The notes beneath the pieces were generated by a model. The model was not told the origin of the DNA and did not search any database. It worked only from the letters and a program-made list of their open reading frames with translations. A stretch of 64,000 nucleotides of DNA from a virus (lineage: Duplodnaviria > Caudoviricetes): positions 552 through 64,551 of IMG/VR virus record IMGVR_UViG_3300031996_000005; one strand, 5' to 3'. Positions 1 through 64,000 of the stretch are shown here, in pieces. Each line of letters begins with the position of its first letter. The first letter of the stretch is position 1. The position numbers were made by a program, and so were the translations under genes.

Positions 1-5
1 ACTCA

Positions 6-43
6 GGGGGCGGCCTCCCCCACTAACTCGGGAGACCGCCCCC
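6..43 (+). terminator. GC-rich hairpin downstream of major capsid gene (possible attenuating terminator)
   Basis: GGGGGCGG(6-13)/CCGCCCCC(36-43) plus inner CTCCC/GGGAG; no U-tract. Confidence 0.45.
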
Positions 44-83
44 GGGCGTCGTTCAGGCGCTTACATCCACACTGGAGGCGATA

Positions 84-395
84 ATGGCAACGGCAGAGCA
101 GATCACCGAGCTCCGTGAGTTGATCAGTGACACGGTGGCCCCGTTCCAGTTCACCGCGCCTCAGCTTGGCACCTTCATTGACACGAACGAATCGCTGCGC
201 GCTGCGGCCAGCCTCGTGTGGACGATCAAGGCTTCGAAGCTCGTTGGTCTGGTCGACGTGTCTGAGGGTTCCTCCTCACGCAAGCTCAGCCAGCTGTATC
301 AGCAGGCACTAGCGATGTCCACTTTCTACAGCGATGCTCCCTCGACGGCTTCCCGGGTCGGCAAGTCGGGCACTCGGGCGATTGTTCGCCCGTGA
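84..395 (+). CDS. head-to-tail adaptor
   Basis: GGAGG RBS; 103 aa; position after major capsid; AAA..W..KA motif typical of actinophage adaptors. Confidence 0.65.
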   Translation: MATAEQITELRELISDTVAPFQFTAPQLGTFIDTNESLRAAASLVWTIKASKLVGLVDVSEGSSSRKLSQLYQQALAMSTFYSDAPSTASRVGKSGTRAIVRP

Positions 396-766
396 TCACG
401 AACCCGCTTGAGCTGGCCACTCAGCGCGAGCTGACCCGGGTTTTCATTGAGCAAGATTTCGAGTGGCTGACCCTAACCCCTCGTGTGCAGGTAAAGACCG
501 CCACGGGGGGATACGTCTTCCAGGGGCAGCCGTCACGAGCTCCTCAAATGTTCAAGATTATCGAGAACATGAGCGTGGCACGGACGAGTCTCCGCGTGCC
601 GGCCGGGACCCAGCGTAAAGAGGAGTTCACCCTCCTGGGCAAGTGGGACTCCCTGATCGCCGTAAACGACATCTTCACCTTTCGGGGTACTCAGTGGGAA
701 GTCGTGGACCAGGTGTGGGACAACGGCTACGAGCGTCGGGCTCAGGCGATCCAGTATGGCCACTAG
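392..766 (+). CDS. head closure/stopper protein
   Basis: GTGA overlap with upstream gene; 124 aa beta-rich; synteny. Confidence 0.55.
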   Translation: MITNPLELATQRELTRVFIEQDFEWLTLTPRVQVKTATGGYVFQGQPSRAPQMFKIIENMSVARTSLRVPAGTQRKEEFTLLGKWDSLIAVNDIFTFRGTQWEVVDQVWDNGYERRAQAIQYGH

Positions 767-1118
767 ATTCCGCTGGACCGCGGACAACCTGACCGTCAAC
801 ACCCGAAACGTTGGTCCACGGATCGAGAGGGCCATTCGGGAGGCAGTTGATTACCAGGCCACCCGGTCCGAGACCTACATGCGAACCCACGCACGTTGGA
901 CCGACCGCACAACGAATGCACGGAATGGCCTGCGTACCATCACGTCACATACGCCGGGCCCACACAGCCGACACACCATCATCCTGACGCACTCGATGCA
1001 TTACGGAATCTGGCTTGAGGTTCGCTGGTCGGGCAAGTACGGCATCCTGCCGGAGTCCATCCGGGGCGGAGGCCAGGAGCTCATGAGACTGTTCGGCAAG
1101 CTGTTTGGGAGACTCTGA
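756..1118 (+). CDS. HK97 gp10-like neck/tail completion protein
   Basis: W.DRT.NARNGL and Y.IWLE motifs; synteny. Confidence 0.6.
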   Translation: MATRFRWTADNLTVNTRNVGPRIERAIREAVDYQATRSETYMRTHARWTDRTTNARNGLRTITSHTPGPHSRHTIILTHSMHYGIWLEVRWSGKYGILPESIRGGGQELMRLFGKLFGRL

Positions 1119-1498
1119 TGACCATCCGGGAAACGGTCTACTCGCTGTTGTCGACCGATCCGGAGATCGCAGCCCTCGGCTTTACCGAGGTCTGGAACGT
1201 TGAGGCCGTCGACAACCCCGAACGGCATAAACCCTTCCTCGTGACCACCTGGGCCGAAGGTCTGCCCGTGTTTGGACAGGCCCTTTACCGCGACCTGGTC
1301 GTGTGGGCTCACGATGACGGTGGAGATTTCACGCGCATCGATGCTGCTCTGGAGCGCGTCCGTATTCTTCTCGGGGACCTGGTCCACGAGGGGGGAATCA
1401 GTCAGGTGTCATATGCCGGAAGTTCCCCGGACCTTTATGACGACGGGTTCCGTACTATCACCCGTAACTACGGCTTTCGGATCAATGGATCCGGATAG
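1118..1498 (+). CDS. tail terminator
   Basis: TGATG overlap; 126 aa; precedes tail tube; C-terminal DLYDDGF motif. Confidence 0.6.
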   Translation: MTIRETVYSLLSTDPEIAALGFTEVWNVEAVDNPERHKPFLVTTWAEGLPVFGQALYRDLVVWAHDDGGDFTRIDAALERVRILLGDLVHEGGISQVSYAGSSPDLYDDGFRTITRNYGFRINGSG

Positions 1499-1501
1499 GA
1501 G

Positions 1502-1732
1502 ATGACCATGGCGAATGCCACCCCTGAAGACAAGTCAGTTCCGGTGGTCAAGTACGTCGGCGACGCCGGCGTGCGTGAGATCACCCGGGCGCAGTGGAAG
1601 GCCGCTGGTGTCGAGGGTCAGGAGACGACCATCTGGGATGAGTCAAACAACCACACCCTCCTGGCCTCGGTCTTCACTCCGGAGGCCCTCGAGATCATCA
1701 AGGCTGATCGCGGCCTGCAGATCAAGCAGTAG
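1502..1732 (+). CDS. hypothetical virion-region protein
   Basis: 76 aa, host-like codon usage, in operon. Confidence 0.6.
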   Translation: MTMANATPEDKSVPVVKYVGDAGVREITRAQWKAAGVEGQETTIWDESNNHTLLASVFTPEALEIIKADRGLQIKQ

Positions 1733-1735
1733 GTC

Positions 1736-1924
1736 ATGCCCGCGACCCTGCGGTGCCCCAGCAAAAAGTATGCCGAGGTCATCAACGACCACGTCATCGA
1801 GGTCAAGTGTTCGTCTCGATTTTGCGGAGCTGCTAAAGGGGTCGTGGTCTTGCATCGCCTCGATTTGACCACGGGCGAATGTACTACCCGCACGTTCAAC
1901 GAACCCCCACACAGAAGGAAGTGA
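1736..1924 (+). CDS. small Cys-containing (zinc-ribbon-like) protein
   Basis: LRCP...EVKCSSRFC, 62 aa. Confidence 0.5.
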   Translation: MPATLRCPSKKYAEVINDHVIEVKCSSRFCGAAKGVVVLHRLDLTTGECTTRTFNEPPHRRK

Positions 1925-1928
1925 GACC

Positions 1929-2483
1929 ATGGCATCAACTGCCCTCCCCTACGGGCTGCGGGACATCAAGGTGACGCCGTTCCTTGATCAGCAGCTGGAG
2001 ACGCTCGGTACTCCGGTGGATCTCCCCAACGCTCAGACGTTCTCGTTCACGGAGGCCGAGGACTTCACCGAGCTCCGCGGTGACGACAAGCTCGTCACCT
2101 CGCGGGGTTCCGGCTCGCACGTTGAGTGGGAGCTTGAGGCTGGTGGTCTTTCCCTGGCCGCCGTCCGGGTCATGTTCGGTGGTGTCGTCACTGAGTCGGG
2201 CACCGCGGGCACGGCGAAGACCGTTCTGCGGAAGAAGTCGCTGGACGCTCGCCCGTTCTTCCGGCTCGAAGGCCAGGCCATCAGCGATTCAGGTGGCGAC
2301 GTTCACGCGGTCATCTATCGCTGCCGCGCGACGGACAGCCTGGAGGGCGAGTTTGCCGACGGGGAGTTCTTCATCACCGGGGCGTCCGGTACGGGCTTCC
2401 CGTCCCTGGCCGCTGCCGACGATGACGTGCTCTACGAGTTCATCCAGAACGCGACGCCTGCCGCTATCGGCAGCGGTAGCTGA
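1929..2483 (+). CDS. major tail (tube) protein
   Basis: AAGGAAG RBS; 184 aa; PYGLRDIK, ELRGDD motifs; precedes chaperones and tape measure. Confidence 0.8.
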   Translation: MASTALPYGLRDIKVTPFLDQQLETLGTPVDLPNAQTFSFTEAEDFTELRGDDKLVTSRGSGSHVEWELEAGGLSLAAVRVMFGGVVTESGTAGTAKTVLRKKSLDARPFFRLEGQAISDSGGDVHAVIYRCRATDSLEGEFADGEFFITGASGTGFPSLAAADDDVLYEFIQNATPAAIGSGS

Positions 2484-2515
2484 TCCACCCCAACCAGGGA
2501 AATAGGAGCACTAGG

Positions 2516-3109
2516 ATGCCAACCCCTCGCAAGACCACGGATAAGAGGAAGACCGTTCGCTCGCAGGGAATTGCCGCCCAGCGAGCGCAGGTACTCGGTG
2601 AGGACCGCGCCGGCAATGATCCCTACGCGCCGACTGTGTGGGGCTCTGCGGAGTCCCTGGGCACGCTCCAGGACCTCGTGTTGCCCAGTGGCCAGCGTTG
2701 CCTTGCGCAGCGTCCCGGACCTGAAGGTCTGATGGCGGCCGGCCTGCTGGATGACCTAGACATGCTGGCGGGTGCACTGCCCAAGGCCTCCGGGGCGGGC
2801 AAGCCTTCCACACCGAAGTTCGATCCCGAGGTGGTCATGGCGGACCCGGCCATGATGCGACAGGCCATGGCCCTTATCAACCGGGTCACCGTCTTTGTCG
2901 TGGTAAAGCCGGAAATCACGATCGAGCCCGAGGACCCTCGGGACAAGGAACTCGGCAAGATCTATCCCTCGTCCATCTCTCTTGAGGACCGCATGTTCCT
3001 CTTCAACTGGGTCGTCGGGGGTACCAGTAACCTGGAACAGTTTCGTCAGCAACTCGACGAATCTGTGGCGTCTGTGGAATCTGGCGAAGACGTGGAAAAC
3101 GCGTCCTAG
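2516..3109 (+). CDS. tail assembly chaperone (short form)
   Basis: between tail tube and tape measure; AGGAG RBS. Confidence 0.75.
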   Translation: MPTPRKTTDKRKTVRSQGIAAQRAQVLGEDRAGNDPYAPTVWGSAESLGTLQDLVLPSGQRCLAQRPGPEGLMAAGLLDDLDMLAGALPKASGAGKPSTPKFDPEVVMADPAMMRQAMALINRVTVFVVVKPEITIEPEDPRDKELGKIYPSSISLEDRMFLFNWVVGGTSNLEQFRQQLDESVASVESGEDVENAS

Positions 3110-3329
3110 CGAGATGATGCACATTGCCGACCCGCTCACTGCGTTCTATTTTGATCGTGCAGTGACGACGTTCGGCACGGAAGTTGAATCCGCCATGGAT
3201 GAAGCTGCCGAAGGGGCCAAGACCAACAAGGAATCACAGCGCCGCCGTCAGCTGACGTTGGCAAAGTACATGAAGGCTCCGGATGGCACGGCCGCTCCGG
3301 GAACTTTCAGGGACCCTGCGGCAAGATAA
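3042..3329 (+). CDS. tail assembly chaperone C-terminal extension (frameshift product)
   Basis: overlapping open +1 frame, FVSNSTNLWRLWNLAKTWKTRPSE...DRAVTTFG; candidate shift site TTT CGT at 3041-3046. Confidence 0.6.
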   Translation, partial: FVSNSTNLWRLWNLAKTWKTRPSEMMHIADPLTAFYFDRAVTTFGTEVESAMDEAAEGAKTNKESQRRRQLTLAKYMKAPDGTAAPGTFRDPAAR

Positions 3330-3345
3330 GAAGGCGGAGACCTCC

Positions 3346-6042
3346 ATGGCTGACTACAACCTCGGCACCGCTCACGGCAAGATCGAGATTGATGCCGATA
3401 CCAGCGGTGTGGATCAGGCACAGAGGGCACTTCGGGGAGTCGGAAACGAGGCGGACGACACCGGCGAAAAGTTCAAAAAGCTGGACAAGGACGTCCGAGT
3501 TGCCGCCAAGGGCCTGAACGTTGTCCGCAGCACGCTGATCATGCTGGGCACGAGAGCGGCCATTGGCGCGGTGGCCATCGGGGCCCTGACTGGTATGGCC
3601 GAGCAGCTGTCAGGAGTTCTCGGGCTCGTTCCCGCGGTGGCCATCGGGGGTGGGCTCGCGCTGGGTGCCCTGGCCCTCGGTTTCCAGGGTTTCGGCGACG
3701 CGATGAAGAACGCGGGCGATCCGGCGAAGTTCGCGGAGTCGCTCAAGACCCTATCCCCAGCCGCCCGGGAAACGGCCATCGCCCTGCAGAATCTACGGGG
3801 GCCGTGGAAGGACCTGCAGCAGGCCGTTCAGGACCAGCTGTTCGCCAACACCGGGGCCCGGATCTCCGAGCTCGGGAACACGTACCTGCCCATGCTGCGG
3901 GGCGCCCTGGTCAACGTCGCGGGGTCGTTCAACACAGCGTTCCACCAGATCGCCGACATCTTCATGACCGCCCAGCGACAGGCCGACATGAGGATGATCC
4001 TCGGAGCGACGTCGGCAGCGGTGGGAAACCTGGTCGCAGCTTTCCCCCCACTGGTCTCGGCGTTCCTCGACATCGCCGCGGTGGGTGCTCCGATCTTCCA
4101 GGACCTCACCGCCTCGGTAGGACCGCTGGCTCAGAAGTTCGCGGAGTTCATCGCCAGGGCCCGCGAGTCGGGTCAGCTCGCCGCATGGATGCAGACGGGC
4201 ATTCAGGCAATGCGCGACCTATGGACGATCATCAGTCTGCTAACCGGAACGGTCCTCAACCTGGTCGCCGCGCTTGGTGGCCCGGCCACGCTGATGGGTG
4301 TTCTGCTGGCGGTTGCCCAGGCGCTGAACACGCTAAGCCAGTTCATTCAGCAGAACATCTCCTGGTTGGGCCCCCTGGCCACGGCCATTGGAGCGATCGT
4401 CCTCGTCTACCGGGTGTGGTCCCTCGCCCTCGCGGCACACGCAGCGGCTACAACTTGGTGGGCCACTTCGCTGCTGGCCTCGCATCTGCGAGCGGTCGCC
4501 GGGCTAGCCCTGACGGCCACACAGGTGGCTGCACATTACGGCCGCATGATGCTGGCTGGTGCGGCCTGGGTGGCAACCGCGGTGGCACAGATCGCCGTCA
4601 TCATCTGGCAGTGGACCATGATGGCCGCGCAGGCGACGCTACAGGCGCTGCGGGTGGCTGCGGCCTGGTTGCTGACCGCGGGTGCTAACGCGATTGCGGC
4701 CGGAGCGGCAACTGCTGCGGCGGGAGCACGGATCATCGCCGCCTGGGCACTCATGGCCGCTCAGTCGATGTTGCATGCCGCCCGGGTTGCGGCGGCCTGG
4801 CTTATTACTACTGGGGCTTCCATGGTCACCGCTCTCGCGCGGATGGCCGCCACTGTAATTCTGTACGTGGCCCAGTGGGTCATCATGGCGATCGGAGCAA
4901 TGGCGAACGCGGTCATCATGGCCGCTGCCTGGTTTGTTGCCCTCGGCCCGGTGGGCTGGGTCATCGCTGTGATCATTGCACTCGTTGCTTTGATCATCGC
5001 CAACTGGGATAAGGTCGTCGCCTGGACAAAGGCCGCTTGGAATGCAACGGTCCAGGCGGTTCAGCAGGCCTGGCAGTGGATTACCTCGACTGTATCTGCG
5101 GGAGTCAACTGGGTCTTGAGTGTGGTCTCCTCGGGCCTGAACGCGGTCACTAACTTTTTCTCCAGTTCATGGAATGCGATCGTCGGTGGAGTCCAGGCGG
5201 CGTGGCAGTGGATTACCTCAACGGTATCCGCTGGAATCAACTGGGTCTCGAATGTCATCTCTTCAGGCATGAGCGCGGTCACTAACATTTTCTCGAGTGC
5301 GTGGAATGCGGTCGTCAATGTTGCTCAATCCGCCTGGCAATGGATTACCTCAACGGTCTCCTCCGGAATCAGCTGGATCGGCGGAGTCGTCGCCGGGGGC
5401 ATGAGCGCGGTCATCAACATTTTTTCCGGCGCCTGGAACGCCGTAGTGGGGGCCGTCGCTGGGGGCGTTAATAACGTGATGAGCCTGGTCGGCAGCCTGC
5501 CGGGACGCATCATGGGAGCCCTCGGGAACCTGGGTGGCATGCTGACCGGGGTCGGTCACAACCTGGTGATGGGGCTCTGGAATGGCATCGCCGGTGCGGG
5601 TGGCTGGTTGCTCGGGATGGTTCGAAATTGGGCTAGCAGTATCGTCAACAGCATCAAGAGCTTCTTTAGGATTGGCTCACCATCCAAGCTGTTCCGGGAT
5701 GAGATCGGTAAGTTCCTGCCCGCCGGTCTGGCTATTGGTATTGAGGCCAACGCAAAGCAGGCGCTCAAGGCTGCGGACGCACTCGGTACTGGAGTCATGA
5801 AGTCGGTAGGGATGTCCGTGGGGGGCCCCGAGAAGTTCTGGGAAGACCGTCCGCTCGGCCCCAAGTACGTTCCCCCGTCGCGCGAGGTGTCGTCGTACAG
5901 CGATGCTCAGCAGGAGACTGCTGCTGCGGGTGCCGAGACGCAGAAGATCGTCAACTTCAATACCTACAACCCCGTGGCCGAGCGTGCCTCGGATTCAGAG
6001 GCTCGCCGTCTGCGCGCCCTGAGTGCGCTGGGAGCGTTCTAA
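3346..6042 (+). CDS. tape measure protein (~898 aa)
   Basis: long Ala/Gly-rich helical protein, N-terminal MADYNLGTAHGKIEID, periodic Trp repeats; start taken at ATG 3346. Confidence 0.92.
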   Translation: MADYNLGTAHGKIEIDADTSGVDQAQRALRGVGNEADDTGEKFKKLDKDVRVAAKGLNVVRSTLIMLGTRAAIGAVAIGALTGMAEQLSGVLGLVPAVAIGGGLALGALALGFQGFGDAMKNAGDPAKFAESLKTLSPAARETAIALQNLRGPWKDLQQAVQDQLFANTGARISELGNTYLPMLRGALVNVAGSFNTAFHQIADIFMTAQRQADMRMILGATSAAVGNLVAAFPPLVSAFLDIAAVGAPIFQDLTASVGPLAQKFAEFIARARESGQLAAWMQTGIQAMRDLWTIISLLTGTVLNLVAALGGPATLMGVLLAVAQALNTLSQFIQQNISWLGPLATAIGAIVLVYRVWSLALAAHAAATTWWATSLLASHLRAVAGLALTATQVAAHYGRMMLAGAAWVATAVAQIAVIIWQWTMMAAQATLQALRVAAAWLLTAGANAIAAGAATAAAGARIIAAWALMAAQSMLHAARVAAAWLITTGASMVTALARMAATVILYVAQWVIMAIGAMANAVIMAAAWFVALGPVGWVIAVIIALVALIIANWDKVVAWTKAAWNATVQAVQQAWQWITSTVSAGVNWVLSVVSSGLNAVTNFFSSSWNAIVGGVQAAWQWITSTVSAGINWVSNVISSGMSAVTNIFSSAWNAVVNVAQSAWQWITSTVSSGISWIGGVVAGGMSAVINIFSGAWNAVVGAVAGGVNNVMSLVGSLPGRIMGALGNLGGMLTGVGHNLVMGLWNGIAGAGGWLLGMVRNWASSIVNSIKSFFRIGSPSKLFRDEIGKFLPAGLAIGIEANAKQALKAADALGTGVMKSVGMSVGGPEKFWEDRPLGPKYVPPSREVSSYSDAQQETAAAGAETQKIVNFNTYNPVAERASDSEARRLRALSALGAF
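5077..5472 (+). repeat. three 132-nt (44-aa) tandem repeats in tape measure
   Basis: TGGATTACCTC at 5077, 5209, 5341. Confidence 0.85.
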
Positions 6043-6043
6043 G

Positions 6044-6895
6044 ATGGCCAACACCACCCCGGAGACTCTGTCCGTCAACGGCGTCGTGCTCAACACCTAC
6101 GCCAAGAACATCGAAAGTCTAACGGGACGGCTGCGGACGCCGGCCCGTCGCACCTCCAACGTTTCGGTTCCCGGTCGGCACGGAGCTGTTCGCAACCCGA
6201 ACCGGCTATTTGCCGAGAACATCCTCACTCTGCCGATGTGGGTCATCGGCTGTGATGATGACGGAAACATCCCGGGGGGAAGCACTCAGCGTAAGGAGTT
6301 CTTCAAGCGAATCGATGAGCTCACCGCACTGTTCCTGGGCTCGACGGGCGTCCTCGACATTCGCCACACACTCCCGGACGGCTCGGTCCGGCAGTGCTTC
6401 GCCGATGTGCTCGACGCCATCGACTTCACCAGCGAGACGAGCAACCCCCTGGGCAAGTTCGGGGTGAGCCTCACCCTAGCCGATCCCTTCTGGCAGGACC
6501 TGACCTCGACCAGTCAGGAAGTGGTGGCCAACGGCGGAACGGTCTCCTTCACAAGCTTTCAGGGCGGAACCGCCCCCATGGAGGACCTGACCGCCACGGT
6601 CATGGGCCCCTGGAACAACCCCAAGCTGACCTTTGCCGACGGTAGCTGGGTCCTCTACAGCGACACGTTCACCTCCACACAGGGGGTCATCATCAATTCG
6701 GCTAACTGGTCGGTCACCGGTGTGGGGGGCAAGGTGGTCGCCCTGAACAAGCTGACCTATTCGAGCCCCACCAACCGGTGGATGTCGATTCCGGCGGCAC
6801 CTGCGACTCCCCTGTCGGTCACCCTCGCGGGGAGCTCGCGGACAACCGCAACAAAGCTGACCCTTGCGGGTCGACGTAAATACTTGGTGGGCTGA
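6044..6895 (+). CDS. distal tail protein (Dit-like minor tail)
   Basis: directly after tape measure; VPGRHG and DPFW motifs. Confidence 0.75.
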   Translation: MANTTPETLSVNGVVLNTYAKNIESLTGRLRTPARRTSNVSVPGRHGAVRNPNRLFAENILTLPMWVIGCDDDGNIPGGSTQRKEFFKRIDELTALFLGSTGVLDIRHTLPDGSVRQCFADVLDAIDFTSETSNPLGKFGVSLTLADPFWQDLTSTSQEVVANGGTVSFTSFQGGTAPMEDLTATVMGPWNNPKLTFADGSWVLYSDTFTSTQGVIINSANWSVTGVGGKVVALNKLTYSSPTNRWMSIPAAPATPLSVTLAGSSRTTATKLTLAGRRKYLVG

Positions 6896-6896
6896 C

Positions 6897-9800
6897 ATGG
6901 GCATTGAATTCCGGCTGCTCGAAGCCGGCGTAGAGACCGCTGTCCTGCCCGATGTGGAGAGCTTCTCGCTCTCTCCCGTGCTGTGCGATGAGGGGGCGGT
7001 CGAATTCTCCTACCCCAAGGATGGGCTCAACTGGCAGGTGCTCGCCGGTAAGGACGAGTTTTTCCTCGCGGTGTACCTGGATGGTGTGCGCCAGGGACAG
7101 CTGGACGCAGTCGTCAAAGAGATAGACGGCGACGATGTCGAGGACAGCTCGGTGTGGAAGTTCACCGGGTTCTTCACCACGGGCCGACTCGCTGAAGCGA
7201 TCGTCTTTCCGAAGGGCTGGCCGAGCTCGGTCAATCCGGCGGACCCAAAGCAGCGATTTACGAACGTCACCCCCGGGGCCCTGATTCTGACCTTCATGCA
7301 GCAGGCGCAAAGCCGTGGCACGCTAACCGACATCGGCACCAGCACCTTCACCGGAACGACCGACTCCAAGGGTGCCGCCTGGACGCACGTCGTCAGTCTC
7401 GAATATGCGCCGGGTGTCGATTACCTGACCGTCCTCAAGAGCCTGCATGACCAGCAGGTCATCGAGTTCGAGATCGTGTCCGGGCAGCTGAAGGTCTACG
7501 AGTTCCAGTCCCTGTCCACCGACCGTACGGCGGTCGAGCCTCCCCTGATATTCCGGCGGGGGCGAGACCTTCTGGACAGTCCTCGAAAGAAGTCGACTCG
7601 CGATCTGGGTACGACCATTCTGGCTTCGGGTGCGGATGGCCTGTTCCTTGAGCGGGTGGACTCTACCCAGGTTGCCGCGCGACGCCGGATCGAGATCGAC
7701 GCCGCCCAAGGCCAGGTGAAGGACACCGGCACGCTGAGCGCGTACGCCGATGCCGTACTTGCTCAGGTCAGTTCGGCCAAGATGGAAAAGACCCATGGTC
7801 TGGTCTTTGTGGACTCCACCAGCCCGCGGCCGATCCGGGATTTCAACGTCGGTGACTGGGCCTACTCGGACATGGGCAACGGTCTTGAGCGACTCCGCAT
7901 CAAGCAGTGGGTGCTCAAGCTGAGCAGCCAGGGGGAACTCACCGGTTCGGTCACGCTCAATGACTTTTTCGCCGAGCGGAACGAGATGCTGACCCGCCGC
8001 ATCGAAGGGATCATCGGCGGGAGCACGATCGCCGGGGGAAGCAAAGCGGTCTCTGAGGTCCCCGGCGACATCGTTGACAACCTCGCCCCGAAGACGCCCA
8101 CCGGGCTGTCCCTATCTAGTGATGCCTACATGGACAACCAGGGCCTCACGTTCGCCCAGTTCAGTGCCACCTGGCTCGCGGTGACGCAGAACGCGGATAA
8201 CACCATTCTTGAGGACCTGGAAGGCTACCAGCTCCAGTGGCGTTACGAAACAGCCGCCGTGGGCGAGGGACGCATCCTCAACGCGGGGAACGGCACGTTT
8301 GCCTCGTGGTCGCCCGTGACCCCCGGGGTGAACATCTATGTCAGGGTGAGGGCCTATGACCGAGCAGGCAACTTCAGTCCCTGGTCAGCTGAGCAGACCA
8401 TCCTTACGGCCTCCGATGGGACAGCACCCGAAGCGCCGGCCGCCCCCCTAGCGGACAACTACCTGGGCCTGTTCCGCATCCGCTCGACGGGAGCAACAGC
8501 CAGCGGGGCCGCGGTCGCCAAGGACCAAAAAGGCGTGTGGGTGCACGTCAGCACCACCAACAATTTCACCCCGACGGTCGCCACCCGTACCGATTTCCTC
8601 TCCGGCAGGGGGGCGGGGGTCTCCTTCTACAAGGGGGCTTATGGCGTTGCGCTGTACACCAAGCTCCAGGCCGAAGACCACAGCGGGAACCTCAGCACGC
8701 CCTCTGCCCAGGCGTCCGCTTCACCTTCGGCCGTCGTCAGTGCGGATGTCTTCGACGGGGCCATCGGAACGCTCAAGCTCGCCGACCTCGCCGTCACGAC
8801 GGCGAAGATCAATGACCTGGCGGTCAACGACGCGAAGATCGGAAGCGTCAGCGTCGGCAAGCTGACCGCGGGCATCATCAACGCCCAGGTCACGATCTCG
8901 GGGCGGCTCGGCACGGCCCTGACCGGTGCTCGCCGCGAGATGAACAGCATCGGCTTCCAGGCTTATGACGCCTCGAACAACCTCACGATCAGCCTCGATG
9001 GTGTAGACAACCTCCTCACCGGAAAGTTCAAGACCGCGATCTCCGACCGACGCATTGAAATTGGCACCAGAACCAATGGGGTCGGCCTCATCGAGTTCAT
9101 TGCCCCCGACGGGGCGACGGCGGAGCTTGGCTCGTTCAGTTCGGCCTCCGCCGGTGAAGTGATCCGAATGGGTCCGGTCCTCCCGGGCGTCAGTCAGTTC
9201 TGGAACAAGACCCAGATGCAGCACAACAGTCAGATTTACTCGTGGTCCGCGTATCACAAGATCTCTGTCGGCGGTGACAACGCCCCGGATCTCAAGGGAT
9301 TCGACCTAACCTGGGCGCAGACTCGCGGCACAGAAGCCGTGCCGCAGATGCCGGAGGAGATCCGCTTCTCTATCACCTCCGCTGATGCCACCTTCAACAT
9401 TCCGTACAACGGAGGAAGTGGGGGGAGCTTCCGGGTCAATGGAAGGAAGTCGGACAACAGCCTCTACAGTCGGTTCTGGGTCAGCCCGACGCACGTGTAT
9501 TTCCAGTGGCCCACCAACAACTCTCGACTCACCGTCATGGAGCAGAGTTCCGCTGGCGTTAGCGCTCGTCTGCAGTTGGTCAACACGTACAACTACGGAT
9601 CATTCATCCGGTTCTTCAGCGAGTCGAATGGTACCTCCAGTCGAGTCGATTTCACGGATGCCAACGAAACCGTCTACATCCCAATTCTGGCGTCGGCCTT
9701 CAACGTTTCGTCCTCGCAGGAGGTCAAGGAAGACATCACCGACTTCGGCTCGGGCGGAATGGACGTTGTCCGCAAGATGCGCCCTCGCCGCTACCGCCGC

Positions 9801-10001
9801 AAGCCCGGTTCCTCTACGGACGGAAAGAGGGCCGCCCGGGGGCCGGTGGAGCTGGGTCTCGTCGTGGAAGAATCGCCCGCCGAAGTGCTCGACTCCGGGG
9901 GTAAGGCCATCAATCTCTACGCGATGCTCACCGCGGCGGTTGCCGCGATCAACGAGTTGGATACTCGACTGGACACCATCGAGCAGAGGAGCTCAGAGTG
10001 A
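6897..10001 (+). CDS. minor tail/baseplate hub protein with FN3-like domains and C-terminal intramolecular chaperone (peptidase S74-like)
   Basis: Tal-like N-terminus, YVRVRAYDRAGNFSPWS FN3 strand, C-terminal SSSQEVKEDI...GLVVEE and coiled coil. Confidence 0.8.
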   Translation: MGIEFRLLEAGVETAVLPDVESFSLSPVLCDEGAVEFSYPKDGLNWQVLAGKDEFFLAVYLDGVRQGQLDAVVKEIDGDDVEDSSVWKFTGFFTTGRLAEAIVFPKGWPSSVNPADPKQRFTNVTPGALILTFMQQAQSRGTLTDIGTSTFTGTTDSKGAAWTHVVSLEYAPGVDYLTVLKSLHDQQVIEFEIVSGQLKVYEFQSLSTDRTAVEPPLIFRRGRDLLDSPRKKSTRDLGTTILASGADGLFLERVDSTQVAARRRIEIDAAQGQVKDTGTLSAYADAVLAQVSSAKMEKTHGLVFVDSTSPRPIRDFNVGDWAYSDMGNGLERLRIKQWVLKLSSQGELTGSVTLNDFFAERNEMLTRRIEGIIGGSTIAGGSKAVSEVPGDIVDNLAPKTPTGLSLSSDAYMDNQGLTFAQFSATWLAVTQNADNTILEDLEGYQLQWRYETAAVGEGRILNAGNGTFASWSPVTPGVNIYVRVRAYDRAGNFSPWSAEQTILTASDGTAPEAPAAPLADNYLGLFRIRSTGATASGAAVAKDQKGVWVHVSTTNNFTPTVATRTDFLSGRGAGVSFYKGAYGVALYTKLQAEDHSGNLSTPSAQASASPSAVVSADVFDGAIGTLKLADLAVTTAKINDLAVNDAKIGSVSVGKLTAGIINAQVTISGRLGTALTGARREMNSIGFQAYDASNNLTISLDGVDNLLTGKFKTAISDRRIEIGTRTNGVGLIEFIAPDGATAELGSFSSASAGEVIRMGPVLPGVSQFWNKTQMQHNSQIYSWSAYHKISVGGDNAPDLKGFDLTWAQTRGTEAVPQMPEEIRFSITSADATFNIPYNGGSGGSFRVNGRKSDNSLYSRFWVSPTHVYFQWPTNNSRLTVMEQSSAGVSARLQLVNTYNYGSFIRFFSESNGTSSRVDFTDANETVYIPILASAFNVSSSQEVKEDITDFGSGGMDVVRKMRPRRYRRKPGSSTDGKRAARGPVELGLVVEESPAEVLDSGGKAINLYAMLTAAVAAINELDTRLDTIEQRSSE

Positions 10002-10219
10002 ACTACGAATGCGCCAAGTGTGGAGCTGATGTGGGAAACGGCTCAGTCCAGAGTGCAGTTATCGTGAGTGACCTTGATCCAGATACCCCCGGAATGGTCC
10101 GCAACCTGTACTTTTGTCGGGACCACGAGGATAAGGATGGACACAAGATCAAGGGCTGTGCCAACAAGGTGCTGTCTGCCGCGAACCTGAAGCATCACAA
10201 GGAGGAAAAAACGAGATGA
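9998..10219 (+). CDS. hypothetical Cys-containing protein
   Basis: GTGA overlap; CAKC...C...C. Confidence 0.55.
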   Translation: MNYECAKCGADVGNGSVQSAVIVSDLDPDTPGMVRNLYFCRDHEDKDGHKIKGCANKVLSAANLKHHKEEKTR

Positions 10220-10425
10220 CGCAGCCGGAGCCCCGTGAGGCCGCGCAGGACGATCCGATCGGATGCAGCTACGAGGACTTGATCCTTGAACTCACCAATC
10301 AGATCAGCTCTGAAACACAGCAGAGCGCCATTCAGCGAGTGATCATCCGCAAGCAAAAGAAGTTGATTGAAGATCTCCAGGCGGAGTTGACAGCCCCACG
10401 AAAGGAAAGCGATGGACCCTCTTAA
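10216..10425 (+). CDS. hypothetical coiled-coil protein
   Basis: ATGA overlap, GGAGG RBS, 69 aa. Confidence 0.55.
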   Translation: MTQPEPREAAQDDPIGCSYEDLILELTNQISSETQQSAIQRVIIRKQKKLIEDLQAELTAPRKESDGPS

Positions 10426-10984
10426 GCGAGTCATCTCCAGGTCCCCGCTGGGGTTCCTCTGGCGGTGTCTTGACCGAGCGGGACCGCATTACCTCGCGCT
10501 GATCCTCTCGGGTGTACTGGGATACTTATGGCCCCCACCCTCTATGCAGGATTCGACAAACACGCCAATTGCCTTCTATGCCTGGCTCGGGGGCTTATCG
10601 TTAGGAGGACTGTTGTGCGCGGTAGGACGTTGGAGCGACAAACCCTCGTTAGGGGTCGTTGGTCTTTCATTGATCTTGGTCGATCTAATGACCTACGTCG
10701 TTTCCCTGACCAGCCGCTGGCCCGAGTCGGCTGCCGGAATTTGCTTCATGATCTCCATCATTTCCCTGTTCGGGTACCGGCTATGCCACAAGGTAAAAAC
10801 TCGTGATGCTAGAGCTGCTATCCGGCGTGGAAACCCCACCCGATCCGATCTGGCTACGTACGCTTTCGACCGTCTTGCCGGTAGCCGGAGCAATCGCGGT
10901 GGCTGCGTTGACGGGTCAGAAGGTGGTGGAGCGCTTCCGGGAGAAGAAGGAGAGGGACACTCCCCCACCCGCCGACCCGGCTGA
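10412..10984 (+). CDS. membrane protein (about 4 TM segments)
   Basis: hydrophobic stretches in first 125 aa; 3' part overlaps next gene by 182 nt. Confidence 0.5.
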   Translation: MDPLKRVISRSPLGFLWRCLDRAGPHYLALILSGVLGYLWPPPSMQDSTNTPIAFYAWLGGLSLGGLLCAVGRWSDKPSLGVVGLSLILVDLMTYVVSLTSRWPESAAGICFMISIISLFGYRLCHKVKTRDARAAIRRGNPTRSDLATYAFDRLAGSRSNRGGCVDGSEGGGALPGEEGEGHSPTRRPG

Positions 10985-11309
10985 GTCCGTGGCGGTCGTC
11001 GCGGTCGAGAGATCATCGACGGACCCGATCCTGCGGCTGTTCATCGAAGACCTGCACAACCGGCTGAGCGAGGCCCACACGGAGGCGGCTCAGCTGCATC
11101 AGTTCCGGGCGGTCGACGCCGGCACCATCGCGCGGCTGAGTGCAGAGCTCACCGACAAGGAAGAGCGTCTGTCGGAGGTCGAGCAGGAGCTGGAGAGAAA
11201 GACCACACAGAACCGCGTGCTGCGCGGTCGGTTGGAGCAACTGAACCACGAGCTGGAGTCGACCCGGCATCAGCTTGCCCTCTGCCTGGAAGGTAGCGAC
11301 CCCCGATGA
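10803..11309 (+). CDS. N-terminal TM plus coiled-coil protein (lysis-associated candidate)
   Basis: TVLPVAGAIAVAALTG hydrophobic segment, heptad-rich C-terminus, precedes holin. Confidence 0.65.
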   Translation: MMLELLSGVETPPDPIWLRTLSTVLPVAGAIAVAALTGQKVVERFREKKERDTPPPADPAESVAVVAVERSSTDPILRLFIEDLHNRLSEAHTEAAQLHQFRAVDAGTIARLSAELTDKEERLSEVEQELERKTTQNRVLRGRLEQLNHELESTRHQLALCLEGSDPR

Positions 11310-11605
11310 TCCTCGACGCCCAGACCCTTGGCCTTCTGATCGGCACAGTCCTGCCCCTGCTGGTCGGTCTGGTGACCACCCGGGTAACCAGTCCCGCCAT
11401 CAAGGCGACCGCACTGGCGGGGCTCTCAGCGCTCACCGGCTTCCTGACGGAGCTGACCACGCCGTCGTTCGAGCTGAAGTCGGCGATCCTGACGTGGCTG
11501 GGGGCCTTCCTCGTGGCCGTGGGCATGCACTACGGCCTGTGGAAGCCAGTTGGGGCCACTGCCACGGTTCAGGACATCGGCTCGGGTCGCCACCACGCTG
11601 TTTGA
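11306..11605 (+). CDS. holin
   Basis: 99 aa, 3 hydrophobic helices, GTVLPLLVGLVT and HYGLWKP motifs typical of actinophage holins. Confidence 0.75.
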   Translation: MILDAQTLGLLIGTVLPLLVGLVTTRVTSPAIKATALAGLSALTGFLTELTTPSFELKSAILTWLGAFLVAVGMHYGLWKPVGATATVQDIGSGRHHAV

Positions 11606-11899
11606 TCTTTCATTTTTTCTCCCCCCGACGGTGTCTCGTGTTTGGGGGTGAGGTGTAGGGTACGCAGGACGCAAGGCCCCCCAGGGCCTATGCGCTCCAT
11701 GCGTTACCACGTTCGCAGGGGCTCACTATCCCCTCCCCTCCCCCACACACACAGACGCACACCAGAGGGCCGCCCCCGTGCCTGTCTTCGGACCGGACCA
11801 CGGGGGTGTTTTATGGGGAGGGCTCTTAACACAGATACGGTCCCTAGCCCAGGTACCGGGGCCCCCGACCAGTATTTTTCTCCCCGGCCCGGGGTCGGG

Positions 11900-11937
11900 T
11901 TGACAGGCCCCGGGCACGCTGAGTTAGGTTCCTTCAC
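11900..11937 (+). promoter_or_regulatory. sigmaA-like promoter TTGACA-N19-TAGGTT followed by CCTTCAC
   Basis: same TAGGTTCCTTCAC as at 30836-30848; spacer is long. Confidence 0.55.
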
Positions 11938-11971
11938 ACACCCCAGAGCGCACCGAGGAGGTAACGCTTAA

Positions 11972-12556
11972 ATGGCTCGCCAGCCCGACACGTTCAGCCC
12001 CAGCACCCCGGGAGCAGCTGCTCCCCGTGTGGTCGACGTCCTGGCGGACGCGACGATCGAGGTGGAGGACTTCTGTGCCGGCGGTACCAAGATTTTTTTG
12101 TCCCCGGAGCGGCCTGAGGCCGCACTCCCTCATGAGGTAGAGGGGGATACGTCCCCGGCTGATACAGTCGGCGCGGAAAAAGTTTCGGGCCCCGTCCCGC
12201 CGAAGATCTACTCTCGACGAGAGCTGGTGCCGTTCGACAGCAGGTGGCTGGCTGAGCACGTCACCACGGTGACGGGAACCAAGCTCACCGCTCGCGAGGC
12301 GAGGATCGTCCTGCGCAGGCTGGCCCAGCGCGGCGAGATCTCGCGCGACGTCGGCACCGACAGCTCGCGCTACGCGTTCACCGGTCCGGACGACCCCCGG
12401 GTTGCGGTGGTCATCGAAGAGATCCGGTCCGAAGCAGCCAGGAAGATCAACCGGGACAAGATCGTGCGAACCCGGGCAGCCGCGGTGAAGACAGCTGTGG
12501 AGACCACTCTCCCGCACCCCGCAGACGATGACCTCATCGAGGATCTCGTCATCTGA
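11972..12556 (+). CDS. hypothetical protein
   Basis: GAGGAGGT RBS, 194 aa. Confidence 0.7.
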   Translation: MARQPDTFSPSTPGAAAPRVVDVLADATIEVEDFCAGGTKIFLSPERPEAALPHEVEGDTSPADTVGAEKVSGPVPPKIYSRRELVPFDSRWLAEHVTTVTGTKLTAREARIVLRRLAQRGEISRDVGTDSSRYAFTGPDDPRVAVVIEEIRSEAARKINRDKIVRTRAAAVKTAVETTLPHPADDDLIEDLVI

Positions 12557-12647
12557 GTTAGCTCCACCCCCATCACACCGCACGGGCCTGAGGAACTCGT
12601 GCGCCCTTTTCCTGCCCCAGTCACCACAACGAAAGCAGAGACTTCTC

Positions 12648-13088
12648 GTGGCCGAGACGCTCGATTGCAAAAAGGTTGCTTCCACGCTGAACACCGAGCC
12701 GCGTAAATTGCGGCGGTTCCTGCGGGAGGACAGCACGTACATGAACGTTGGCCAGGGCGGCCGGTACAAGTTCACCTACGCCGACCTGGAGATGCTCCGG
12801 GAGCGCTTCACACTTTGGCAGGAAGGTGTGAACACCCGGCGCGCCAAGCGCAACACCACTGGTCTTATGAACAACTCGGCGGTCAAGGTGGCGGCAGAGG
12901 AGGAGGCTGAGCCGGCCGTCATCGAGATCCCGAAGTGCACTCCCGCGCTGCGCAAGCTGGAGGCCGAGCAGATTGCTCGGCTGGAGCGTCGACTGCGGGA
13001 GTGCGGGCTCCATGTCACGCAGATGAAGGATCGCCGCCCCTGGAGCCCCACCTGGACCCCCGTTCGTGTGGGGGAGATGGCCTCGTGA
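12648..13088 (+). CDS. putative HTH DNA-binding protein
   Basis: KKVASTLNTEPRKLRRFLR...GGRYKF; start placed at GTG 12648. Confidence 0.55.
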   Translation: MAETLDCKKVASTLNTEPRKLRRFLREDSTYMNVGQGGRYKFTYADLEMLRERFTLWQEGVNTRRAKRNTTGLMNNSAVKVAAEEEAEPAVIEIPKCTPALRKLEAEQIARLERRLRECGLHVTQMKDRRPWSPTWTPVRVGEMAS

Positions 13089-13453
13089 GTCGGCCTGAGA
13101 GCCTCGGAGAGCTCCTCGAGCGGCGGGGGGGTGAGTTGCTGCAGGCTGCCCGTCGTCTTAGTAGGGTCGCGCCCATGACGACGACACACGTGCACGAGCT
13201 GATCGGGAACCTCCTCGATGATCAGATCCGCTGGCTCCCCAACCCTTGTCCCCAGGAGGTGAAGGCGGCAGCCAAGGGACGGGTTCACTACGTTCTAGAC
13301 AACGGCTTCGTCCCTCACCTGGAGTACTCAGACGGCGAGCTCCTGGTGTGGGAGCTGGTGGACTTCCTCGGATTTAGCCGCACTCAACCCTGGGATGCAC
13401 AAGCCCAGATCTCTGAGCTGATCGACCAGTACGACCTGTCCACCCCGCGCTGA
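13085..13453 (+). CDS. hypothetical protein
   Basis: GTGA overlap with upstream stop, GGAGA RBS. Confidence 0.6.
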   Translation: MSRPESLGELLERRGGELLQAARRLSRVAPMTTTHVHELIGNLLDDQIRWLPNPCPQEVKAAAKGRVHYVLDNGFVPHLEYSDGELLVWELVDFLGFSRTQPWDAQAQISELIDQYDLSTPR

Positions 13454-13468
13454 CCTGGCCTTACCTCC

Positions 13469-13504
13469 GGCCCCCCACCGTTTTAAGACTGACGGTGGGG
13501 GGCC
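13469..13504 (+). terminator. 13-bp perfect inverted repeat, terminator-like
   Basis: GGCCCCCCACCGT / ACGGTGGGGGGCC with 10-nt loop, just after a stop codon. Confidence 0.6.
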
Positions 13505-13540
13505 GCTTGGCATCTATGCACAAGAGTGTGTGTAGAGGAC

Positions 13541-13570
13541 TTGTCGGGTTTCCACCCAGCGGGATACTGT
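13541..13570 (+). promoter_or_regulatory. promoter TTGTCG-N18-TACTGT
   Basis: intergenic, upstream of GAGGAG RBS and ATG 13609. Confidence 0.5.
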
Positions 13571-13608
13571 GTGCGTCATCACCGCTCCGAGGCCGAGGAG
13601 ACCTCCCC

Positions 13609-14058
13609 ATGATTGACCACTCGAAGTGCACACACGCTCGAACCAAGGCCGCACGCACTGCCTGCCGCAAGGCTCGCGAAGAGCTGGACGCGTCAGTCGC
13701 GCGACACCCCGCGTCTAGCTCTCCGGCGCAGCAGCCCACGCGAGCAAAGAAGACGGTCCCCCAGTCCAAGCGCCGTCTTCCCTCGATGATCTCTCCGCTA
13801 CTTCTTCCGGTCATCGAGGCGGCCAGGCAAAAGGGGCTCCAGATCTTGGTGGCCTCAGACCCCGAGCACGGGGTGCATCAGGCCTTCATGATCGGCAACC
13901 CCCTGAAGCCAAGCTGCGAGCTGCTTGCCGGCATCTTCAAGGCTTCACTTCGGGGGGATGGAATTCGAGCTGAGTACTACCACGTCGAGAGCGGGGAACT
14001 GCGGCAACTGAGCCGCCGTCGGGCACTGCTCGACGTGAACGATCTAGCGAGGACCTGA
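13609..14058 (+). CDS. hypothetical protein
   Basis: GAGGAG RBS; N-terminal DHSKCTH...AC motif. Confidence 0.65.
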   Translation: MIDHSKCTHARTKAARTACRKAREELDASVARHPASSSPAQQPTRAKKTVPQSKRRLPSMISPLLLPVIEAARQKGLQILVASDPEHGVHQAFMIGNPLKPSCELLAGIFKASLRGDGIRAEYYHVESGELRQLSRRRALLDVNDLART

Positions 14059-14073
14059 CCCCCCACCCCAGAC

Positions 14074-14118
14074 GCTCCCCCGATGGCCTACCCCCGCCCC
14101 CCGGGCCATCGGGGGAGC
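14074..14118. terminator. 15-bp perfect inverted repeat at convergence of transcription units
   Basis: GCTCCCCCGATGGCC / GGCCATCGGGGGAGC. Confidence 0.65.
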
Positions 14119-14153
14119 TTCATGTCTTGCCCTGGTGTTCACAGCACATGACG

Positions 14154-14191
14154 AAACCCCCCTACCCGGGCTCACCTCCGTAGGGGGGTTT
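14154..14191. terminator. 12-bp perfect inverted repeat, bidirectional terminator candidate
   Basis: AAACCCCCCTAC / GTAGGGGGGTTT. Confidence 0.65.
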
Positions 14192-14280
14192 CTACATCGC
14201 TCACTCTTCCCGAGAACTTCGGGAATCCATCCAAAGGAAAAATGGGCTCCCCAGCCTTGAGCGATGCAGGTCAATTGTAC

Positions 14281-14580
14281 CTATTCAGCCGGGGGTGATT
14301 TCTCCCCATCGAGTACCTCCAGGGCCTGGGCTACCGAATACGCGACCACGACCCGGGCGCCAGCCCTGCGCATCTGATCGCCGACATAGTCCTGCCGTGT
14401 GGACGTCGTGTTGCCCGGCATCTTCGTCTCGACCGCGATGAACTGTCCGCGGTAACAACCGATGATGTCGGGCAGGCCGGCCATCATGTGCTCGGAACCC
14501 CACACCTTGAAGACGAAGGCCCCACGCTCTCGCAGGGCGGTCATGATCTTTCGGGACAATCGGGCCTCAGGCTGCGCCAT
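14281..14580 (-). CDS. VRR-NUC domain nuclease (Holliday junction resolvase-like)
   Basis: MAQPE...GLPDIIGCYRGQFIAVETK PD-(D/E)XK motif; start ATG 14580. Confidence 0.85.
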   Translation of the reverse strand: MAQPEARLSRKIMTALRERGAFVFKVWGSEHMMAGLPDIIGCYRGQFIAVETKMPGNTTSTRQDYVGDQMRRAGARVVVAYSVAQALEVLDGEKSPPAE

Positions 14581-14752
14581 CTTCGGCCTCCAGCTCCAGC
14601 ATTTCCCAGCCGCACATTCCGTGGGCACAGTCGTCGTCGTCGCAGGTGAACAGATGCCAGGCAGGCGCCAGACCGAGGACTGTAGAGAGTCGCTCAAGGC
14701 CTGGAAAGCGATGGGGTAGATCAGTTAGATGCATTATTCCTGCTCTTTCCAC
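14567..14752 (-). CDS. small hypothetical protein
   Basis: fills operon gap and overlaps VRR-NUC start. Confidence 0.3.
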   Translation of the reverse strand: MERAGIMHLTDLPHRFPGLERLSTVLGLAPAWHLFTCDDDDCAHGMCGWEMLELEAEDGAA

Positions 14753-14854
14753 GCGGAAGCCCCCCGCACGAACCTTGGTGGCCGAGACGCAAGGTTGGCG
14801 GGGGGCTCCACGTTCAAGGGTAGGCCTCCTCCTGGGGGAAGGAGCCTCTACAGA

Positions 14855-15472
14855 TCAGAGATCTTCGAGGCCAAGCTCATCGAGCTCGTCCTCCTCGACC
14901 CCGTCGGGCTCAGCCTGGGGGGTCGGCTTGGCGGCGGCCCTCCGCTTGGCGGCCGGCTTGGCCGCGGGCTCCGGCTCTGCCTCAACCTCAGGCTCAGCCT
15001 CAGGCTCGTCCTCAGGCTCGTCTTCAACCTCAGGCTCGTCCTCATCCTGGGCGGGCACGCTCTCGTCGTCCAGGTCCGACGACGGGAACACCGCGGTGAT
15101 GACGGACTTCATCTTGCCTTCGTACTCGTCGTCATCGAGGGTGACCCCGATTTCCTTGCCCACGAGACGGGTCGGATCCACGTTGAGCTTCTTCTTCGGG
15201 ACGTCGATGCCGCAGGCGATCAGCAGGTTGCGGACCTTCCACAGGCTGTCCGGGTTCAGCGTGCAGTAGTACGGGTAGGCGGCCGACAGCATGTCAGTGG
15301 GCACCAGGGTGAACACCCACTGGTTGTTGCCGGCGTTCGACTTGTTCGCGATCACCTTGGCGATCTTCACCCGATAGTCCCCGGCGGGGCGGTGCTTCGG
15401 GTTGATCCCCGAGTTTTCCTTGACGTTGGTGAAGTCAAGAACGGCCTTCAGGGGAGTGGCGGTGTCAGCCAT
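14855..15472 (-). CDS. ssDNA-binding protein-like (DUF669-like) with acidic tail
   Basis: PAGDYRVKI...LVGKEIGVTL core, very acidic C-terminus. Confidence 0.7.
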   Translation of the reverse strand: MADTATPLKAVLDFTNVKENSGINPKHRPAGDYRVKIAKVIANKSNAGNNQWVFTLVPTDMLSAAYPYYCTLNPDSLWKVRNLLIACGIDVPKKKLNVDPTRLVGKEIGVTLDDDEYEGKMKSVITAVFPSSDLDDESVPAQDEDEPEVEDEPEDEPEAEPEVEAEPEPAAKPAAKRRAAAKPTPQAEPDGVEEDELDELGLEDL

Positions 15473-16272
15473 CAGTTTGTTGCCTTTCCAGTCTTGAGCA
15501 GCGTCGTCAGCTTCTCAACGGTGGGGTTTTTCAGGTAAGGGGGGAGCGTATGAGCGGAGCGATATCCGGTGTCATACGAAACGTGCGGCTCGAGCCAGAT
15601 CCTACGTTGGATGACTTCTTTCTCATTGATCGAGCCATCGCTGGCCCGGACCTTCACGGTAGTTTTGACGGTGTAGAGCCGACCGATGACGTCCACGATC
15701 GAGTTGACCGCGGAACGCACGCCCTTCGGGAGATCCGGAACGTACATGATTGCCGCGTCCTCGGAGTCTTCATCCTCATCCCCGGACGGAATAGCATCCA
15801 TCATGCGTTCCTGCACGGTGAAGATGACGCCCAGCGGCAGATTGTGGAAGTTGTAGAGCATGGCCTTGACGGCCTCGCCCGACTTTCCGTAGTCCTGCTT
15901 GCCGACCTGACCCGGGCGTCGATCGAGGTCACGCTGCTCAGCCTGATACATGACCCATCGCAGGCTCATGTTGGCGATGCGGGTTAGACCGTCGATGCAG
16001 ACCCACTCATAGTCATGCTTGCCCTCGCGGAGGAACTTGTAGACGTCGTCCAGGTCCTCCCACGAGTTGACCGGCCACACGTCGGGGTTGAGCTTGCTCT
16101 CCTCGTTCGTACCCTCTTCAGGGTCGATGATGAGGACCTTCGGTGCGGTGGCCCCAAAGCGGGTCTTGCCCTTTTTATTGCGAGCGTAGACGAGAATGCG
16201 CGGCTTGCGTTCAGCCTTCTGGGTCGGCGTGGTGATCCGAGCCTTTGCAATCGCGTTGTAGTCCTTTGCCAT
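15472..16272 (-). CDS. AAA ATPase / RecA-like (Sak4-type) recombinase
   Basis: degenerate Walker A YARNKKGKT, CIDGLT Walker B. Confidence 0.8.
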   Translation of the reverse strand: MAKDYNAIAKARITTPTQKAERKPRILVYARNKKGKTRFGATAPKVLIIDPEEGTNEESKLNPDVWPVNSWEDLDDVYKFLREGKHDYEWVCIDGLTRIANMSLRWVMYQAEQRDLDRRPGQVGKQDYGKSGEAVKAMLYNFHNLPLGVIFTVQERMMDAIPSGDEDEDSEDAAIMYVPDLPKGVRSAVNSIVDVIGRLYTVKTTVKVRASDGSINEKEVIQRRIWLEPHVSYDTGYRSAHTLPPYLKNPTVEKLTTLLKTGKATN

Positions 16273-16304
16273 GTCACCTCATCTCTGTTGCTTGTGTTGT
16301 GTGG

Positions 16305-17390
16305 TTATGCACTATCGGCTCCCTTGTCGTCCTTTCCCTTGTCATCCTGGTAGTAGTCCATGGGGTCACCGATGCGGTACAGCTGACGCCGCAGGAATGG
16401 CGCATCGCCCTGGTAGAGCTCTGCCTGACACAGCTCGGTAAAGGAGCACATGAATGTGCAAGAGCGATCAGGTACACGCTCGACCCGGTCCATCTCTTCC
16501 CAGTCATACGCGGTCATACGCTCGTACGTGTGGGCCGCCTCGGCCGCCACTCGGTCAAGCATATCGTCATTTTTCTCCATCACGGATCGATGGAAAAAAT
16601 GACTGGTCTGGACCTTGTCCGGCTCCCAGCGATCCGCCTTGAGAACCTTGAGCCAGTCTCGGTATGGGGCGGGGTCCAATTCATGCCTGCGAATGGTGCG
16701 AACAAGCGTCGGATAATCCGTGTCGCACTTCGCCTTGGACAGGCGCTTCCCATCCTTGAGCAGGGCCGGCACAGAGGGGGCCTTGGTGCGCAGGTAGTTC
16801 CAGATGAACCCCTGGGCCTCGATGCCCTCCTGTCGTGCGATCCACAGGTACAGGGCTGACTGGGTGTCGAGCAACCGGAAGCTGAAGTCGGGGAACGTTT
16901 TCATGTTCTTGTGGTCGACTAGCCACAGACCAAAGCGGTCGTGTACTGCCATGTCGATCTTGCCTCGGAGAATGGCATTACCGACGAGTGGCGTCTCAAG
17001 AGTGAATTCGGTTCCTCCTACATCCCAGCCGTGGTGTGGGTCGTCCTTGTTCGCCCCGTAATGCCAGAGATAGGACAGCATCAATTGCTTACAGTCGGTG
17101 GGCAGGTCCCCGAGGGACTCTTGCTCCTCATCAAAGAGCTCGCGGAACTGCTTGGTCAGCTCTTCATGTTTTGCCTTCCAATCGCGACCCGCGTAATACT
17201 CCTCAAGCAGGTAGTGCATCCACGTTCCCATTTTTAAGGGACGAGACCTTTCCACCTTCGACTTGAGCCGCTGAACGTACTTATAGTAGAACTGCCGCGG
17301 GCATCGACGGAACGTCTTAAGCATGGAGTTAGTGACAATCTCTTGCCCCGTCTCCGGATCGATATAGGGAAAGTTCAGCTGAGAGGTCAC
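16305..17390 (-). CDS. Cas4-like PD-(D/E)XK exonuclease
   Basis: SMLKTFRRCPR, GKID...VDHK, C-terminal C..MC.F..LC (Fe-S ligands). Confidence 0.85.
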   Translation of the reverse strand: MTSQLNFPYIDPETGQEIVTNSMLKTFRRCPRQFYYKYVQRLKSKVERSRPLKMGTWMHYLLEEYYAGRDWKAKHEELTKQFRELFDEEQESLGDLPTDCKQLMLSYLWHYGANKDDPHHGWDVGGTEFTLETPLVGNAILRGKIDMAVHDRFGLWLVDHKNMKTFPDFSFRLLDTQSALYLWIARQEGIEAQGFIWNYLRTKAPSVPALLKDGKRLSKAKCDTDYPTLVRTIRRHELDPAPYRDWLKVLKADRWEPDKVQTSHFFHRSVMEKNDDMLDRVAAEAAHTYERMTAYDWEEMDRVERVPDRSCTFMCSFTELCQAELYQGDAPFLRRQLYRIGDPMDYYQDDKGKDDKGADSA

Positions 17391-19900
17391 GCGGCGAGGC
17401 CCTTCCAGTCATAAATCTGCTCGGGGGTGATCTCGGTGGCTCCCCCCCAGCGGGTACCCACCTTCAAATCAGCAATGATCGGTACGTCAAGATTCACGCC
17501 GAACATCCTTTGGAGAGGCAGGTTCTCCATGTTGTTCTTGATGATAGGGAGGGCTACTGACAATTCTTCGTCCGGAATCTCAAAGTTGATGGCGTCGTGC
17601 ACCGTGCCGATCGGATGAGCCGTCATCCCCTGGCGCTTGAACTCCTCGGTGATCCGCACCATGCTCAGCAGCGCCATGTCCGATGCGAAGGACTGAACGG
17701 GTGAGTTGATCGCCTGCCGCTCAGCCTCGGACCGTACCCCCTGATTCGGGCTGTCAACGTCAGGCAGGTGTCGCACCCGACCCAGGGGGCTCTCCACACG
17801 CTTGTACTTGCTCACCAGCTGACGCTGACGGGCGTGCCAGCGGAGCAGCATCGGGAACTGAGTGAAGAAGGCGTCCCGGAAGGCCTTGGATTCCTGCTCG
17901 GTAACCCGCACCCCGTAGTTGCTCCAGGCCGTCTCGATGAACTTGTTGACTCCCATCCCATAGAGGAAGCCGAAGTTCACTGCCTTGGCCTTTTTGCGCT
18001 CGTCCTTGGTGACCCGATCCGCCGGCTTGCCGGTCATCTTCATGGCCATGGTTGTGTGGATGTCCTGACCGGTGGCGTACAGGTGGAGCATGGTCGTCTC
18101 GCGAGCGATGAACGCGGCGACCCTCAGCTCGACTTGCGAATAGTCAGCTTCAACGAAAGAAGATCCGGGAGGCGCCCCGAAGATTCCCCGAACGAAGTCG
18201 TCGCGGGGCACCTGCTGAAGGTTAACTCCACGATTTTGCTTCCGAGAAGTAACCTTATCCGAGTCCGGCTTTCCGCTACTGAGCCGTCCGGTGACAGTGC
18301 CCGTAAGTTTGAACGTCGTATGGATCCGGTCATTTTCGTCCACCTGTTCTGCGTAGGCGCTGAAAAAGGCTGAGTCGTACTTCTGCCACTTCGTTCGCTC
18401 GATGAGTAGCTCAAGGGCTCGGTGGGGGTGCTTGTCCTGCAGGTCGAGCATGATGGCTTCCGCCATGCTCGGCTGCCCGGGTGAGCCATCGTCCGCATCC
18501 TTGCCCCGCGCGAAGACGGGCAGGCCGAGGTGCTCGAAGATGAACCAGCGCGCGAAGTTCGACGGGTTGAAGTTGACCGCCTTGTGACCCCCCTTGTCCT
18601 CGGGCACGAACGTCAGGAGCTCGGCATCGATCGCCTCCAGCTCACGCTTGGCGATGGACCAGTGGGTCATCATCTTTTCGGTGTCGGTCCACACACCCTC
18701 GCGCTCGACCTCGGTGAAGATCTCCGAGCAGGGCATCATGATCCGGGTGAAGATGCGCAGCTTGCGCTTGTTCGCCGGCAGACCGAACTGGCCCTTGAAG
18801 ATCCGGTACAGGCCGAGGGTGTAGAACGTGTCCTTGGCGTTGTATTCCAGGACCTCGCCGAGGGGTGTGTCCACCAGGTCCTTGGTCGAGATGGCCCATG
18901 GCTTCACCCCGAGCAGCTGCTGCGCGAGCGGCTTGAGGCCCTTGGGCCGGTTCTCATCGAGTGTGTGGGCGGCCAGCATCGTGTCGAATGTCAGCGTCCG
19001 CATAACCCCGAACTGGCGCAGCCATCGGCAGTCGAACTTGCCGTTGTGCGCGATCGCCTTGGGCACCGCGTTGAAGTACGGTTGGATCTTGCTGAGCACC
19101 TGTCGCCACTGCCGACGCCATGGTGACCCGGGATGCATCAACGGGACGGCCCAGACGCTCGGGGGCGCGCCCGGATCGTTGGGGGCCAGGGTGACTGCCA
19201 ACGACACGATCGCCGCATCTGGGGCGAACTCGTCGTATCCGTTCGTCTCGATATCGAACGCCATCACCTCAGCCTGCTTGAGTGCCGCGATGAACAGACG
19301 CACGTCCCCCAGGGTGGAGACCGAGTGGTAGGCGAATTCCTCTTCACCATCGACCCCGCGGATCATGCGGTCGAAATACTTGAGGTCGGCTTCGAACCCG
19401 CCCTTCAGCCCCGGATTCCGATAGATCATCGAGGGACTGATGGTGGGCAGCACCCGAGCGTTGCCGCGCTCATACACCACACCGCGGTGCTTCATGATGC
19501 CGGACTTGCCAACGAGGGAGAACATTGCCTCATTGCCGAGAGCAAGGATGAACTTCGGGCCGATGGCCTCGACCTCCCGGTCGAGGTAGGGCCGGCAGGC
19601 CTTCAGGTCGGTCTTGCCTGGGTCGAGATCCCAGGCCCGGCATTTGATGGCCGCGGTAAAGGCGACGTCGGTGGGGTCGACCCCTGCTCGCTCCAGATAC
19701 GTCAGCATCTCCTTCCGGCCCTTGGCTGATAGCGGAGACTTGGTCACCACCATGACGTCAGCTCGGGCGGGCCCCGATGCGGTCACGCAGACGTCCTTGC
19801 CCTGAGCCTGCGTGTGCATCTTGCAGAGCTCGCACTGCGGGTCACGGACGAGCAGCTGGACCTCTGCGTTCATGCGGTCGAGTGGGGTCGCCTCGGTCAT
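17387..19900 (-). CDS. family A DNA polymerase with N-terminal UDG family-4-like domain
   Basis: DIETNG/HNGKFD/YNAKD exonuclease motifs; DYSQVELR, KAVNFGFLYG, VHD polymerase motifs; N-terminal CELC...KC...C. Confidence 0.93.
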   Translation of the reverse strand: MTEATPLDRMNAEVQLLVRDPQCELCKMHTQAQGKDVCVTASGPARADVMVVTKSPLSAKGRKEMLTYLERAGVDPTDVAFTAAIKCRAWDLDPGKTDLKACRPYLDREVEAIGPKFILALGNEAMFSLVGKSGIMKHRGVVYERGNARVLPTISPSMIYRNPGLKGGFEADLKYFDRMIRGVDGEEEFAYHSVSTLGDVRLFIAALKQAEVMAFDIETNGYDEFAPDAAIVSLAVTLAPNDPGAPPSVWAVPLMHPGSPWRRQWRQVLSKIQPYFNAVPKAIAHNGKFDCRWLRQFGVMRTLTFDTMLAAHTLDENRPKGLKPLAQQLLGVKPWAISTKDLVDTPLGEVLEYNAKDTFYTLGLYRIFKGQFGLPANKRKLRIFTRIMMPCSEIFTEVEREGVWTDTEKMMTHWSIAKRELEAIDAELLTFVPEDKGGHKAVNFNPSNFARWFIFEHLGLPVFARGKDADDGSPGQPSMAEAIMLDLQDKHPHRALELLIERTKWQKYDSAFFSAYAEQVDENDRIHTTFKLTGTVTGRLSSGKPDSDKVTSRKQNRGVNLQQVPRDDFVRGIFGAPPGSSFVEADYSQVELRVAAFIARETTMLHLYATGQDIHTTMAMKMTGKPADRVTKDERKKAKAVNFGFLYGMGVNKFIETAWSNYGVRVTEQESKAFRDAFFTQFPMLLRWHARQRQLVSKYKRVESPLGRVRHLPDVDSPNQGVRSEAERQAINSPVQSFASDMALLSMVRITEEFKRQGMTAHPIGTVHDAINFEIPDEELSVALPIIKNNMENLPLQRMFGVNLDVPIIADLKVGTRWGGATEITPEQIYDWKGLAA

Positions 19901-20334
19901 CGCAGATTCACCACCCGAACCCGGGCACGGGTCAGCAGCTGGATACCTTCCACCTTCCGATAGGGCTGCTGGTAGGTGACCGACACCAGGCCGGCGTTAA
20001 TGATCAGCTTGGCGCAGTCGACGCAGGGCATGTGCGTAACGGTCATGTCCGCACCTTCGACCGAGAGACCATGCCGTGCTGCGAAGGCGATGGTGTTGGC
20101 CTCGGCGTGCACCGCGATCTGACAACCCCGTTCCTCGCCTGTGCTGGGGACGTCCCGGGAGTGCTCGCAGTGGGGAAGACCCGCGGGAACCCCGTTGTAG
20201 CCAGAGATGATCACTCGTCCCTGCCGGTGAATCACCGCCCCGACCTGGAGACGGTCACACGTGCCCAGCTTCGCGAACTCGTGGGCCACCGCCATGGCAG
20301 TTTCCTCACGGGTTGGTCGCATCAGCTCGCTCAT
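19897..20334 (-). CDS. dCMP deaminase
   Basis: GYNG, HAEAN, PCVDC zinc-deaminase motifs. Confidence 0.9.
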   Translation of the reverse strand: MSELMRPTREETAMAVAHEFAKLGTCDRLQVGAVIHRQGRVIISGYNGVPAGLPHCEHSRDVPSTGEERGCQIAVHAEANTIAFAARHGLSVEGADMTVTHMPCVDCAKLIINAGLVSVTYQQPYRKVEGIQLLTRARVRVVNLR

Positions 20335-21161
20335 CGCTTGTTCCTTTTGCCCTGACGAACCTGGTTAAGCGCATGGTCATCAGCCTCGAAGGTGTGGAGC
20401 GAGGAGATGATCATGTTCAGTCGGCCGGGTTGCAGGTCGTGTCCCAGCTGGCCGCAGATCCACTGGTTCAGTCGGCCAGCCATGTAGACATCATCTTGGA
20501 AGTGGCGCATGAGATCGCAGGACCGCATGTAGTACCACATGTGGAGACGTCCCCCGCGGATCAGGAAGTGGTATCCAAGGGTGCAAGGCACGCGCTGGCC
20601 GTGCACCGTTCCGGTATCTTCGGGAAACCACACGGGCAGGAACGCTTGTCGAGTCCCGGGTGCTCGGCGAAGCAAGTCAACAACGTCCCCGAGGTCACCG
20701 AGTGCGAAGCGGACTCCCCAGTTGTGCCGGTCTCCGTTGATGCGATGGTGGTTCGGGTCGCTGGGGAAGCCGGCACGCTTCGGCCAGAATCGTTCGGGGT
20801 AGGTGTGGCTGAACTGGACAGCTTGACCATCCTTCTGGAATTTGTGGTCCCGGTTCCCATTCTGGTTGAACGGCCACCAGGCCTCGGAGGGCGGGGGGTT
20901 GAGCGGCACACCGAAGACGCGCTCCTGAAAGTGGTCCTCGGCCCATGGCAGATGAGCGCCCGTCCACTCCGCCAGCGTCTCGGGTGAGGGGGGCAGGCGC
21001 AGCTCGAACGTCACACCCATGAGCTCGCGGGTCTTGACGTCGGTGTCCTGGGACTGCCACTGCCCAACACTCTCAAGAGGCTGGTTGAGGATGTCGACCT
21101 GCATGTCCTCGAACGAGTTTTGGAAGGTGACCATCTCACCATCCGAGCGATACCGCCTCAT
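20331..21161 (-). CDS. thymidylate-synthase-fold enzyme 1 (dCMP hydroxymethylase-like)
   Basis: PCTLGYHFLIR...MRSCDLMRHFQDD, SLHTF; Asp at the E. coli N177-equivalent position. Confidence 0.85.
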   Translation of the reverse strand: MRRYRSDGEMVTFQNSFEDMQVDILNQPLESVGQWQSQDTDVKTRELMGVTFELRLPPSPETLAEWTGAHLPWAEDHFQERVFGVPLNPPPSEAWWPFNQNGNRDHKFQKDGQAVQFSHTYPERFWPKRAGFPSDPNHHRINGDRHNWGVRFALGDLGDVVDLLRRAPGTRQAFLPVWFPEDTGTVHGQRVPCTLGYHFLIRGGRLHMWYYMRSCDLMRHFQDDVYMAGRLNQWICGQLGHDLQPGRLNMIISSLHTFEADDHALNQVRQGKRNKR

Positions 21162-21250
21162 GAAAGAACCTCAAAAAGGATGCTGAACAGCATTGTCAGA
21201 GTGAAGGCGATGCAGATCCAAAAGATCTGAGCGCGCAGTTCTCTACTCAT
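21158..21250 (-). CDS. 30-aa hydrophobic micro-ORF
   Basis: MSRELRAQIFWICIAFTLTMLFSILFEVLS bridges the two TS-like genes with overlaps at both ends. Confidence 0.35.
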   Translation of the reverse strand: MSRELRAQIFWICIAFTLTMLFSILFEVLS

Positions 21251-22250
21251 CGTCGGGTCCGAGCATGTCGTCATCCATGCCGGCCTCATCGGAGAAGGTG
21301 GACATGTCCACGTCCTCGGGGGCTCCCGAGCGACAGTTGCGGAAGATCGGCGAGAAGTCGAGATTCTTAGTCGAAACCGACGCCAGGGGCTTGAACCGCT
21401 TGTTCTGTGAGGCCGCCCCCTTGGACCCCTCACCCCCACCTTCGAAGGGTGCGCCGTATTCGTAACCGAAGACCTCGGTGTGCCAGCGCTTACGGATGCG
21501 TCGGGTCTGGCTGAACTTCATGTCCCCATAGAGGACCCCGTCGTCATCCATCTTCTTAAAGGCATCGAGCCACTTCTGCGAGTAGAACAACCCCGGGGCT
21601 GACGTCTTGGTGTGGGGCTCCGCGGGGTTCTGGAACTGCTCCCGCATCTCGTCGTCGCCGAAGAGATAGGCCATGGACTTGTAGACGTGAAACTGCGGGT
21701 TCTCGTTGTGCCAGACGAACGCCATCTCTTCGGGAGTGACTCCTACACGCTCGCCTACCAGCCGGGCACAGACGTGCGCCACGTTCAGGTCGAGGCCGGC
21801 GATGTAGCCGAGATAGGACGTGCGTGAGTGCAGGGTGATCTGCGGCCGGGGCACGGCCCGATAGCCGATGGCAAGGATGCAGGAGCCCCAGCGTCGCCAG
21901 ACGCGGTCGTTGGACTTCGTGCTCTGCTGGGCGACCAGGTTGGTGCGCATGATGGAGACGCCGCGCTTGCCCTTGGTGAGCTTGGCTTCGCAGCTGGCCA
22001 GCCACTCCTCCAGCGCCACGGGGTTGACGTACTGGCGGACCAGGCTCGACCACCGCAGCTTGTTGACCCAGAGTCGCTGAATGTCGAGGTCATAATCGAA
22101 CGACTCAGCTCGGGCGATGACGTTGTGGAGATGAACGTCCGAGGAGGTCACCAGGTCGAGCTGGTCCGCCGACGAGAAGGAGAGCTTGCGGATGAGGCCT
22201 TCGTGCAGCGCCGTTCCCGTGGGGAAGTTGTAGGCGTGGATCGGAGGCAT
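21243..22250 (-). CDS. divergent thymidylate-synthase-fold enzyme 2
   Basis: SCILAIGYR...HSRTSYLGYIAGLD...QFHVY aligns with TS C..RSxD.....N/D..HxY; start by TGATG overlap at 22250. Confidence 0.6.
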   Translation of the reverse strand: MPPIHAYNFPTGTALHEGLIRKLSFSSADQLDLVTSSDVHLHNVIARAESFDYDLDIQRLWVNKLRWSSLVRQYVNPVALEEWLASCEAKLTKGKRGVSIMRTNLVAQQSTKSNDRVWRRWGSCILAIGYRAVPRPQITLHSRTSYLGYIAGLDLNVAHVCARLVGERVGVTPEEMAFVWHNENPQFHVYKSMAYLFGDDEMREQFQNPAEPHTKTSAPGLFYSQKWLDAFKKMDDDGVLYGDMKFSQTRRIRKRWHTEVFGYEYGAPFEGGGEGSKGAASQNKRFKPLASVSTKNLDFSPIFRNCRSGAPEDVDMSTFSDEAGMDDDMLGPDDE

Positions 22251-22738
22251 CAGTAGCCGCTCGCATTCCGGTCGAAGTTGGTCAGGGACTTGGAGAAGTA
22301 CTCGTGGAACAGGGTCTCCGCATCGAGTCCGGAAAGGATGCAGAACTCGATGAAGAAGTGGAACGCGTCGGCGATCTCCTCGTAAAAAGTAGAGATGCTG
22401 ACGGGTCGCGGCTTGTCCTTCCAACTTTTGCTGCCATCGAGGTGGGCCATCGCCTCGGACAGCTCGCGCACGAGGTGGCCGAACGTCTCGTGGATGCGGG
22501 CCTGTACCTCGCGGACGTGAACGTCTCCCCAGCTCGCCACCTGCGTTGGTACGGACAAACCGGAATCGATCTCCTTATCCCACACCGCACGCATGAAGGC
22601 GCGCTGCTGGGCGAAGATCGTGGCGAGCGTGTCCGGGACCTTGTCCGTCGCGGGGTCAAGGCCGCTGTCGGTGTCGCCAGCCCACCACTCGTCGAAATCA
22701 GGGGTGGTCGCGGTCCAGGGGATCGGGCTGTCGCTCAT
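22250..22738 (-). CDS. all-alpha dNTP pyrophosphohydrolase (dUTPase/dCTPase, MazG-like)
   Basis: ELSEAM...KSWK...EEIADAFHFF motif; start ATG 22738. Confidence 0.8.
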   Translation of the reverse strand: MSDSPIPWTATTPDFDEWWAGDTDSGLDPATDKVPDTLATIFAQQRAFMRAVWDKEIDSGLSVPTQVASWGDVHVREVQARIHETFGHLVRELSEAMAHLDGSKSWKDKPRPVSISTFYEEIADAFHFFIEFCILSGLDAETLFHEYFSKSLTNFDRNASGY

Positions 22739-23265
22739 CGGGTAACGCTCCAGTGGGTGCGGTGAGAGTTGATGTGTGGATGGATGTGGTCGGCAGCGTT
22801 GTGCCTGGTCCAGTCGTAAACCACGATGCCGGCCGAGCTGGCCCAGGACGCCGGCAGAGACGCATAGAGATGCCAGATCGTGTCGATATGCGTCGTCACC
22901 CCGGCCATGTCCCGCTCGTCGCTGACGGCGAGCTTGACGATGTCCAGCGGGGGCAGGCACACGATGGTCAGCGCGCGACGGGCGACATAGCGCCGTAGAT
23001 GTGTCGTGTGGAACTGGGGGTCCATGGTGCCCCGGACGACTGGCCCGTAAATGTACTCGGAGATGAACGGATGCCGGTCGTAGAAATGCACTGGCTCCTC
23101 TGTCCAGTTGCCCACGTCCCGCTCGGCCCAGCGGTAGAGATTCTTGACCGGACCGTTGACCCCATCACTCGCCCGCTCGTGCACGGGAATGCTGGTGTAG
23201 TGCGCGGCGAGCTCGTTGAGCAGGGTGGTCTTCCCCGCCCCGTCTGGCCCTTCGATGATGATCAT
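22735..23265 (-). CDS. dNMP (thymidylate-like) kinase
   Basis: IIEGPDGAGKTT P-loop; YDR..SEYIYG. Confidence 0.85.
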   Translation of the reverse strand: MIIIEGPDGAGKTTLLNELAAHYTSIPVHERASDGVNGPVKNLYRWAERDVGNWTEEPVHFYDRHPFISEYIYGPVVRGTMDPQFHTTHLRRYVARRALTIVCLPPLDIVKLAVSDERDMAGVTTHIDTIWHLYASLPASWASSAGIVVYDWTRHNAADHIHPHINSHRTHWSVTR

Positions 23266-23279
23266 TACTACCCTTCGGT

Positions 23280-24821
23280 TCAGGCTGCGGCTTGCTTGCG
23301 GAGTGCTTCGCGCACTTCGGGAATGCTGGGTGTGGAGCGGAGCAGGGCCTTTGGCGTTTTCAAGATGGCCTTGCCGACGTCGCCGTCCTCTTGCAAGGTC
23401 TGAAACAGGACCTCGTCCACCGTGCCGCGGGCAATCAGGTACGTGAACGTGGTGCTCGAGCGGGACAGGGCGATGCGGTCACACGCCTGGGTGTAGTCGA
23501 CCCAGGAGTTGGTGAGCGAGTACCACACCATGCGGGATGCGGTGCTCAGGTCGATGCCGAGAGATCCGGCCGCCGGCTGCAGAATGAACACTGCGGCCTC
23601 GTCGATCTTGCGGAACTCCCGGATCGCTCGATCGGTGTCTAGCCGCTTCATGCCGCCGCGGAGCTCGAACACCGGCAGGCCCAGCTCTTTGGCGAGTTCC
23701 TTGATCGCATCCATGTCCGCCTTGAACCGGGCAGCAACCACGATCTTCTCGTCGTGATCGCGGGCATCTTCGAGCAGGGGCTCTAGGGCACGAAGCTTTT
23801 CGGTGCCGATGCGGACCGTCTCACCTCCGGTCTCGACACCGTCTTCATCAAAGGTGCTGGCCGTGCCAACCATGCCGGACGTGATCTGGGCCAGCCGCAG
23901 AGCTTGCACGAGCGGAATGGAAGCCTCAGCGATTGCCCCTGTTTCGAGCTTGGCCACCATCTCCTGTGCCATGTCGTCGTACGCCTTAGCCGAAGCATCG
24001 AGCTCGACCGGAACGATCTGTATGTCGCGCGGGGGCAGATCGAAGCACTCGGCCCGGGTTACCGCGAAGGCGTCCAGGTGAATGCGCTCCTGCAGCTCTT
24101 CGAGGTTGCGACCGCCGAGCCACTTCGGATAGCCCCCGACGTTGGTCCACCGACCGAAGTGGTCCTTGAAGTCGGCGAGCGTGGACAGGTCACCGAACCG
24201 GTCGGGGTTGAGGAACTTCCACTGCATGTAGATGTCGTGGGCGCGCTTGGCCTTCGTGATCGGCGTTCCGGTCAGCAGCACCCGGTACTGAAACAGCGGG
24301 GCCATCGACACGATCATGTTCGCGGCCTTACCGGACGCTGACTTGATCTTGTGTGACTCGTCGAGCACGCCGGCACAGGGCTTGCGGTCGACCCAAGTTA
24401 CCAGCTGTTTTCTGGTCTTAAATCGTCCCGAGGCCTTCGAGCGCTGACCGCTGGGCGTGCGAGCTCCGGGCGTACCGAACGCCTCGTAGTTGACCAGGAC
24501 CACCGACAGGTCATAGCCCGGTGTGGGCGGCCTCGGAGGACCGGCCTTGCGCGCCCTTGCGTCCCAGACCTGCAGCTCTACCCGGGCGGGGGAGTGCACG
24601 AAGAACTCGTCGAGCCACACGCCGAGGACCCGGTTCGGTACGATGATGATGGCGCGGTCGATCTTGCCGGTGAGCGCGAGGATCGACAGATAATCGATCG
24701 TCGTCTTCGTCTTGCCGGTCCGCGGCTCCATGAGAAGAGCTCCGCCGTAGCCGGACTTCAGGAGCTTTTTAACCGCCTTGACCTGGTGAACGTACGGTCG
24801 GGTCTTCCATCGGTAACCCAT
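23280..24821 (-). CDS. SNF2-like DNA helicase
   Basis: MEPRTGKT, LDESH, LTGTP, GIDL, QACDRI; GAGGAGG RBS. Confidence 0.9.
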   Translation of the reverse strand: MGYRWKTRPYVHQVKAVKKLLKSGYGGALLMEPRTGKTKTTIDYLSILALTGKIDRAIIIVPNRVLGVWLDEFFVHSPARVELQVWDARARKAGPPRPPTPGYDLSVVLVNYEAFGTPGARTPSGQRSKASGRFKTRKQLVTWVDRKPCAGVLDESHKIKSASGKAANMIVSMAPLFQYRVLLTGTPITKAKRAHDIYMQWKFLNPDRFGDLSTLADFKDHFGRWTNVGGYPKWLGGRNLEELQERIHLDAFAVTRAECFDLPPRDIQIVPVELDASAKAYDDMAQEMVAKLETGAIAEASIPLVQALRLAQITSGMVGTASTFDEDGVETGGETVRIGTEKLRALEPLLEDARDHDEKIVVAARFKADMDAIKELAKELGLPVFELRGGMKRLDTDRAIREFRKIDEAAVFILQPAAGSLGIDLSTASRMVWYSLTNSWVDYTQACDRIALSRSSTTFTYLIARGTVDEVLFQTLQEDGDVGKAILKTPKALLRSTPSIPEVREALRKQAAA

Positions 24822-24847
24822 CGGTGCTCACCTCCTCGGTGATTGGA

Positions 24848-25111
24848 TCAGCGGGCGGACTTGACGGCAGCGAGGTCGGGGATCACATCCATCACGACCG
24901 AGACCTGATGACGTACCTCGGAGAACTCCGCCATGGCGGCCAGGAACTCAGGCGCGCCGGTTCCCTCGGCTTCAATGGCGTCAAACAACTTCTCAGATGA
25001 CTTCTTGAGGTTGTCCATAATGTTGGTCGTGAGCTCTAGCAAACCCGAGCGAATGTCATGGTCGCACTTGTCGCACAGTGGGCAAGAGAATGGGGTGTTG
25101 TCGTCGGGCAT
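24848..25111 (-). CDS. hypothetical protein (CPLCDKC), probably leaderless
   Basis: TAGAGT-N7-ATG on minus strand. Confidence 0.55.
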   Translation of the reverse strand: MPDDNTPFSCPLCDKCDHDIRSGLLELTTNIMDNLKKSSEKLFDAIEAEGTGAPEFLAAMAEFSEVRHQVSVVMDVIPDLAAVKSAR

Positions 25112-25200
25112 GGCCCCAACTCTAGCCGATCCGTGTGTCCCTTATTTTCTGCTCGGGGAGAAATGATCATGGTCGGGGTGCCGCTAGGCTAGGCGTCGTG
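25109..25200. promoter_or_regulatory. divergent leaderless promoters
   Basis: TAGAGT (25124-25119, minus) 7 nt before ATG; TAGGCT (25185-25190) 7 nt before GTG 25198. Confidence 0.55.
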
Positions 25201-27324
25201 GCCCGACTCGAAAACAGGGCATTGACCCCTGATGAACAGCTCAAGGTACTGTCCCGGATCTGGGGTAATGACCGGAGCGGATACTGCTTCCTGCCCTGGA
25301 TCGACGGTTCTGCGCGTGATTCTTCCGCGCGCCGTAAAAACTATCACGAGGGGCGCGCTTACAAATGGCCCCGAGAGAAGGAAGCCATTCTTGACCATCT
25401 CCGCAGCCATGAGAGTGACGACCTGTACTTTGCGCCTTCACTGTTCAACGGAAAGCGGCGCATCGCAGAACAAGCGGCCCCTGAGCGTGCACTATGGGCT
25501 GACCTCGATCCTGTCAACCCACGGGGTCTCGGTGCTCGTCGTCCGACAATCGCTTGGGAAAGCTCACCCGGACGTTATCAAGGCATTTGGCTACTCCCGA
25601 CCGAACGTCCGGGGGCTAGTGGGCCAGGTAAAGAGAACCATCGGCTTACCGTTGAGGTCGGTGCGGACCCTTCGGGATGGGATACGACCCAGCTTTTACG
25701 CGTCCCGGGTCGACTGAATCACAAGCCCTCCTATCGCGATGAGAATGGCGGAGATCCCACACCGGGAAAGCTGCTGTGGATGGATGGTCCCCGCTATACC
25801 TGGGGCGATTTCGACGATCTTCCCGATATTGGCCAGGCCGCTGTAGAGGACATAGATTTCCTTGATGAGGGGCTCCTTTCGCGGGTCGATCGCCACGCGG
25901 TGTGGGGTCGTGTTCGTTTACGTGTCTCTCGGCCAGTTCGTGAATACATGGGCGCTCGGTCTGCTGACGGCGCTGATCGTTCTGATGTGCTATGGCAAAT
26001 TGAGCGTGACCTAGCCGATGCCGGCTGCTCCATTGTGGAAATCGTCGCCATTGTTCGGCCGACGGTCTGGAACAAGTTTGCCGGGCGCAATGATGAGCTC
26101 AAGCGGCTGAAGTCTGAGGCCGCCAAGGCGGTCGCCCAGGTCGTGGCCAACGGCGGCGACGCCGAGGGTGTGCTCGAAGGCGTCGAGGAGGCCCAGAAGC
26201 CCAACATCCAGTGGCTGTCGGACGTCATCGCCCAGGGCATCCCGCGGCCGAAGTGGCTCGTGCGGGGCATCTGGGCCAAGGGCACGTGTGGCTTCATCTC
26301 TGGCGCGCCGAAGAGCTACAAGTCATGGTTCGGTCTGGACCTCGCCCTCACTATCGCTACCGGAAAGAGCTTCCTCGATGACCCTCAGCACTCCATGGTC
26401 GGCGGACCGAAACCGGTTCTCATGTTGCTTGAGGAGGATGACAAGAGGCTGGTACTTGCGCGTCTGGCGCAGATCCTCGAAGCCAAGGACCCCGACAACT
26501 TCTGGCATGGACAGCTATCGGTCGGTGCCGATGGACAGGTCACGTGGCATGGACCCACCAAGTCTCTCCCCCTCGCCCTGCACGTCGGACACGGCTTCAT
26601 TGCCTCTGACGAGGGGTGGCAGGCCTGGCTCGATGAGGCAATGGCCGAAGGGAACTTCGCCGCCGTTGTGATTGACACGCTGGGCACCACCGCCGGTGAC
26701 ATCGACACCGACCGAGCCGGGGAGGTCATGGGCAAGATGCTGCGCCCGCTGAAGATCCTGTCCCAGAAGCACGACTGCGCGATCATGATCGTGCACCACA
26801 ACAAGAAGGGCGATGGGACGAAGCGGGGGGGCCAGGACATGCTGGGCTCTGTCGCGCTGCACGCGTGGGTCGAGAATGCGATCTACGTGCGGGAAAAGCA
26901 GGTGGACCGCCAGGGAACCACGACCACGTTCGTCGAGCGGGAGTCCAAGCAGGCCCCGGAGTATCAGTTCCGCGTCAAGGTGCCGCGCATGGTGGAGCAC
27001 CCCGATGGCTCCCGAACGCTGTGGGCGCCTGAGGTGCTCTCTGGCTGGGGCCACACCGATGAGGACACCCCGTCACCCCGACCGGAGGCTGCCAAGGGCT
27101 CCACGGAGCGCTCAGCGGCTCCTAGCGGCCGTGTGGCCGGTTCCCAGATCGCCTTTGAACTCAAGCAGATGGGCGGGGACCGGAGATTCCTGCCGGTGGA
27201 CCGGATTGCCACCACCCGGGGCCAGTCGGTCTCTGCCACCCGTCGTCAGCTGGATATCGCCGTGGACAACGAGCTGCTGGAGCGGGACGGGGATAGTTAC
27301 CGGATTTCCCAGGGAGACTCTTGA
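25198..27324 (+). CDS. primase/polymerase (RepB/AEP-like) fused to AAA_25-like helicase
   Basis: LYFAP, WADLD, ESSPGRYQGIW; GAPKSYKS Walker A, IDTL Walker B. Confidence 0.88.
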   Translation: MARLENRALTPDEQLKVLSRIWGNDRSGYCFLPWIDGSARDSSARRKNYHEGRAYKWPREKEAILDHLRSHESDDLYFAPSLFNGKRRIAEQAAPERALWADLDPVNPRGLGARRPTIAWESSPGRYQGIWLLPTERPGASGPGKENHRLTVEVGADPSGWDTTQLLRVPGRLNHKPSYRDENGGDPTPGKLLWMDGPRYTWGDFDDLPDIGQAAVEDIDFLDEGLLSRVDRHAVWGRVRLRVSRPVREYMGARSADGADRSDVLWQIERDLADAGCSIVEIVAIVRPTVWNKFAGRNDELKRLKSEAAKAVAQVVANGGDAEGVLEGVEEAQKPNIQWLSDVIAQGIPRPKWLVRGIWAKGTCGFISGAPKSYKSWFGLDLALTIATGKSFLDDPQHSMVGGPKPVLMLLEEDDKRLVLARLAQILEAKDPDNFWHGQLSVGADGQVTWHGPTKSLPLALHVGHGFIASDEGWQAWLDEAMAEGNFAAVVIDTLGTTAGDIDTDRAGEVMGKMLRPLKILSQKHDCAIMIVHHNKKGDGTKRGGQDMLGSVALHAWVENAIYVREKQVDRQGTTTTFVERESKQAPEYQFRVKVPRMVEHPDGSRTLWAPEVLSGWGHTDEDTPSPRPEAAKGSTERSAAPSGRVAGSQIAFELKQMGGDRRFLPVDRIATTRGQSVSATRRQLDIAVDNELLERDGDSYRISQGDS

Positions 27325-27349
27325 CAAGGTCTCAACCGTTGGGTATCAC
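27321..27349 (+). promoter_or_regulatory. promoter TTGACA-N17-TATCAC
   Basis: overlaps primase stop at the start of a 280-nt non-coding region. Confidence 0.55.
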
Positions 27350-27606
27350 GCGCGCGTCTTCATTAAAGATAGATATGGGGGAGGTAGGATTCGCCACCCG
27401 GGCCCGGCGGCCCCCCAGGGCCGACCGGCGCGCCGTGTCGTGGACGCAATCCTATACCTACCCACCTAATTAGTACAAGGGAAAAATTTTGGGGATAGGT
27501 TCAATCCGCCGGACACGCAGGGATCGGCGCGCAAACGCGCTGGGCCCTAGCGGGCCGCGCGAGCGGCCTCCCCGACGCCCGGCACTGAGGTAGGAGGAGA
27601 AGTGGA

Positions 27607-28056
27607 ATGACCATGGAGCAGCTGATCCTGAGAGCGCTGTCGGTCAAGTGGGAGGTGGCCACCGGCTGGCATATCTGGACGTACGTGGCCGGTGAGCGGG
27701 GATTGCCCCCGGGGAATTATCAGACGCCGGAGTACCGGAGCTTCAAGGAAGCGTTGACGAAGCTGCGGGACAAGGGCCTGATCCGCCAGCAGGAGGCGGA
27801 GGCCCTCGCCCAGGAAAGCCCCCGGCGAAAGCGCGCCAAGTCATATTGGGAGTTGACCGATTTGGGCTGGGAGCATTTGGAGCCCACCCTTCAGATCGCA
27901 GCGGTTCCGCAGACGTCTGAGGAATGGGTCAAGCGGCGGATTACTGCCGAGCAGCCCGCGCCCCGAGAGGTGTGGAAGGAGCTCCTGCGGCGGCAGAAGG
28001 CCGGCGAGCTGGACATTGTGTTCGTGAAGTCGAAGAAGGAGACAGCTGATGGATGA
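27607..28056 (+). CDS. putative winged-helix DNA-binding protein
   Basis: AGGAGG RBS; FKEALTKLRDKGLI...YWELTDLG. Confidence 0.55.
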   Translation: MTMEQLILRALSVKWEVATGWHIWTYVAGERGLPPGNYQTPEYRSFKEALTKLRDKGLIRQQEAEALAQESPRRKRAKSYWELTDLGWEHLEPTLQIAAVPQTSEEWVKRRITAEQPAPREVWKELLRRQKAGELDIVFVKSKKETADG

Positions 28057-28231
28057 CAACGACCTGATGCGGCAGCTGGGGCTGCTGGTGGCGCTGCGAC
28101 GGGCCAATCTCAAGCTGATCCCGCCGGACCGGCAGGGAGCCGCCCTGCTCATGACCGAGATCGATGAGCACCTGGACAAGATGCTGGCTCTGGATATTTT
28201 CTCCCCGGCGGGTACCCCTCGAACGGGCTAG
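28049..28231 (+). CDS. hypothetical protein
   Basis: GGAG RBS, 60 aa. Confidence 0.55.
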   Translation: MDDNDLMRQLGLLVALRRANLKLIPPDRQGAALLMTEIDEHLDKMLALDIFSPAGTPRTG

Positions 28232-28241
28232 GGTTGGCGAC

Positions 28242-28334
28242 ATGGAACAGACCCCCTGCGACGCCGGTGTCCACGTGCTCTGCTGTCATGACTGCACCTG
28301 CACCTGTCACGACGAAACCGAGAAGGTGTCCTGA
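28242..28334 (+). CDS. 30-aa Cys/His-rich micropeptide
   Basis: MEQTPCDAGVHVLCCHDCTCTCHDETEKVS; TAGGGT-N7-ATG; TGATG coupling to next gene. Confidence 0.5.
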   Translation: MEQTPCDAGVHVLCCHDCTCTCHDETEKVS

Positions 28335-28726
28335 TGTACGGCATTGAATTCCAGCTGATCTACGCGCCCGAGTGGTACTGGGTCAAGAATGCCGATGGCT
28401 CCCGGAACGAGTGGGCCAATCGCGAGGACGCCGAGACGGTGGCAGCGTTGTCGCTCAGCGTGGACCCGAAGGTGCGTGATGTTCGGGTGATCGACCTGAT
28501 AGAGCTGGCCCTCTTCGACGGGGTCGAGGCCGCGAGTGATCAGCCGCACGAGTTCACCGGTGAGCGCGGGCAGTATCTGGACGTGCTCAGCCTGCGGCAG
28601 GTCTATGACGCCGTACTGACCGTTATGGAGGCCGCGAGCGTGGACCCCGATCCTGGGTTCGTAGCGCGAAAGGTCTGCTGCGAGCTCGAAAAGCAGCTCG
28701 GGATCTATCCGAATGTGAGGCGCTGA
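28334..28726 (+). CDS. hypothetical protein
   Basis: 130 aa, coupled start. Confidence 0.65.
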   Translation: MYGIEFQLIYAPEWYWVKNADGSRNEWANREDAETVAALSLSVDPKVRDVRVIDLIELALFDGVEAASDQPHEFTGERGQYLDVLSLRQVYDAVLTVMEAASVDPDPGFVARKVCCELEKQLGIYPNVRR

Positions 28727-29042
28727 CCGATGGACAGGTTCCTGATGGTGCCGCTGGTGCCGTGGCGGATCACGACGGTGGTTGTGTGGGCCTTTGCGTC
28801 CGCGGCGCTGCTGTCCGTGCAGGAGATCGAGGACACGCTCAAGGATGTGGTGCGGACGTGATTGCGGGAAATGTTCGGTTGCAAATCTTGCTCATTGAGG
28901 GGCACCGGGTGGTCACGGAGTGCTCCCGGCAGGAGGCTGAAGAGTTTCTCGATTCCTTCAGTGACTATTCCGCCAGCGCGCTGACGGTGCCGAACATGCG
29001 AATCACCGTTTCGCTTACGCACATCATCATGGTGACTCTGGA

Positions 29043-29348
29043 GTGACTGAGGTATCCGAACGGCCGACGGTGATCATTACGCCGGCGCAGCGGAAGGTGC
29101 TCGATGAGCTGCTGCGGACCGGGGGAGGTGATCGGCAGATCGGCCAGGCGCTGTATCTGACCGAGAACACGGTCAAAACGCACATGCGGGAACTGATGCA
29201 GCGGACGGGTTCGCGGACGCGCACGGAGCTGGCCGTGCGGGTGATGCGAAATCAGTTCATCATCGGCGTTGCCCGCCAGCACAAGCCTCCGGTAAGGCGG
29301 CAGAAAATGATAGATGAAGCTTCAACTGATTTGACAGAGGTTGACTGA
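29043..29348 (+). CDS. LuxR/GerE-type HTH protein
   Basis: TPAQRKVL...QIGQALYLTENTVKTHM...RTELA. Confidence 0.85.
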   Translation: MTEVSERPTVIITPAQRKVLDELLRTGGGDRQIGQALYLTENTVKTHMRELMQRTGSRTRTELAVRVMRNQFIIGVARQHKPPVRRQKMIDEASTDLTEVD

Positions 29349-29566
29349 TGACTGTTAACAGTGTTGAGCCGTTGCTGCTGACCTGGAATCAGCTCGCTGT
29401 ACTGCGGTTTTTGCGGTTGGTGGGGGAGGCCAGGACGGTGGAGGAGATCGCCTTCGACGCGATGGTCTCGCTGCTGGCTCCGGCCGTGCGTCAGGCGTTG
29501 GTCGTGCTCGCCGGCTACGGCCTGGTGGAAAAGAAGGGTGAGACGACGTGGGGAATCAAGGCTTGA
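29348..29566 (+). CDS. small HTH-like hypothetical protein
   Basis: TGATG overlap; LTWNQLAVL...L..YGLVEK. Confidence 0.5.
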   Translation: MTVNSVEPLLLTWNQLAVLRFLRLVGEARTVEEIAFDAMVSLLAPAVRQALVVLAGYGLVEKKGETTWGIKA

Positions 29567-30762
29567 TTGCAGGGAATGCGATCGTGGGTGTTGTGGCCTA
29601 CGAAGACGATCAGGCCACCGTGTGGCACGGTGATTGCCTGGACAATCTTCGCGAGATGCCCGACAGCTCCGTCGACGCCATCGTCACCGATCCGCCCTAC
29701 GGTCTCGGCTTCATGGGCAAGGCGTGGGACGACCTTCCGCCCGGCCTCCCGTGGGCGCAGGAGTGCCTCCGCGTCCTCAAGCCCGGCGGGCACCTCCTCG
29801 CTTTCGGCGGAACGCGCACCTGGCACCGCCTCGCCGTGGCCGTTGAGGATGCGGGGTTTGAGGTCCGGGACTCCATCGCCTGGCTGTACGGGTCGGGATT
29901 CCCTAAGTCGATGGACGTGTCGAAGGCCATTGACAAGGCCGGGCACCTCTCGGCCCAGTGGGCCGGCTGGGGCACCGCCCTCAAGCCAGCCTTCGAGCCC
30001 ATCGTCGTCGCCCGCAAGCCGCTCGTCGGCACCGTTGCCGCGAACGTCCTGGCGCACGGCACGGGGGCGCTGAACATCGACGGGACGCGGGTGCCTCACG
30101 GCGAGGATGTGGACCTTGAAGCGCGACAGCGTCAGCAGGTCGGTGAGGACAACGGCTGGCGGCTGGCGAAGACGATGACCGGCACCGACATTCCTACCTA
30201 CAAGCCGGGAGGCCGCTGGCCCGCCAACGTCCTCCTCGACGGCGACGCGGCGGCCGAGCTGGACGCGCAGAGCGGGGACCGCCCCGGGATGCGTTCGCAG
30301 AACCTCCACACGACCAAGCCCAAGTTCGAGGGTGGCGTCAACCTGTCGGGGTCCATGACGCAACAGACCGGCCGCGTGGAGGGTTACAACGACCAGGGCG
30401 GCGCCTCCCGCTTCTTCCCCACCTTCCGCTACCAGGCGAAGGCCCCCACGAGGGAGCGGCCGTCCTACATCACCGACGACGGCTCCAAGGTGGCTCACCC
30501 CACCGTGAAGCCCCTCGCCCTCATGCGTTGGTTGGTCCGCCTGGTCACCCCGCCGGGTGGTCTCGTCCTGGACCCGTTCGCGGGCAGCGGGACGACGGTT
30601 GAGGCGGCGATCCTCGAAGGCTTCCGGGTCATCGGCATCGAGCGAGAGGCGGACTATTTGCCGTTGATCGAGGCCCGCATCGCGCGGAACCGGATCACGG
30701 CCGAGGGGCTACCCGCAGTGGCCGACGCGCTAGCTCTGTTCGACTTTGAGGAGCCGGCGTGA
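29563..30762 (+). CDS. DNA methyltransferase (N6-A/N4-C, beta class)
   Basis: GDCL, DPPY, HPTVKP, DPFAGSGTT in beta order; start uncertain (TTG 29563). Confidence 0.9.
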   Translation: MIAGNAIVGVVAYEDDQATVWHGDCLDNLREMPDSSVDAIVTDPPYGLGFMGKAWDDLPPGLPWAQECLRVLKPGGHLLAFGGTRTWHRLAVAVEDAGFEVRDSIAWLYGSGFPKSMDVSKAIDKAGHLSAQWAGWGTALKPAFEPIVVARKPLVGTVAANVLAHGTGALNIDGTRVPHGEDVDLEARQRQQVGEDNGWRLAKTMTGTDIPTYKPGGRWPANVLLDGDAAAELDAQSGDRPGMRSQNLHTTKPKFEGGVNLSGSMTQQTGRVEGYNDQGGASRFFPTFRYQAKAPTRERPSYITDDGSKVAHPTVKPLALMRWLVRLVTPPGGLVLDPFAGSGTTVEAAILEGFRVIGIEREADYLPLIEARIARNRITAEGLPAVADALALFDFEEPA

Positions 30763-30812
30763 CGATGCGCTGCTGACTCCATGGCCGCGCCGACCAGTGA
30801 GCCCTGAACCCC

Positions 30813-30848
30813 TTGTGTCGTGTCAAGACACCGGCTAGGTTCCTTCAC
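30813..30848 (+). promoter_or_regulatory. leaderless promoter with palindromic operator GTGTCAAGACAC
   Basis: TTGTGT-N17-TAGGTT-N7-ATG(30849); palindrome 30820-30831. Confidence 0.7.
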
Positions 30849-31073
30849 ATGACGACGAACCACGGAGCCCGCGCGGACGACCAGTACAACGCGCTGGTGA
30901 AGCATCTCCACGACGCCGAGGAAGTGGCGGGCATGCTGCTCGCCCAGTCGTTCCGGAGCGACGCCCCGTACCCCGACACGGCTCGGGAGATGGCTGAGAA
31001 CTACGCCCTTGAGGCCAACGAGGTGCGGGCCAAGATGAAGGCGTGGCGACTGGCGAACGGGTGGGAGAGGTGA
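30849..31073 (+). CDS. hypothetical protein
   Basis: leaderless start ATG 30849. Confidence 0.6.
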   Translation: MTTNHGARADDQYNALVKHLHDAEEVAGMLLAQSFRSDAPYPDTAREMAENYALEANEVRAKMKAWRLANGWER

Positions 31074-31249
31074 TCCTCCGCTTCGACGTGGCGGTGGGGT
31101 TCCTGCTCGGGTGCCTCTACATCGCCCTCACGATGAATGCCATGGGCGCAGCACCACCGCCTGGGTTCCATACCCGCCATGTCGAGCCCACATCTAGTTG
31201 CGTGTTCAACCAGTCCACGCCGTGCCCTGACCCCAGATAGGTTCCCTAT

Positions 31250-31399
31250 ATGCCCGACCCCAACCACACGCCTCAACGGTCCATCCGGGTCAGCGCGGAG
31301 TTGTGGCTTGCTGCCCAGGTGAAGGCAGCTGAGCGCGATGAGACCGTGACCGATGTGCTCATCCGAGCACTCAAGCGATATGTGAGGAACAAATCGTGA
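31250..31399 (+). CDS. ribbon-helix-helix DNA-binding protein (49 aa, not in ORF track)
   Basis: MPDPNHTPQRSIRVSAELWLAAQVKAAERDETVTDVLIRALKRYVRNKS; TAGGTT-N6-ATG. Confidence 0.8.
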   Translation: MPDPNHTPQRSIRVSAELWLAAQVKAAERDETVTDVLIRALKRYVRNKS

Positions 31400-31647
31400 G
31401 CAAAAAATGGGTCTCCACCCTGAAGCTGGATGACATCTTCCATTCGGAGGCCATCGGCTTCGGGAACAAGCGGGACATCATCGTCAAGAGGATCCGCGAG
31501 GCCGTGTGGTTCAACGTTGATGACGCCGAGTTGGGGGAGATCGTCGACGAGCTCTACGACGCTCTCGACGAGGAAGATTTTGACCTCGCATGGAACCAGT
31601 TCTATGACTGGGCCGACCACAACCGGGTCTGGGTGGTGACGAGCTGA
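31396..31647 (+). CDS. hypothetical acidic protein
   Basis: GTGA overlap; C-terminal YDWADHNRVWV. Confidence 0.65.
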   Translation: MSKKWVSTLKLDDIFHSEAIGFGNKRDIIVKRIREAVWFNVDDAELGEIVDELYDALDEEDFDLAWNQFYDWADHNRVWVVTS

Positions 31648-32078
31648 TGGTTGACATCGAGAGGCTCGACCACCTGCTGGCCTGGGCGACCGAGGAGGAA
31701 GCGAAGAAGCGACGTGGCGAGCCCTCGCAGTGGGACCAGGGCGTCTACTACCTAGAGCGCGACCCCTCGTGTGGGACGGTGTGCTGCATCTCCGGCAAGG
31801 TGGTCCTTGAGGACGGCGTGCCGATTCAGTGGAGTGTGCCGACTGACTGGTTCCTCTGGCCCGTGGACGAAGGGACCGAGGTGGGCTGGACTCCTTACGG
31901 AACTCCCGCGGACTACGCGCAAGAGGCGCTCGGGCTGTCGTTCGAACAGGCGGGTGCCCTGTTCGATGGAGCTAACACCCTGGAGATGCTGCGCGGGGTC
32001 GTGGCCGGCATCAAGCAGGGCTTGGATGACTATCTGATCTGGTCGCTGCACGACGAGCTGAAGGCAGCTGCCTCGTGA
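31647..32078 (+). CDS. hypothetical protein
   Basis: TGATG overlap; WDQG..CGTVCCISG. Confidence 0.65.
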   Translation: MVDIERLDHLLAWATEEEAKKRRGEPSQWDQGVYYLERDPSCGTVCCISGKVVLEDGVPIQWSVPTDWFLWPVDEGTEVGWTPYGTPADYAQEALGLSFEQAGALFDGANTLEMLRGVVAGIKQGLDDYLIWSLHDELKAAAS

Positions 32079-32195
32079 GGCGGCGGGATGAGTGGATCAT
32101 CGGGCTCATCATGCTCATGATCTTTCCCGCGGTTATAGTCCTTGTGCTCTGGCTCGCTCCCCGGTGGCCGTTGTGGTAAGTCGCGCATAGACCTG

Positions 32196-32232
32196 TTGAC
32201 GCCGTGTCTTGACACCGGTTAGGTTCCCTCGC
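32196..32232 (+). promoter_or_regulatory. leaderless promoter with palindromic operator GTGTCTTGACAC
   Basis: TTGACG-N18-TAGGTT-N7-ATG(32233); palindrome 32204-32215. Confidence 0.7.
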
Positions 32233-32583
32233 ATGACGACGACAGGGGACACCATGGACGAGCTGATCCAGTTCCTGCTTGCGCGGATCGCTGACGAGGA
32301 GGAGCTGGCGGCGCTCATTACAGCAGACACGGAGACCTTCAACAGCGAGCCGCGATGCCTCTACGAGATCCGCCGTAAAGACGGCAACATCACGACCATA
32401 ACGCGCTACACCGTCTACGACGCACAGAAGCAGCTGCGCGAGTGTGACGCCAAGCTGCAGATGATCAACGCCATCCTGGACCAGCCCATGAGCCGGGTGC
32501 GGCCTGAAGATCTCTATTTCCTCCGGCTGCTGGCCTTCCCGTACACCGACCACCCGGACTACCACGAGGAGTGGAAGCCATGA
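32233..32583 (+). CDS. DUF6221-like protein, copy 1
   Basis: FLLARIA...LRLLA.PY.DHPDY.EEW.P. Confidence 0.7.
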   Translation: MTTTGDTMDELIQFLLARIADEEELAALITADTETFNSEPRCLYEIRRKDGNITTITRYTVYDAQKQLRECDAKLQMINAILDQPMSRVRPEDLYFLRLLAFPYTDHPDYHEEWKP

Positions 32584-32882
32584 CCGCCATCAACCAGCCC
32601 GTAACCAGTCCCTACCGCAAGGCGCTGGACCGCTGGGCCGCCAAGTACGTCCCCGCCGGCGCCCAGGTGGTCAGCGTGGCGACCGCCTACGATGACGGCT
32701 GGGAGAAGGTCAACAGCCTCGTGTCCGTGTTCGCGGGCCGGCCAGAGAGCATTGACATCATCATCTCGTACCGCCACCCCATCTACCCAGCTGAACTGCT
32801 CTACTCCGAGCTCTCGATGGAGAAGCTGGTAGGCGTCGGCGAGCTGCTGACCGAACTGTTCGCAATCGAGGAGACCTCATGA
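32571..32882 (+). CDS. hypothetical protein
   Basis: coupled ORF, likely start ATG 32580. Confidence 0.55.
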   Translation: MEAMTAINQPVTSPYRKALDRWAAKYVPAGAQVVSVATAYDDGWEKVNSLVSVFAGRPESIDIIISYRHPIYPAELLYSELSMEKLVGVGELLTELFAIEETS

Positions 32883-33085
32883 TGATGAAGGCGTACCTGT
32901 ACGACTCCAACGGTCGCAAGGTGGGAACAGCAACGGTCGGGGAGACGATCCTCGATACCCCCCCGGACCTCACATACGTTGAGTACGTCAGCGAGGACGG
33001 GCAGCGGTATCGCGCTCCCGTCGCCGGGGATGTGGTCCTACTCGATGAGTCGGAGCTGCTCGCAATCGACGAGACCTCATGATGA
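32860..33085 (+). repeat. 26-bp direct repeat (1 mismatch) flanking one small gene
   Basis: TCGCAATCGA(G/C)GAGACCTCATGATGA at 32860 and 33060. Confidence 0.85.
32879..33082 (+). CDS. hypothetical protein
   Basis: lies between the two direct repeats. Confidence 0.6.
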   Translation: MMMKAYLYDSNGRKVGTATVGETILDTPPDLTYVEYVSEDGQRYRAPVAGDVVLLDESELLAIDETS

Positions 33086-33417
33086 CAAAGACGCTGGCCG
33101 ACTTCCTGCTAGCTCGTATCGCAGAGGACAAGGCGGATGCCATCGAGCTGCTGCGACAGCATGAACGCTGGGAGCGCGAGCAGGATCAGAACGGCGCCGA
33201 CGGGAGTCAGGGAAGCATCGTTGTATCCCTCCTTGCCGGCGGACCCTCCGACCCCGCCCGCATCCTCGCCGAGGTCGAGAGCAAGCGGAAGGTGCTGCAC
33301 CTCGTGTGGGCCCTCTTGCAAATGCGCGTGGAAACCGCTGTAGCGGACCAACTCCTACGCCTGCTTGCCCTGCCTTACGTCGAGCATCCTGACTACCGCG
33401 AGGAGTGGAGACCGTGA
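33079..33417 (+). CDS. DUF6221-like protein, copy 2
   Basis: FLLARIAED...LRLLALPYVEHPDYREEWRP. Confidence 0.7.
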   Translation: MMTKTLADFLLARIAEDKADAIELLRQHERWEREQDQNGADGSQGSIVVSLLAGGPSDPARILAEVESKRKVLHLVWALLQMRVETAVADQLLRLLALPYVEHPDYREEWRP

Positions 33418-33740
33418 AGGACCTGGCTGACTTCCTGTTAGCGCGGATCGCGGAAAAAGAGGAGGTGGCGCGCCGAGCCCAGGAGCAATCGGACGGTGAC
33501 CTATGGGTCGTCACCGGTTCCGACAACGCTGTGGGCGTCGATTACCACCCCGACCTCATCCTCGCCGAGTGCAAGGCCGAACGAGAGATCATCCGCGCAG
33601 CACTGCACGGGTTCCTGGTTGAGCAGATTGCGCCCGGGTCGGGGATCGAGGGATACACCGTGGCCCTGCGCGAGGTGCTGGAGATCTTCGCTGCTGTTCA
33701 CCGGAATCACCCCGATTACCCCGAGGAGCTACAACCATGA
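33405..33740 (+). CDS. DUF6221-like protein, copy 3
   Basis: FLLARIAEKE...ILAECKA...HPDYPEELQP; likely start GTG 33414. Confidence 0.65.
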   Translation: METVKDLADFLLARIAEKEEVARRAQEQSDGDLWVVTGSDNAVGVDYHPDLILAECKAEREIIRAALHGFLVEQIAPGSGIEGYTVALREVLEIFAAVHRNHPDYPEELQP

Positions 33741-33928
33741 TCGATTTCATCCGGGCCCTTCTGTGGATGCCTCCCCGCCCCCGTAGGCGCACCTCGTATC
33801 CCACCGCCGAGGAGCGGTACGCCGAGATGGCCTACTCCTCCCTCGCCATCCCGGTGCACGTGCCCGCGCACATCGCGCGCAAGGGCATTGCCGACATCGA
33901 GCGTTTCCTGGCTAACCAGGAGAAATGA
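33737..33928 (+). CDS. hypothetical protein
   Basis: ATGA overlap, GGAG RBS. Confidence 0.55.
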   Translation: MIDFIRALLWMPPRPRRRTSYPTAEERYAEMAYSSLAIPVHVPAHIARKGIADIERFLANQEK

Positions 33929-33941
33929 GACGCTGGAGAAC

Positions 33942-34160
33942 ATGAACTACTACCCCGAGCAGCTCCGCCGCATCGCCGCCATGTGTGAGGCCCTCAACAA
34001 GGGGGACGGCCTGGAGACCGAGGGCGAGGGTGCCGAGCTGGCCTCCCGCATCAAGGTCGTCTACCCCGCGAGCAACCCGGAGGAAGTCCTCGGCTACCTC
34101 GTGGACGAGATCGGCGGGGCCTGGTCGTTCCAGCCGGTCACAGACGGGGCGACGTCATGA
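33942..34160 (+). CDS. hypothetical protein
   Basis: GGAG RBS before ATG 33942. Confidence 0.55.
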   Translation: MNYYPEQLRRIAAMCEALNKGDGLETEGEGAELASRIKVVYPASNPEEVLGYLVDEIGGAWSFQPVTDGATS

Positions 34161-34414
34161 GCGCACCACTACCACCCGGGCACACCCGTCGGCCGGCCGA
34201 GGCCGCTCGGGCCGCGGAGTTTGATGCCGCCCCGGAGCCGCCGGAGATCCGCGGGGAGCAGGTGGCGCGGGCGATCTGCGAGGCCGACTTCGACGTGGAC
34301 GGCTGCCGGTGGTCGTGGGATGACGCCGACTGGCCCGCCCGCGAGGACTACCGGCGCATGGCTCGTGCCGCCATCGCCGCCCTGGATGCCCCCGATGAGG
34401 AGGCCAACCGATGA
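34157..34414 (+). CDS. hypothetical protein
   Basis: ATGA overlap; VARAICEAD...DYRRMARAAIAAL. Confidence 0.55.
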   Translation: MSAPLPPGHTRRPAEAARAAEFDAAPEPPEIRGEQVARAICEADFDVDGCRWSWDDADWPAREDYRRMARAAIAALDAPDEEANR

Positions 34415-34584
34415 AGCTCTACACCCTGACCATCAGCGCACACGTCGACGACTTGGAGACGCTCGACGTGCACCTGGACGCGAACGTGGAGATCTCCGAC
34501 CCGTCGTTGCAGTCGATCGCGCTGTCGATCATCCCCGCGCACCTGCGCAAGGTCGCTGACGACACAGAGCGACAGCAGTCGTGA
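34411..34584 (+). CDS. hypothetical protein (57 aa, not in ORF track)
   Basis: GAGGAGG RBS; ATGA and GTGA overlaps on both sides. Confidence 0.55.
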   Translation: MKLYTLTISAHVDDLETLDVHLDANVEISDPSLQSIALSIIPAHLRKVADDTERQQS

Positions 34585-34838
34585 CCGCCCCCGACGTCGA
34601 CCTGCGGGAGGCGCTGGCGCGGTGGCTACGTAGCCGCTACCCCGTGACGCCCAACGAAGCCCAGCGGGAAGCCGACGCCCTGCTGTCCGGCCCACTCGCA
34701 TCCCTGCTGACCAAGCTCCGGGCCGTGGAGGCGTTACGACAGGCGCTGGCCGGTCTCACGGAGGCTGTCGCTCGGGGCGATGAGCACGGCTTGGCTGAGG
34801 CCTACCGGGCCGCCCGCGGCGCCCTGGACGCGTCGTGA
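34581..34838 (+). CDS. hypothetical protein
   Basis: coupled ORF. Confidence 0.55.
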   Translation: MTAPDVDLREALARWLRSRYPVTPNEAQREADALLSGPLASLLTKLRAVEALRQALAGLTEAVARGDEHGLAEAYRAARGALDAS

Positions 34839-35068
34839 CCGCTCCCACCTGGGAATGGGTAGCCGTAGGACTTTACGCCGCGCTAGCCATCACCCTGCTC
34901 GCCTACATCTGGCACTGGGGCCACAAAGAAAAGCGCTACCAAGAAAAGAAGCGTGCCGAAGGAAACCCCTACTACACCGACGACATGCGCGTGTGGGGCG
35001 GCAAGCGATGGAAGCGAAAGCACCCCTACGTTGTCGCCAGTTCAATAGACCGGGAGGAAGCACCGTGA
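34835..35068 (+). CDS. small membrane protein
   Basis: WEWVAVGLYAALAITLLAYIWHW TM segment. Confidence 0.55.
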   Translation: MTAPTWEWVAVGLYAALAITLLAYIWHWGHKEKRYQEKKRAEGNPYYTDDMRVWGGKRWKRKHPYVVASSIDREEAP

Positions 35069-35442
35069 ACACGGTCGGCGCGATCGGGTTCCTGGTCTTC
35101 GCGTTCGTCGTTCTTGGGTTCATCTACTTCCTGACCGCCCGAGTTCAGCTGCTCTTGAACCACGCCGAGGAGCTCGTGGATCGCGCCACCCCCGAGCCCA
35201 GCATGTCCTGGTACAAACAGCTCAAGGCCGAGTGGTTGGCCGAGTATGAGGGGCGTGCAGTGGACGAGCCCGAGCCGATCACGCAACCCATCCAAGTCGG
35301 CCCGCCCACGGTGCCCACAGAAGCCGTCATCGGGGATGAGTGGGAGCAGCGGCAGAAGGCGATGTACGACGAGGCAATGGCCAACATCCAAGGAAAGGTA
35401 GCTACCCATGTCCCATCAGATGATCATGCCGGAGAAGCCTAA
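35065..35442 (+). CDS. membrane-anchored hypothetical protein
   Basis: GGAGG RBS, GTG 35065, N-terminal TM. Confidence 0.55.
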   Translation: MNTVGAIGFLVFAFVVLGFIYFLTARVQLLLNHAEELVDRATPEPSMSWYKQLKAEWLAEYEGRAVDEPEPITQPIQVGPPTVPTEAVIGDEWEQRQKAMYDEAMANIQGKVATHVPSDDHAGEA

Positions 35443-35986
35443 GCGCGGGTGGTACGCGCGGAAGCGGTTCATCATTCCGGCCGCACTGGGTGTCCTAGTC
35501 CTGGCTGCGGGAATCGCCGGCCAGAGCCCCGAGACACCCACCGCGGAAGCCGGGACCGGGGTCGCCGTGTCGACTGCCCCTGAGAAGGCCATGCCGCGGA
35601 TCGGGGAGCCCGCCTCGGATGGGGACTTCACCTTCGTCGTGTCTGGCGTGGACTGCAGTAGCACTCAGATCGGCGATAAGTACATCAACACCAAGTCTCA
35701 AGGCCAGTTCTGCATCCTCGACGTGGCCGTGACCAACAAGGGGAATTCGGCCGGGTCATTCTTCGGCGAGAATGCGAAGCTGTTCAACACCACGGGACAG
35801 GAGTTCTCTGCCGATACCGAGGCGTCGATCTACCTGCCGGATTCGTCTTCCCTGTATGAGGAGATCAACCCGGGCAACACCCTGAACAGCAAGGTGATCT
35901 TCGACGTGCCAGCCGACACCGTTCCGATGACCGTGGAGCTGCACGACTCGGCCTTTTCCAGCGGAGTTACCGTCGCGCTGCAGTAA
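35408..35986 (+). CDS. DUF4352-like membrane-anchored Ig-fold protein
   Basis: KRGWYARKRFII plus TM; IGEPASDGDFTFVV...INPGN...FDVP...LHDS. Confidence 0.8.
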   Translation: MSHQMIMPEKPKRGWYARKRFIIPAALGVLVLAAGIAGQSPETPTAEAGTGVAVSTAPEKAMPRIGEPASDGDFTFVVSGVDCSSTQIGDKYINTKSQGQFCILDVAVTNKGNSAGSFFGENAKLFNTTGQEFSADTEASIYLPDSSSLYEEINPGNTLNSKVIFDVPADTVPMTVELHDSAFSSGVTVALQ

Positions 35987-36054
35987 ATCGCACATGCGTT
36001 AGGCCCTCTACCTTTTCTCCAGGTGGGGGGCCTTTCGTGTGCCACCATGGTGGG

Positions 36055-36777
36055 ATGCCGATCAAGCTCAGTACCCCTCGAACCTTCGACTACGTCCCGA
36101 GGCTCGACGAGCGCAACCTCGCCCACCGGATCAGCGCAGACCCCTACGGCAGCGGCCTGGCGATGCGTTCCCGCTACTGGGTGCCGGGAAGCGTAGTTAC
36201 TAATCAGGGGAGCGAGGGGGCATGCGTCGGCCATGGCGTCGTCAACGAGGCGATGGCCTCGCCCGTGCGTGTCATCCCGGGCCGCAGATGGACAACCCTT
36301 CTCCATCGAGACGTCGAAGCCAACAACGTCGCTGCCACGGTCTACAGCCGCGCGAAGGAGATCGACGAATGGGAAGGCGTCGACTACGACGGCACCTCCG
36401 TCCGCGCCGGGATGCTCGTCGGCCGCGAACGAGGCTGGTGGGAGGGGTTCCGCTGGGCGCTCAACATGGGCGAGCTCCGGGCTGCCCTCGAGGAGGGGCC
36501 TGTCGTCATCGGTGTTGAGTGGCGCGAGGGGATGTATGACACCTGGATCGACGGGCAGGTCAGGGTCACGGGATCCACCGTCGGTTGGCACTGCCTGCTC
36601 GTGACGGGGTACGCGCCCAGCTGGAACGGCTGGGGTCGTCCTTACTACCGTTGGCGTAACTCATGGGGTCCGTCGTATGGGCGCAATGGCAGCGCGTACA
36701 TCCACGCCGACGATCTGAACTCGATCCTGTTCAAGGCCGGTGGCGAGGCTGCCGTGGCGATCGGGCGGAAGCTCTAG
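36055..36777 (+). CDS. papain-like (C1) cysteine peptidase
   Basis: NQGSEGACVG, GWHCLLVTGY, WRNSWG..YG.NG motifs. Confidence 0.85.
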   Translation: MPIKLSTPRTFDYVPRLDERNLAHRISADPYGSGLAMRSRYWVPGSVVTNQGSEGACVGHGVVNEAMASPVRVIPGRRWTTLLHRDVEANNVAATVYSRAKEIDEWEGVDYDGTSVRAGMLVGRERGWWEGFRWALNMGELRAALEEGPVVIGVEWREGMYDTWIDGQVRVTGSTVGWHCLLVTGYAPSWNGWGRPYYRWRNSWGPSYGRNGSAYIHADDLNSILFKAGGEAAVAIGRKL

Positions 36778-36873
36778 CCCCTCGACCTGGCCTTTTGATT
36801 TAAGGATGTGCTCGCAGCCACCTTTTTTCTCCCTGGACACTCGCCGGGGGAGGATTTAGGCAAGGATGGGGTC

Positions 36874-37176
36874 ATGACAACGACGAACCGACGAGTCCCC
36901 AACGGCCGACAGCACGATGAGCCCTCGCCTGGCTGGTCTGCGACGACCCTTACCGTCGCTGAGGAGATCGATGAGAACGAGGCGCTGAGGAACGCACTCA
37001 CCCTCGCCTACAGGCTGAAGCGTGAGCGTGAGTCGCTGACGAAGGATATCGATAGGCTGAGGCGTGAGCGTGAGTCGCTGCTCAAGGCGCTGAGGGAAGA
37101 GCGGGAGATCCGGCTCAAGCTGCAGATGAAGGCTGGCACGCTGCCCCCGCGCCACACCCACCCGCGCCTGGGATGA
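36874..37176 (+). CDS. coiled-coil hypothetical protein
   Basis: internal repeat (K/R)RERESL twice. Confidence 0.55.
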   Translation: MTTTNRRVPNGRQHDEPSPGWSATTLTVAEEIDENEALRNALTLAYRLKRERESLTKDIDRLRRERESLLKALREEREIRLKLQMKAGTLPPRHTHPRLG

Positions 37177-37445
37177 GCCTCACCGAACGGGACGCCGCCA
37201 TTCTGGAGGGTCTCGACCAGGTCCTACATGCCTTGACCAGACTGGGCGATGCCGTCGGTGAGGTCATCAAGGCCATTAACGTGCCCGATGTCGAGATCGC
37301 CGATCCACCGCCGAGGGGTGGTTATGAGGACCTGCGACACCGGTTGTGTGGGACGTGCGGTAAGCCGTCCTATCCCCACCCGTATCGACATTCGATCACC
37401 CCGCAACTCAACAGATACCAACGAGGTCATGGCACTCAGCCCTAA
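37173..37445 (+). CDS. hypothetical protein
   Basis: ATGA overlap; CGTCG..HPYRH. Confidence 0.5.
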   Translation: MSLTERDAAILEGLDQVLHALTRLGDAVGEVIKAINVPDVEIADPPPRGGYEDLRHRLCGTCGKPSYPHPYRHSITPQLNRYQRGHGTQP

Positions 37446-37673
37446 GTACGACAAGCGCAATCGCACCACAGGCGCCAAGCGATTCACCGGTCCTAGCCAG
37501 GCCGACATGCGGGGGCGGTCCGTTCCCCCGGAGAACCCGACGGGCCGGCTCGTTGAATCAGAGGACAGCCACGGTCTCACCGTCGTCCACTGGGCCCCTG
37601 CCGAGGGTGTGGACTGGACGTGTCCTGACTGCACGACGCAGCTGCGCCGAGCCGAGGACCGAGAGGGATCACC

Positions 37674-37877
37674 ATGGTCCATCGCTTGAGGCACGCCAAG
37701 TTCTGCTCGAAGTGGCCGGAGCTCGTAGACTCTCAGGGCCGGGTGACCTGCTCGTGTGGGGCACGATCGCGACGTCCACACCGTGCTACCAAGCAGCTGG
37801 ACGACCTGGTTCCGGAGGTTGATTCAGGCGGCCTGGTCAAGGCTCGCTTGAGGGCATTCTTTGGGAGGCTTCGATGA
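37674..37877 (+). CDS. hypothetical protein
   Basis: RBS GAGGGA; CSKW...CSCG. Confidence 0.45.
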   Translation: MVHRLRHAKFCSKWPELVDSQGRVTCSCGARSRRPHRATKQLDDLVPEVDSGGLVKARLRAFFGRLR

Positions 37878-38038
37878 GGGGAGGCCGGCCACCTAACCAC
37901 AAGTACCGGTGCGCAGACTGCGGCACCTTGCTCCTGCCTTGGGAGGGGCCTGAACCCACAATCCAGTCGGTGACCTTCTGCGATGCCGACTGCTATACCC
38001 GTTGGCGCAATCGTGGTGGCAGAAAACGGAGAGGCTAG
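37874..38038 (+). CDS. small zinc-finger-like protein (54 aa)
   Basis: CADC...CDADC; ATGA overlap. Confidence 0.45.
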   Translation: MRGGRPPNHKYRCADCGTLLLPWEGPEPTIQSVTFCDADCYTRWRNRGGRKRRG

Positions 38039-38496
38039 GGTTAAGAGCTATGGCGACGAAATCACGGCAGACCGAGAGCTCACCCCCCGTAGTAAATGCC
38101 AAGTGGCTGGCGTTTCACCACCTCGGCAGCGTCGTTACTGTGCACGGCCGGGATATCACGCTCACCCGCAAGATCTCTGGGCTCCCGGACTTTTACACCG
38201 GAGTGCTCACTTCCCTCCGCATGAACAAGAACGAGATCGTTTTGATTCTCGACATTCCCGGGGGTAGGTTCAGCCAGTCTCGAGTGATTGCAGCCGAGCT
38301 GTCGTGATTGTTACCGAGCACGCAACTCTGTTAGGTGCGGCCCACCATCGATACATCCACGAGGCTGACTTTCATGACCGAGTCAAGGGGGTTGTAGAAG
38401 AGCTGCGGGACACCGATCCCTCGGCCTCCCCCCAGACCCGTTTTCAGTGGTCTGAAGGTGTGATGATGGCCCTGCACATATCAGACATAGAGTCCG

Positions 38497-38808
38497 ATGA
38501 AGACCGCGAAACCGGTAGTCCAGCATAGGTCCTGGTGCGTACTCGACCATACGCACGGACGATGTGAGGAAAAGCGCGGAACTTGGGATAGGTCTACGAA
38601 TACCTATCAGTCGCAGCTCTCCGACGATGATCGACGCATGATTCTGCGGGCACTCATCCGTTATCGCAAGAATGGTGAGTCCCGCGAGTCCGTGATCGCC
38701 TGGGTTCAGACCCATCCGGGATTCGAGACCACGTCCGAGAACACGCTACAGACCTGGTACATGATCTATCTCAAGTACTGGAGGAGGGGGGAACGATGGC
38801 CGATCTGA
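38497..38808 (+). CDS. hypothetical protein
   Basis: 103 aa in run of overlapping small ORFs. Confidence 0.45.
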   Translation: MKTAKPVVQHRSWCVLDHTHGRCEEKRGTWDRSTNTYQSQLSDDDRRMILRALIRYRKNGESRESVIAWVQTHPGFETTSENTLQTWYMIYLKYWRRGERWPI

Positions 38809-38989
38809 GCTTGTCTGACTGGTTGGTCGAGCAGTCTCTACGGACGGGACAGAGTTCGGAGTACAAACGCGCGGAGCTCGACCGCAGTCCGTGCCCGCAG
38901 TGTCAGCACGACCGGCACCCCCAGGGGCGTTGCGGCTGCGACTGCCCATCTCCAACCATCCGAGCATTTGACTGCGACTGAAGGAAGCT

Positions 38990-39220
38990 ATGTCACTCGA
39001 TGAGATATTAGGGCCAATGGACGAGACGCCCGACCTGTCGGATCTGGCCGTTGTCACGCTGAACGCCCAGACCAGCGATGGCCGGCAGTACAGCATGGTG
39101 TGGTCGGCTGAGGAGGGCGCGCTGTCAATCAGCGAGGACGGGTTTTATGTTAGCCCGGCCTGCCAAAAGTGGACCTTCACTTTCATCCAAAAATCGCTCC
39201 CTAAGGAGCAGCCATCATGA
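38990..39220 (+). CDS. hypothetical protein
   Basis: AAGGAAG RBS. Confidence 0.5.
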   Translation: MSLDEILGPMDETPDLSDLAVVTLNAQTSDGRQYSMVWSAEEGALSISEDGFYVSPACQKWTFTFIQKSLPKEQPS

Positions 39221-39706
39221 GGAAGCTAGTTCTGAGCGGGCGCATCATCAAGCGAGGCGGGGTCATCGTGTACAGCGACCTAGTCGGACTGGAGACGCAG
39301 CAGTAGTGGGCTTCTCCGACCGACTCAGGGCTCTCGCGGGCCTGTCTCCCAGGTGCACGTGCGTCGATGAACTGCCCGATGGCAAGCACGACAAGACCTG
39401 TCCCCTGTATGAACCTCCGCGCACGCGGATCCGTCAAGCGTCGTTCGAGCATTCACACCGCGTGTGGGTGGCTCCCGATCCGCCCCGATCTTGGTTCGAA
39501 GGTCAGGGCATTGAGCGAGTGGAGAGGCAGCCCCTGAGGGGTCGTCGATGGTGGTGATTGCAGAGAACTGAATCCACACCTACACTCGCATTTGTTGGCC
39601 CTCGGTTCACCTGGTTCCGCACTTTCCTCGGGGTGCGTCAGTCGTCGTCATAACGCTGAGCCGGTGACCGAGGGCCGACGCATGTCTACCCCGAGGAGGT
39701 GGCACT

Positions 39707-40258
39707 GTGCCGCGTAAGCAACCCCTGTCCCAAAAGCCGGCCGCTGTGCGTGCGCGGATTGCGAAGAGCGCCAAGAACGCGGCCCGAGACGCCGAGATCC
39801 TTTACCAAAAGCCGATCTCTGACTGGGACATGGAAGAGCTGGCCCGGGGGCGCCCGAGGAACAGCGCAGGAAACTTCGCCGGACCGCGGCCGGTCTGGCT
39901 GACGCCGCTCATCATGAAGGAATCGCAGGACCGGCTGCGCATGCTCACTCGCCAAGAGCTCTCGGTCTACGCCGGTGATGCCGTGCGGGTCATGGCCCAG
40001 CTGATGAACGAGGACGGCATCGATGACGACGGAAAGCCCCTAGTTTCACCCTCGGTGCGACTGCAGGCCGCTACCTATGTGATGGACCAGGTCATCGGTA
40101 AGTCGACCACCCCGATCGAGCTCACGGGCAACGTCGTGCTGCAGACTCTTATGGCAGACGTCGTGGTAAACGATGAATCAGGTACTGTTGCTCATCCAGT
40201 AATTGAGGGTACCGTCGTTGAAGTCGATCCCGAGGAAGAAAATAAGGGGGGTGAGTGA
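39707..40258 (+). CDS. terminase small subunit (probable)
   Basis: GAGGAGG RBS; WDMEELARGRPR, RLQAATYVMDQVIGK; first gene of late region. Confidence 0.6.
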   Translation: MPRKQPLSQKPAAVRARIAKSAKNAARDAEILYQKPISDWDMEELARGRPRNSAGNFAGPRPVWLTPLIMKESQDRLRMLTRQELSVYAGDAVRVMAQLMNEDGIDDDGKPLVSPSVRLQAATYVMDQVIGKSTTPIELTGNVVLQTLMADVVVNDESGTVAHPVIEGTVVEVDPEEENKGGE

Positions 40259-40566
40259 TGCCTGAGAACCAGGAAATCACCGAACTGCCAGTCATTCCGG
40301 CGCCGGTTCCCGCTCCGGGCCCTCCGCCCGCGAGCAACGGTCGTCCGACGATTCGACGCGGTGACCAGGGTCAGCATGTTCGGGTCCTGCAGGCTCGCCT
40401 GGCGCGTGGATTCGCGCTGCTGAGCGACCAGCTTGGCGTTCTTGTGGTCGATGGCGATTTCGGTCCACGTACCGAGGCCTGGATACGTGAATTCCAGCTC
40501 CGATCGGGTCACCTGACCACTGATGGCGTCGTGGGCCCTCGCACTTGGAGAGCGCTCGGGCTATGA
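40255..40566 (+). CDS. stand-alone peptidoglycan-binding domain protein
   Basis: IRRGDQG..V..LQ..L...VDGDFGPRT...FQ...DGVVGPRTW. Confidence 0.85.
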   Translation: MMPENQEITELPVIPAPVPAPGPPPASNGRPTIRRGDQGQHVRVLQARLARGFALLSDQLGVLVVDGDFGPRTEAWIREFQLRSGHLTTDGVVGPRTWRALGL

Positions 40567-40582
40567 GCGGCGGAGTCCCCTG

Positions 40583-41416
40583 ATGGCCACCGTCGCGCAG
40601 ATCGTCGCCGAGCTCCGCCGGCGGGGTATCACCGTCCATGAGTGGGCGGGCTGGAATGGTCGAGGCAATGAGGGTGTCGCCCACATTGACGCGAAGGGCG
40701 GCATCATCCACCACACCGGCTCGAACTACGGGTCGGCATATGCGGGGCTAGTGGTGTCAACCCGACCGGATCTGTTCGGGGGGTGCCTGTGCAACTTCGC
40801 CGGGAACGAGAACGGGTCGCTGACCGTCCTGGCGTCCGGGCTCGCTTGGCACGCTGCCCCCTCTACCGGGCCATCGCTCGGTGCGCTCGCTCCCTACGGC
40901 AGGAATCTGAACCGCAACACCGTCGGCTTGGAAATCGTCTACCCCGGTAGCTCGCCAATGAGGAACGCCCAGTACCGGACGGCGCTGGTGTGGGCGAAGA
41001 CGGTCGCCGACCTGTGTGCGGGCGGCAACCTTGAGGCGATTCGGGCGCACGCCGAGGCGAGCTCCTCCGGCAAGTGGGACCCCGGCTACGCCACCGGCAA
41101 GACCATCAACATGACCGCGTTCCGCCGGGATGCCGCCGGCTCCGCCACCCCCGTGATCGCCCCGAGAGGACCCGAGATGCGCGTACTGCTCGCTACGGAC
41201 ACCGGCCGCGTGTACACGGCCACCGACACCGAGGTCGCCTACATCAGCGACCCGGCCGTGGCCACCGCCGCTGTCGCGGCCTGGGGCGAGGTGCAGAAGG
41301 TCACCCAGCGGCAGGTTGATCTGCTGTCGTTCGATGCCAATGCCCGCCGTGCCCGGGGCCGTCTGGAGATCGCTGATCAGGTGGCCGAGCGGTTGAACCC
41401 GGCCGCTGCGCGCTGA
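40583..41416 (+). CDS. endolysin, N-acetylmuramoyl-L-alanine amidase
   Basis: IIHHTG, AWHA, N..TVGLEI, H.E...GKWDPG. Confidence 0.88.
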   Translation: MATVAQIVAELRRRGITVHEWAGWNGRGNEGVAHIDAKGGIIHHTGSNYGSAYAGLVVSTRPDLFGGCLCNFAGNENGSLTVLASGLAWHAAPSTGPSLGALAPYGRNLNRNTVGLEIVYPGSSPMRNAQYRTALVWAKTVADLCAGGNLEAIRAHAEASSSGKWDPGYATGKTINMTAFRRDAAGSATPVIAPRGPEMRVLLATDTGRVYTATDTEVAYISDPAVATAAVAAWGEVQKVTQRQVDLLSFDANARRARGRLEIADQVAERLNPAAAR

Positions 41417-41610
41417 TCCGATGGCGCCGCTGAGAGACAAGAGGCCAGGTGAATTCGGCGGTGTGCCGGGTCGGATTCAGCCCGCCCCACACGAGCCGAC
41501 CAACTCTGAGACGCTGTCCCTGATCTACGCGACCGAATCCGCTCCTCCCATCGCGCCGGGACAGACGATTGATGAGGTTGTTCCCGCGACCAAGAGGATA
41601 AAGAAGTAGC

Positions 41611-42594
41611 GTGACGCAGCCTCCCGCCATTCTCACCTACGGCACGCTCAAGTGGTGGGTTGCGGCGTTCCTCGCAGACACAACGGCGGACACGAACGAC
41701 ATCCCCGACCTGAAGCCGGTCAATGGGTCCGCGTTCATCGTCGCGGATATCGCCGAAGACGGCTTGTTCATTTCCCAGGACACCGACACGCCGCTGACCA
41801 TCCTCAAGACGCGCATGGAGCTGCTCATCGTCGATGGGCACCTGCAGGACCGGGCGGGCAACCGTCAGGTCAAGGTGCTGGCGTGTGACTCGCCCGGCCT
41901 GTCGCAGAAGAACTGGCCTTATGTCCTCTCGTTCGAGCTCGATGACGGGCTGACCTTCGGGTCCTTCCCGTTCTACGTCTATACCGATGAGATCGTTGAC
42001 CTCACACAGCGAGCCCCCTTCGAGCTCGTCAACGGTGAACTCATCACCAAGGGTGACCCGGGTGAGGCGGCCACGGTCACGGTCGGGGAAGTCATCACGG
42101 TCGAACCCGACCAGCCGGCTGATGTTGACAACAGCGGAACGGTCAGCGACGCGGTCTTCAACTTCTACATTCCCAAGGGGCGAGACGGTACCGACGGCCG
42201 GAATGGCGAGAGCTACGGCGGTGGGTTCATCGTCCCACCGGTGGATCCCGGCCAGCCGCTGGAACTGACCGTGCAGAGCCGTTGGGGCATCTCCACGGCC
42301 ACCGGGGAGACGTATTACAACGAAGACGGTGTGGTTGGCGTCGAGGCTGCCCTCGTTATGCCGGATCCCTTCACCGGTAACTTCATCCTGTTCAAGCCGG
42401 GCGAGCCCGTTCCCGATATCGGTGAGGCAAAGGGAGAGCAGGAGGGGGTCATTCGCTGGAATGGTTCCGCCTGGAAGTTCAACGGTGTGACGGTCACCGC
42501 CCGACCGACCGCAGGGTATGAGTCTTACCGCTTCAAGGGGGGCACTGTCGCACCAACCTTTGGGGCAACAGGAGATTCCTGGGAAAGCGACTAG
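41611..42594 (+). CDS. virion structural/fibre adaptor protein with short collagen-like segment
   Basis: KGDPGEAATVTVG...FNFYIPKGRDG; C-terminal WNGSAW and RPT..GDSW. Confidence 0.6.
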   Translation: MTQPPAILTYGTLKWWVAAFLADTTADTNDIPDLKPVNGSAFIVADIAEDGLFISQDTDTPLTILKTRMELLIVDGHLQDRAGNRQVKVLACDSPGLSQKNWPYVLSFELDDGLTFGSFPFYVYTDEIVDLTQRAPFELVNGELITKGDPGEAATVTVGEVITVEPDQPADVDNSGTVSDAVFNFYIPKGRDGTDGRNGESYGGGFIVPPVDPGQPLELTVQSRWGISTATGETYYNEDGVVGVEAALVMPDPFTGNFILFKPGEPVPDIGEAKGEQEGVIRWNGSAWKFNGVTVTARPTAGYESYRFKGGTVAPTFGATGDSWESD

Positions 42595-42651
42595 CTAGGC
42601 TTTATGCATTACCATCTCCTGTAATCCCCGACTGACTTAAGGACTACCCCC

Positions 42652-42996
42652 ATGGCTCTGAACGACCCCGCCCTCGTCATCGGCGCAACTGCCATCAAGA
42701 ACGCGATCACGCACCTGCAGCTGCATTCGACCAACGTCGGTGGCACCTGGGCGACTGGCGCTGTCGGCACCCGTGTGGCCTCGACCGGTGCCGTTGACTC
42801 CGATGGTGACATCACCTGGAGCACGGTTAACTTCACCGGCCTCACCGCCAACCAGGCCATTGGTGGCGTCTCCTACTGGTCGGCTTCCACCGCGGGTACC
42901 AACTACGGCGGCTCGGCGACCTCCGGTGACGCGACGGCGAACTCCGCCGGGGAGTACACCGTGACCCTGATCTCGGAGAACAGCACCGCCTCCTAA
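42652..42996 (+). CDS. small virion structural protein
   Basis: 114 aa Thr/Gly/Ala-rich, LQLHS..YWSAST.G. Confidence 0.55.
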   Translation: MALNDPALVIGATAIKNAITHLQLHSTNVGGTWATGAVGTRVASTGAVDSDGDITWSTVNFTGLTANQAIGGVSYWSASTAGTNYGGSATSGDATANSAGEYTVTLISENSTAS

Positions 42997-43042
42997 TCCG
43001 CCGTGAGATCACCGGTCCAATCAATGTAACGAAAGGTGATCG

Positions 43043-46000
43043 GTGGCGATCTCACTACGGGCTGTAGGCGCCACAACCGCCGCAGCAGGGGCGGTTACCG
43101 GTGTCACGGCGGGTGTGCCCGCCGGGCTGACATCCACCGATATCTCGATCCTCACGGTCGAGATCAAGGCCACCACCGCCGGCACCGCACCCACGATCAC
43201 CACCCCCTCGGGGTGGACGCTGATCGGGACCGTCACCAACAACGGCACCCTGGTGGCGGGTATCGACACTGGTTCCAACACGGTCGGCATGTACTACATC
43301 GTTGGCACCTACACGGCTCCGACGATCACCACCACAGGCGCGAACGCCATGGGCGCGGGCATTGTCGCCTTCCAGACGTCCACAGGGGGTACGTGGGACG
43401 TCTCCTCGACAACGACGGGGTCGGACACCTCCAGCGGAACCAACGCCTCTATCACCGGGGCGGCGAACATCAGCGCCGCCACCGGAGATTGGGTCATTGC
43501 CGGGGTCGGCATCTCCGGCGACATCGGGGCGGTGACGGCCGAAACCCTGACCGCGACCGGCGCCACCATCGGCACCCGCGCCAACCGCATCAACCTGGGT
43601 GTCACCACTAACAACGACTCTCGGCTACTCGTCACCGACTGGCCGGTCACCGCCGGCACGTCCAGCGCCGCTCCGGTCTACACATACTCGAACACTTCGG
43701 TTTCCACTTCCCATGCTCGGTTCGTGCGGCTCCGCGAGGTCCCTCCGGTCTACCCGAAGATCGACACGTTCACGGATGACTTCGCTACCGCCGACACCAC
43801 GAAGTGGGTGTCATTCCCCGCAAACACCACCGTCTCGAGCGGACAGCTCAGGATTGTCCCGGATACCGGCTACAGCAGCCTCTACTCGGTCAACACGTAC
43901 GACCTGACCGGCTCGTCGTTCAAGATCGAACTCGTGCAGCCTCCGGCCGTCGGGCTGGGCACTACTGCTGTTTTTTACTACCTGGCCGACGCGGCCGCCA
44001 ACGATGTCCGGTTCGTCTGGGAAGGCGACAACCTCTCCGCCCGCCGCAAGATCGGGGGCACCGAGACTACGATTCTGTCAGCGGCTTACTCGTCGACGAA
44101 TCATCGGTGGCTGCGAATCAGCGAGTCCGGCGGCGTTGTCACCTTCGCTACATCCCCCGACGGCTCGACCTGGACAACCTTCACGACGTGGACCGCGTCT
44201 GGCGTCACGCTATCCGGCGTCAACATCGGAATAGCCGGCGGCTACTACGGGGCAGAGACAGCCCCGGGAACAGCCCTTCTCGACAACCTGAATGGTGCGG
44301 CGGCGGCTCCGCCGGGAGCCGGCACCGCGACCGGTACTTGGACGTTCACGGGTACCGCCAGTGGTAAGCGGACCCCCAAAGCCACGAGCTCGGGTGTGTG
44401 GACCTTTGCAGGGTCTGCTCCTGGTAAGCGAACCCCAAAGGCCACAGCCGGAGGCACGTGGACCTTTGCGGGCAACGCCGTGGGGGGACAGGTCCGCAGG
44501 GGAACCGCAACCGGAACCTGGACTTTCACCGGTTCTACAACGGGTAAGCGGGTACCCAAGGCGACCGCCACGGGCACCCTCGCCTTCGCGGGTACCGCCG
44601 CAGGCGCCGCCCCTGCTGTCGTTGCCAAGACCTACTACGTCGCCGGTACCGGTGGCAGCGACAGCAACAACGGGCAGTCCTCCGGCGCAGCGTGGGCGAC
44701 CATCGCCAAGGTCAACGCGACCACATTCGTCCCCGGTGACACCATCCTCTTCCAGCGTGGCGCTACCTTCACCAGCGCCGTCCTACTCTGTGTCAACTCC
44801 GGCACATCAGTGAACCGCATCACTTACGGCGCTTACGGCACCGGTGCCAAGCCCGTCCTGAATGGCAGTGCCGGTACCCTCGTGCCCCTGACGGTCACCG
44901 GCAACTACGTGACCGTGCAGGACCTCGAAGTCCGAAATGCCGGGACCGCCGCCAACGCGCAGCGCGGCATTTCTTGGGTCGGCACTGACGGCCTTTGTCA
45001 GCGGGTCTACGCCACCGCCAACCCCATCGGAATTCAGGCGGAGAACGGCGCCCACCGGCTCCGGATCACCGATTGCGACCTCGTCGACAACACGATCGTT
45101 ATTGCTCCCGCTGGAGCGGACGACGACTATGGCGCCTCAGGCTGCGTGATTCTGCAGGCTGATAACTGCGAGGTCGACCACAGCCGGATTTCGGGGAACA
45201 TCGGTCCGTCCCCCGACTACGTATACGATGGCTCGGCAGTGGAGATTTACGGCTCCATCGGCACTGTCGTGCACCACAACATCTGTGTCGACAACGAGAC
45301 GTTTTCCGAACTCGGGCACACCCGCACGGCCAACACCGTATTTCACAACAACCTGATCACGTCGACGTTCGGCAACGCCAAGGGTGTCAACGCGCAGGGT
45401 ACGGGCACGTTCGGGCCGGTCCTGAACACTCATTTTCATCACAACACCGTGGTTTTGACTGGGACCACCTCCGTGGGCCTCGTCGCAGGATCCGGATCAA
45501 CGTTCTCCGCGCACAACAACATCATTCAGGCCGCTTACATTGGCTATACGGCGGACAAGATCGATGAGGGGCACAACCTCTACTTCGGCGGGGCTAACGG
45601 TAACGACATCCAGTCGACGGCCAACGCCGGCAGCGGCATCGCGGCCACCTCGGCTATTGCCAACCCACTGTTCATCGGGGGCGGCGACTACCACCTGCAA
45701 GGTGGCTCGCCGGCGATCAACCGGGGAACCACGCTGGCCAACGTCGGCACCGTTGATCTGGATGGTGCTGCACGTACCCAGGGTGCAGCCCCCGACGCGG
45801 GCGCCTTCGAGCGCGCTTCCATACCCGTTGGCACCGGAAGCGGCACTTGGACATTCACGGGTACTGCCACCGGATTCGGTGCGGCGGGATACACCCTGAA
45901 ATACGCGATGTCGTCCGCAGCCCCGACGCTACCCGGCGATGCCGCACTGACCGCTTCGGATATCAGCTTCGGCGCTGGCGCGGTATTCGAGGTCCCCTCC

Positions 46001-48562
46001 ACGGACCTGATCTATGACCCGAACAAGGTCCTGCAGATCAAGGCGGCGGTCGCGTCCACCACTATCGCCGAATCGGTTACCAACAACGTTTACGCCGAAA
46101 TTACGGTTAGCCGAACGGGTGGGTGGACACCGAAGACCCTCCGCATGAAATCCGCCCGCGGTGGTGCTGGGACCGCACGCGGATTCGCCATCCGCAGCAG
46201 CGTCGATGGCTATACCGCGGATCTGATGTATGACGACTCGATCGATACGGCTCGACCGACGCTCACCCAGTACACCGCGGATATCTCCTCTCTGGGCACG
46301 CAGACCGGGGCGGTCACGTTCCGGCTGTACCACTTTGCACCCACGACCCCTAACACCACACACCACGATGACTGGGAGATCGGCTACGTAGTTCCCCGCG
46401 GGGGCACCGCGACAGGTACGTGGAATTTCACCGGCAACGCCACTGGGAAGCGCACCCCTAAGGCTTCCGCTACGGGCGTGTGGACGTTCACGGGTGCAGC
46501 TGTCGGCAAGCGCGTCCCGAAGGGCACGGCCGCCGGCACCTGGAACTACATCGGCAGTGTGGTCGGGAAGCGCAGCCCAAAGGCGACGGCAGTCGGGTCC
46601 GCCACCTGGACAGGCACTGCTATCGGGACTGCTCCGGTCGTCGGGGCGAAAACCGGTGTCGCCACAGGGGCAACGGCCTGGGTCGGGACGGCTGTCGGTA
46701 AGCGTGCCCCTAAAGCCTCATCTACGGGCACATGGTCGTTCTCGGGAGCCTCAACTGGTAAGCGCGCCCCGAAGGCGACGATCTCCGGCGTGTGGACGTT
46801 CTCAGGCAGTGCGGCGGGAAAGCGCACGCCCAAGGCCGCAGCTACCGGCTCGTGGACGTTCACGGGCACCGCCACAGGAACTGCCTCCGCCACCCCCGGC
46901 GACATCCTCAACATCGGCACCGCCGACACTAACCACTTCGATCTGCAAATGGCCCGGTCCGGCGACGCAACATGGACCGAGATCACGCAGGCGCAGATTG
47001 CCTCCGGATACTCCGAAGCCCCCTACTTCGCGACGGTTCGGAGCGGTACCGCCGTCCAGTTCTCGGTCCCCCTCGACGCACCCCTGGTGGGCACCGCAAC
47101 CGGGCCGCGCTCGGAGTTGCGCGAGGTCAACGCCGACGGAACTGACGCCGCCTACAACATCAACACCGGCACCCACGAGTTCCACGGGCGCACTCGGATC
47201 ATGTCCTCCACCCCGGACATCGTGGCCGTGCAGATCCACAATGGGACCTCAGACCGCATCGCGATCCGAACCCAGCTGGTGTCGAGCACCCTGCGACTTC
47301 GGGTGCGCGTCAACGGATCATCGGTCACCCTGACTGGCGGTTCACTCGACGCGTTCAACCCCTACGTTGTCGGCACCGAATTTGAGTGGAAGATCCGCGT
47401 CGACAACGGCGCGATCAGCGTCTACATCGACAACATGACCACGCCGGTCTACACGGCACCGGCCGGCACCCTGGCGCCGACCGCGGGCATCTCCACGTGG
47501 TACTCCAAGGCCGGTGTTTACGCACAGGCGACTGGAGCCGGGACATCCAGCGCCGTCACCGAGCTCCGCGACCTGTCGGTCACTCACACGGCTGGGGCGG
47601 CGCCTGGACAGGGCGCCGCTACCGGTTCATGGGCCTTCACCGGGGCAGCTACCGGTAAGCGTGTCCCGAAAGCCACGGGCCCCGGCGTGTGGACCTTTAC
47701 CGGCAATGCAGTCGGAAAGCGCACTCCTAAAGCCTCGTCTACGGGCTCCTGGGCGTTTTCAGGCTCTGCTATCGGCACCAAGCCCTTGGTGGCGACGCTC
47801 TACACGCTCGCCTACGCGGGGAACACTGCTGCGCCGACCCTGCCCGCCGATGGGGCACTGACCGCGACCAGTATTACCGCCGGAGCGGGCGGCATCCTCA
47901 CGATCCCTCTCTCTACCACTGCTACCACCGCCTACGAACCCAACAAGGTCATCTCCCTGACCAACCGCACGTCGACCGTCGGAACCGAGGCGTCGGCCGT
48001 CAGCTCCGACATCTACTTCGAGTTCACGGTTGGCCGCACCGGCGGCTGGACCCCCAAGACTCTTCGCGCCAAGATCGCAGCTGGGGGTACGGCCGGTCCG
48101 CGCGGATTCATGGTCCGTTCCTCATACGACGGCTACACCACCAACCTGATAGCTCGAGGACCGGAGACCCCGACAACGGAACAGCTCCGGCCGAACCTGA
48201 ACCAGTTTTCGGCCGATCTGTCCGGAATGGGCACGCAGAGCGGCCCCATCACCTTCCGCGCCTACGTCTACGCGGCTGGCAACACCAACCGTGGTTACGA
48301 CTTCGATGACATCGAAATCGACTACACGGGCTTCTCTTCCAACACTGCCACCGGAACCTGGTCGTTCACCGGCAGTGCAGTAGGAAAGCGCAAGCCCAAG
48401 GCCTCCGCTACTGGTTCATGGACGTTCACCGGCGCCGCCATCGGGAGGTCTTCCCCGGCCGGTCGAGTGACCCGTAAATTCAATGGAACTGCGTGGGTGG
48501 TTGCAACAACCAAGAGATACAACGGATCCGCCTGGGTCAACACCGTCGTCACTGGCCTCTAA
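43043..48562 (+). CDS. 1839-aa modular protein: beta-sandwich, lectin-like, beta-helix, duplicated CBM-like domains, PL7 alginate-lyase-like domain, 20-aa repeats
   Basis: TYYVAG.GSDSNNG..GDTILF beta-helix start; DYHLQGGSPAINRG; RSELRE/QIH/YSKAGVY PL7 motifs. Confidence 0.75.
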   Translation: MAISLRAVGATTAAAGAVTGVTAGVPAGLTSTDISILTVEIKATTAGTAPTITTPSGWTLIGTVTNNGTLVAGIDTGSNTVGMYYIVGTYTAPTITTTGANAMGAGIVAFQTSTGGTWDVSSTTTGSDTSSGTNASITGAANISAATGDWVIAGVGISGDIGAVTAETLTATGATIGTRANRINLGVTTNNDSRLLVTDWPVTAGTSSAAPVYTYSNTSVSTSHARFVRLREVPPVYPKIDTFTDDFATADTTKWVSFPANTTVSSGQLRIVPDTGYSSLYSVNTYDLTGSSFKIELVQPPAVGLGTTAVFYYLADAAANDVRFVWEGDNLSARRKIGGTETTILSAAYSSTNHRWLRISESGGVVTFATSPDGSTWTTFTTWTASGVTLSGVNIGIAGGYYGAETAPGTALLDNLNGAAAAPPGAGTATGTWTFTGTASGKRTPKATSSGVWTFAGSAPGKRTPKATAGGTWTFAGNAVGGQVRRGTATGTWTFTGSTTGKRVPKATATGTLAFAGTAAGAAPAVVAKTYYVAGTGGSDSNNGQSSGAAWATIAKVNATTFVPGDTILFQRGATFTSAVLLCVNSGTSVNRITYGAYGTGAKPVLNGSAGTLVPLTVTGNYVTVQDLEVRNAGTAANAQRGISWVGTDGLCQRVYATANPIGIQAENGAHRLRITDCDLVDNTIVIAPAGADDDYGASGCVILQADNCEVDHSRISGNIGPSPDYVYDGSAVEIYGSIGTVVHHNICVDNETFSELGHTRTANTVFHNNLITSTFGNAKGVNAQGTGTFGPVLNTHFHHNTVVLTGTTSVGLVAGSGSTFSAHNNIIQAAYIGYTADKIDEGHNLYFGGANGNDIQSTANAGSGIAATSAIANPLFIGGGDYHLQGGSPAINRGTTLANVGTVDLDGAARTQGAAPDAGAFERASIPVGTGSGTWTFTGTATGFGAAGYTLKYAMSSAAPTLPGDAALTASDISFGAGAVFEVPSTDLIYDPNKVLQIKAAVASTTIAESVTNNVYAEITVSRTGGWTPKTLRMKSARGGAGTARGFAIRSSVDGYTADLMYDDSIDTARPTLTQYTADISSLGTQTGAVTFRLYHFAPTTPNTTHHDDWEIGYVVPRGGTATGTWNFTGNATGKRTPKASATGVWTFTGAAVGKRVPKGTAAGTWNYIGSVVGKRSPKATAVGSATWTGTAIGTAPVVGAKTGVATGATAWVGTAVGKRAPKASSTGTWSFSGASTGKRAPKATISGVWTFSGSAAGKRTPKAAATGSWTFTGTATGTASATPGDILNIGTADTNHFDLQMARSGDATWTEITQAQIASGYSEAPYFATVRSGTAVQFSVPLDAPLVGTATGPRSELREVNADGTDAAYNINTGTHEFHGRTRIMSSTPDIVAVQIHNGTSDRIAIRTQLVSSTLRLRVRVNGSSVTLTGGSLDAFNPYVVGTEFEWKIRVDNGAISVYIDNMTTPVYTAPAGTLAPTAGISTWYSKAGVYAQATGAGTSSAVTELRDLSVTHTAGAAPGQGAATGSWAFTGAATGKRVPKATGPGVWTFTGNAVGKRTPKASSTGSWAFSGSAIGTKPLVATLYTLAYAGNTAAPTLPADGALTATSITAGAGGILTIPLSTTATTAYEPNKVISLTNRTSTVGTEASAVSSDIYFEFTVGRTGGWTPKTLRAKIAAGGTAGPRGFMVRSSYDGYTTNLIARGPETPTTEQLRPNLNQFSADLSGMGTQSGPITFRAYVYAAGNTNRGYDFDDIEIDYTGFSSNTATGTWSFTGSAVGKRKPKASATGSWTFTGAAIGRSSPAGRVTRKFNGTAWVVATTKRYNGSAWVNTVVTGL
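44325..48440 (+). repeat. about 19 copies of a ~20-aa repeat (ATG(T/S/V)WTFTG.A.GKR.PKA) in five clusters
   Basis: visible in translation between globular domains. Confidence 0.85.
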
Positions 48563-48589
48563 AGCCGTAAGTTCAGAAGGGAACGTCCC

Positions 48590-49396
48590 ATGGCCTCCTA
48601 TGTCATCTACACGCAAGCTTCCATCGCGGAAGAGCTCGCGGCAAAGGCTGACCTGGTCCACACGCATCCTGAGTATGCGCTGGTCAACCACAACCACGCG
48701 ACGTTGTATGCGCCGCTCGTGCACACCCACACGGGCTTTGCGCCCACCTCGCACACGCACGCGATCTCTGATCTGACCGCAACGGGTCCGCGAGATGACA
48801 CCCATTTCCTTCGGGGCGATGGCACCTGGGCTATCCCGCCGGGCACGGGTGGAGGGGGTACCGGCGGTGTTACCGATCACGGTGCACTGACCGGGCTCGC
48901 CGATGATGACCATCCGCAGTACCACACGGATGCGCGTGGAGATGCCCGCTATTCGCGCACCACACACACGCACACCGCCGATGGGATCACCGATGCGACG
49001 GTGACCGGTAAAGCCCTTATGCGTGTGGTTGATGCCGCTGCGGCCCGCACGCTCATCGGAGCCAGCACCCTGGCCTTGGGTACGACGGCGACCACGGCGA
49101 TGGCCGGCAACAAGACCTTTACCAAGGCCGAGGTTGGTCTTGCCAATGTGGATAACACCGCGGATGCGAGCAAGCCGGTCTCCACGGCTCAGTCAGCGGC
49201 GATTGCGGCCGCGGTTGCCCCGGTTGCACCGAAGTCGGTTACGCAGGCAATGGTTTATCACGATGGCACACCTGGCGGCGGGACGAGGCCCACGGGCTAC
49301 TTCCGCGTTCTGTGGGTCAACCCGGTAGGAACCAACTATGCTCGTCCAACGAATATGGCAATTGGCGATGAGTGGGAAAAGGAGACAGCCGTCTAA
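48590..49396 (+). CDS. fibre-like protein with His-x-His repeats
   Basis: HTH/HNH repeats, DHGALTGLADDDHPQY, VGLANVDNTAD; C-terminal RPT..GDEW. Confidence 0.7.
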   Translation: MASYVIYTQASIAEELAAKADLVHTHPEYALVNHNHATLYAPLVHTHTGFAPTSHTHAISDLTATGPRDDTHFLRGDGTWAIPPGTGGGGTGGVTDHGALTGLADDDHPQYHTDARGDARYSRTTHTHTADGITDATVTGKALMRVVDAAAARTLIGASTLALGTTATTAMAGNKTFTKAEVGLANVDNTADASKPVSTAQSAAIAAAVAPVAPKSVTQAMVYHDGTPGGGTRPTGYFRVLWVNPVGTNYARPTNMAIGDEWEKETAV

Positions 49397-51954
49397 TGAC
49401 GACGCCCCCCGGCCCGGTTGATAGCTCGGTCGACATCCCCGGTGCCTCGGTGGGTGAAGTTGCCTCGGATGTTTCGGTCACCGTCACCAAGCCCACCGGT
49501 GTGGTTGCCGGTGAGATGCTCTTGACTCTGATCTCTAACTCGGGGTCGGTCACCATCCCTCCGTTGCCCTCGGGGTGGACGGATGTGGCGTCGATGAACG
49601 TGAGTTCGCACTCTAGCCGGCTGTGCTACAAAATCGCGACTTCCAGCGAGCCCGGGAGTTACACCTTCGATTCGGGTACTACCACCGCCGGTCGCCTGTC
49701 GGTGTCGATCCTTCGGGTCAAGGACTTCAACACCACCACACCTTTCGACGTTGCGGCCTACACCTACAGCTCGGGAGTGACGGGTGTGCCCGTCCAGGAG
49801 GTTGTGTTTCCCTCGGTAACCACGGTTACCCCCGGGGCGCTGGTTCTGTACTTCCACACCATGAACGGGACGGGTCCGACGTCGACGTCAGTGCCCCCTG
49901 CGGGTCTGACGAAGGTCGCCGAGGCCCCAACGGTCGGCCGTTACCACGTCGGTTATGCCGAACCTCGTCCCACTGCCGGTGCCACCGGCACGCGCACCTT
50001 CGGTCAGACCAGTGCCACCGCTCGGTACATGGGGGGCATTCGGGTAGTTCTGCGCCCGACAGCGGTGGCCAGTGCCGCCAAGCCCACGGTCAGTGCCGGG
50101 GCCGATGCCCAGCTCGTCAAGGGGTCCACGTTCACCCGTACGGCGACCGAGAGCTCGAACGGTGCCCCGATCACCAGTCGCAACTGGTCGATCCTCTCGG
50201 GACCGTCCGGGCCGGTGGACAGCATTGGCACCGCGGCTGCCCTGTCGTGGAGCACCGCGGAGGGATCGAGCGGAAACTCTCCCGCGAACGGCGACATTAC
50301 GGAGCCGGTCTACAAAGAGATCGCTCTACAGCTCACCTCAACGGCGGAGAACTCCACCAAGGACTGGACGACCGCGTACCGATACATTGAGGACATCGGC
50401 GATGGTCGGGGGTACACCGGCGGTATTGTCGGGTTCTGCTCGGCGACGTTCGACATGGAGATTCTGCTTAAGCGCTATCAGCAGATTGCTCCGAGCAACT
50501 CGCTGGTGCCGTTCCTGGACGAGTTCGCCACGATTTCGGCGCAGAGCACGCAGGCGGCTCGCAACACCATGAGCCACACGCTGCTGGATCCGCTGAACTT
50601 TGTGGCGGCTTGGCAGAATGCAGCGGACAACGATCCACTCTTCCGGCAGGCTCAGCGGGACGAACGGGACCGTGTGTACTGGAACCCCGCCTTTTCACAG
50701 GCTGTCGCTGACGGTGTGGGCCCTCTTGGCTTGGCCATTCTCTACGACATCTCGGTCAACCACGGCCCGGGTACTGACTCGCAGTCCTTTGGGGGCATTG
50801 TTGACACTGCCCGCACAGTTACCGCTCCTCCCTCGGAGGGAGGTAATGAGGTTGCCTACCTGAATGCGCTAACGAATGCTCGCGAGGCGGTGCTTATTCA
50901 GTGGGGTGACATTACGCCGGACCCCGCGACTCCTCCGTCTACGCCGAAACCGACGGTGACGCTGACGGTCCCCACCAGCGGGGCCACGGTGTCCGGTACC
51001 GCCGTGACACTGGACGTGACCACCACCAACACCACTTCGGTCGCCTACTTCGTCGACGGCACACAGGTTGCCAGCGATGGAGTTGGTACCAACGCCGATG
51101 GGTTCCAAGCGACCTTCGACAGCACGACGCTGACCAATGGCACCCACCAGGTAACGGCCAAGGCTACGGGCGCGGGTGGTACTACCACCTCATCCGCGGT
51201 CTCGATCACCATTTCCAATGTGGTCACACCACCCCCCTCGACGACTGCTTCAAGGGCAACTTTGCTGCAGCATTGGAAGCTCCAGCTACCGATCAACTCC
51301 GACAATGCCGGCAACGTCGACGAGATCACCCGTGATCAGCTCGTCGCGGGCTATACGTCCCAATGGTTCAGCGATACGTCGGACGGCAAGGGGTTCAAGT
51401 TCCACACGCCGGTTGATGGAAAGACGACCTCAGGATCGCAGTACCCGCGTACTGAGCTGCGCGAGATGAACTCCAATGGCACCTCGACCGCCGGGTGGAA
51501 CTCGGGCGGGGTGTTCGATGGCACCATCCGGACATTTCAGGCCAACTACAAGATCACACATCTCCCCGCGGGTGACCGTGAGACGACCATCTTCCAGATC
51601 CACAATGGTGACACTGAGGTCACCACCGTTCGCACCACCGAGACCCCGACTGGCATCCGACTCGCGGCTCGTAAAAACGGTTCCTCGATCACTCCGTACT
51701 TCAACACGAACTATCAGTACGGCACGTCATTCGACATCAAGGTCGAAGTCAGCAGTCGGGTCAAGATCTGGTATAACGGCGTTCTCCAGCATGATTATCT
51801 ATTCTCTGACCTGACCGTCGGAGCGGCCGGCCTGTTCTATCTGAAGGCCGGCAACTACCTTCAGGCCAACACCACTACGGCGTCTGCTTCCGAATATGGT
51901 GACGTTGAGATTCGCCCAGTGGCTGGGCAGACCACCTTCCTGACGCGTTCCTGA
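49396..51954 (+). CDS. modular protein: beta-sandwich, PKD-like N-half, GH46 chitosanase (lacks C-terminus), Ig-like, PL7 lyase
   Basis: AENS..YIEDIGDGRGYTGGIVGFCS (GH46); RTELRE/QIH/YLKAGNYLQ (PL7). Confidence 0.85.
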   Translation: MTTPPGPVDSSVDIPGASVGEVASDVSVTVTKPTGVVAGEMLLTLISNSGSVTIPPLPSGWTDVASMNVSSHSSRLCYKIATSSEPGSYTFDSGTTTAGRLSVSILRVKDFNTTTPFDVAAYTYSSGVTGVPVQEVVFPSVTTVTPGALVLYFHTMNGTGPTSTSVPPAGLTKVAEAPTVGRYHVGYAEPRPTAGATGTRTFGQTSATARYMGGIRVVLRPTAVASAAKPTVSAGADAQLVKGSTFTRTATESSNGAPITSRNWSILSGPSGPVDSIGTAAALSWSTAEGSSGNSPANGDITEPVYKEIALQLTSTAENSTKDWTTAYRYIEDIGDGRGYTGGIVGFCSATFDMEILLKRYQQIAPSNSLVPFLDEFATISAQSTQAARNTMSHTLLDPLNFVAAWQNAADNDPLFRQAQRDERDRVYWNPAFSQAVADGVGPLGLAILYDISVNHGPGTDSQSFGGIVDTARTVTAPPSEGGNEVAYLNALTNAREAVLIQWGDITPDPATPPSTPKPTVTLTVPTSGATVSGTAVTLDVTTTNTTSVAYFVDGTQVASDGVGTNADGFQATFDSTTLTNGTHQVTAKATGAGGTTTSSAVSITISNVVTPPPSTTASRATLLQHWKLQLPINSDNAGNVDEITRDQLVAGYTSQWFSDTSDGKGFKFHTPVDGKTTSGSQYPRTELREMNSNGTSTAGWNSGGVFDGTIRTFQANYKITHLPAGDRETTIFQIHNGDTEVTTVRTTETPTGIRLAARKNGSSITPYFNTNYQYGTSFDIKVEVSSRVKIWYNGVLQHDYLFSDLTVGAAGLFYLKAGNYLQANTTTASASEYGDVEIRPVAGQTTFLTRS

Positions 51955-51988
51955 CGCGCACTCCTACTTAAGAGCGGGTAGTTGCTTT

Positions 51989-54900
51989 ATGGTTCTGGCC
52001 TCCGTCAGCCGGGTGGCGATGCACCGGGCATTGATCAACTCGGGCAATCTCAGCCTGACGACCCCATTCTCTTGGTCGGTCTATGGCGACACCTTCACGA
52101 TGAGCACGCCGCCGACTGTTCCGAGCGAGACCAGTACCTACTCGGCCGGAACATATGTGCTGCGGTACTCGGCCACCAACTCAGCTGGAACGGGGACGGA
52201 TGACGTCACGATCCTGGTGAGTGAGGCTCCCGCCGGGGTGTCGCCGCTAGTGCGCGTGCAGGCCCTCGGCGGGTGGAACGCCAGTGATGGGACGACGCAT
52301 ACGGCCGTCTCTACCCCCGTTCTTGCCAATGGGGCTGCGCCCGGAAACCTGCTGATTGCTGCCTGGTCTGTCGACCTGGATGCGGGAGTCTTCACGCCTC
52401 CAGCGGGATGGACCGTGCTGGCAAACCGCCCCGCACCATCGGTCTCGCTCCTGGTGTGTGGAAAGATCGCAGCTGGCGGTGAAAAGCAGGCTGGAGCTAG
52501 CTGGACCACACCCCAGGACCAGGCGAACGCGCTTATTGCTGAGTACGCCTTCGTGGAAGAGGGCAATCCCTACGGGCCGAACCAGTTCCCGAGCTACATT
52601 GACGTTCAGTACACCGATCTTTTGCTCGATCCGGCTCCGGCCATCGTCGACGGAATGGCCCTGGCATTCATTGCTGCGGCGAACACGCGAACGGCGCCGA
52701 GCAAGTTCGACCCGGTTGCTCCAGGTTGGACTAGGGTTTTCAACCTGACCGACGTAACGGATACCTCCGCGGGTCTGGCCCTTCTGGAAAAGCGGGTTGT
52801 TGCTGGCGAGAACCTGGTTACGACCTTCGGCTATACGGCTCTTACCCGCCGACAGGGATTCATCCTGCTGCTCAACCAGGAAGGTGCGGGAGCCACGATC
52901 CCTCCGGACCCCACGCCTACACCGGACCCCACGCCTACACCGGCCGGTGTCATCAATGAGACCGGCTCCCTAGCGAGTCTCGTCGCCGAGGCCTACACCA
53001 ACCGCGTCTCGGCTTCTGGCGATGAGGCGTACGACGTTCCCACCACCGCGCAGGCCGCAGCCCTCGCCGGGGCCTTCCAAAAGATTATGAGTGGTGACCT
53101 CGGCGGGGCCGCTTCCGCTGCCGACCCGCTCGGCTACGACGTCGTCCTCTTCTCGGACACCGCCGTTAACCGGCAGCACGCCGTGCTCCGCGAGCGCTTC
53201 CCCGCTTCGCGCTACTGGGGTCTGTACGTGTGGTCTCGCGATGCTGCGAAGACTGGACTGATCGTGGAGGCGCCCCACACCCGGGCGGACGGCAGCACCC
53301 ACACCGAGGGACAGTCGCTGTTCACCAAGAACAACGCGAAGGCGTTCCTCATGGCGACTGCGCATCGCAACTCGAACGCAGCCACCGACGTCGATGGTGA
53401 CCGCGTTTCGGATATGGCCAACGCGGATGGCGTGGTGAACCCCTTCCAAGAGGTTCACAAGGTTGTCGCTCTTGCCGGATCGACAGTCGTCCAGCTCCAT
53501 GGGTATGCCGATTCCTCGAACACCAGCTACGACATCATCATCTCAGAAGGCAAGTCTTCGTCCTCTCAGCGGACGCAGGACATCGCGACGTCCCTGCGTA
53601 ACGCCACCGGCCTCCGCGTCGCTGTCTACGACGGCACCGTCGGTGCGGGCCTTGGGGCCACCGGCAACGTTCAGGGCATCCAGTCTCGGGCAGCGGGGAA
53701 CTACTGGCTGCACGTCGAGCAGAACAACGCGACCCGGACCGACCCGGCTGCTCGGGACAAGATCGAGAACGTGCTGGCCACCCTGACCAGCGCAGCACCC
53801 ACGCCTCCACCCCCGCCGACTCCTACTCCCACGCCTACATCCCCCTGGCCTGCCCTGAAGTGGGCTGCGCCAAGTGGGTATACCGGATACACGGTCAAGA
53901 ACCTCAGTTCGACCACCGCGGTCAACGTTGCCGACGGCGGGGGCGGTGACGTGTGGATCAAGCTGCCCAAGGATAAGGCAGTGGCACCCCTCCGCATCCA
54001 GAACTGCCGGAATGCGGTGTTGATCGGTGGACAGATCAATGCGGAGCCCACGGAGGTTCTCGACGGCCAGGATCAGCGCCTGATTTACATCAAGGACTGC
54101 ACGGGCACAATCCACATCGAGGGTGTCCTGCTGAATGGAAAAGTCAGTGGGGCCACGTCGGATGCCGTTGCCATCAATGCTCCCAACGCCCTGGTTCAGA
54201 TCCAGCGCGTGCGGGCTGAGGCAATGCAGGGAAGCTCCAACAACCACGCCGACGTCATTCAGCCCTGGGGTGGAGTGCGTGAGTTCCGGATGGATTATGT
54301 CACGGGATCTTCGGACTATCAGGGTCTGCACGTGGGTGAGGCCGCCGGAAAGGTGATCGGAAAGGGCACCATCAGCAATACCAACATCTATGCCTCGGGC
54401 ACTCAGGCAGATGGCAAGGCGGGCCACTTGATCTGGCTCAATCCCGGCAAGTATCCAATGACGGTGGAGAACGTTTGGATTAAGCCGAGAACGGGTCGCA
54501 CCTTTGCCAACTCCATCTGGCCGCAGTCGAATGACCCGACCTACCCCGCCAAGATCGTAAATGGGGTTGCGACGTGGCCGTTAATCACGGGCAGTGTGCG
54601 CGAGGGACGGCCGGCTAAGGACTTTGCTCCAATGGATGCCGTCGGCCTGGACTACCTTGCCCCGACGGGTACCACTCCGCCGCCCGATCCCACGCCGACC
54701 GATCCCACGCCTCCGCCGCCGACGGGAACCTCCCCGACCCTGAATAGTCGGGTTGTCGGTTTCCCTGAGATCGGCCAGGGCCGGGTCAAGGTGAACACGA
54801 ACGCGGTTCGAGCTCGCCTGAAGGTTGGTACCGACCCCGGCGTTACGACGAACATTATCTATAGCCCGTACGCCACACCAAACGCTCAGGGTGACGTTCT

Positions 54901-56050
54901 GCTGACCATTCCTCTGCCGTCCAAATATGACGCCGGTGAGTACTTCTACCGAGTCGCCATGGTGAATTCCGGGGGTAGCGAATTCCTCGACACCAAGGTC
55001 ACCGTCGGGCGCCTCCTCACCGCGCCCACGGGCCGTGTGGGACTCACCATGAGCGGGGGTTCCTGCATCAAGGCGACAGACAGTGACAGCGCACTGGCGA
55101 TGGTCAACCGTCAGGACGACATCGGCTTCATGAATGGAGATCTCTGGTACGCCGACGGCAGCGGCACCGACCTCGCGAACTACCGCTCCAAGATGGATGA
55201 CAAACTGCGGGCAACCAACCTCGCAAAGTGGTTCGCCACCACCCCGATGATCTACACGCCATCGGACCATGACTACGCGATGAACAATGATGGCCTAGGG
55301 CCCGGCACGGCCGGTACGAACTGGAATGCGGTATTCCGCGAGAAGTGGCCACACCCGGCTCTGGCGGTGACCGGGACGCTGGGCTGCTACTGGACCCGGC
55401 CGTGGGGCACCGCTATTCGGATCATTGTTCTGGACACGCGCTCCTTTGCCGCGAAGGGGTCTACGAAGCTGGGGTCGACCCAGAAGGCCTGGCTCAAGAA
55501 CGTGATCAGCACGATGACTGAGGATCTCGGAATCGTCATCCAAGACGGCGTCTGGATCGGCCCGACGGATACCACCTCGGATGACTGGCCGAGCGCGATT
55601 GCCGAGCGGAACGAGATTGGTGACCACATCGCCGCGTCGGGTAAAAAGGTCGTGTGGTTCGGCGGGGACGCACACGCCCTAGCTGTGGATAATGGCACCA
55701 ACAGCCGAGGGGGTTTCCCGGTCTACCAGTGCGCCCCCCTGAACAACTCGGCCAGTCAGAAGGGCGGTCCGTACAGTGGTGGACAATATCCGTCCTCCGG
55801 TTCGGCTGTGGTCCAGCAGTACGGCCGACTCGTTGTCACCCTCGGGACAACCACGTTGACGTGCGCTTTTACGGGTTACTCCTCAGATAACACGGTGAGG
55901 AAAACTCTCACGACTACTTTTCCCGCGAAGCCCGCTCCCGTTGGTTCCGTCTCGGGCCCTGGGCGGTTCGTGTGGAACGGTACAAGCCTGGTCCGCCGCG
56001 AAGTTCAGCGATGGAATGGGACGACTCTATCCGGCACCGATCAACAGTAG
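51989..56050 (+). CDS. modular protein: GH46 C-terminal fragment, PKD-like C-half, beta-sandwich, Zn-hydrolase-like, beta-helix, PhoD-like phosphatase
   Basis: SRV..HR..I..GNL.L..P..W..YGD; AGTYVLRYSATN; GSC..GDLWYAD..DHDY..LDTRS..GGDAH; start codon uncertain. Confidence 0.75.
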   Translation: MVLASVSRVAMHRALINSGNLSLTTPFSWSVYGDTFTMSTPPTVPSETSTYSAGTYVLRYSATNSAGTGTDDVTILVSEAPAGVSPLVRVQALGGWNASDGTTHTAVSTPVLANGAAPGNLLIAAWSVDLDAGVFTPPAGWTVLANRPAPSVSLLVCGKIAAGGEKQAGASWTTPQDQANALIAEYAFVEEGNPYGPNQFPSYIDVQYTDLLLDPAPAIVDGMALAFIAAANTRTAPSKFDPVAPGWTRVFNLTDVTDTSAGLALLEKRVVAGENLVTTFGYTALTRRQGFILLLNQEGAGATIPPDPTPTPDPTPTPAGVINETGSLASLVAEAYTNRVSASGDEAYDVPTTAQAAALAGAFQKIMSGDLGGAASAADPLGYDVVLFSDTAVNRQHAVLRERFPASRYWGLYVWSRDAAKTGLIVEAPHTRADGSTHTEGQSLFTKNNAKAFLMATAHRNSNAATDVDGDRVSDMANADGVVNPFQEVHKVVALAGSTVVQLHGYADSSNTSYDIIISEGKSSSSQRTQDIATSLRNATGLRVAVYDGTVGAGLGATGNVQGIQSRAAGNYWLHVEQNNATRTDPAARDKIENVLATLTSAAPTPPPPPTPTPTPTSPWPALKWAAPSGYTGYTVKNLSSTTAVNVADGGGGDVWIKLPKDKAVAPLRIQNCRNAVLIGGQINAEPTEVLDGQDQRLIYIKDCTGTIHIEGVLLNGKVSGATSDAVAINAPNALVQIQRVRAEAMQGSSNNHADVIQPWGGVREFRMDYVTGSSDYQGLHVGEAAGKVIGKGTISNTNIYASGTQADGKAGHLIWLNPGKYPMTVENVWIKPRTGRTFANSIWPQSNDPTYPAKIVNGVATWPLITGSVREGRPAKDFAPMDAVGLDYLAPTGTTPPPDPTPTDPTPPPPTGTSPTLNSRVVGFPEIGQGRVKVNTNAVRARLKVGTDPGVTTNIIYSPYATPNAQGDVLLTIPLPSKYDAGEYFYRVAMVNSGGSEFLDTKVTVGRLLTAPTGRVGLTMSGGSCIKATDSDSALAMVNRQDDIGFMNGDLWYADGSGTDLANYRSKMDDKLRATNLAKWFATTPMIYTPSDHDYAMNNDGLGPGTAGTNWNAVFREKWPHPALAVTGTLGCYWTRPWGTAIRIIVLDTRSFAAKGSTKLGSTQKAWLKNVISTMTEDLGIVIQDGVWIGPTDTTSDDWPSAIAERNEIGDHIAASGKKVVWFGGDAHALAVDNGTNSRGGFPVYQCAPLNNSASQKGGPYSGGQYPSSGSAVVQQYGRLVVTLGTTTLTCAFTGYSSDNTVRKTLTTTFPAKPAPVGSVSGPGRFVWNGTSLVRREVQRWNGTTLSGTDQQ

Positions 56051-56061
56051 AAAGGCATCAC

Positions 56062-57693
56062 ATGCGTACAACCTCGCGCATCGCGGGAATGGGGGTGGTG
56101 GTTGCCCTACTGGCTATGGGGGTTCTGTTCGCCCCTTCGGCCTCCGCGGCCGCTCCAGCCGCCCCGTCGCTCAACTACGACGTCAACCCCGACCGCTCCG
56201 TGGATCTCGTCTGGACCAAGGTGCCTGGCGCCGTCCAGTACCGGGTCTTCGAGGACGTCAACACTCCCACCAACGGTACCGGCGCTGGCGTGGCCACGGT
56301 GACCGACAACAAGTCCCGTCGTGGCCCGCTAGGGCCCGGGAACTTCGGCTACTTCATCAAGGCCATCAACTCGGCTGGCGAACTATCGGTGGCCTCCAAC
56401 CGGGCCGAATTCACCGTGTCCTCGGATCCGGCCTCGCCGGACGTCAGCTCCATTACCTTCGACAAGCCCGCCACGGGTGCGACGGTCAGTGGGACGACCG
56501 TTCAGTTTGACGCAACCTGCGCCGAGCCGTGCTCCCGCATGGAGTACCGGGTCGACGGCCAGGTCGTTGGCTCGGACACCACCACCGCGGACGGCCTCGG
56601 CGAGGCGTGGGACTCCACCACGGTTCCGAACGGCGACTACTACATCCAGGCCGGCGGCACCAGCGCTGCAAGTGGTCAGGTGGAGGTCACGACGCCCCGC
56701 AAGATCACGGTGAACAACACCGCGGCGACCCCCACTCCTACTCCCACTCCTACTCCTACGCCAACGCCGTCGCCGACTCCTACTCCTACTCCTACCCCTA
56801 CTCCTACCCCGACGCCGAGCCCCACTCCGACACCGACGCCTAGCGGCTCGAAGCTGAGTTGGGCGCCGCCGACCGGGTACGCCAACTTCCCCGCCAAGAA
56901 CGTCACTTCGGCTGGCTTCACTAGCGTCAGCGGCGGTGGCGGGGACGTGCGGATCGTGCTCCCTAAGGACAAGTCGGTTGGTCCCATCCAGATCAGCTCC
57001 TGCCGCAACGTCGTCCTCATCGGTGGCAAGATCAAGGTGCTGGCGTCCGAGACGGCCAACGGTGCCGACCAGCGGGCCGTCTACATCAAGGGCTGCACCG
57101 GCACCGTGCACATCGAGGGACTGGAGATCGATGGCAATGTCTCCGGGTCCACCGCTGACGCCTTCGCAGTCAGCGCTCCTTCCGCCACCGTGCAGGTCGA
57201 GAACGTGCGCGCCATTGGCATGAAGGGCTCGTCGAACAACCACGCTGACTGCTTCCAGCCGTGGGGCGGTGCCAAGGCCTACCGGATCGACCGATTCACC
57301 TGCTCGACGAACTACCAGGGGCTGCACGTCGGTGAGGACCTGGGCCAGATCGGTTCCGGCGATATCCGCAACACGAACATCTTCTCCTCGGGTACCCAGT
57401 CGGATGGCAAGGGCGGGCAGTACATCTGGCTGCCGTCCTCCAACGATTACCCGGTGAAGCTGAGCAACGTGTACATCTCCGGCCGCACCGGTGACTCGTT
57501 CAGCCGTTCCATCTGGCCGAGCACCGACAATTCGAGCTGCAAGGCGTCGATCTCCGGTTCCCCGGCGGTCGCCACGTGGCCCGGTTGCTCGTGGATCACC
57601 GGCAAGGTCACCCAGGGCAAGCCCTCCTCCGGTGACTTCGTCCCCGCGGGTTCGGTCGGCCTCACCTATGCCTCCCCGGGCTACGGTGCGTGA
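56062..57693 (+). CDS. secreted protein: signal peptide, FN3, Ig-like, Pro-Thr linker, beta-helix
   Basis: MRTTSRIAGMGVVVALLAMGVLFAPSASA-A; GAAAGG RBS; beta-helix paralogous to the 53850-54660 region. Confidence 0.8.
   Translation: MRTTSRIAGMGVVVALLAMGVLFAPSASAAAPAAPSLNYDVNPDRSVDLVWTKVPGAVQYRVFEDVNTPTNGTGAGVATVTDNKSRRGPLGPGNFGYFIKAINSAGELSVASNRAEFTVSSDPASPDVSSITFDKPATGATVSGTTVQFDATCAEPCSRMEYRVDGQVVGSDTTTADGLGEAWDSTTVPNGDYYIQAGGTSAASGQVEVTTPRKITVNNTAATPTPTPTPTPTPTPSPTPTPTPTPTPTPTPSPTPTPTPSGSKLSWAPPTGYANFPAKNVTSAGFTSVSGGGGDVRIVLPKDKSVGPIQISSCRNVVLIGGKIKVLASETANGADQRAVYIKGCTGTVHIEGLEIDGNVSGSTADAFAVSAPSATVQVENVRAIGMKGSSNNHADCFQPWGGAKAYRIDRFTCSTNYQGLHVGEDLGQIGSGDIRNTNIFSSGTQSDGKGGQYIWLPSSNDYPVKLSNVYISGRTGDSFSRSIWPSTDNSSCKASISGSPAVATWPGCSWITGKVTQGKPSSGDFVPAGSVGLTYASPGYGA
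56726..56840 (+). repeat. Pro-Thr linker, degenerate hexanucleotide tandem repeat
   Basis: (ACTCCT)n-like, encodes TPTPTPTPTPTPSPTPTP... Confidence 0.85.
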
Positions 57694-57755
57694 CACCACC
57701 ATTTAGCAGAACGTGGTTCTGTACCGTGGTGATCTCACAGCAGTGAACTGACGGG

Positions 57756-59141
57756 GTGAAGTGGATGGCCAAGGTCTTTCGAAAAGATCTGTACTACGAG
57801 AAGACTGGGTACAGTCCACACGAAGGGCAGAAGGCCATTCACTTCACCCCCGTCCGGTTCAAAGTTCTTTCGAACGGACGACGCTGGGGCAAGACGATGC
57901 TCGGCGCCAAGGAGATCGAGCCGAACGCGTTCGTTCCCTCACGCCACATCAACGGGGGCCCGCAGACGGGCTGGATCGTGGGTCCCAACTACCAGGATGC
58001 GGAGAAGGAATACCGCATCATCTACGACCAGTTCCGCAAGCTTGGGATCGACAAGGACGCGCTCAAGTTCGTGAACAACCCGGACAACGGGTCCATGCAC
58101 CTAAAGACGTCCTGGGGATTCGACCTGCAATGCAAGTCGGCCTCAAAGCCCGAGACCCTGGTCGGTGAAGGTCTCGACTTCGTCCTCATGGTCGAGGCCG
58201 GCCGTCATCGTCGCCGTACGTGGGGTCAGTACATCCGCCCCACTCTGTCCGATAAGCGCGGCTGGGCGATGTTCTCCGGCGTTCCTGAGGGCGCCAGCGA
58301 GCACTCTTTGCTGTACGCGCTGTGGCAGCGAGGACAGTCCACACGAGCTCCTCAGTGGCAGTCCTGGCGCATGCCGTCGTGGACGAACACGATCGTCTTT
58401 CCCGGGGGCCGGAATGACCCGGAAATCCTGGATGCCGAAGACGACCTCACCGAGGACGAGTTTCGTCGACAGTACGGTGCGGAGTTCGTTGAGCACGCTG
58501 GCGCTGTTATGTCCGAGTGGGATGACGAGATCCACCTAAGGGATCTAGACTACAATCCGGAATGGCCGCTTTACGGCGCGGTCGACTACGGGTTCACGAA
58601 CCCTTTTGTATGGTTGTGGATTCAACTTGATCACTGGGGCAATGTCTATGTCATCCGCGAGCATCGCTGGGAACGGAAAGACACGCTTGAGATCGCCCAG
58701 GAGATGATGGCCCAGCAGGGGGACCTCGTCCGCAACGCGGTCGCGTTTTACCCGGACCCGGCCGAGCCGGACGACTCGCTCACACTGGAGCGACACCTTC
58801 GCATACCATCACGTAAGAACACCGGCGGAGAGCTCAAGACTAGGCTGTCGTTGATTCGTACCGCTCTCAAGGAAACGAACACGCACCTTCCCTACGGGCA
58901 CGTTGACCGACAGCCTCGGCTTTTTGTTGATCGCTCGTGTAAGACTCTCGCGTGGGAAATGCGCGAGGGGTATCGGTGGCCCGAACATCGATCCGAGGTG
59001 AAGTCTGACTCCGAGCACCCGCTCGACAAGGACAACCACGGGACGGAAGCCCTGGGCCGATTTTTCCGGGGCTACTTCGGAATGCCTGGTCAGGACATGA
59101 AACCCGCGCGGTCACGCGTTCGGGCCGCGAGGATGGGGTGA
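57756..59141 (+). CDS. terminase large subunit
   Basis: GRRWGKT Walker A, LVGEGLD, VDYGFTNP, DKDNH..EALG nuclease motifs. Confidence 0.93.
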   Translation: MKWMAKVFRKDLYYEKTGYSPHEGQKAIHFTPVRFKVLSNGRRWGKTMLGAKEIEPNAFVPSRHINGGPQTGWIVGPNYQDAEKEYRIIYDQFRKLGIDKDALKFVNNPDNGSMHLKTSWGFDLQCKSASKPETLVGEGLDFVLMVEAGRHRRRTWGQYIRPTLSDKRGWAMFSGVPEGASEHSLLYALWQRGQSTRAPQWQSWRMPSWTNTIVFPGGRNDPEILDAEDDLTEDEFRRQYGAEFVEHAGAVMSEWDDEIHLRDLDYNPEWPLYGAVDYGFTNPFVWLWIQLDHWGNVYVIREHRWERKDTLEIAQEMMAQQGDLVRNAVAFYPDPAEPDDSLTLERHLRIPSRKNTGGELKTRLSLIRTALKETNTHLPYGHVDRQPRLFVDRSCKTLAWEMREGYRWPEHRSEVKSDSEHPLDKDNHGTEALGRFFRGYFGMPGQDMKPARSRVRAARMG

Positions 59142-59142
59142 G

Positions 59143-60642
59143 ATGACTAGTCCGGGCGTATTCACCCCGTACAGCACTATCCGGAACCTGATGGGCACGC
59201 TGCCCACGTGGATTCCAGACCCGCTCGACCAGGAACGCATTATGTCGTATCAGGTCTATGAGCAGATCTACTGGGGTGTTCCCGAGACGTTCAAGCTTGT
59301 TGCTCGGGGCTCCGAGGACAGGCCGATCTATGTGCCGACCGGGCGCATCATCGTGGACACCACACACCGCTACGCGGCTGCGGGGTTCGACTTCGCGGTG
59401 GATCTGCGCTCGGGGGGCGACTCCTCGGCCTCGTCGGACGCCCAGGCCGTCACGCTGGCGATTGAGGACCTGTTCACCCGGGAGCGGTTCAAATCCAAGT
59501 TCAACGGCAACAAGCGCTTCGGCCTGATACGCGGTGACTGGTGCTGGCACATCATCGCCAACCCGTCCAAGCCCCAGGGTTCGCGCATCTCCATCTACCC
59601 ACTCGACCCGGCGTCGTACTTCCCGATCTGGGACGAGGATGACCTCGATCGCATTCTCGGCTGTCACATCGTGGACACGGTGACCGATGAGAACGACGAC
59701 GTCTTCATCAAGCGGCTTACCTACCGTAAGAAGGAAGACGGGCCCGGCGTCACGGTTGAGGAGGCGCTCTTCGAGGTCGATGACTGGGGCGGCCCGAAGT
59801 CACGTCCGAAGAAGATCATTCGACCGGTCGAGGACCTGCCTCCGCAGATTACTGCGCTGCCGGTGTACCACATCAAGAACTTCGAAGAGCCGGCCAACCC
59901 CTTTGGGTCCTCGGAGCTGCGCGGGCTGGAGCGGATTATCGGGGCGGTTAACCAGACCATCTCCGATGAAGAGCTCACGCTCGCGCTGATGGGTCTCGGG
60001 GTTTACGCCACCGACGCTCCGCCTCCAACTAATGATGATGGTGAAGAGGTGCCCTGGGAGCTTGGCCCGGGCCGTGTGGTCGAGCATCCCGCCGGCTCGC
60101 GCTTCGAAAAGATTACCGGCGTCGGATCGGTGCAGCCCAGTCAGGATCACATCGCCTTCCTGCTGCGGATGATGAATGAGGCAGCCGGCGTGCCCGACGT
60201 CGCTCGTGGCAAGGTCGACGTTTCGGTTGCCGAGTCCGGTATCTCGCTCATGCTGCAGATGGCGCCCATGCTTGCCAAGGTCGAGGAAAAGGATCAGCTG
60301 ATCCTCGACACGCATGATCAAATGTTCTTCGATCTCGTTCGGGGTTGGTTCCCGGCATATGAGGCCACCAACTTCGGCGAAGACGTGCGTGTCCGCGGCC
60401 GTGTGGGCGAGAAGCTGCCGCTGAACCGTGCGGCCAAGCTCGCCGAACTGCACGAGATGCTGGCGGCCAAGGTCATTTCGGTTCAGTTCTTCCGAGCCGA
60501 GGCAACCAAGTTGGGATACCAATTCCCGACTAACATGGATGCCGACATCATCGCCAGCACTCGGGCGATCACTGAGGCATCTGTCGATCCGCTCGGATCT
60601 CGCATGTCCGAGGAGCAAGACGTCAACTCTCCGGATGAGTAA
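59143..60642 (+). CDS. portal protein
   Basis: 499 aa after TerL; FGSSELRG, AESGISL motifs. Confidence 0.88.
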   Translation: MTSPGVFTPYSTIRNLMGTLPTWIPDPLDQERIMSYQVYEQIYWGVPETFKLVARGSEDRPIYVPTGRIIVDTTHRYAAAGFDFAVDLRSGGDSSASSDAQAVTLAIEDLFTRERFKSKFNGNKRFGLIRGDWCWHIIANPSKPQGSRISIYPLDPASYFPIWDEDDLDRILGCHIVDTVTDENDDVFIKRLTYRKKEDGPGVTVEEALFEVDDWGGPKSRPKKIIRPVEDLPPQITALPVYHIKNFEEPANPFGSSELRGLERIIGAVNQTISDEELTLALMGLGVYATDAPPPTNDDGEEVPWELGPGRVVEHPAGSRFEKITGVGSVQPSQDHIAFLLRMMNEAAGVPDVARGKVDVSVAESGISLMLQMAPMLAKVEEKDQLILDTHDQMFFDLVRGWFPAYEATNFGEDVRVRGRVGEKLPLNRAAKLAELHEMLAAKVISVQFFRAEATKLGYQFPTNMDADIIASTRAITEASVDPLGSRMSEEQDVNSPDE

Positions 60643-60645
60643 TCG

Positions 60646-61536
60646 GTGCCCCCAAGCCAACGCCAGCCGCTGATTGAGTATCTCGGGGTGCAGCGGCAGG
60701 CCGATGCCGAGCTCAATCGCGTGCTGGCTCAGGCTGCGCGAGACGCCGAGCAGCGGGTCCTTGCCCTGGAGCTCGCCCCCCCGGGGATTGGTAACCGGGT
60801 TCGTCAGGCGCAGCTGCTCCAGGTCATCGCAGCCATTCGAGAGCTGCAGGAGCAGCTCTGGCTGCAGGGCATCGGCCCACTGATCGTGCGTCGGCTGGCA
60901 GCTGCCCAGCGCGCGGCAATGCGTGCCGCGGAGTTCATGGATGACGTGCTGTTCGCAGCCCTCCCCCGCCAGCAGGCTGAACTGCTACGTGATGCCGCTC
61001 GCCAGATGGCGAACTCGGGGCTAGTGACCGAAGCCCATCGTCGGGAAGTGAACCTGTCGGCCCGAGTGTGGCGGAATGCCTCGCTGTCCTCCGGAGCGCT
61101 CGAACGGGCCATCCGCGCCGGCATCATTCAGGGACTCTCCGCGCGCGAGCTCGCCGGCACTGTCCGGAGCATGGTGAACCCCTCCACACCGGGAGGTGTG
61201 TCCTATGCGGCTATGAGGCTGGCTCGCACCGAGTTGAACAACGCGTTTCACGAGCGTCAGATCGCGGTGGCGCGAAACAAACCGTGGGTTGTCGGCGTGC
61301 AATGGAACCTCTCCAAGTCTCACCCCAAGAAAGATAAGTGCGACGAGTACGCAACCGAGAACGCGCATGACCTAGGCCGGGGTGTATTCCCCACTGGTGG
61401 TGTACCTTTTAAGCCACATCCCCATTGCCTGTGCTATATGACGTATGAGATGCAGTCCGAGGATGACTTTGTGGCGGATCTCAGACAGTACATTCGCACC
61501 GGCCGACAACTTCCCTCCGAGCGAGGGACTGCTTGA
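60646..61536 (+). CDS. MuF-like minor capsid protein
   Basis: RLARTE..A....W...H...D.CD...P.HPHCLC. Confidence 0.85.
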   Translation: MPPSQRQPLIEYLGVQRQADAELNRVLAQAARDAEQRVLALELAPPGIGNRVRQAQLLQVIAAIRELQEQLWLQGIGPLIVRRLAAAQRAAMRAAEFMDDVLFAALPRQQAELLRDAARQMANSGLVTEAHRREVNLSARVWRNASLSSGALERAIRAGIIQGLSARELAGTVRSMVNPSTPGGVSYAAMRLARTELNNAFHERQIAVARNKPWVVGVQWNLSKSHPKKDKCDEYATENAHDLGRGVFPTGGVPFKPHPHCLCYMTYEMQSEDDFVADLRQYIRTGRQLPSERGTA

Positions 61537-61620
61537 CCCACACCGGGACCGTGCGCCCATCGTGTGGTTGCTAGATCGGGTCGTACAGAGCGACGCCCGC
61601 ATAACACCGGAGGACCGACC

Positions 61621-62385
61621 ATGCTGCGCACCACTCTTCGCCCGTCCGACTTCACGGATCAGGCCGCCGCCATTCTCGCCGCCTCGAAGGCTCGCCGTGC
61701 GGATCTCCGCATGGAGCTTATCGACAATGACGAGGGTGACGGTCCTGATGACGTGGACGACGACGACGAGGGGGATGACGCCTCGGACGATGCCGATGAC
61801 AAGGACGACCCGAAGGCCTCGAAGGACAAGAGCTCCGATGGGGACGACACGGTTGACCGGGCTGAGTACGAGCGCGTCAAGCGGCATCGCGCCGCCGCGG
61901 ATCGTCGGAAGGCTGAGCTCGAAGCTGAGGTCAGCACCCTCAAGACCGAGAACGCTGCGCTGAAGGCAGAGGGCAAGGACGGAAAGCTCGACGAGGCAAC
62001 CACCGCGCGGGTCGCCGAGCTCGAAAAGACCGTTACTGAGTCATCCAAGACGATTCAGACCCTCCGCATCAACAACGCATTCCTGTCCGCCAACGACTTC
62101 ACCTGGCACGATCCGGAGGACGCCATGCGTCTGGCGGATCTGTCCGAGGTGGAGATCGAAGAAGACGGAACGGTTGTCGGTCTCAAGGAAGCCCTTAAGA
62201 AGTTGGCAAAGGCCAAGCCTCACCTCATCAAAAAGGCCGAGGTCAAGGTTGACAAGGACGACGCTGACGAAGAGGACAGGAACCCCTCCGGTTCTGCGAC
62301 AAACGGTCGACGCAAGGGTGGCCGGGCCAAGCCTGACCGCGCTGCGCTGTCCAAGACGTACCCCGTTCTCGCCACCCGGCGCTAA
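61621..62385 (+). CDS. capsid scaffolding protein
   Basis: GGAGG RBS; acidic stretch, coiled coil, L....PHL motif. Confidence 0.8.
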   Translation: MLRTTLRPSDFTDQAAAILAASKARRADLRMELIDNDEGDGPDDVDDDDEGDDASDDADDKDDPKASKDKSSDGDDTVDRAEYERVKRHRAAADRRKAELEAEVSTLKTENAALKAEGKDGKLDEATTARVAELEKTVTESSKTIQTLRINNAFLSANDFTWHDPEDAMRLADLSEVEIEEDGTVVGLKEALKKLAKAKPHLIKKAEVKVDKDDADEEDRNPSGSATNGRRKGGRAKPDRAALSKTYPVLATRR

Positions 62386-62418
62386 CGGCTAACTGCTCTC
62401 CTCCGAAAGAGGTGAACC

Positions 62419-62787
62419 ATGGCACTGGGTGCCCACTACGACAAGTACGACCCGATCTCCGGTGGATTCCGCGCGCCGCTCGCGGCTGCGGTGACTGAGG
62501 CGAACGCCTTCCTGGTCAAGGCTGTCTCGCTCGACGCTAACGGCCGTGTGGTCGTCGGTACCGCGGCGAACTCCGGCTATGTCGGTGTCTTCGTCTCGCA
62601 CGCGGTCCGCGCCATTGGCGACATCGTCGACGTCATGACCGATGGTGAGATCGTGGACGTTCCCGGCCTGGCCGCCGGTACCAAGTACTACGCGGCTGCG
62701 GACGGCACGCTCAACACGACCAACACCAACCCTTACGTCGGCCACACGGTCGAGGCCTCGCGCCTCGTCGTGCGCACCGCTCGCTGA
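62419..62787 (+). CDS. capsid decoration protein
   Basis: 122 aa between scaffold and capsid; YDKYDP.SGGFRAPLA, VSLDANG.VV. Confidence 0.65.
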   Translation: MALGAHYDKYDPISGGFRAPLAAAVTEANAFLVKAVSLDANGRVVVGTAANSGYVGVFVSHAVRAIGDIVDVMTDGEIVDVPGLAAGTKYYAAADGTLNTTNTNPYVGHTVEASRLVVRTAR

Positions 62788-62810
62788 TCCTCGGAAAGGA
62801 GGACACTTTC

Positions 62811-64000
62811 ATGAGCACCAAGCTTGCTCGGGCCTACTCGCTCGACATGGTCACTCCGGCTCACGCTGTCCAGCGTGCCTCGCTCCGCGGTATCGAGACG
62901 ATCGACCCTCGTCACCTCGGCATCATTCAGGGCATCGCCGGTGGCGCCAAGGGTTTCGCCACCACCGGTGATCTGATCACGCAGACCGCTGATGGTCGCG
63001 ACCTCAATGACCTCTGGAACGAGTTCCAGGCCGTCAACGAGGAGTACAACCGTCAGCGACAGACGCTGGTCGACTTCCTCACCTACTCGGTGAACTCGCC
63101 TATCGAAGAGATCCCCGTTCTCGGGTCTCAAGGCGACTTCGAGGAGGCGTCGGAGTTCGGTGTCCCGAAGGCCTACCGGCCCGAGTTCGACTCGTACTCC
63201 ATGGGCTTCGGCTTCAAGTGGTACGACCTCGCGAACCGGTTCACCTGGCAGTTCCTCGCCGAGGCCCCGGCCTCCCAGGTGCAGGCCATCGAGAACCAGG
63301 CTCTTGAGGCTGACTCGCGTCTTGTGTTCAGCAAGATCATGCGTCAGCTGTTCCGCAACACGACCGACGCCGCGACGATCCGCGGGAACGCGTACAACGT
63401 CTACGGGTTCTACAACGGGGTGTCCGACGACGCCGGTACTCCGCCGTCCTACAAGACGAACACGTTCTCCAACGGTCACAACCACTTCCTCGTGAGTGGC
63501 GCCGCGACTGTCGACCAGGGCGACCTGGAGGAGATGGCGAACCACCTCGCCCATCACGGCTACAACCGCCTTGAGGGCTACCGCACCGTTGTCATCGTGA
63601 ACACCGCGGAGGGCAATGTCATCCGCAACTTCCGTTCCACGATCAACGGTGGCGCGGGTATGTGGGACTTCATCCCCGCCCAGGGTCAGCCCACGTCGCT
63701 GCTCGACATCAACACTCAGATCATCAACGGCAGCCCGGTTCCGGGTGAGCTCAACGGTCTGAACGTCATCGGTTCCTATGGTGACCTGATCGTCGTCCAG
63801 GAGGACTACATCCCGGCCGGCTACCTGGTGGCCTTCGCCACCGGCGGGCGGGACAACCTCCAGAACCCGATCGGTTTCCGCGAGCACGCCAACTCCGGTC
63901 TCCGGGGTATGCGTCTGGTCAAGGGCCGTAACGCCGACTACCCGCTGCTGGATGCGTACTACGTGCGCGGCTTCGGTACGGGTATCCGTCACCGCGGTGC
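62811..64000 (+). CDS. major capsid protein (3' truncated by window end)
   Basis: GAAAGGAGG RBS; open to window end; FEEASEFG.P, NPIGFREH motifs; absent from ORF track because there is no stop. Confidence 0.9.
   Translation, partial: MSTKLARAYSLDMVTPAHAVQRASLRGIETIDPRHLGIIQGIAGGAKGFATTGDLITQTADGRDLNDLWNEFQAVNEEYNRQRQTLVDFLTYSVNSPIEEIPVLGSQGDFEEASEFGVPKAYRPEFDSYSMGFGFKWYDLANRFTWQFLAEAPASQVQAIENQALEADSRLVFSKIMRQLFRNTTDAATIRGNAYNVYGFYNGVSDDAGTPPSYKTNTFSNGHNHFLVSGAATVDQGDLEEMANHLAHHGYNRLEGYRTVVIVNTAEGNVIRNFRSTINGGAGMWDFIPAQGQPTSLLDINTQIINGSPVPGELNGLNVIGSYGDLIVVQEDYIPAGYLVAFATGGRDNLQNPIGFREHANSGLRGMRLVKGRNADYPLLDAYYVRGFGTGIRHRG

Follow-up and report, generated by a model that had tools for sequence, protein, structure and literature searches.

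Gene Content and Organization of the Locus

The analyzed window comprises 64,000 nucleotides of a 64.6 kb genome (62% G+C) from an uncultured phage detected in a soil metagenome. Six genes, all on the minus strand and at the positions originally predicted, encode a thymidylate kinase (TMK)-like kinase, a gp56-like NTP pyrophosphatase (PPase), a protein with a predicted thymidylate synthase (TS) fold and a TS homolog (termed TS2 and TS1, respectively), a dCMP deaminase, and a UDG-exonuclease-PolA polymerase, which places the cassette directly ahead of the phage's own DNA polymerase gene. These and the associated features are as follows.

23280..24821, minus strand: SNF2-family helicase, the first gene of the operon (PF00176, E = 1.6e-15; Helicase_C, E = 2e-11)
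22735..23265, minus strand: P-loop dNMP kinase, thymidylate-kinase-like (phrog_761 'thymidylate kinase', E = 6e-15, residues 1-156)
22250..22738, minus strand: all-alpha NTP pyrophosphohydrolase of the dimeric dUTPase/dCTPase family, T4 gp56-like (PF08761 dUTPase_2, E = 6.5e-7)
21243..22250, minus strand: TS2, uncharacterized protein of 335 aa with a predicted TS fold and Cys124, Arg143, Tyr146, and Asp154 (phrog_13667, unknown function, E = 3e-85)
21162..21242, minus strand: TS2-TS1 spacer of 81 nt with two short hairpins, a T-run, and a GAGG ribosome-binding site (direct sequence reading)
20331..21161, minus strand: TS1, divergent thymidylate synthase family protein of the cytosine type (PF00303, E = 5.7e-7; phrog_160, E = 2e-32)
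20490..20525, minus strand: motif RSCDLMRHFQDD in TS1, the last (twelfth) residue of which, Asp224, is equivalent to ThyA Asn177
19897..20334, minus strand: zinc deaminase of the dCMP deaminase family (PF00383, E = 2.2e-20; phrog_174, E = 7e-49)
17387..19900, minus strand: UDG-like domain (N-terminal; UDG, E = 5.5e-13), 3'-5' exonuclease (DNA_pol_A_exo1, E = 4e-14), and family A DNA polymerase (DNA_pol_A, E = 1.9e-78) in one protein
16305-17390, minus strand: Cas4-like PD-(D/E)XK nuclease (PF12705, E = 1.8e-23)
15472-16272, minus strand: Sak4-like AAA_24 ATPase (PF13479, E = 3e-22)
29548..30762, plus strand: N6/N4 DNA methyltransferase (PF01555 N6_N4_Mtase, E = 6e-33; DPPY motif visible)

The operon begins with the helicase gene, which also precedes the cassette in 63 of the 64 related viral loci and is separated from the kinase gene by a 14-nt spacer with GAAGGG before the kinase ATG. 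It runs on through the Cas4-like and Sak4-like genes, which form a conserved downstream end of the module (15472..17390) with the same order in PMBT14, P744, and the viral loci. The original prediction that the genes are translationally coupled stands for four of the five cassette junctions, which overlap by ATGA (kinase/PPase, TS1/deaminase, and deaminase/PolA) or TGATG (PPase/TS2); the polymerase/Cas4-like nuclease junction is a GTGA overlap. It does not stand for the junction of TS2 and TS1, which are 81 nt apart, with TS1 preceded by its own ribosome-binding site. A consensus terminator scan listed nothing in this spacer, and among relatives the junction consists of an overlap, a spacer, or small inserted ORFs.

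The PPase exceeded the cut-off score of PF08761, matched phrog_12184 (E = 2.8e-32), and resembled T4 gp56 directly (BLASTP, 28% identity over 116 aa, E = 3e-10), with a C-terminal NF(D/E)R..GY ending common to both; T4 gp56 itself matches PF08761. This resemblance bears out the T4-like logic that had been proposed for the cassette, and the kinase, deaminase, and polymerase are present as predicted. GPDGAGKTT and DRH motifs are visible in the kinase, for which matches in Pfam and NCBIfam were limited to the P-loop and searches of PDB sequences yielded no match beyond it. The deaminase, with visible HAE and PCxxC motifs, is 35% identical to PaMx74 cd and 41% identical to Muddy gp45.

As predicted, a Pfam scan of 39 window proteins, limited to larger ORFs and few structural ones, revealed no glycosyltransferase, TET, aGPT-Pplase, or sugar-nucleotide enzyme. 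Apart from the cassette, the N6/N4 methyltransferase is the one DNA-modifying enzyme that the window yielded. Neither the window nor the flanks of relatives yielded a DHFR, and canonical ThyA and ThyX were likewise missing from the window and from the flanks of 64 relatives.

TS1 Has the Signature of a Cytosine-Type Enzyme

The identity of TS1 to ThyA is only about 18%, and TS1 has a long conserved insert. It scored 29.4 bits against a PF00303 cut-off of 24.3, and its AlphaFold2 (AF2) model (pLDDT 79) gave VIA Z scores of about 17 to many TS structures. Its best phmmer link among reference TS enzymes was the PaMx74 TS (7.5e-11), and phmmer detected no pairwise similarity to T4 gp42. In ThyA numbering, TS1 retains Cys146, Arg166, Ser167, Asp169, Arg126, and His207, with N177 changed to Asp, H147 to Thr, L143 to Arg, and R127 to Gln, and with the C-terminal tail of ThyA absent. 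This pattern holds in 182 relatives: all 182 complete homologs have Asp at position 177 and Thr or Ser at position 147, and Arg at position 143 is invariant.

The twelfth residue of RSCDLMRHFQDD aligned, as had been claimed, with E. coli N177 and T4 D179, and also with the Asp of the L. casei N229D mutant and the corresponding residues of MilA and PaMx74. Published work shows that Asp177 turns TS from a dUMP enzyme into a dCMP enzyme. Positions 177 and 147 are the best discriminators in metaviromes between TS homologs on cytosine-modified contigs and those on unmodified ones (PMC8670742). The cytosine-type signature originally read from Asp177 is joined by Thr147, and the same Asp argues, as was first suggested, against an SPO1-type hydroxymethyluracil (hmU) pathway.

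Asp177 predicts the substrate of TS1 (dCMP), not its product. A bulky hydrophobic residue at position 143 has been associated with methyl products, and Asp or Glu with hydroxymethylases (PMC13326640). The invariant Arg of TS1 fits neither class, and in our alignment the PaMx74 TS has Asn at this position though PaMx74 is reported to carry 5mC. TS1 also resembles T4 gp42 in lacking the ThyA tail, yet its phmmer link is to the PaMx74 TS and not to gp42. The product rules conflict for TS1, which may make 5mC, 5hmC, or another base.

TS2 Represents a Widespread Family with a Predicted TS Fold

TS2 had no match in Pfam, NCBIfam, or PDB sequences, and comparing its profile against TS1 and against PDB sequences revealed nothing. 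Its AF2 model is confident (pLDDT 88.4, pTM 0.86), and the top Foldseek matches were all members of the TS family (E = 9e-6), with VIA Z scores of 14.6 to the HY126 dCMP hydroxylase, 13.4 to MilA, and about 10 to ThyA. On this model, TS2 adopts a TS fold. All 185 relatives have Cys124, Arg143, and Asp154, and 184 of them have Tyr146. The Cys-Arg-Asp spacing is 19 and 11 residues, as compared to 20 and 11 in ThyA, and this invariant Asp 11 residues after an invariant Arg agrees with the earlier assertion that a second TS-fold gene carries the same Asp.

TS2 has a Tyr where ThyA has the folate-binding Asp169. Because TS2 retains the nucleophilic Cys along with the Arg that binds phosphate and the Asp that reads cytosine, but has Tyr at the position of Asp169, it probably acts on the same nucleotide as TS1, or on the TS1 product, without a normal folate site. 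Alternatively, TS2 may pair with TS1. The family comprises 259 clusters at 50% identity among 1.84 billion proteins; it is unstudied, conserved, and widespread, and is also carried by cultured phages such as Muddy. The original prediction had noticed TS2, though not that it belongs to such a family.

Distribution of the Cassette

The cassette recurred in all 64 IMG/VR loci found with TS2, of which 63 encode TS1, 63 the kinase, 59 the deaminase, and 60 PolA. Missing genes reflect contig ends, except in one locus that lacks the deaminase. Cultured carriers span three phyla and comprise Muddy, GTE2, Zuko, Huwbert, PMBT14, Serbin, and the Clostridium perfringens phage CP3, which like the one viral locus encodes TS1 and TS2 and no deaminase. 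For Muddy, GTE2, PMBT14, Serbin, and P744, our literature searches turned up no report of modified DNA.

GenBank annotations of all cultured relatives describe ordinary thymidylate supply genes, and the Azira announcement reads the same genes as thymine synthesis (PMC10353413). Such a pathway would combine a dCMP deaminase, a dUMP-methylating TS, a dUTPase, and a thymidylate kinase, with TS2 an unrelated accessory, and TS1 does exceed the Pfam threshold for TS. Nevertheless, 182 of 182 relatives have Asp in place of the Asn at position 177 and Thr/Ser in place of the His at position 147; together with the Arg at position 143 and the missing C-terminal tail, this makes the explanation highly improbable. 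The predicted TS fold of TS2, which has a Cys, Arg, and Asp of its own, and its constant adjacency to TS1 argue the same way. Finally, the Microbacterium phage Huwbert encodes a canonical ThyA (65% identical to that of E. coli, with Asn177 and Leu143) that adjoins its TS1-like gene, which is therefore not redundant with ThyA.

A Putative Pathway of Cytosine Replacement

On balance, we somewhat favor a reading in which these genes form a pre-replicative cassette, with T4/Xp12 logic and a distinct clade of enzymes, through which a C5-modified cytosine would replace cytosine in virion DNA. The gp56-like PPase would hydrolyze dCTP (and dUTP) to monophosphates, emptying the dCTP pool and supplying dCMP. 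Cys193 of TS1 would then attack C6 of dCMP, with Asp224 and Thr194 reading the cytosine face, and a one-carbon unit would be moved from methylene-tetrahydrofolate to C5. The TMK-like kinase would phosphorylate the 5-substituted dCMP for incorporation by the phage's own PolA, and the deaminase would channel some (modified) dCMP into a thymidylate branch. Gene content, active-site residues, folds, and consistent co-occurrence are shown directly; from these we infer the activities, the product, and the modification of virion DNA, with 5-methyl-, 5-hydroxymethyl-, and another 5-substituted cytosine all candidates for the base. The window is depleted in CTCGAG (9 sites observed versus 34.5 expected), such that at least one cytosine-containing site seems to be still under selection, which counts against replacement.

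In published systems, the deaminase is proposed to convert 5-methyl-dCMP to dTMP (bioRxiv 10.1101/2024.12.05.627091), a role that the original prediction did not consider. It allows an alternative that we regard as rather unlikely, in which TS1 methylates dCMP, the deaminase converts the transient 5-methyl-dCMP to dTMP, and the kinase phosphorylates dTMP; the cassette would therefore only boost dTTP in a GC-rich host and leave the DNA canonical. The thymidylate-kinase-like kinase, the nearly constant deaminase (59 of 64 loci), the lack of canonical ThyA or ThyX in the window and the flanks of 64 relatives, and the annotators' thymine synthesis reading (PMC10353413) are consistent with such a bypass, and 5mC-selective deaminases encoded beside Asp177 TS genes have been proposed to make dTMP (bioRxiv 10.1101/2024.12.05.627091). 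However, the same enzymes accompany complete replacement of C by 5mC in Xp12 and PaMx74, the pairing of a dedicated kinase with a gp56-like dCTPase/dUTPase suits pool replacement, and the bypass leaves TS2 without a role. It would also render the additional ThyA of Huwbert redundant, and CP3 and one viral locus keep TS1 and TS2 without the deaminase.

The deaminase might instead act on 5-hydroxymethyl-dCMP made by TS1, yielding 5-hydroxymethyl-dUMP for the TMK-like kinase such that hmU replaces T. Seven deaminases from contigs with an Asp177 TS generated 5hmdU in DNA from supplied 5hmdC nucleotides (bioRxiv 10.1101/2024.12.05.627091), TS1 lacks the tail that ThyA uses for its reductive step, and the polymerase has a UDG-like domain, for which the original prediction likened it to that of SPO1. 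Yet no enzyme that would deplete dTMP (a dTMPase or dTTPase) was recognized, a true ThyA within the Huwbert cassette would oppose replacement of T, and the association in metaviromes is with cytosine modification (PMC8670742; bioRxiv 10.1101/2024.12.05.627091). This makes an hmU product improbable.

Comparison with Known Systems

Cytosine replacement as favored here would have the same four predicted activities as the T4 hmC pathway (gp56, gp42, gp1, and cd), the PPase being a direct relative of gp56. TS1 and T4 gp42 share the Asp (T4 D179), a Thr after the catalytic Cys, and the absence of the ThyA C-terminal tail. In contrast, hydroxymethylases of the gp42 type have Asp or Glu at position 143 where TS1 has Arg, the kinase is TMK-like rather than gp1-like, and no glucosyltransferase was found here. 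T4 has no TS2-type partner; its second TS family enzyme is a true thymidylate synthase.

The flavin-dependent 5-hydroxy-dCMP synthases (RB69 gp48, DLP3 gp80, and HY126 AfhB; PMC13326640; PDB 9iqu/9iqc) likewise have a compact TS fold and use dCMP as substrate. In structural comparisons, TS2 matched AfhB best (Z = 14.6), and for TS1, AfhB shared the top score (Z = 17.4). However, their diagnostic D169N is absent, with TS1 keeping Asp and TS2 having Tyr, and no glycosyltransferase or sugar-nucleotide genes were found here.

The nearest parallels are the modules of metaviromes and of Xp12/PaMx74 (Yang et al. 2021, PMC8670742; Yang et al. 2024), which have in common with this cassette an Asp177 TS, a deaminase homolog directly downstream, an all-alpha NTP pyrophosphatase upstream, and PolA-exo beside. 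On modified contigs, 70% of dCMP deaminase genes lie within 3 kb of a TS as compared to 6% on unmodified contigs, PRA-PH and DNA_pol_A with its exonuclease are the other commonest neighbors, and of seven such TS homologs, five produced 5-methyl-dCMP; Xp12 and PaMx74 replace C with 5mC completely (bioRxiv 10.1101/2024.12.05.627091). The general kind, in which an Asp177 TS, deaminase, all-alpha NTP-PPase, and PolA mark cytosine-modified phage DNA, is thus already published (MetaGPA; PMC8670742; bioRxiv 10.1101/2024.12.05.627091), and at that level the original description of the pathway as new does not hold. Differences nonetheless exist: the pyrophosphatase is of the dUTPase_2 type here and PRA-PH in metavirome modules, and PaMx74 encodes a DHFR, which was not detected in this window. 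Moreover, the PaMx74 TS is ThyA-like (33% identical to that of E. coli) and keeps the C-terminal tail that TS1 lacks, and PaMx74 has no TS2. What is new is the TS1 clade, with its invariant Arg at ThyA position 143 and without the C-terminal tail of ThyA, together with its obligate partner TS2.

Organization of the Gene Block

The window covers nearly all of a contig of 64.6 kb (~62% G+C). Its DNA was identified only in sequencing runs from soil metagenomes, as contigs, and a Megablast search of the region against phage genomes returned zero matches. A block of co-directional genes occupies 15.4-24.8 kb on the minus strand, and the gene set of the original prediction was found there, in the positions and on the strand that it had assigned.

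Genes of the co-directional block
23280-24821, minus strand, SNF2 helicase
22735-23265, minus strand, P-loop kinase
22250-22738, minus strand, NTP pyrophosphatase
21243-22250, minus strand, TS2 (335 aa, no family)
20331-21161, minus strand, TS1 (thymidylate synthase homolog)
19897-20334, minus strand, dCMP-family deaminase
17387-19900, minus strand, UDG-exonuclease-PolA
16305-17390, minus strand, Cas4-like nuclease
15472-16272, minus strand, Sak4-like ATPase

ATGA overlaps join the kinase to the pyrophosphatase, TS1 to the deaminase, and the deaminase to the polymerase, and TGATG and GTGA are present at the pyrophosphatase/TS2 and polymerase/nuclease junctions, respectively. The earlier description of five translationally coupled genes was thus almost correct, but the block extends further and contains one real break, an 81-nt spacer between TS2 and TS1 (21162-21242, minus strand). 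This spacer comprises two short hairpins (inverted repeats CAGATC..GATCTG and TGCTG..CAGCA), a T-run after the second repeat, and a GAGG ribosome-binding site; the repeats could function as an internal attenuator or processing site. Relatives vary at the TS2-TS1 junction, from overlapping genes to a gap of ~1 kb that contains small ORFs. Divergent from the SNF2-to-Sak4 operon is a RepB-type primase fused to an AAA_25 (RecA/DnaB-like) ATPase (25135-27324, plus strand). Three DUF6221 paralogs (E = 3e-18, 3e-22, and 6e-14), separated by small genes, are located within 1.5 kb at 32209-33740 (plus strand).

The pyrophosphatase matched the dimeric dUTPase family (PF08761, E = 6.5e-7), as did T4 gp56 (E = 2e-5), and a BLASTP comparison of the two revealed 28% identity (E = 3e-10) and the same C-terminal ending. 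Judged by sequence, the protein is a member of the T4 gp56 dCTPase/dUTPase family, with a putative substrate. Most of the kinase sequence aligned with a phage 'thymidylate kinase' family, and curated libraries and the PDB matched it at the P-loop only. The deaminase is a standard zinc dCMP-deaminase homolog, and the N-terminal ~190 aa of the PolA protein form a UDG-like domain (PF03167, E = 5.5e-13).

None of the 39 window proteins scanned was recognized as a glycosyltransferase, TET, aGPT-Pplase, radical-SAM, or sugar-nucleotide enzyme, in agreement with the original prediction, which had noted the lack of glycosyltransferase, TET, aGPT, and sugar-nucleotide genes. DHFR was not detected in the window or in the flanking regions of relatives. 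The sole other DNA-modifying enzyme found was an N6/N4 methyltransferase (29548-30762, plus strand, opposite to the cassette; PF01555, E = 6e-33; DPPY motif), which suggests that the phage may also methylate adenine or N4-cytosine. Among 6-bp palindromes over the whole window, only CTCGAG (the XhoI/PaeR7I site) was strongly depleted, with 9 copies against 34.5 expected (z = -4.3). CTAG was also depleted, and the GC-rich 4-bp palindromes GGCC, CCGG, GCGC, CGCG, and GATC occurred near the expected rate; calculated without matched control genomes, such statistics cannot show modification.

TS1 Is a Divergent Thymidylate Synthase Homolog

TS1 matched PF00303 with 29.4 bits (cut-off 24.3), and its AF2 model has the thymidylate synthase (TS) fold, with Z ~17 to many TS structures. 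Since all TS subfamilies ranked between Z 16.4 and 17.6 and were not separable, the structural ranking offers no clue to the product. Alignment of TS1 with E. coli ThyA, T4 gp42, and the PaMx74 TS homolog (ThyA numbering) revealed that TS1 keeps the catalytic Cys146 (VPC motif), the phosphate/pyrimidine-binding Arg166, Ser167, and Asp169 (RSCD motif), Arg126, and His207, and that four positions differ: 177 is Asp, 147 is Thr, 143 is Arg, and 127 is Gln. Cys146, Arg143, Asp177, Arg166, Gln127, and His207 do not vary among 182 complete TS1 relatives, all of which have Thr or Ser at 147; Asp169 is retained in 178 and is otherwise Glu.

Asp177 is the published switch of TS from dUMP to dCMP, and in metaviromes 177 and 147 are the most discriminating positions between TS homologs encoded on cytosine-modified and on unmodified contigs (PMC8670742). 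The best PDB sequence match of TS1 was the L. casei N229D mutant, the Asp of which aligns with the twelfth residue of the motif highlighted in the original prediction. TS1 has no ThyA C-terminal tail, stopping ~50 residues short of the ThyA C-terminus. Identification of TS1 as a dUMP-specific ThyA was rejected: Asn177 and His147 are replaced by Asp and Thr/Ser in all 182 relatives, the tail, which in ThyA closes the active site, is missing, and an invariant Arg occupies position 143 in place of a bulky hydrophobic residue.

TS1 and its relatives also share an insert (window positions 20710-20950; TS1 residues ~72-150) with the pattern PWAEDHF..NPxPSE.WWPF..FSHTYPER.WPK and many invariant residues. 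The AlphaFold pLDDT of the insert is only 46-60 despite its high sequence conservation, and it may be ordered only with a cofactor or partner. The motifs of this clade did not occur in the MetaGPA supplements searched.

TS2 Is Predicted to Have a Thymidylate Synthase Fold

Sequence searches with TS2, including Pfam, NCBIfam, PDB sequences, and PDB profiles, yielded no match, and hhalign comparisons of two TS2 profiles (one broad, with 62 sequences) to the TS1 profile revealed no link (probability 0.2%). The AlphaFold model (pLDDT 88.4, pTM 0.86), in turn, was matched by Foldseek at E <= 1e-3 exclusively to the TS family. Structural alignment of the model with VIA-align gave Z 14.6 to the HY126 dCMP hydroxylase (9iqu; 187 residues aligned, rmsd 3.9 A), 13.4 to MilA, and ~10 to ThyA. 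These comparisons support a predicted TS fold that covers the catalytic core, and the predicted fold is the only link between TS2 and the TS family. A lead is provided by a protein atlas, in which a cluster neighboring TS2 contains PF00303 in 37% of its members (score 0.90).

Cys124, Arg143, and Asp154 (TS2 numbering) are invariant in 185 TS2 relatives. Cys124 is two residues before a strand, Arg143 is inside the next strand, and Asp154 falls within the first turn of the long helix that comes next; the Cys-Arg and Arg-Asp spacings are 19 and 11 residues, as compared to 20 and 11 in ThyA. In 184 of the 185 relatives, Tyr146 occupies the place of the folate-binding Asp169 of TS. These equivalences derive from spacing and secondary-structure order, not from residue-level superposition. 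With that reading, the model and the invariant Asp154 support the earlier claim that a second TS-fold gene carries the same Asp. A predicted TS1:TS2 complex scored 0.00, a value below the mark that speaks neither for nor against binding.

A set of 1.84 billion proteins contains 259 clusters of the TS2 family (50% identity), all without annotation. TS2 represents an unannotated family of a very well-studied fold in which the catalytic-looking Cys, Arg, and Asp are kept and the folate-binding Asp is not.

Distribution of the Cassette

Homologs of TS2 were identified in 85 GenBank phage records, all with actinobacterial hosts, and homologs of TS1 in 114. Phages Zuko, Huwbert, GTE2, and Muddy share the order kinase, pyrophosphatase, TS2, TS1, deaminase, and PolA, with TS2 labelled 'hypothetical'. 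In Mycobacterium phage Muddy, gp45 (5726-6268 of the Muddy stretch), also labelled 'hypothetical', is 41% identical to the window deaminase (E = 6e-31) and is thus a deaminase homolog that completes the Muddy cassette: gp49 kinase, gp48 dUTPase-like, gp47 TS2, gp46 TS1, gp45 deaminase, and gp44 PolA. The same order was detected in Pseudomonas phage PMBT14, Yersinia phage P744, Serratia phages, and Clostridium perfringens phages, where a shorter protein precedes TS1; in the Pseudomonas, Yersinia, and Clostridium phages, this shorter TS2 homolog retains the Cys, Arg, and Asp.

Among 64 IMG/VR loci recovered with TS2, TS1, the kinase, and the SNF2 helicase were each present in 63, PolA in 60, and the deaminase in 59, and the absences reflect contig ends, save for one locus without a deaminase. 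No recognizable additional modification gene was found inside the cassettes of relatives, where inserts were small unknown ORFs and one endonuclease VII (homing-type). Our literature search found no report of modified DNA in Muddy, GTE2, PMBT14, Serbin, Tlacuache, or P744.

Many cultured actinophages with the cassette, among them Muddy, which has been used in patients, carry only a thymine-synthesis annotation. Microbacterium phage Huwbert bears directly on that annotation. Its gene 68 (8245-9048 of the Huwbert stretch) encodes a canonical ThyA with 65% identity to the E. coli enzyme, Asn177, Leu143, and the full C-terminal tail, and directly follows the TS1-like gene 67; both are labelled 'thymidylate synthase'. 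The presence of a canonical ThyA besides TS1 indicates that TS1 is no substitute for it. Ordinary thymine synthesis, as annotated, is the least probable of the readings that we considered.

Predicted Product of the Cassette

On balance, we favor the reading that the cassette swaps cytosine for a C5-modified cytosine before replication, with TS2 catalyzing a second step or serving as a partner subunit. Modified cytosine governs a phage's escape from restriction, CRISPR, and glycosylase defenses and its vulnerability to modification-dependent nucleases, and also bears on how the phage can be sequenced, cloned, and engineered.

Yang et al. (bioRxiv 10.1101/2024.12.05.627091) found that dCMP-deaminase genes adjoin a TS homolog in 70% of cases on cytosine-modified metavirome contigs and in 6% on unmodified contigs, that the most frequent neighbors besides TS are PRA-PH, DNA_pol_A, and its exonuclease, and that most deaminase-adjacent TS homologs have Asp177. 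Five of the seven TS homologs tested made 5-methyl-dCMP. Many deaminases preferred 5mC, and a route from 5-methyl-dCMP to dTMP was proposed, as in phages Xp12 and PaMx74, where C is replaced by 5mC (bioRxiv 10.1101/2024.12.05.627091). A methyl product of TS1 is consistent with TS1 being more similar in sequence to the PaMx74 TS than to T4 gp42, with the TMK-like kinase, and with the near-constant deaminase, which would yield dTMP. A thymidylate bypass of this kind that leaves the DNA canonical is, in our assessment, unlikely.

A non-reductive, hydroxymethyl-type product is suggested by the missing C-terminal tail of TS1, as in T4 gp42, by the polar residue at position 143, by the lack of a detected DHFR, and by the real ThyA added in Huwbert. 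Lee et al. (PMC13326640) associated Asp/Glu at 143 with hydroxymethyl products and bulky hydrophobic residues with methyl products. The Arg143 of TS1 fits neither class and the PaMx74 TS has Asn at this position in the alignment, so the rule points to neither product.

The failure of the product rules may be due to TS2. We tentatively propose, as a rather unlikely extension of the favored C5-modified cytosine, that TS1 and TS2, acting successively or as a heterodimer, build a cytosine derivative new to DNA at the nucleotide level and without a group-transfer enzyme. The TS2 Cys would act on a 5-substituted dCMP supplied by TS1, in a non-folate site with Tyr replacing Asp169 and with a conserved Arg-rich C-terminal helix. 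If true, this would be a new reaction type for the thymidylate synthase superfamily and would occur in phages from three or more bacterial phyla, the therapeutic phage Muddy among them.

Comparison With Known Modification Systems

The cassette resembles the 5-methyl-dCMP module of Xp12 and PaMx74 in its Asp177 TS, adjacent dCMP-family deaminase, and all-alpha NTP pyrophosphatase. The PaMx74 locus encodes PRA-PH, a ThyA-like Asp177 enzyme with a full C-terminal tail, a deaminase, and DHFR, whereas TS1 lacks a ThyA-like tail in the alignment. TS2 was not found in PaMx74; gp55, evaluated as a TS2-like gene, is of similar length yet unrelated.

The T4 analogy drawn in the original prediction holds, given the gp56-like pyrophosphatase and the Asp of TS1 at the Asn177 position, which corresponds to Asp179 of the T4 gp42 dCMP hydroxymethylase. 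TS1 relatives differ from gp42 in having Arg at 143 (182 of 182), where T4 has Asp. Flavin-dependent 5-hydroxy-dCMP synthases are marked by Asn at 169 (Lee et al., PMC13326640), where TS1 relatives have Asp or Glu and TS2 has Tyr; the retention of Asp169 indicates that TS1 is not of the hydroxylase type.

SPO1-type hmU and thymidine hypermodification systems (dUMP hydroxymethylase, 5-HMUDK, aGPT-Pplase) are unlike the cassette, as TS1 has Asp177 rather than Asn177 and no aGPT-Pplase, glycosyltransferase, TET, or radical-SAM family was detected among the 39 window proteins scanned. The earlier argument from Asp177 against SPO1-type hmU is sound. Formation of hmU via deamination of 5hmdCMP is highly improbable. 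The cassette as a whole is of a published kind, for which the proposed term 'new pathway' was too strong; the TS1 clade, together with its partner TS2, does merit the term.

Follow-up and report, generated by a model that had tools for sequence, protein, structure and literature searches.

Thymidylate Synthase-Fold Proteins of a Large, Uncharacterised Phage Family, Encoded beside a Cytosine-Type Thymidylate Synthase Homologue

The protein studied here, hereafter X, is a member of a large, uncharacterised phage family with the thymidylate synthase (TS) fold, in which the catalytic core of that fold has been kept. Its gene lies directly upstream of that of a second TS homologue, TS1, in a neighbourhood that published work has tied to modified cytosine. 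We favour the reading that X is an active, folate-independent enzyme that works on a cytosine deoxynucleotide before replication, within a cassette for cytosine replacement, and we consider this about evenly balanced between being right and wrong.

Gene X and Its Genomic Setting

The window, that is, the whole stretch of 64,000 nucleotides that was analysed, covers almost the entire 64,551-bp viral record, which has direct terminal repeats and a completeness rating of 100%. On its minus strand, the gene order is SNF2 helicase, P-loop kinase-like protein, MazG/dUTPase_2, X, TS1, deaminase, PolA, and PD-(D/E)XK nuclease. The central genes are as follows.

22735..23265, minus strand: P-loop protein resembling dNMP/thymidylate kinases
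22250..22738, minus strand: MazG/dUTPase_2-type nucleotide pyrophosphohydrolase, with its stop overlapping the start of X
21243..22250, minus strand: X, a TS-fold protein of 335 aa from phage family PHROG 13667, stop codon included
20331..21161, minus strand: TS1, a TS homologue (PF00303) directly downstream of X, which has Asp at N177 and lacks a C-terminus of the ThyA type
19897..20334, minus strand: dCMP-family deaminase
17387..19900, minus strand: DNA polymerase I, the last conserved member of the cassette

The open reading frame of X, proposed in the original prediction at 21243-22250, is a real gene, with hundreds of homologues. Its ATG at 22250 shares the A with the stop codon of the MazG-like gene upstream (a TGATG overlap), and its own stop codon, at 21243-21245, is followed by 81 nt and then the ATG of TS1 at 21161; a terminator scan of this gap found no sites. 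A longer frame starting at TTG is unnecessary, as the homologues begin at the same Met-Pro-Pro or slightly later.

Fold of X

An AlphaFold2 model of X, built on 39 homologues, was obtained with a mean pLDDT of 88.8 and a pTM of 0.87. In a Foldseek search of this model against the PDB, all 42 of the 42 listed matches at E ≤ 0.001 were TS-fold enzymes, with E-values down to 4e-5, and they included MilA, human and bacterial ThyA, T4 dCMP hydroxymethylase, and the dCMP hydroxylase of phage HY126; PDB 9iqu was among the top matches. VIA-align, a method independent of Foldseek, was run with the model against 48,161 chains and returned seven at Z 8.5-14.1, all with the TS fold, followed by an unrelated chain at Z 4.0. 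The best of the seven was 9iqc, a riboflavin/FAD-dependent dCMP monooxygenase (Z 14.1, rmsd 3.8), aligned over 187 residues within model residues 2-200. A lead from the ESM Atlas was a cluster in which 37% of the members carry PF00303 (score 0.90). A second, very divergent TS-fold protein had been predicted for this position, with a non-TS fold in structure prediction named as the outcome that would speak against it, and both structural searches returned the TS fold. The protein can be divided into three parts.

21666..22250, minus strand: TS-like core, residues ~1-195 (VIA-align range 2..200 against 9iqc; hhalign register 123-192)
21351..21665, minus strand: C-terminal extension (residues ~196-300), conserved and helical; one of its helices is rich in Arg (Arg251 retained in 180 of 185 sequences)
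21246..21350, minus strand: low-confidence C-terminal tail with an acidic end

The relationship is one of structure, and at the level of sequence the homology between X and TS is insignificant on its own. Pfam assigned no family at E ≤ 1 to X or to ten of its distant relatives, neither phmmer nor a profile search retrieved any PDB chain at E ≤ 10, and the X profile matched none of the single TS sequences it was compared with.

The C-terminal part is also where X departs most visibly from ThyA. Beyond Tyr190 of X there are 145 residues, against 55 beyond Tyr209 of E. coli ThyA, so that the C-terminal extension that had been predicted does exist, while its size, given as ~140 aa, comes down to ~90 aa over ThyA. 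Of the residues beyond Tyr190, about 110, reaching to residue ~300, show conservation and are modelled with confidence, and the last ~35 aa are acidic and modelled with low confidence. The close X family has eight invariant arginines, and a single C-terminal helix contains three of these. Such arginines, together with the retention of Arg251, could bind the backbone of a polynucleotide, and X would then act on phage DNA or RNA. This appears highly improbable: the gene sits amid enzymes of the nucleotide pool (pyrophosphohydrolase, kinase, and deaminase), Pfam detected no DNA-binding domain in X, and we know of no TS-fold enzyme that acts on polymers.

Active-Site Residues

The residues of X were placed in the ThyA register by hhalign, comparing the X family with the TS homologues encoded beside it, in an alignment with E. 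coli ThyA as its first sequence. The E-values were weak (0.024 for the close X family and 0.0073 for the wide one), with the same register in both. In this register, Cys124 corresponds to Cys146, Arg143 to Arg166, Tyr146 to Asp169, Asp154 to Asn177, His188 to His207, and Tyr190 to Tyr209, and the R-T-S-Y motif of X stands opposite R-S-C-D of ThyA. The ThyA pocket residues used for this comparison were taken from previous studies (PMC13326640, PMC8670742). Conservation was counted over 185 distinct X-family sequences, gathered partly through the searches and partly by translating 180 loci in all six frames.

21879..21881, minus strand: Cys124, opposite the ThyA nucleophile Cys146, kept in 184 of 185 sequences
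21822..21824, minus strand: Arg143, opposite the phosphate-binding Arg166 of ThyA, kept in 185 of 185
21813..21815, minus strand: Tyr146, at the folate-binding Asp169 of ThyA, Tyr in 162 of 185 and otherwise Phe, Ser, Leu, or Met
21789..21791, minus strand: Asp154, at the base-specificity position (Asn177 in ThyA, Asp in dCMP-specific enzymes), kept in 184 of 185, with one Glu

Gly122 and Tyr74 are each kept in 184 of the 185 sequences, Trp180 in 176, and His188 in 148. In the TS family, the choice between dUMP and dCMP is set by Asn or Asp at position 177, Asp being the cytosine type, and His207 and Tyr209 of ThyA contact the 3'-OH of the deoxyribose (PMC13326640, PMC8670742). The original prediction had listed the catalytic Cys, the phosphate-binding Arg, and the specificity Asp as kept, and all three hold in the family, the Asp at exactly the position given. 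The H-x-Y motif, which it had also listed as kept, turns out to be largely particular to the window sequence: position 190 is Tyr in the window protein and Phe in 143 of the 185 sequences, and Tyr is outside the five commonest residues there.

The determinants of folate binding are altered, as had been proposed from the replacement of RSxD by RTSY, and the absence of a Pfam TS match agrees with this. Asp is outside the five commonest residues at position 146. The Cys of X comes 22 residues earlier than that of ThyA, even though the loop preceding it is longer, and because of this the ThyA segment with W80, W83, and Y94 is probably missing from X. These three residues and the C-terminal closure of ThyA have no aligned counterpart in X, and the folate pocket is likely to have been lost, judging from the alignment and the secondary structure.

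Conservation of the Gene Cassette

The gene order of the window is repeated in Mycobacterium phage Muddy, in Streptomyces phage Zuko, and in 52 of 52 IMG/VR loci (close-family patterns). It is also present in 43 loci from two distant X subfamilies, where the helicase and the nuclease are absent and PolA is sometimes only 20-30% identical. Over the ~97 loci retrieved via the X family, the general order is (kinase)-(MazG)-X-Asp177 TS homologue-(dCMP-family deaminase)-PolA, and the TS homologue lies directly downstream of X in every locus with enough flanking DNA (54 + 43). Most of the loci belong to a single broad lineage of phages with a whole replication module in common, and the synteny may partly reflect inheritance rather than functional coupling.

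The position between MazG and the TS homologue is also occupied in more distant phages. In Clostridium phage CPD4, it is filled by gp74, which matches the wide X profile (E 1.5e-16), and in Pseudomonas phage PMBT14 and Serratia phage Serbin by proteins too diverged for the X profiles. CPD4 gp74 and the slot proteins of PMBT14 and Serbin show the Cys, Arg, and Asp motifs of X, and among the viral structures of BFVD, the PMBT14 slot protein ranks third for X (E 1.8e-7, TM 0.62 on the target). No fused form of X turned up in the length range of 588-2000 aa, which is weak evidence.

TS1 itself passes the Pfam threshold for TS (PF00303), and its model has the TS fold, with MilA and ThyA as the nearest structures. 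It keeps the equivalents of Cys146, Arg166, Ser167, Asp169, and His207, with Asp at N177 and Thr at 147. As it ends ~20 residues past the His207 equivalent, it has no ThyA-type C-terminus. An insertion in TS1, long and highly conserved, could not be placed by the model.

Co-Occurrence of X with TS1-Type Enzymes

A reverse survey was carried out on 80 IMG/VR loci fetched with TS1-type patterns. X lies directly upstream in 53 of them, and in the other 27 there is no match to the X profile. Most of these 27 loci are contigs of 100-430 kb with unrelated genes upstream, such as a metallophosphoesterase or a methyltransferase, and one of them (L120) has a probable, very divergent X upstream. Their TS homologues have Asp177 and the same truncation as TS1. 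The wide X profile, run over five jumbo-phage records (four of them 99-100% complete), had no match anywhere; in a control, it found X in the window genome and in CPD4 and missed PMBT14, and since it misses that branch, the absence in jumbo phages is suggestive rather than strict. In phage PaMx74, which is reported to have all of its C replaced by 5mC, the order is MazG-thyA-cd with no gene between, and the X profiles had no match among seven proteins encoded nearby; gp55 of PaMx74 has the same length as X and is unrelated to it.

The linkage is one-way: X always occurs with a TS1-type enzyme, and a TS1-type enzyme can stand without X. The TS1-type enzymes of the X-less jumbo phages and X-less PaMx74 indicate that at least some cytosine replacement can do without X. 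These observations suit an accessory step, one that draws on the reaction of TS1 or supplies it, better than an obligate subunit, and the one-way co-occurrence agrees with an action of X on the product of TS1. An obligate X:TS1 heterodimer is less likely, given the Asp177, truncated TS1-type enzymes without detectable X in 27 of 80 loci and in the five jumbo records.

The same observations bear on whether X is an enzyme at all. It could be a non-catalytic TS-fold paralogue that senses nucleotides as a regulator, acts as a scaffold, or pairs with TS1 as a subunit, and its acidic tail might tether the enzymes of nucleotide synthesis to the replisome. TS is an obligate dimer whose subunits exchange arginines across their interface, X is never found without an adjacent TS homologue, and TS1 lacks the C-terminal closure of ThyA. 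An Arg-rich helix and an acidic tail are of the kind used in protein contacts, and the conserved ligand-binding residues would also suit a sensor or regulator. Nevertheless, we regard a non-catalytic role as unlikely, as the retention of the Cys in 184 of 185 sequences, in a family whose identity drops to ~20-25%, is hard to explain without chemistry. The version in which X is an obligate subunit is further disfavoured by the TS1-type enzymes of the five jumbo records, where no X was detected with a profile that misses the most divergent branch.

A role of X in replacing a need for DHFR was also considered. DHFR is absent in five X-bearing genomes, present in PaMx74, and absent in four of five X-less jumbo phages, and the idea was dropped, as the presence of DHFR follows no clear pattern.

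Comparison with Known Cytosine Modification Systems

The TS/dCMP hydroxymethylase family (PF00303; E. coli ThyA, T4 gp42, and MilA) has the same fold as X (Z 8.5-11.5), with the nucleophilic Cys, the Arg166-type arginine, and the base-specificity position in register. With Asp at the last of these, X resembles T4 gp42 and MilA (PMC13326640). X differs from the family in having no Pfam or PDB sequence match, in Tyr at the D169 position, and in mostly Phe at Tyr209, and it differs from ThyA in having ~22 fewer residues before the Cys and a C-terminus made of a helical, Arg-rich extension of ~110 aa and an acidic tail.

The best structural match of X is to the flavin-dependent 5-hydroxy-dCMP synthases (RB69 gp48, DLP3 gp80, and HY126; 9iqc/9iqu). 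These are short TS homologues that bind flavin, for which D169N is diagnostic, and that carry out non-folate chemistry on dCMP with a compact TS fold (PMC13326640); X is likewise compact, and its independence of folate is predicted. The likeness raises the alternative that X, like enzymes of the RB69 gp48/HY126 type, uses flavin to hydroxylate a pyrimidine at C5 and makes 5-hydroxy-dCMP for later glycosylation, which would account for 9iqc as the closest solved structure and for 9iqu among the top Foldseek matches. This alternative is distinctly improbable. The D169N substitution is found neither in X, which has Tyr146 there, nor in TS1, which keeps Asp169, and X has no detectable sequence similarity to these enzymes (PMC13326640 for the diagnostic residue). 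The genomic setting differs as well, in that no arabinose or glycosyl genes were identified; a DNA glycosyltransferase was absent from the ten other ORFs of the window that were put through Pfam, which is a partial survey. The link to arabinosyl-hydroxycytosine mentioned in the original prediction is real in the literature (PMC13326640), and its transfer to X does not hold up against these same two points, the residue at D169 and the ten ORFs.

The published context that fits better is a neighbourhood like that of Xp12 and PaMx74. MetaGPA linked TS, PRA-PH, and deaminase to metavirome contigs with modified cytosine and described the N177D switch (PMC8670742), and an Asp177 TS with an in-cis deaminase, PRA-PH/MazG, and PolA is enriched in modified-cytosine contigs (PMC8670742; bioRxiv 10.1101/2024.12.05.627091). 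When seven such TS homologues were tested in vivo, 5-methyl-dCMP was produced by five of them; an in-cis deaminase turned 5-methyl-dCTP into dTTP, and Xp12 and PaMx74 are named as cultured examples with 5mC in place of C (bioRxiv 10.1101/2024.12.05.627091). All four published components of this cassette are present in the window, in one operon-like block on the same strand, and X is an extra component relative to it. PaMx74 differs in having a full-length Asp177 TS with a DHFR nearby and no X, whereas TS1 of the window is truncated and carries the large conserved insertion.

Proposed Function of X

For X as an active enzyme of this cassette, the conserved residues suggest a division of labour in which Cys124 would add to C6 of the pyrimidine as the nucleophile, Arg143 would hold the phosphate of the nucleotide, and Asp154 would select cytosine over uracil. 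The substrate would be dCMP or, more likely, a 5-substituted dCMP supplied by TS1, and the co-substrate would be something other than folate. X would work with the NTP pyrophosphohydrolase, TS1, the deaminase, the kinase, and the polymerase in replacing cytosine in the phage DNA.

A more specific version can be offered only tentatively, with a chance well short of even. The C5-substituted dCMP that TS1 produces would undergo a novel reaction catalysed by X without folate, in which the addition of Cys to C6 would regenerate an intermediate of the exocyclic-methylene type, to be followed by its reduction or its capture by a different group. If this were true, phages like Muddy, GTE2, Zuko, PMBT14, and CPD4 would contain an undescribed cytosine derivative, or a route to one, and Pfam-based metavirome studies would have missed the step performed by X. 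Proteins of this family have no Pfam domain and are consequently invisible to the Pfam-based domain-association studies that defined the cassette.

Distribution, Significance, and Annotation of the Family

A word-indexed search retrieved at least 461 homologues of X at E ≤ 1e-3, and an exhaustive HMMER search of 1.84 billion representatives defined a family of 257 clusters at 50% identity. Almost every pre-replicative modification known from phage pyrimidines goes back to the TS fold, namely 5hmC, 5mC, 5hmU, and recently 5-hydroxyC. The X family forms a further branch of this fold, of at least that number of clusters, with an intact catalytic core and no folate signature. It is present in cultured, easily handled phages such as Muddy, which has been used therapeutically against Mycobacterium abscessus. 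Should the phages that carry X replace or alter their cytosine, this would bear on their resistance to restriction and other DNA-targeting defences, on the behaviour of their DNA in sequencing and cloning, and on the range of enzymes with which modified cytosines can be detected or written.

In the literature, no description of the X family was found, nor any report of base composition for the DNA of Muddy, GTE2, PMBT14, Serbin, or CPD4. X is carried by 85 phage records, from phages of Gordonia, Mycobacterium, Streptomyces, Microbacterium, and Curtobacterium, in all of which it is labelled hypothetical; named members are gp47 of Muddy and gp75 of Zuko. PHROG 13667 is the only PHROG for X and has no function assigned there. 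Proteins of this kind are named "pyrimidine hmase synthase" in two database records.

TS1 and Its Homologues

The thymidylate synthase (TS) homologue TS1 lies next to X, the 335-aa TS-fold protein studied here, and the two genes are separated by a short gap.

20331-21161 (-), TS1, with an insertion at residues ~87-152
21162-21242 (-), gap separating X and TS1, 81 nt

The TS1 insertion comprises ~65 residues, is rich in Trp, Pro, and His, and has many invariant positions among the 26 homologues compared; its pLDDT in the AlphaFold model is below 50. At this place, ThyA carries its folate-binding small domain. Two inverted repeats, both short and both trailed by a T-run, were read in the gap sequence; the terminator scan called neither. 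In Mycobacterium phage Muddy and in PMBT14, the X and TS1 genes abut or overlap.

TS1-type homologues are also encoded by jumbo-phage contigs from IMG/VR (100-430 kb; loci L143-L181, e.g., L144, L151, and L158), where they are C-terminally truncated and carry Asp at the position of ThyA N177 (Asp177). These genes have no deaminase, PolA, or detectable X adjacent to them, and a calcineurin-like metallophosphoesterase gene is often found immediately upstream. Pseudomonas phage PaMx74 encodes a full-length ThyA (298 aa), likewise with Asp at the N177 position, in a region from which X is absent.

PaMx74 39165-42126, gene order MazG-thyA-cd, then the DHFR gene

Annotation of X-like Proteins and Other Genes of the Window

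In PP693299.1 (Yersinia phage vB_YenM_P744) and MW202455.1, both public records, distant X-like members of the PMBT14 branch already carry the label "pyrimidine hmase synthase", apparently through an automated call; in every other record, X-like proteins are annotated as hypothetical protein.

Two further genes of the window encode DNA-related enzymes.

17387-19900 (-), DNA polymerase I, 837 aa
29548-30762 (+), DNA N6/N4 methyltransferase, 404 aa (PF01555, E 6e-33)

PolA clusters with fused UDG domains have been described, these being inactive (N4-like) or active (SPO1/SP15-like) (PMC13697223). The predicted methyltransferase would provide the phage with a second DNA modification, of post-replicative type; its gene is located elsewhere in the genome than X.

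Follow-up and report, generated by a model that had tools for sequence, protein, structure and literature searches.

The window analysed here is the whole stretch of 64,000 nucleotides from the 64,551-bp record of an uncultured soil actinophage, a genome which is rated complete and whose record ends are terminal repeats. Seven closely spaced genes on the + strand, bounded by an Amidase_2 lysin and the large terminase, occupy 24.9% of the record. The sequence-only reading had placed a 16-kb island in this interval and put it at a quarter of the genome, and both statements agree with our results. It counted six genes; there are seven, because the 114-aa g1b (42652-42996) was overlooked. The genes and their flanks are:

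40523..41416, + strand, flanking endolysin of the Amidase_2 type (Pfam PF01510, 1.4e-11; phrog_880 endolysin, 1.2e-26)
41611..42594, + strand, g1, 327 aa, fibre-like (phrog_4120 minor tail protein, 1.5e-4)
42652..42996, + strand, g1b, 114 aa, small, Thr/Ala/Gly-rich, an open reading frame with an ATG
43043..48562, + strand, g2, 1839 aa (Pfam, PDB, PHROG and Atlas matches, and repeat analysis)
48590..49396, + strand, g3, 268 aa, fibre protein with HxH and GDGTW repeats (PHROG matches)
49372/49396-51954, + strand, g4, 852 aa from ATG 49396, the likelier start (860 aa from GTG 49372)
51989..56050, + strand, g5, 1353 aa (Pfam, PHROG, profile and homologue matches)
56062..57693, + strand, g6, 543 aa from ATG 56062, likelier than GTG 55972, with a GAAAGG Shine-Dalgarno site
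57756..59141, + strand, flanking large terminase (phrog_2, 2.6e-32)

The island begins 194 nt past the lysin. From g1 to the terminase no intergenic gap exceeds 62 nt, and no terminator signal above background was detected in this interval. No reading frame is broken, Shine-Dalgarno sites are present, and stops are coupled to starts; the ATG of g4, for example, overlaps the g3 stop as TAATG and has a GGAG Shine-Dalgarno site. GC content is uniform (0.61-0.65) over the island and its flanks. Downstream of the terminase are the portal (phrog_64), a MuF-like gene, the scaffold and the major capsid gene (phrog_3990, 3.5e-117). The tail genes TMP, Dit and Tal are found at 3.3-10 kb, about 31 kb from the island on that side; the tail module stops at Tal, beyond which there are small genes only and no other fibre genes. 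The island was confirmed as real, its coordinates and gene content holding with corrections.

At least seven polymer-cutting domains are distributed across the seven fibre-like island proteins, and the domains and their motifs bear out the earlier description of a cluster of fibre-like proteins loaded with such enzymes. g1 and g3 are of fibre type and carry no enzyme domain. In g1, a short Gly-X-Y run resembles collagen and the C-terminus bears a WNGSAW motif; its residues 56-152 are 35% identical to part of a 610-aa protein encoded upstream of the terminase of the related phage L094. Residues 104-232 of g3 match 14 PHROGs with tail fibre, minor tail, head fibre and virion structural annotations, at least 10 of which are shared with the product of L159 6261-7850, a protein ending in Pfam Phage_tail_C. 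For g1b no PHROG or Pfam family was matched; homologues occupy the same slot in the relatives L006 (4455-4847, 30% identity) and L160 (6647-6994, 47%, full length). Within the window, a C-terminal (W/F/Y)NG(S/T)x(W/L) motif is confined to the ends of g1, g2 and g5, and it also occurs in the minor tail protein gp34 of Microbacterium phage RikSengupta.

A P(S/A)GWT beta-sandwich (hereafter the PSGWT module) had been proposed to be common to three of the proteins, and both profiles and an AF2 model support this for g2, g4 and g5. The module is about 230 aa long and forms a two-lobed beta-sandwich (pLDDT 91.7). Profile E-values range from 1e-39 to 1e-70, with a pairwise identity of only 13-16%, which would be odd if all three modules dock at one site. 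It has no PDB relative and no solved structure (best VIA Z 5.2). It matches 54 predicted viral structures in BFVD at E<=1e-3, with TM up to 0.77; many of these bear the annotation minor tail protein (Mycobacterium phages PP, Gaia, Tweety, Hawkeye, Tonenili, MooMoo and Tourach; Gordonia phage GodonK), and another is a glycerophosphodiesterase (806 aa) from a Microbacterium phage. Such labels in actinophages are mostly assigned by gene position. The family comprises 2,244 cluster representatives. Among its 150 best members the module is N-terminal in 112, in 81 with variable cargo that includes GH46, PL7, LamG, discoidin, Sipho_Gp37 and a fibre-tail adaptor, so that it behaves like a common handle. 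In viral contigs the PSGWT genes fall in structural or late regions, and gp116 of Streptomyces phage Teutsch, an independent match, likewise has the module followed by a PhoD-like domain. It is most likely that the module is an attachment or oligomerisation part, although tandem copies within single proteins would be no less compatible with binding or with a shaft than with an anchor.

The features of g2 are:

43043..43759, + strand, PSGWT module, residues 1-239, two-lobed and all-beta (AF2 pLDDT 91.7; profile match 2.6e-70)
44324..44623, + strand, 20-aa repeat array 1, consensus TATGTWTFTG-A-GKR-PKA
44621..45832, + strand, right-handed beta-helix, residues 527-930 (Atlas 0.97 to PF13229 / Pel9A-like clusters)
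45890..46387, + strand, domain X copy 1, residues 950-1115 (match to P0271 residues 2-169)
46406-46912, 47615-47803 and 48344-48472, with a single unit at 45830-45869, + strand, further 20-aa repeat arrays
46925..47587, + strand, PL7 lyase domain, residues 1295-1515 (Pfam PF08787, 4.5e-24; PDB 2ZA9, 5e-11)
47795-48328, + strand, domain X copy 2, residues 1585-1762 (match to P0271 residues 2-169)

A domain without assignment separates the PSGWT module from the beta-helix. Repeat arrays lie at all domain junctions, and two (F/Y)NG(S/T)AW motifs are found C-terminally. The 16 core units keep a strict period of 20 residues (60 nt) with 60-85% DNA identity from unit to unit, and residues 1169-1274, which are repeats, match the minor tail protein phrog_19249 (2e-12). 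The beta-helix matches PF13229 at E 2.4e-4 in a one-genome search, which is under the Pfam cut-off, and its first 80 aa match the GH136 beta-helix enzymes 7V6M and 6KQS. The PL7 motifs RSELR, QIH and YSKAGVYAQ are intact. A Pfam search with domain X gave no match. Its two copies show 50% and 45% identity to residues 2-169 of P0271, a metagenomic protein in which a domain of the g5 318-602 type comes next, and it is possibly a binding module.

In g4, the PSGWT module is followed by the N-half of a PKD-like domain, the N-part of a GH46 chitosanase, a Pro-Thr linker, a Big_7 Ig domain and a PL7 lyase. g5 continues with a GH46 C-piece, the PKD-like C-half, a PSGWT module of its own, a domain with His/Glu/Asp motifs, a beta-helix and a PhoD-like phosphoesterase, its domains being spaced by Pro-Thr linkers and two WNGT motifs lying C-terminally. 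The features around the split GH46 are:

50293..50919, + strand, g4 GH46 chitosanase, N-terminal ~195 residues of the fold (Pfam 1.5e-56; 1CHK 8e-52)
50920..52003, + strand, cassette inside the GH46 fold (Pro-Thr linker, Big_7, PL7, stop 51954, 34-nt spacer, g5 ATG 51989)
50950-51159, + strand, g4 Big_7 Ig (Pfam; 39%-identical copy in g6)
51265-51912, + strand, g4 PL7 lyase (Pfam 1e-32; motifs RTELR, QIH and YLKAGNYLQ intact)
52004..52102, + strand, GH46 C-terminal piece, g5 residues 6-38 (phmmer; phrog_20173)

The GH46 domain is about 60% identical to Streptomyces N174 CsnA. Its match in g4 covers positions 1-179 of 210 in the Pfam profile and 4-195 of 238 in the 1CHK chain, and keeps the catalytic Glu and Asp (equivalents of E22 and D40 of 1CHK). 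The chitosanase of the sequence-only reading therefore stands as a domain with both catalytic residues, but it is not whole in g4, since the last ~35 residues are g5 6-38. By phmmer this piece corresponds to 4QWP 214-247 of 248 and 1CHK 209-236 of 238 (E 0.014-0.08), and it matches phrog_20173 at positions 528-595 (E 2.9e-10). Namo gp21 aligns with both genes (217-527 with g4 196-516; 530-595 with g5 8-77), and in P0122 a single chain contains both GH46 pieces, separated by about 10 residues. Judging from these alignments, insertion of the Ig-PL7 cassette is what splits the GH46 fold between g4 and g5; the split enzyme may be dead. With the PL7 domains of g2 and g4, the two PL7 lyase-like domains described earlier are both accounted for.

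The remaining features of g5 and those of g6 are:

52250..52915, + strand, g5 PSGWT module, residues 88-309 (profile match 2.2e-39; 67% identity to P0122 548-796)
52940..53794, + strand, g5 residues 318-602, called 'Zn-hydrolase-like' in the sequence-only reading (invariant E-x-P-H, Q-L-H-G-Y and H-V-E motifs)
53855..54664, + strand, g5 beta-helix, residues 623-892 (paralogue of the g6 C-terminal domain, 53% identity, 7.9e-89)
54719..55930, + strand, g5 PhoD-like metallophosphoesterase region, residues 911-1314 (PF09423, 2.9e-9; phrog_13624 hydrolase, 2.8e-47)
56062-56148, + strand, g6 Sec-type signal peptide (n-region MRTTSR, 19-residue hydrophobic core with KD 2.30, ASA motif)
56698-56844, + strand, g6 49-aa Pro-Thr linker
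56851-57690, + strand, g6 beta-helix (AF2 pLDDT 92.2; VIA Z 17.6 to PL1 lyases)

Domain 318-602 has homologues in P0271 (72%) and P0272 (34%). Its nearest named family in the Atlas is PF05908, at 0.84 only, and profile searches with PF05908, PF05013 and PDB gave no match, so that the Zn-hydrolase label was not upheld. The PhoD-like assignment was (36.9 bits against a Pfam cut-off of 27), and the metal-ligand motifs GGSC, GDLWYAD, SDHD and GDAH are present; a homologue, Samistivirus gp116, itself has an N-terminal PSGWT module. All three beta-helices proposed earlier were recovered, that of g2 by the Atlas and the weak PF13229 match and those of g5 and g6 by the AF2 model of g6, through which the g5 fold is shown. 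Of the Ig/PKD/CBM-like modules suggested, the Big_7 Ig of g4 and its copy in g6 held, while a Pfam search of the island proteins returned no match for the LamG/CBM, FN3 and PKD labels.

In g6 the signal peptide is followed by a beta domain without assignment, a Big_7-like Ig, the linker and the beta-helix. g1-g5 have no hydrophobic leader. Homologues 54-67% identical to g6 are short secreted or anchored actinobacterial proteins, and Geodermatophilaceae supply the closest cellular relatives of the g5/g6 beta-helix, which are secreted and in two Blastococcus genomes adjoin surface-polysaccharide genes. By its sequence, g6 is a secreted paralogue of the g5 beta-helix domain. It had been counted as part of an appendage; with a Sec-type signal peptide, its presence on the virion is not expected.

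We surveyed the slot upstream of the terminase in 80 related phages, with 36 informative loci among relatives whose terminases are 54-84% identical. Lysins, tail fibres, beta-helix or phosphodiesterase genes often fill it, and in at least 14 of the 36 loci genes for 450-1570 aa on the + strand lie directly upstream of the terminase. Their products include a Phage_tail_C fibre ('Phage tail tip domain', in L159), a 'tail protein', LamG, beta-helix, GDPD (in L147), g1-, g1b- and g2-like proteins and endolysins, in inserts much smaller than the present one. Since lysins, fibres and enzymes occupy the slot in so many relatives, the position is a lineage trait and no sign of a special appendage; distance from the tail genes, taken earlier to imply head or collar fibres, loses that meaning.

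Taken together, we consider it probable that the island encodes displaced tail-fibre depolymerases directed against host envelope polymers, a side-fibre or receptor-binding gene set placed beside the lysin rather than after the tail-tip gene. We favour a tail appendage because many PSGWT fold matches are annotated as minor tail proteins, a relative has Phage_tail_C in the same slot, and no fibres follow Tal. We infer that g1-g5 would be made late in the cytoplasm and assembled on the tip or baseplate of the tail. g1 and g3 may serve as fibre or adaptor proteins, and g2, g4 and g5 as long modular fibres in which the PSGWT module, the first domain in g2 and g4, is joined to several catalytic domains kept apart by 20-aa repeats (g2) or Pro-Thr linkers (g4, g5). 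On host contact these enzymes would cut layered surface polymers. Going by family names, the PL7 and beta-helix lyase- or hydrolase-type domains might act on an acidic, uronate-containing polysaccharide, GH46 on a beta-1,4-glucosamine-rich glycan, and the PhoD-like domain on phosphodiester-linked polymers of the teichoic-acid type. In Bacillus subtilis, wall teichoic acid is a substrate of PhoD. Once the surface layers are cut, Tal and the tape-measure protein could gain access to the wall. g6, the g5 beta-helix copy with a Sec signal, would be exported by the infected cell before lysis and strip the target polymer of g5 from the cell and its surroundings. The island most likely follows a known strategy for crossing host surface polymers, in a version that is unusually large and odd in its construction. 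New here are the PSGWT family, the slot as a lineage trait, the GH46 split between g4 and g5, and g6 as a putative secreted paralogue.

It is less likely, but deserves consideration, that the proteins are soluble exit enzymes, an extension of the lysis module absent from virions, which are freed at lysis (with g6 secreted) and degrade polymers of capsule, EPS and wall so that progeny get out and diffuse through the matrix. The start of the island directly after the lysin would equally suit an exit function, and relatives have endolysins in the equivalent slot. The signal peptide of g6 and its secreted bacterial relatives fit as well, as do the Pro-Thr linkers, which are typical of secreted actinobacterial enzymes. 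The PSGWT-PhoD-like homologue of Samistivirus sits among tRNA genes, outside the tail module, an observation that speaks against tail fibres. Against exit enzymes, g1-g5 lack signal peptides, and g1 and g3 are enzyme-free and of fibre type; both the PSGWT module and the 20-aa repeats have their matches in minor-tail families, the slot of L159 holds a Phage_tail_C fibre, and without the island Tal would be the only fibre gene of the phage.

Head- or collar-attached fibres, on the capsid or neck and enriching phages on polymer surfaces, are improbable. The island does adjoin the head genes, 31 kb from Tal, and g3 matches phrog_5711 'head fiber protein' (1.1e-10) as well as two structural PHROGs of the 'head and packaging' category. 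This match, however, sits on a generic fibre repeat to which tail-fibre and minor-tail PHROGs match equally well, and no head-decoration or collar family was detected. The tail-protein fold matches, the Phage_tail_C slot gene, the lack of fibres after Tal and a position shared with lysins as a lineage trait all tell against the head or collar attachment proposed earlier.

We give very little credence to enzymes acting on polymers foreign to the host, such as fungal chitosan and algal alginate, or on general biofilm matrix, as auxiliary metabolic or niche-clearing genes apart from host entry. This draws on the family names only (GH46 'chitosanase', PL7 'alginate lyase'), whereas the domains share their chains with phage fibre modules and the Rimavirus GH46 gene lies within a tail module; nor is any selective advantage known that the digestion of foreign polymers would bring to a lytic phage. 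The polymers of the host envelope make a simpler target, because the closest beta-helix relatives are secreted proteins of Geodermatophilaceae, likely host relatives, and in two genomes adjoin surface-polysaccharide genes, and the fungal or algal targets suggested earlier were not borne out. It is equally hard to credit that metagenome assembly merged strain variants or bacterial DNA into an oversized island with a split GH46: the contig is such an assembly, repetitive DNA (Pro-Thr or 60-nt repeats) makes up its junctions, g6 looks bacterial and inserts in relatives are much smaller, but terminal repeats close the record, GC is uniform, frames and their signals are intact, the repeat units are not the near-identical copies that mislead assemblers, the second GH46 junction is non-repetitive, and g2, g4 and g5 are collinear over long segments with the independent metagenomic proteins P0122, P0186, P0124, P0125 and P0271.

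The tail-fibre reading can be compared with several known systems. The idea of many polymer-degrading enzymes on one common handle recalls the cellulosome, but in the strict sense the likeness proposed earlier fails: no cohesin, dockerin or scaffoldin was detected in the island proteins and, unlike a dockerin, the shared module is a 230-aa beta-sandwich that has diverged widely among the three proteins and has no known partner. Actinophage 'minor tail proteins' (Tweety gp21, PP, Gaia, Hawkeye, Tourach; GodonK; the GDPD of Microbacterium phage ValentiniPuff) match the PSGWT fold at Foldseek probability 1.0 and TM 0.5-0.77. They are mostly short and enzyme-free, with a likewise putative role and location in the virion. 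Mycobacterium phage Tweety gp21, encoded at the distal end of the tail block ahead of lysin A, is too dissimilar in sequence for detection by the PSGWT HMM.

Rimavirus (Streptomyces cluster BD) gp21 'chitosanase' (598 aa) has, as here, a PKD-like domain with a nested GH46, and is 48% identical to g4 196-516 and 43% to g5 8-77. Its gene lies between the major tail and tape-measure genes; it is a single chain with a whole GH46 and no PSGWT module, whereas here an Ig-PL7 cassette and a stop and restart cut the fold. Samistivirus (Streptomyces cluster BE) gp116 'hydrolase / purple acid phosphatase' (651 aa, phrog_13624) shares the order of PSGWT module then PhoD-like domain, but at ~29% identity, with a single enzyme and in a 133-kb genome. 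Phages of Gram-positive hosts carry tail-associated teichoic-acid phosphodiesterases (GDPD) and other tail lysins (PMC10194240, PMC6116005). The present phage would similarly place a phosphodiesterase on its adsorption apparatus to cut wall glycopolymers, although of the PhoD type.

Another close parallel in design is offered by the branched multi-depolymerase receptor-binding systems of the Klebsiella phages KP32/K11 (dual RBPs), phiK64-1/RaK2 and phiKp24 (PMC6872550, PMC10253068, PMC9700779). Common to both are several enzyme-bearing fibres per virion (here read from the genes), a conserved N-terminal structural part with variable C-terminal enzymes, and a large share of the genome devoted to degrading host-surface polymers. 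The Klebsiella phages, podo- or myoviruses, infect a Gram-negative bacterium; each of their proteins carries a single beta-helix depolymerase, and the peptides for anchoring, branching and docking are known. The present phage, in contrast, is an actinobacterial siphovirus with two or three unrelated catalytic domains per chain (lyase, glycosidase, phosphoesterase) and a different N-terminal module, and its set is encoded beside the terminase together with a secreted paralogue.

The record, of which the window covers bases 552-64551, is 64,551 bp long, closed by terminal repeats and rated complete, with a GC content of ~62% throughout. Its major capsid protein shares ~49% identity with its counterparts in Microbacterium (Krampusvirus), Arthrobacter, Gordonia and Mycobacterium phages, and because of this resemblance we regard it as an uncultured siphovirus-type actinophage. 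The late genes run from the large terminase at 57756 through portal, MuF-like, scaffold and capsid genes, and continue past the wrap of the record to the tail-tip proteins Dit and Tal. The island lies at 41611-57693, between the lysin and the terminase, as the sequence-only reading had placed it, and its share of the genome, given there as a quarter, was measured at 24.9%. That reading counted six genes; the plus-strand genes are seven (g1, g1b, g2, g3, g4, g5 and g6). The positions of the late genes past the wrap, and those of the added gene and the likeliest starts in the island, are as follows.

1929: major tail protein, followed by the chaperone
3283: tape measure
6023: Dit
6864-10001: Tal
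42652-42996, plus strand: g1b, 114 aa, the gene missed by the sequence-only reading
49396, plus strand: likeliest start (ATG) of g4, with a TAATG overlap with the g3 stop and a GGAG site
56062, plus strand: likeliest start (ATG) of g6, preceded by a GAAAGG site

The island genes are contiguous and co-oriented with the terminase and head genes, and the gaps from g1 to the terminase range from -1 to 62 nt. Since a scan found promoter- and terminator-like sites in the island to be no commoner than in shuffled sequence, the island looks co-transcribed with the head genes. Upstream of the large terminase we recognised no small-terminase gene. An inverted repeat, CACCAC ... GTGGTG with arms 26 nt apart, lies in the 62-nt gap (57694-57755) that precedes the terminase. 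The sole sizeable gap near the island is the 194 nt between lysin and g1 (41417-41610); its sequence is coding-like, it holds no listed ORF of at least 80 aa, and it may hide a short gene or an extension of the lysin. Downstream of Tal we found small genes only (≤190 aa), two of which have membrane segments; fibre genes are absent there. At 10412-11309, after Tal, lie two small genes that have strongly hydrophobic stretches and may encode holin-type proteins remaining at the old lysis position, the lysin now being at 40.5 kb.

In a 60.5-kb relative whose terminase is 59% identical, the slot directly upstream of the terminase contains a g1b-like gene and genes for a 442-aa protein, which ends in the PSGWT module (a two-lobed beta-sandwich with a P(S/A)GWT motif), and a 689-aa protein built of 20-aa repeats. 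A metagenome scan yielded 80 further loci with terminases 54-84% identical, and in at least 14 of the 36 with enough upstream sequence the slot is filled by plus-strand genes of 450-1570 aa. Ten of the slot genes found in relatives were annotated. Two are endolysins, and others encode a GDPD phosphodiesterase, a 'tail protein', a LamG protein and a beta-helix protein of 1569 aa. Another of the ten encodes a fibre that shares PHROGs with g3. No relative locus approaches 16 kb in this position. The slot before the terminase, then, is the home in this lineage of the lysin and of variable fibre and enzyme genes, and the window carries a greatly expanded version of it.

The best-supported reading, which we consider probable, is that the island encodes tail side fibres displaced from the tail module long ago in the lineage. 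The genes stand in the late structural block, their products give minor-tail PHROG matches and minor-tail fold matches, and the fibre encoded in the relative's slot ends in Pfam Phage_tail_C. The main rival, that the products are soluble enzymes for exit and belong with the lysis module, would fit the adjoining lysin and the endolysins in related slots; set beside the minor-tail matches, it appears doubtful to us. Head fibres had been considered plausible since the island lies away from the tail genes. That distance is real, but the slot position is a lineage trait seen in the relatives' loci, so it is not evidence for head fibres, which we hold to be very unlikely.

The claim that three proteins share the P(S/A)GWT beta-sandwich was borne out. 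The module, of ~230 residues, occupies g2 1-239, g4 21-236 and g5 88-309, and identity between the copies is only 13-16%. When 1.84 billion representatives were searched with a profile, 2,244 proteins came out at E ≤ 1e-3; this family has no Pfam or PHROG model. Among the 150 best members it often occurs as a tandem duplicate, and in 112 it stands at the extreme N-terminus (81 with downstream cargo, 31 stand-alone). Its annotated partners are GH46, PL7, LamG, discoidin, Ig and FN3, together with Sipho_Gp37, a podophage fibre-tail adaptor and minor tail and tail PHROGs. The AF2 model is an all-beta two-lobed sandwich (pLDDT 91.7); among solved structures, Foldseek returned no relative at E ≤ 1e-3 and the best VIA match reached Z 5.2 over half the domain. 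Predicted viral structures gave 54 matches, many of them named minor tail protein (Mycobacterium and Gordonia phages) and one being an 806-aa glycerophosphodiesterase of a Microbacterium phage.

In viral contigs, genes of this family occupy the interval from capsid to tape measure or from portal to capsid, follow a tail protein and lysin, or precede an integrase. The PSGWT HMM independently detects the N-terminus of Streptomyces phage Teutsch gp116, a PhoD-like 'hydrolase', and because of this arrangement we take the pairing of a PSGWT module with a downstream PhoD-like domain as a recurring design. The N-terminus of a Rimavirus chitosanase was considered as a PSGWT module and rejected. Neither megablast of the island nor tblastn of g2 and of P0121, a consensus-like module protein, gave a match in 50,697 phage records, and close relatives of g2 and g5 were not found in IMG/VR and JGI metagenomes. 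A 61-kb viral contig (L011) encodes a 968-aa PSGWT protein between its capsid and tape-measure genes, and at 1159-4410 a 1083-aa protein with head-morphogenesis (MuF-like), RNA-ligase-like and portal/protease PHROG matches. The family is large and phage-specific, and learning whether it serves as an anchor or in binding would improve the annotation of thousands of 'minor tail proteins'.

The catalytic domains proposed from sequence were largely recovered. Both PL7 domains match PF08787 above the curated cut-off, with all three signature blocks intact in g2 and g4:

g2 residues 1295-1515: PL7, PF08787 85.9 bits (cut-off 29.7), profile positions 2-225 of 225
g4 residues 632-847: PL7, PF08787 114.2 bits (cut-off 29.7), profile positions 3-218 of 225

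Their PDB relatives are 2ZA9, 5ZQI and 1UAI. The conserved catalytic blocks of PL7, R(S/T)ELR, Q(I/V)H and YxKAGxYxQ, appear as RSELR 1356, QIH 1397 and YSKAGVYAQ 1487 in g2 and as RTELR 693, QIH 742 and YLKAGNYLQ 823 in g4. The PhoD-like phosphatase at the end of g5 is supported by PF09423 above cut-off (36.9 bits, cut-off 27; profile positions 61-269 of 343 only), by the metal-ligand motifs GGSC, GDLWYAD, SDHD and GDAH, and by phrog_13624 (2.8e-47). The three beta-helices were confirmed as right-handed ones: the C-terminal domain of g6, g5 623-892, which is 53% identical to it, and g2 527-930. The AF2 model of the g6 helix (pLDDT 92.2) was aligned by VIA to 7XKS over 225 residues (Z 17.6, rmsd 3.4). 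Scores against PL1 pectate lyases were Z 16-17.6, and those against phage tailspikes, VexL and alginate lyases were Z 15-16; Foldseek alone gave weak rows only (E ≥ 0.03). For the g5/g6 helix, considered against specific CAZy families (PL1, PL3, PL6, PL9, GH28 and others), no Pfam family matched and many families tie at VIA Z 14-17; its invariant residues are D32, R52, N53, H87, E89, D103, H131, D133, R145 and D147. What supports the g2 helix is Atlas similarity of 0.97 to Beta_helix and Pel9A-like clusters, a PF13229 match that stayed below threshold when this genome was searched on its own, and partial similarity to GH136 beta-helix enzymes.

The accessory domains fared less well. Of the Ig/PKD/CBM-like modules, the Ig part stood: g4 has a Big_7 domain, and g6 carries a copy of it that is 39% identical. 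The PKD, LamG/CBM and FN3 labels lacked Pfam support. PF13385, PF00041, PF18911, PF05908 and PF05013 had no match when run against the phage genome alone, and because of these genome-only searches the Zn-hydrolase, LamG, FN3 and PKD labels were dropped as unconfirmed, not disproved. Pfam searches of g2, g5, g6 and g1b sub-segments gave nothing at E ≤ 0.1, and searches of g1, g5 and g6 sequences against the PDB gave nothing useful apart from linkers. In g5 318-602, the segment labelled Zn-hydrolase-like, PF05908 and PF05013 had no match even at E ≤ 10 in the one-genome search. This segment belongs to no Pfam family, a profile of its three homologues found nothing in the PDB, and the single hint is an Atlas neighbour, PF05908 at 0.84; its E-x-P-H, Q-L-H-G-Y and H-V-E motifs are invariant in the three known homologues. 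The cellulosome-like view was not supported, Pfam scans having found no dockerin or cohesin family in any island protein.

The GH46 chitosanase held as to family and catalytic residues, but not as a complete fold on one polypeptide. PF01374 matches g4 at 191.8 bits (cut-off 27), and the domain is ~60% identical to the Streptomyces N174 chitosanase 1CHK; in this alignment 'AENS' and 'IGDGRGYT' are kept, and the equivalents of E22 and D40 are g4 E326 and D344. g4 spans only residues 4-195 of the 238-residue 1CHK. The missing end is found in g5, where residues 6-38 match the final 34 residues of GH46 enzymes of solved structure.

50293-52102, plus strand: whole region of the split GH46, the fold nested in a PKD-like domain and cut after ~195 residues

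The Rimavirus 'chitosanase' gp21, encoded inside the tail module of that phage, has an intact GH46 fold and is collinear with both proteins (217-527 corresponds to g4 196-516, and 530-595 to g5 8-77). P0122, a metagenomic protein of 1789 aa in which the fold is likewise intact, carries both GH46 pieces ~10 residues apart on one chain, and it joins g4 11-294 directly to g5 53-302. Compared with gp21 and P0122, the island GH46 is interrupted by a Pro-Thr linker, Big_7, PL7, a stop codon, a spacer and a start codon. The two chains may re-form the fold, the GH46 may be a recent relic, or the junction may be an assembly error. We give an assembly artefact a very low probability; the DNA at the second junction is free of repeats, a point against a simple misjoin.

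Read from ATG 56062 (to 57693), g6 begins with a positively charged n-region (MRTTSR), a 19-residue hydrophobic core and an ASA motif of the AxA type, the layout of a Sec-type signal peptide as judged by inspection and a hydropathy scan, and the KD value of the core (2.30) is the highest of the 16 proteins tested. After this leader come a beta domain and a Big_7-like domain, and then a Pro-Thr linker of 49 residues leads to the beta-helix. The nearest homologues of g6, 54-67% identical and 309-431 aa long, carry Pro/Thr/Ala-rich linkers and either a signal peptide or an anchor. In a collection with one genome per species, the best matches (53-60%) belong without exception to Geodermatophilus, Modestobacter and Blastococcus, the next being from Saccharimonadales (43-47%), which are epibionts of actinobacteria, and Solirubrobacterales (~41%). 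In two Blastococcus genomes the homologue has a TupA-like ATP-grasp gene on one side and a gene for an initiating sugar transferase on the other, with an ABC exporter nearby; in Geodermatophilus its neighbours are unrelated. On account of the leader, the secreted homologues and the Geodermatophilaceae relatives, g6 is best read as a putative exported enzyme of bacterial ancestry, a copy of whose catalytic domain would have been built into the fibre protein g5.

At the DNA level, Geodermatophilaceae genomes also match early genes of the phage and, at 70-79% over 110-250 nt, its tape-measure and Tal genes; the major capsid protein was not found in three genomes of the family. The DNA search covered that family alone, and we tentatively propose it as the host; the unpublished genomes G050, G085 and G101 support none of the claims made here. 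Among the early-gene matches, a 385-nt stretch at ~35600-35984 shares 71-77% DNA identity with at least 23 genomes of the family. This stretch is a probable host-derived early gene and could help in assigning the host.

The domains of these proteins are separated by repetitive DNA. g2 contains, at 44324-48472, 16 strict units of 20 residues (60 nt) with the consensus TATGTWTFTG-A-GKR-PKA, distributed in five arrays that occupy every domain junction; the units share 60-85% DNA identity, and part of one array matches a minor-tail PHROG. The repeat-built 689-aa protein of the relative has a sub-threshold Pfam 'beta flower' match. In g4, g5 and g6 the junctions are Pro-Thr linkers of similar CCN-ACN DNA, 60-83% identical:

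50918-50965, plus strand: Pro-Thr linker
52892-52939, plus strand: Pro-Thr linker
53790-53849, plus strand: Pro-Thr linker
54671-54724, plus strand: Pro-Thr linker
56711-56848, plus strand: Pro-Thr linker, like the other four at a domain junction of g4, g5 or g6

These linkers are likely recombination sites for module exchange, and repetitive junction DNA of both kinds offers an obvious route for shuffling among g2, g4, g5, g6 and metagenomic relatives. The fibre protein g3 contains HxH and GDGTW repeats. The motif (W/F/Y)NG(S/T)x(W/L) ends g1, g2 and g5, is found nowhere else in the window, and recurs in the minor tail protein gp34 of the nearest cultured relative. Tweety gp25, a hypothetical protein at the end of the tail block of that Mycobacterium phage (L093, 24317-25297), opens with three tandem copies of this motif, in the form WNG(S/T)(A/S)F.

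If the island encodes displaced side fibres, the N-terminal PSGWT modules would mount or oligomerise them and the enzyme domains would cut layered polymers of the host surface. Judged by family membership, the PL7 domains and beta-helices may act on a uronate-containing polysaccharide, GH46 on a glucosamine-rich glycan and the PhoD-like domain on phosphodiester-linked polymers, with g6 as a putative exported helper. Biofilm or fungal and algal polymers had been put forward as targets; set beside the Geodermatophilaceae relatives of g6, substrates foreign to the host seem to us highly improbable. A further proposal has three parts: that PSGWT is a general handle mounting interchangeable enzymes on actinophage baseplates, that g4 and g5 stay joined by fold completion between them (the GH46 end and the last PKD-like strands, carried by g5, finishing domains begun on g4), and that the phage exports a free enzyme copy via Sec before lysis. 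That all three hold jointly is unlikely in our estimation.

Phage depolymerases are well studied for capsulated Gram-negative pathogens. To our knowledge, very little is known of them in Actinomycetota, a group with poorly mapped surface polymers (teichoic and teichuronic acids, EPS). The island offers a compact set of two PL7 domains, a GH46, a PhoD-type enzyme and three beta-helices, one of an uncharacterised family with secreted Geodermatophilaceae relatives, which could be expressed to probe the wall polymers of actinobacteria that live on rock and in deserts. The secreted paralogue and the split GH46 give concrete, testable examples of fibre-gene evolution by shuffling at repetitive linkers, and they bear on whether an infected cell pre-conditions its surroundings. 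The PSGWT family and the split GH46 most deserve follow-up.

Glycan-binding modules are present all round an actinophage baseplate in the cryo-EM structure of mycobacteriophage Douge (PMC13033339). In function the island comes closest to the branched multi-depolymerase systems of Klebsiella phages (PMC6872550, PMC10253068, PMC9700779) and to the tail-borne teichoic-acid phosphodiesterases of phages of Gram-positive hosts (PMC10194240, PMC6116005). In contrast to both, the island places several unrelated catalytic domains on a chain, uses a handle module without a solved structure, adjoins the terminase, splits one fold across two genes and includes a secreted paralogue.
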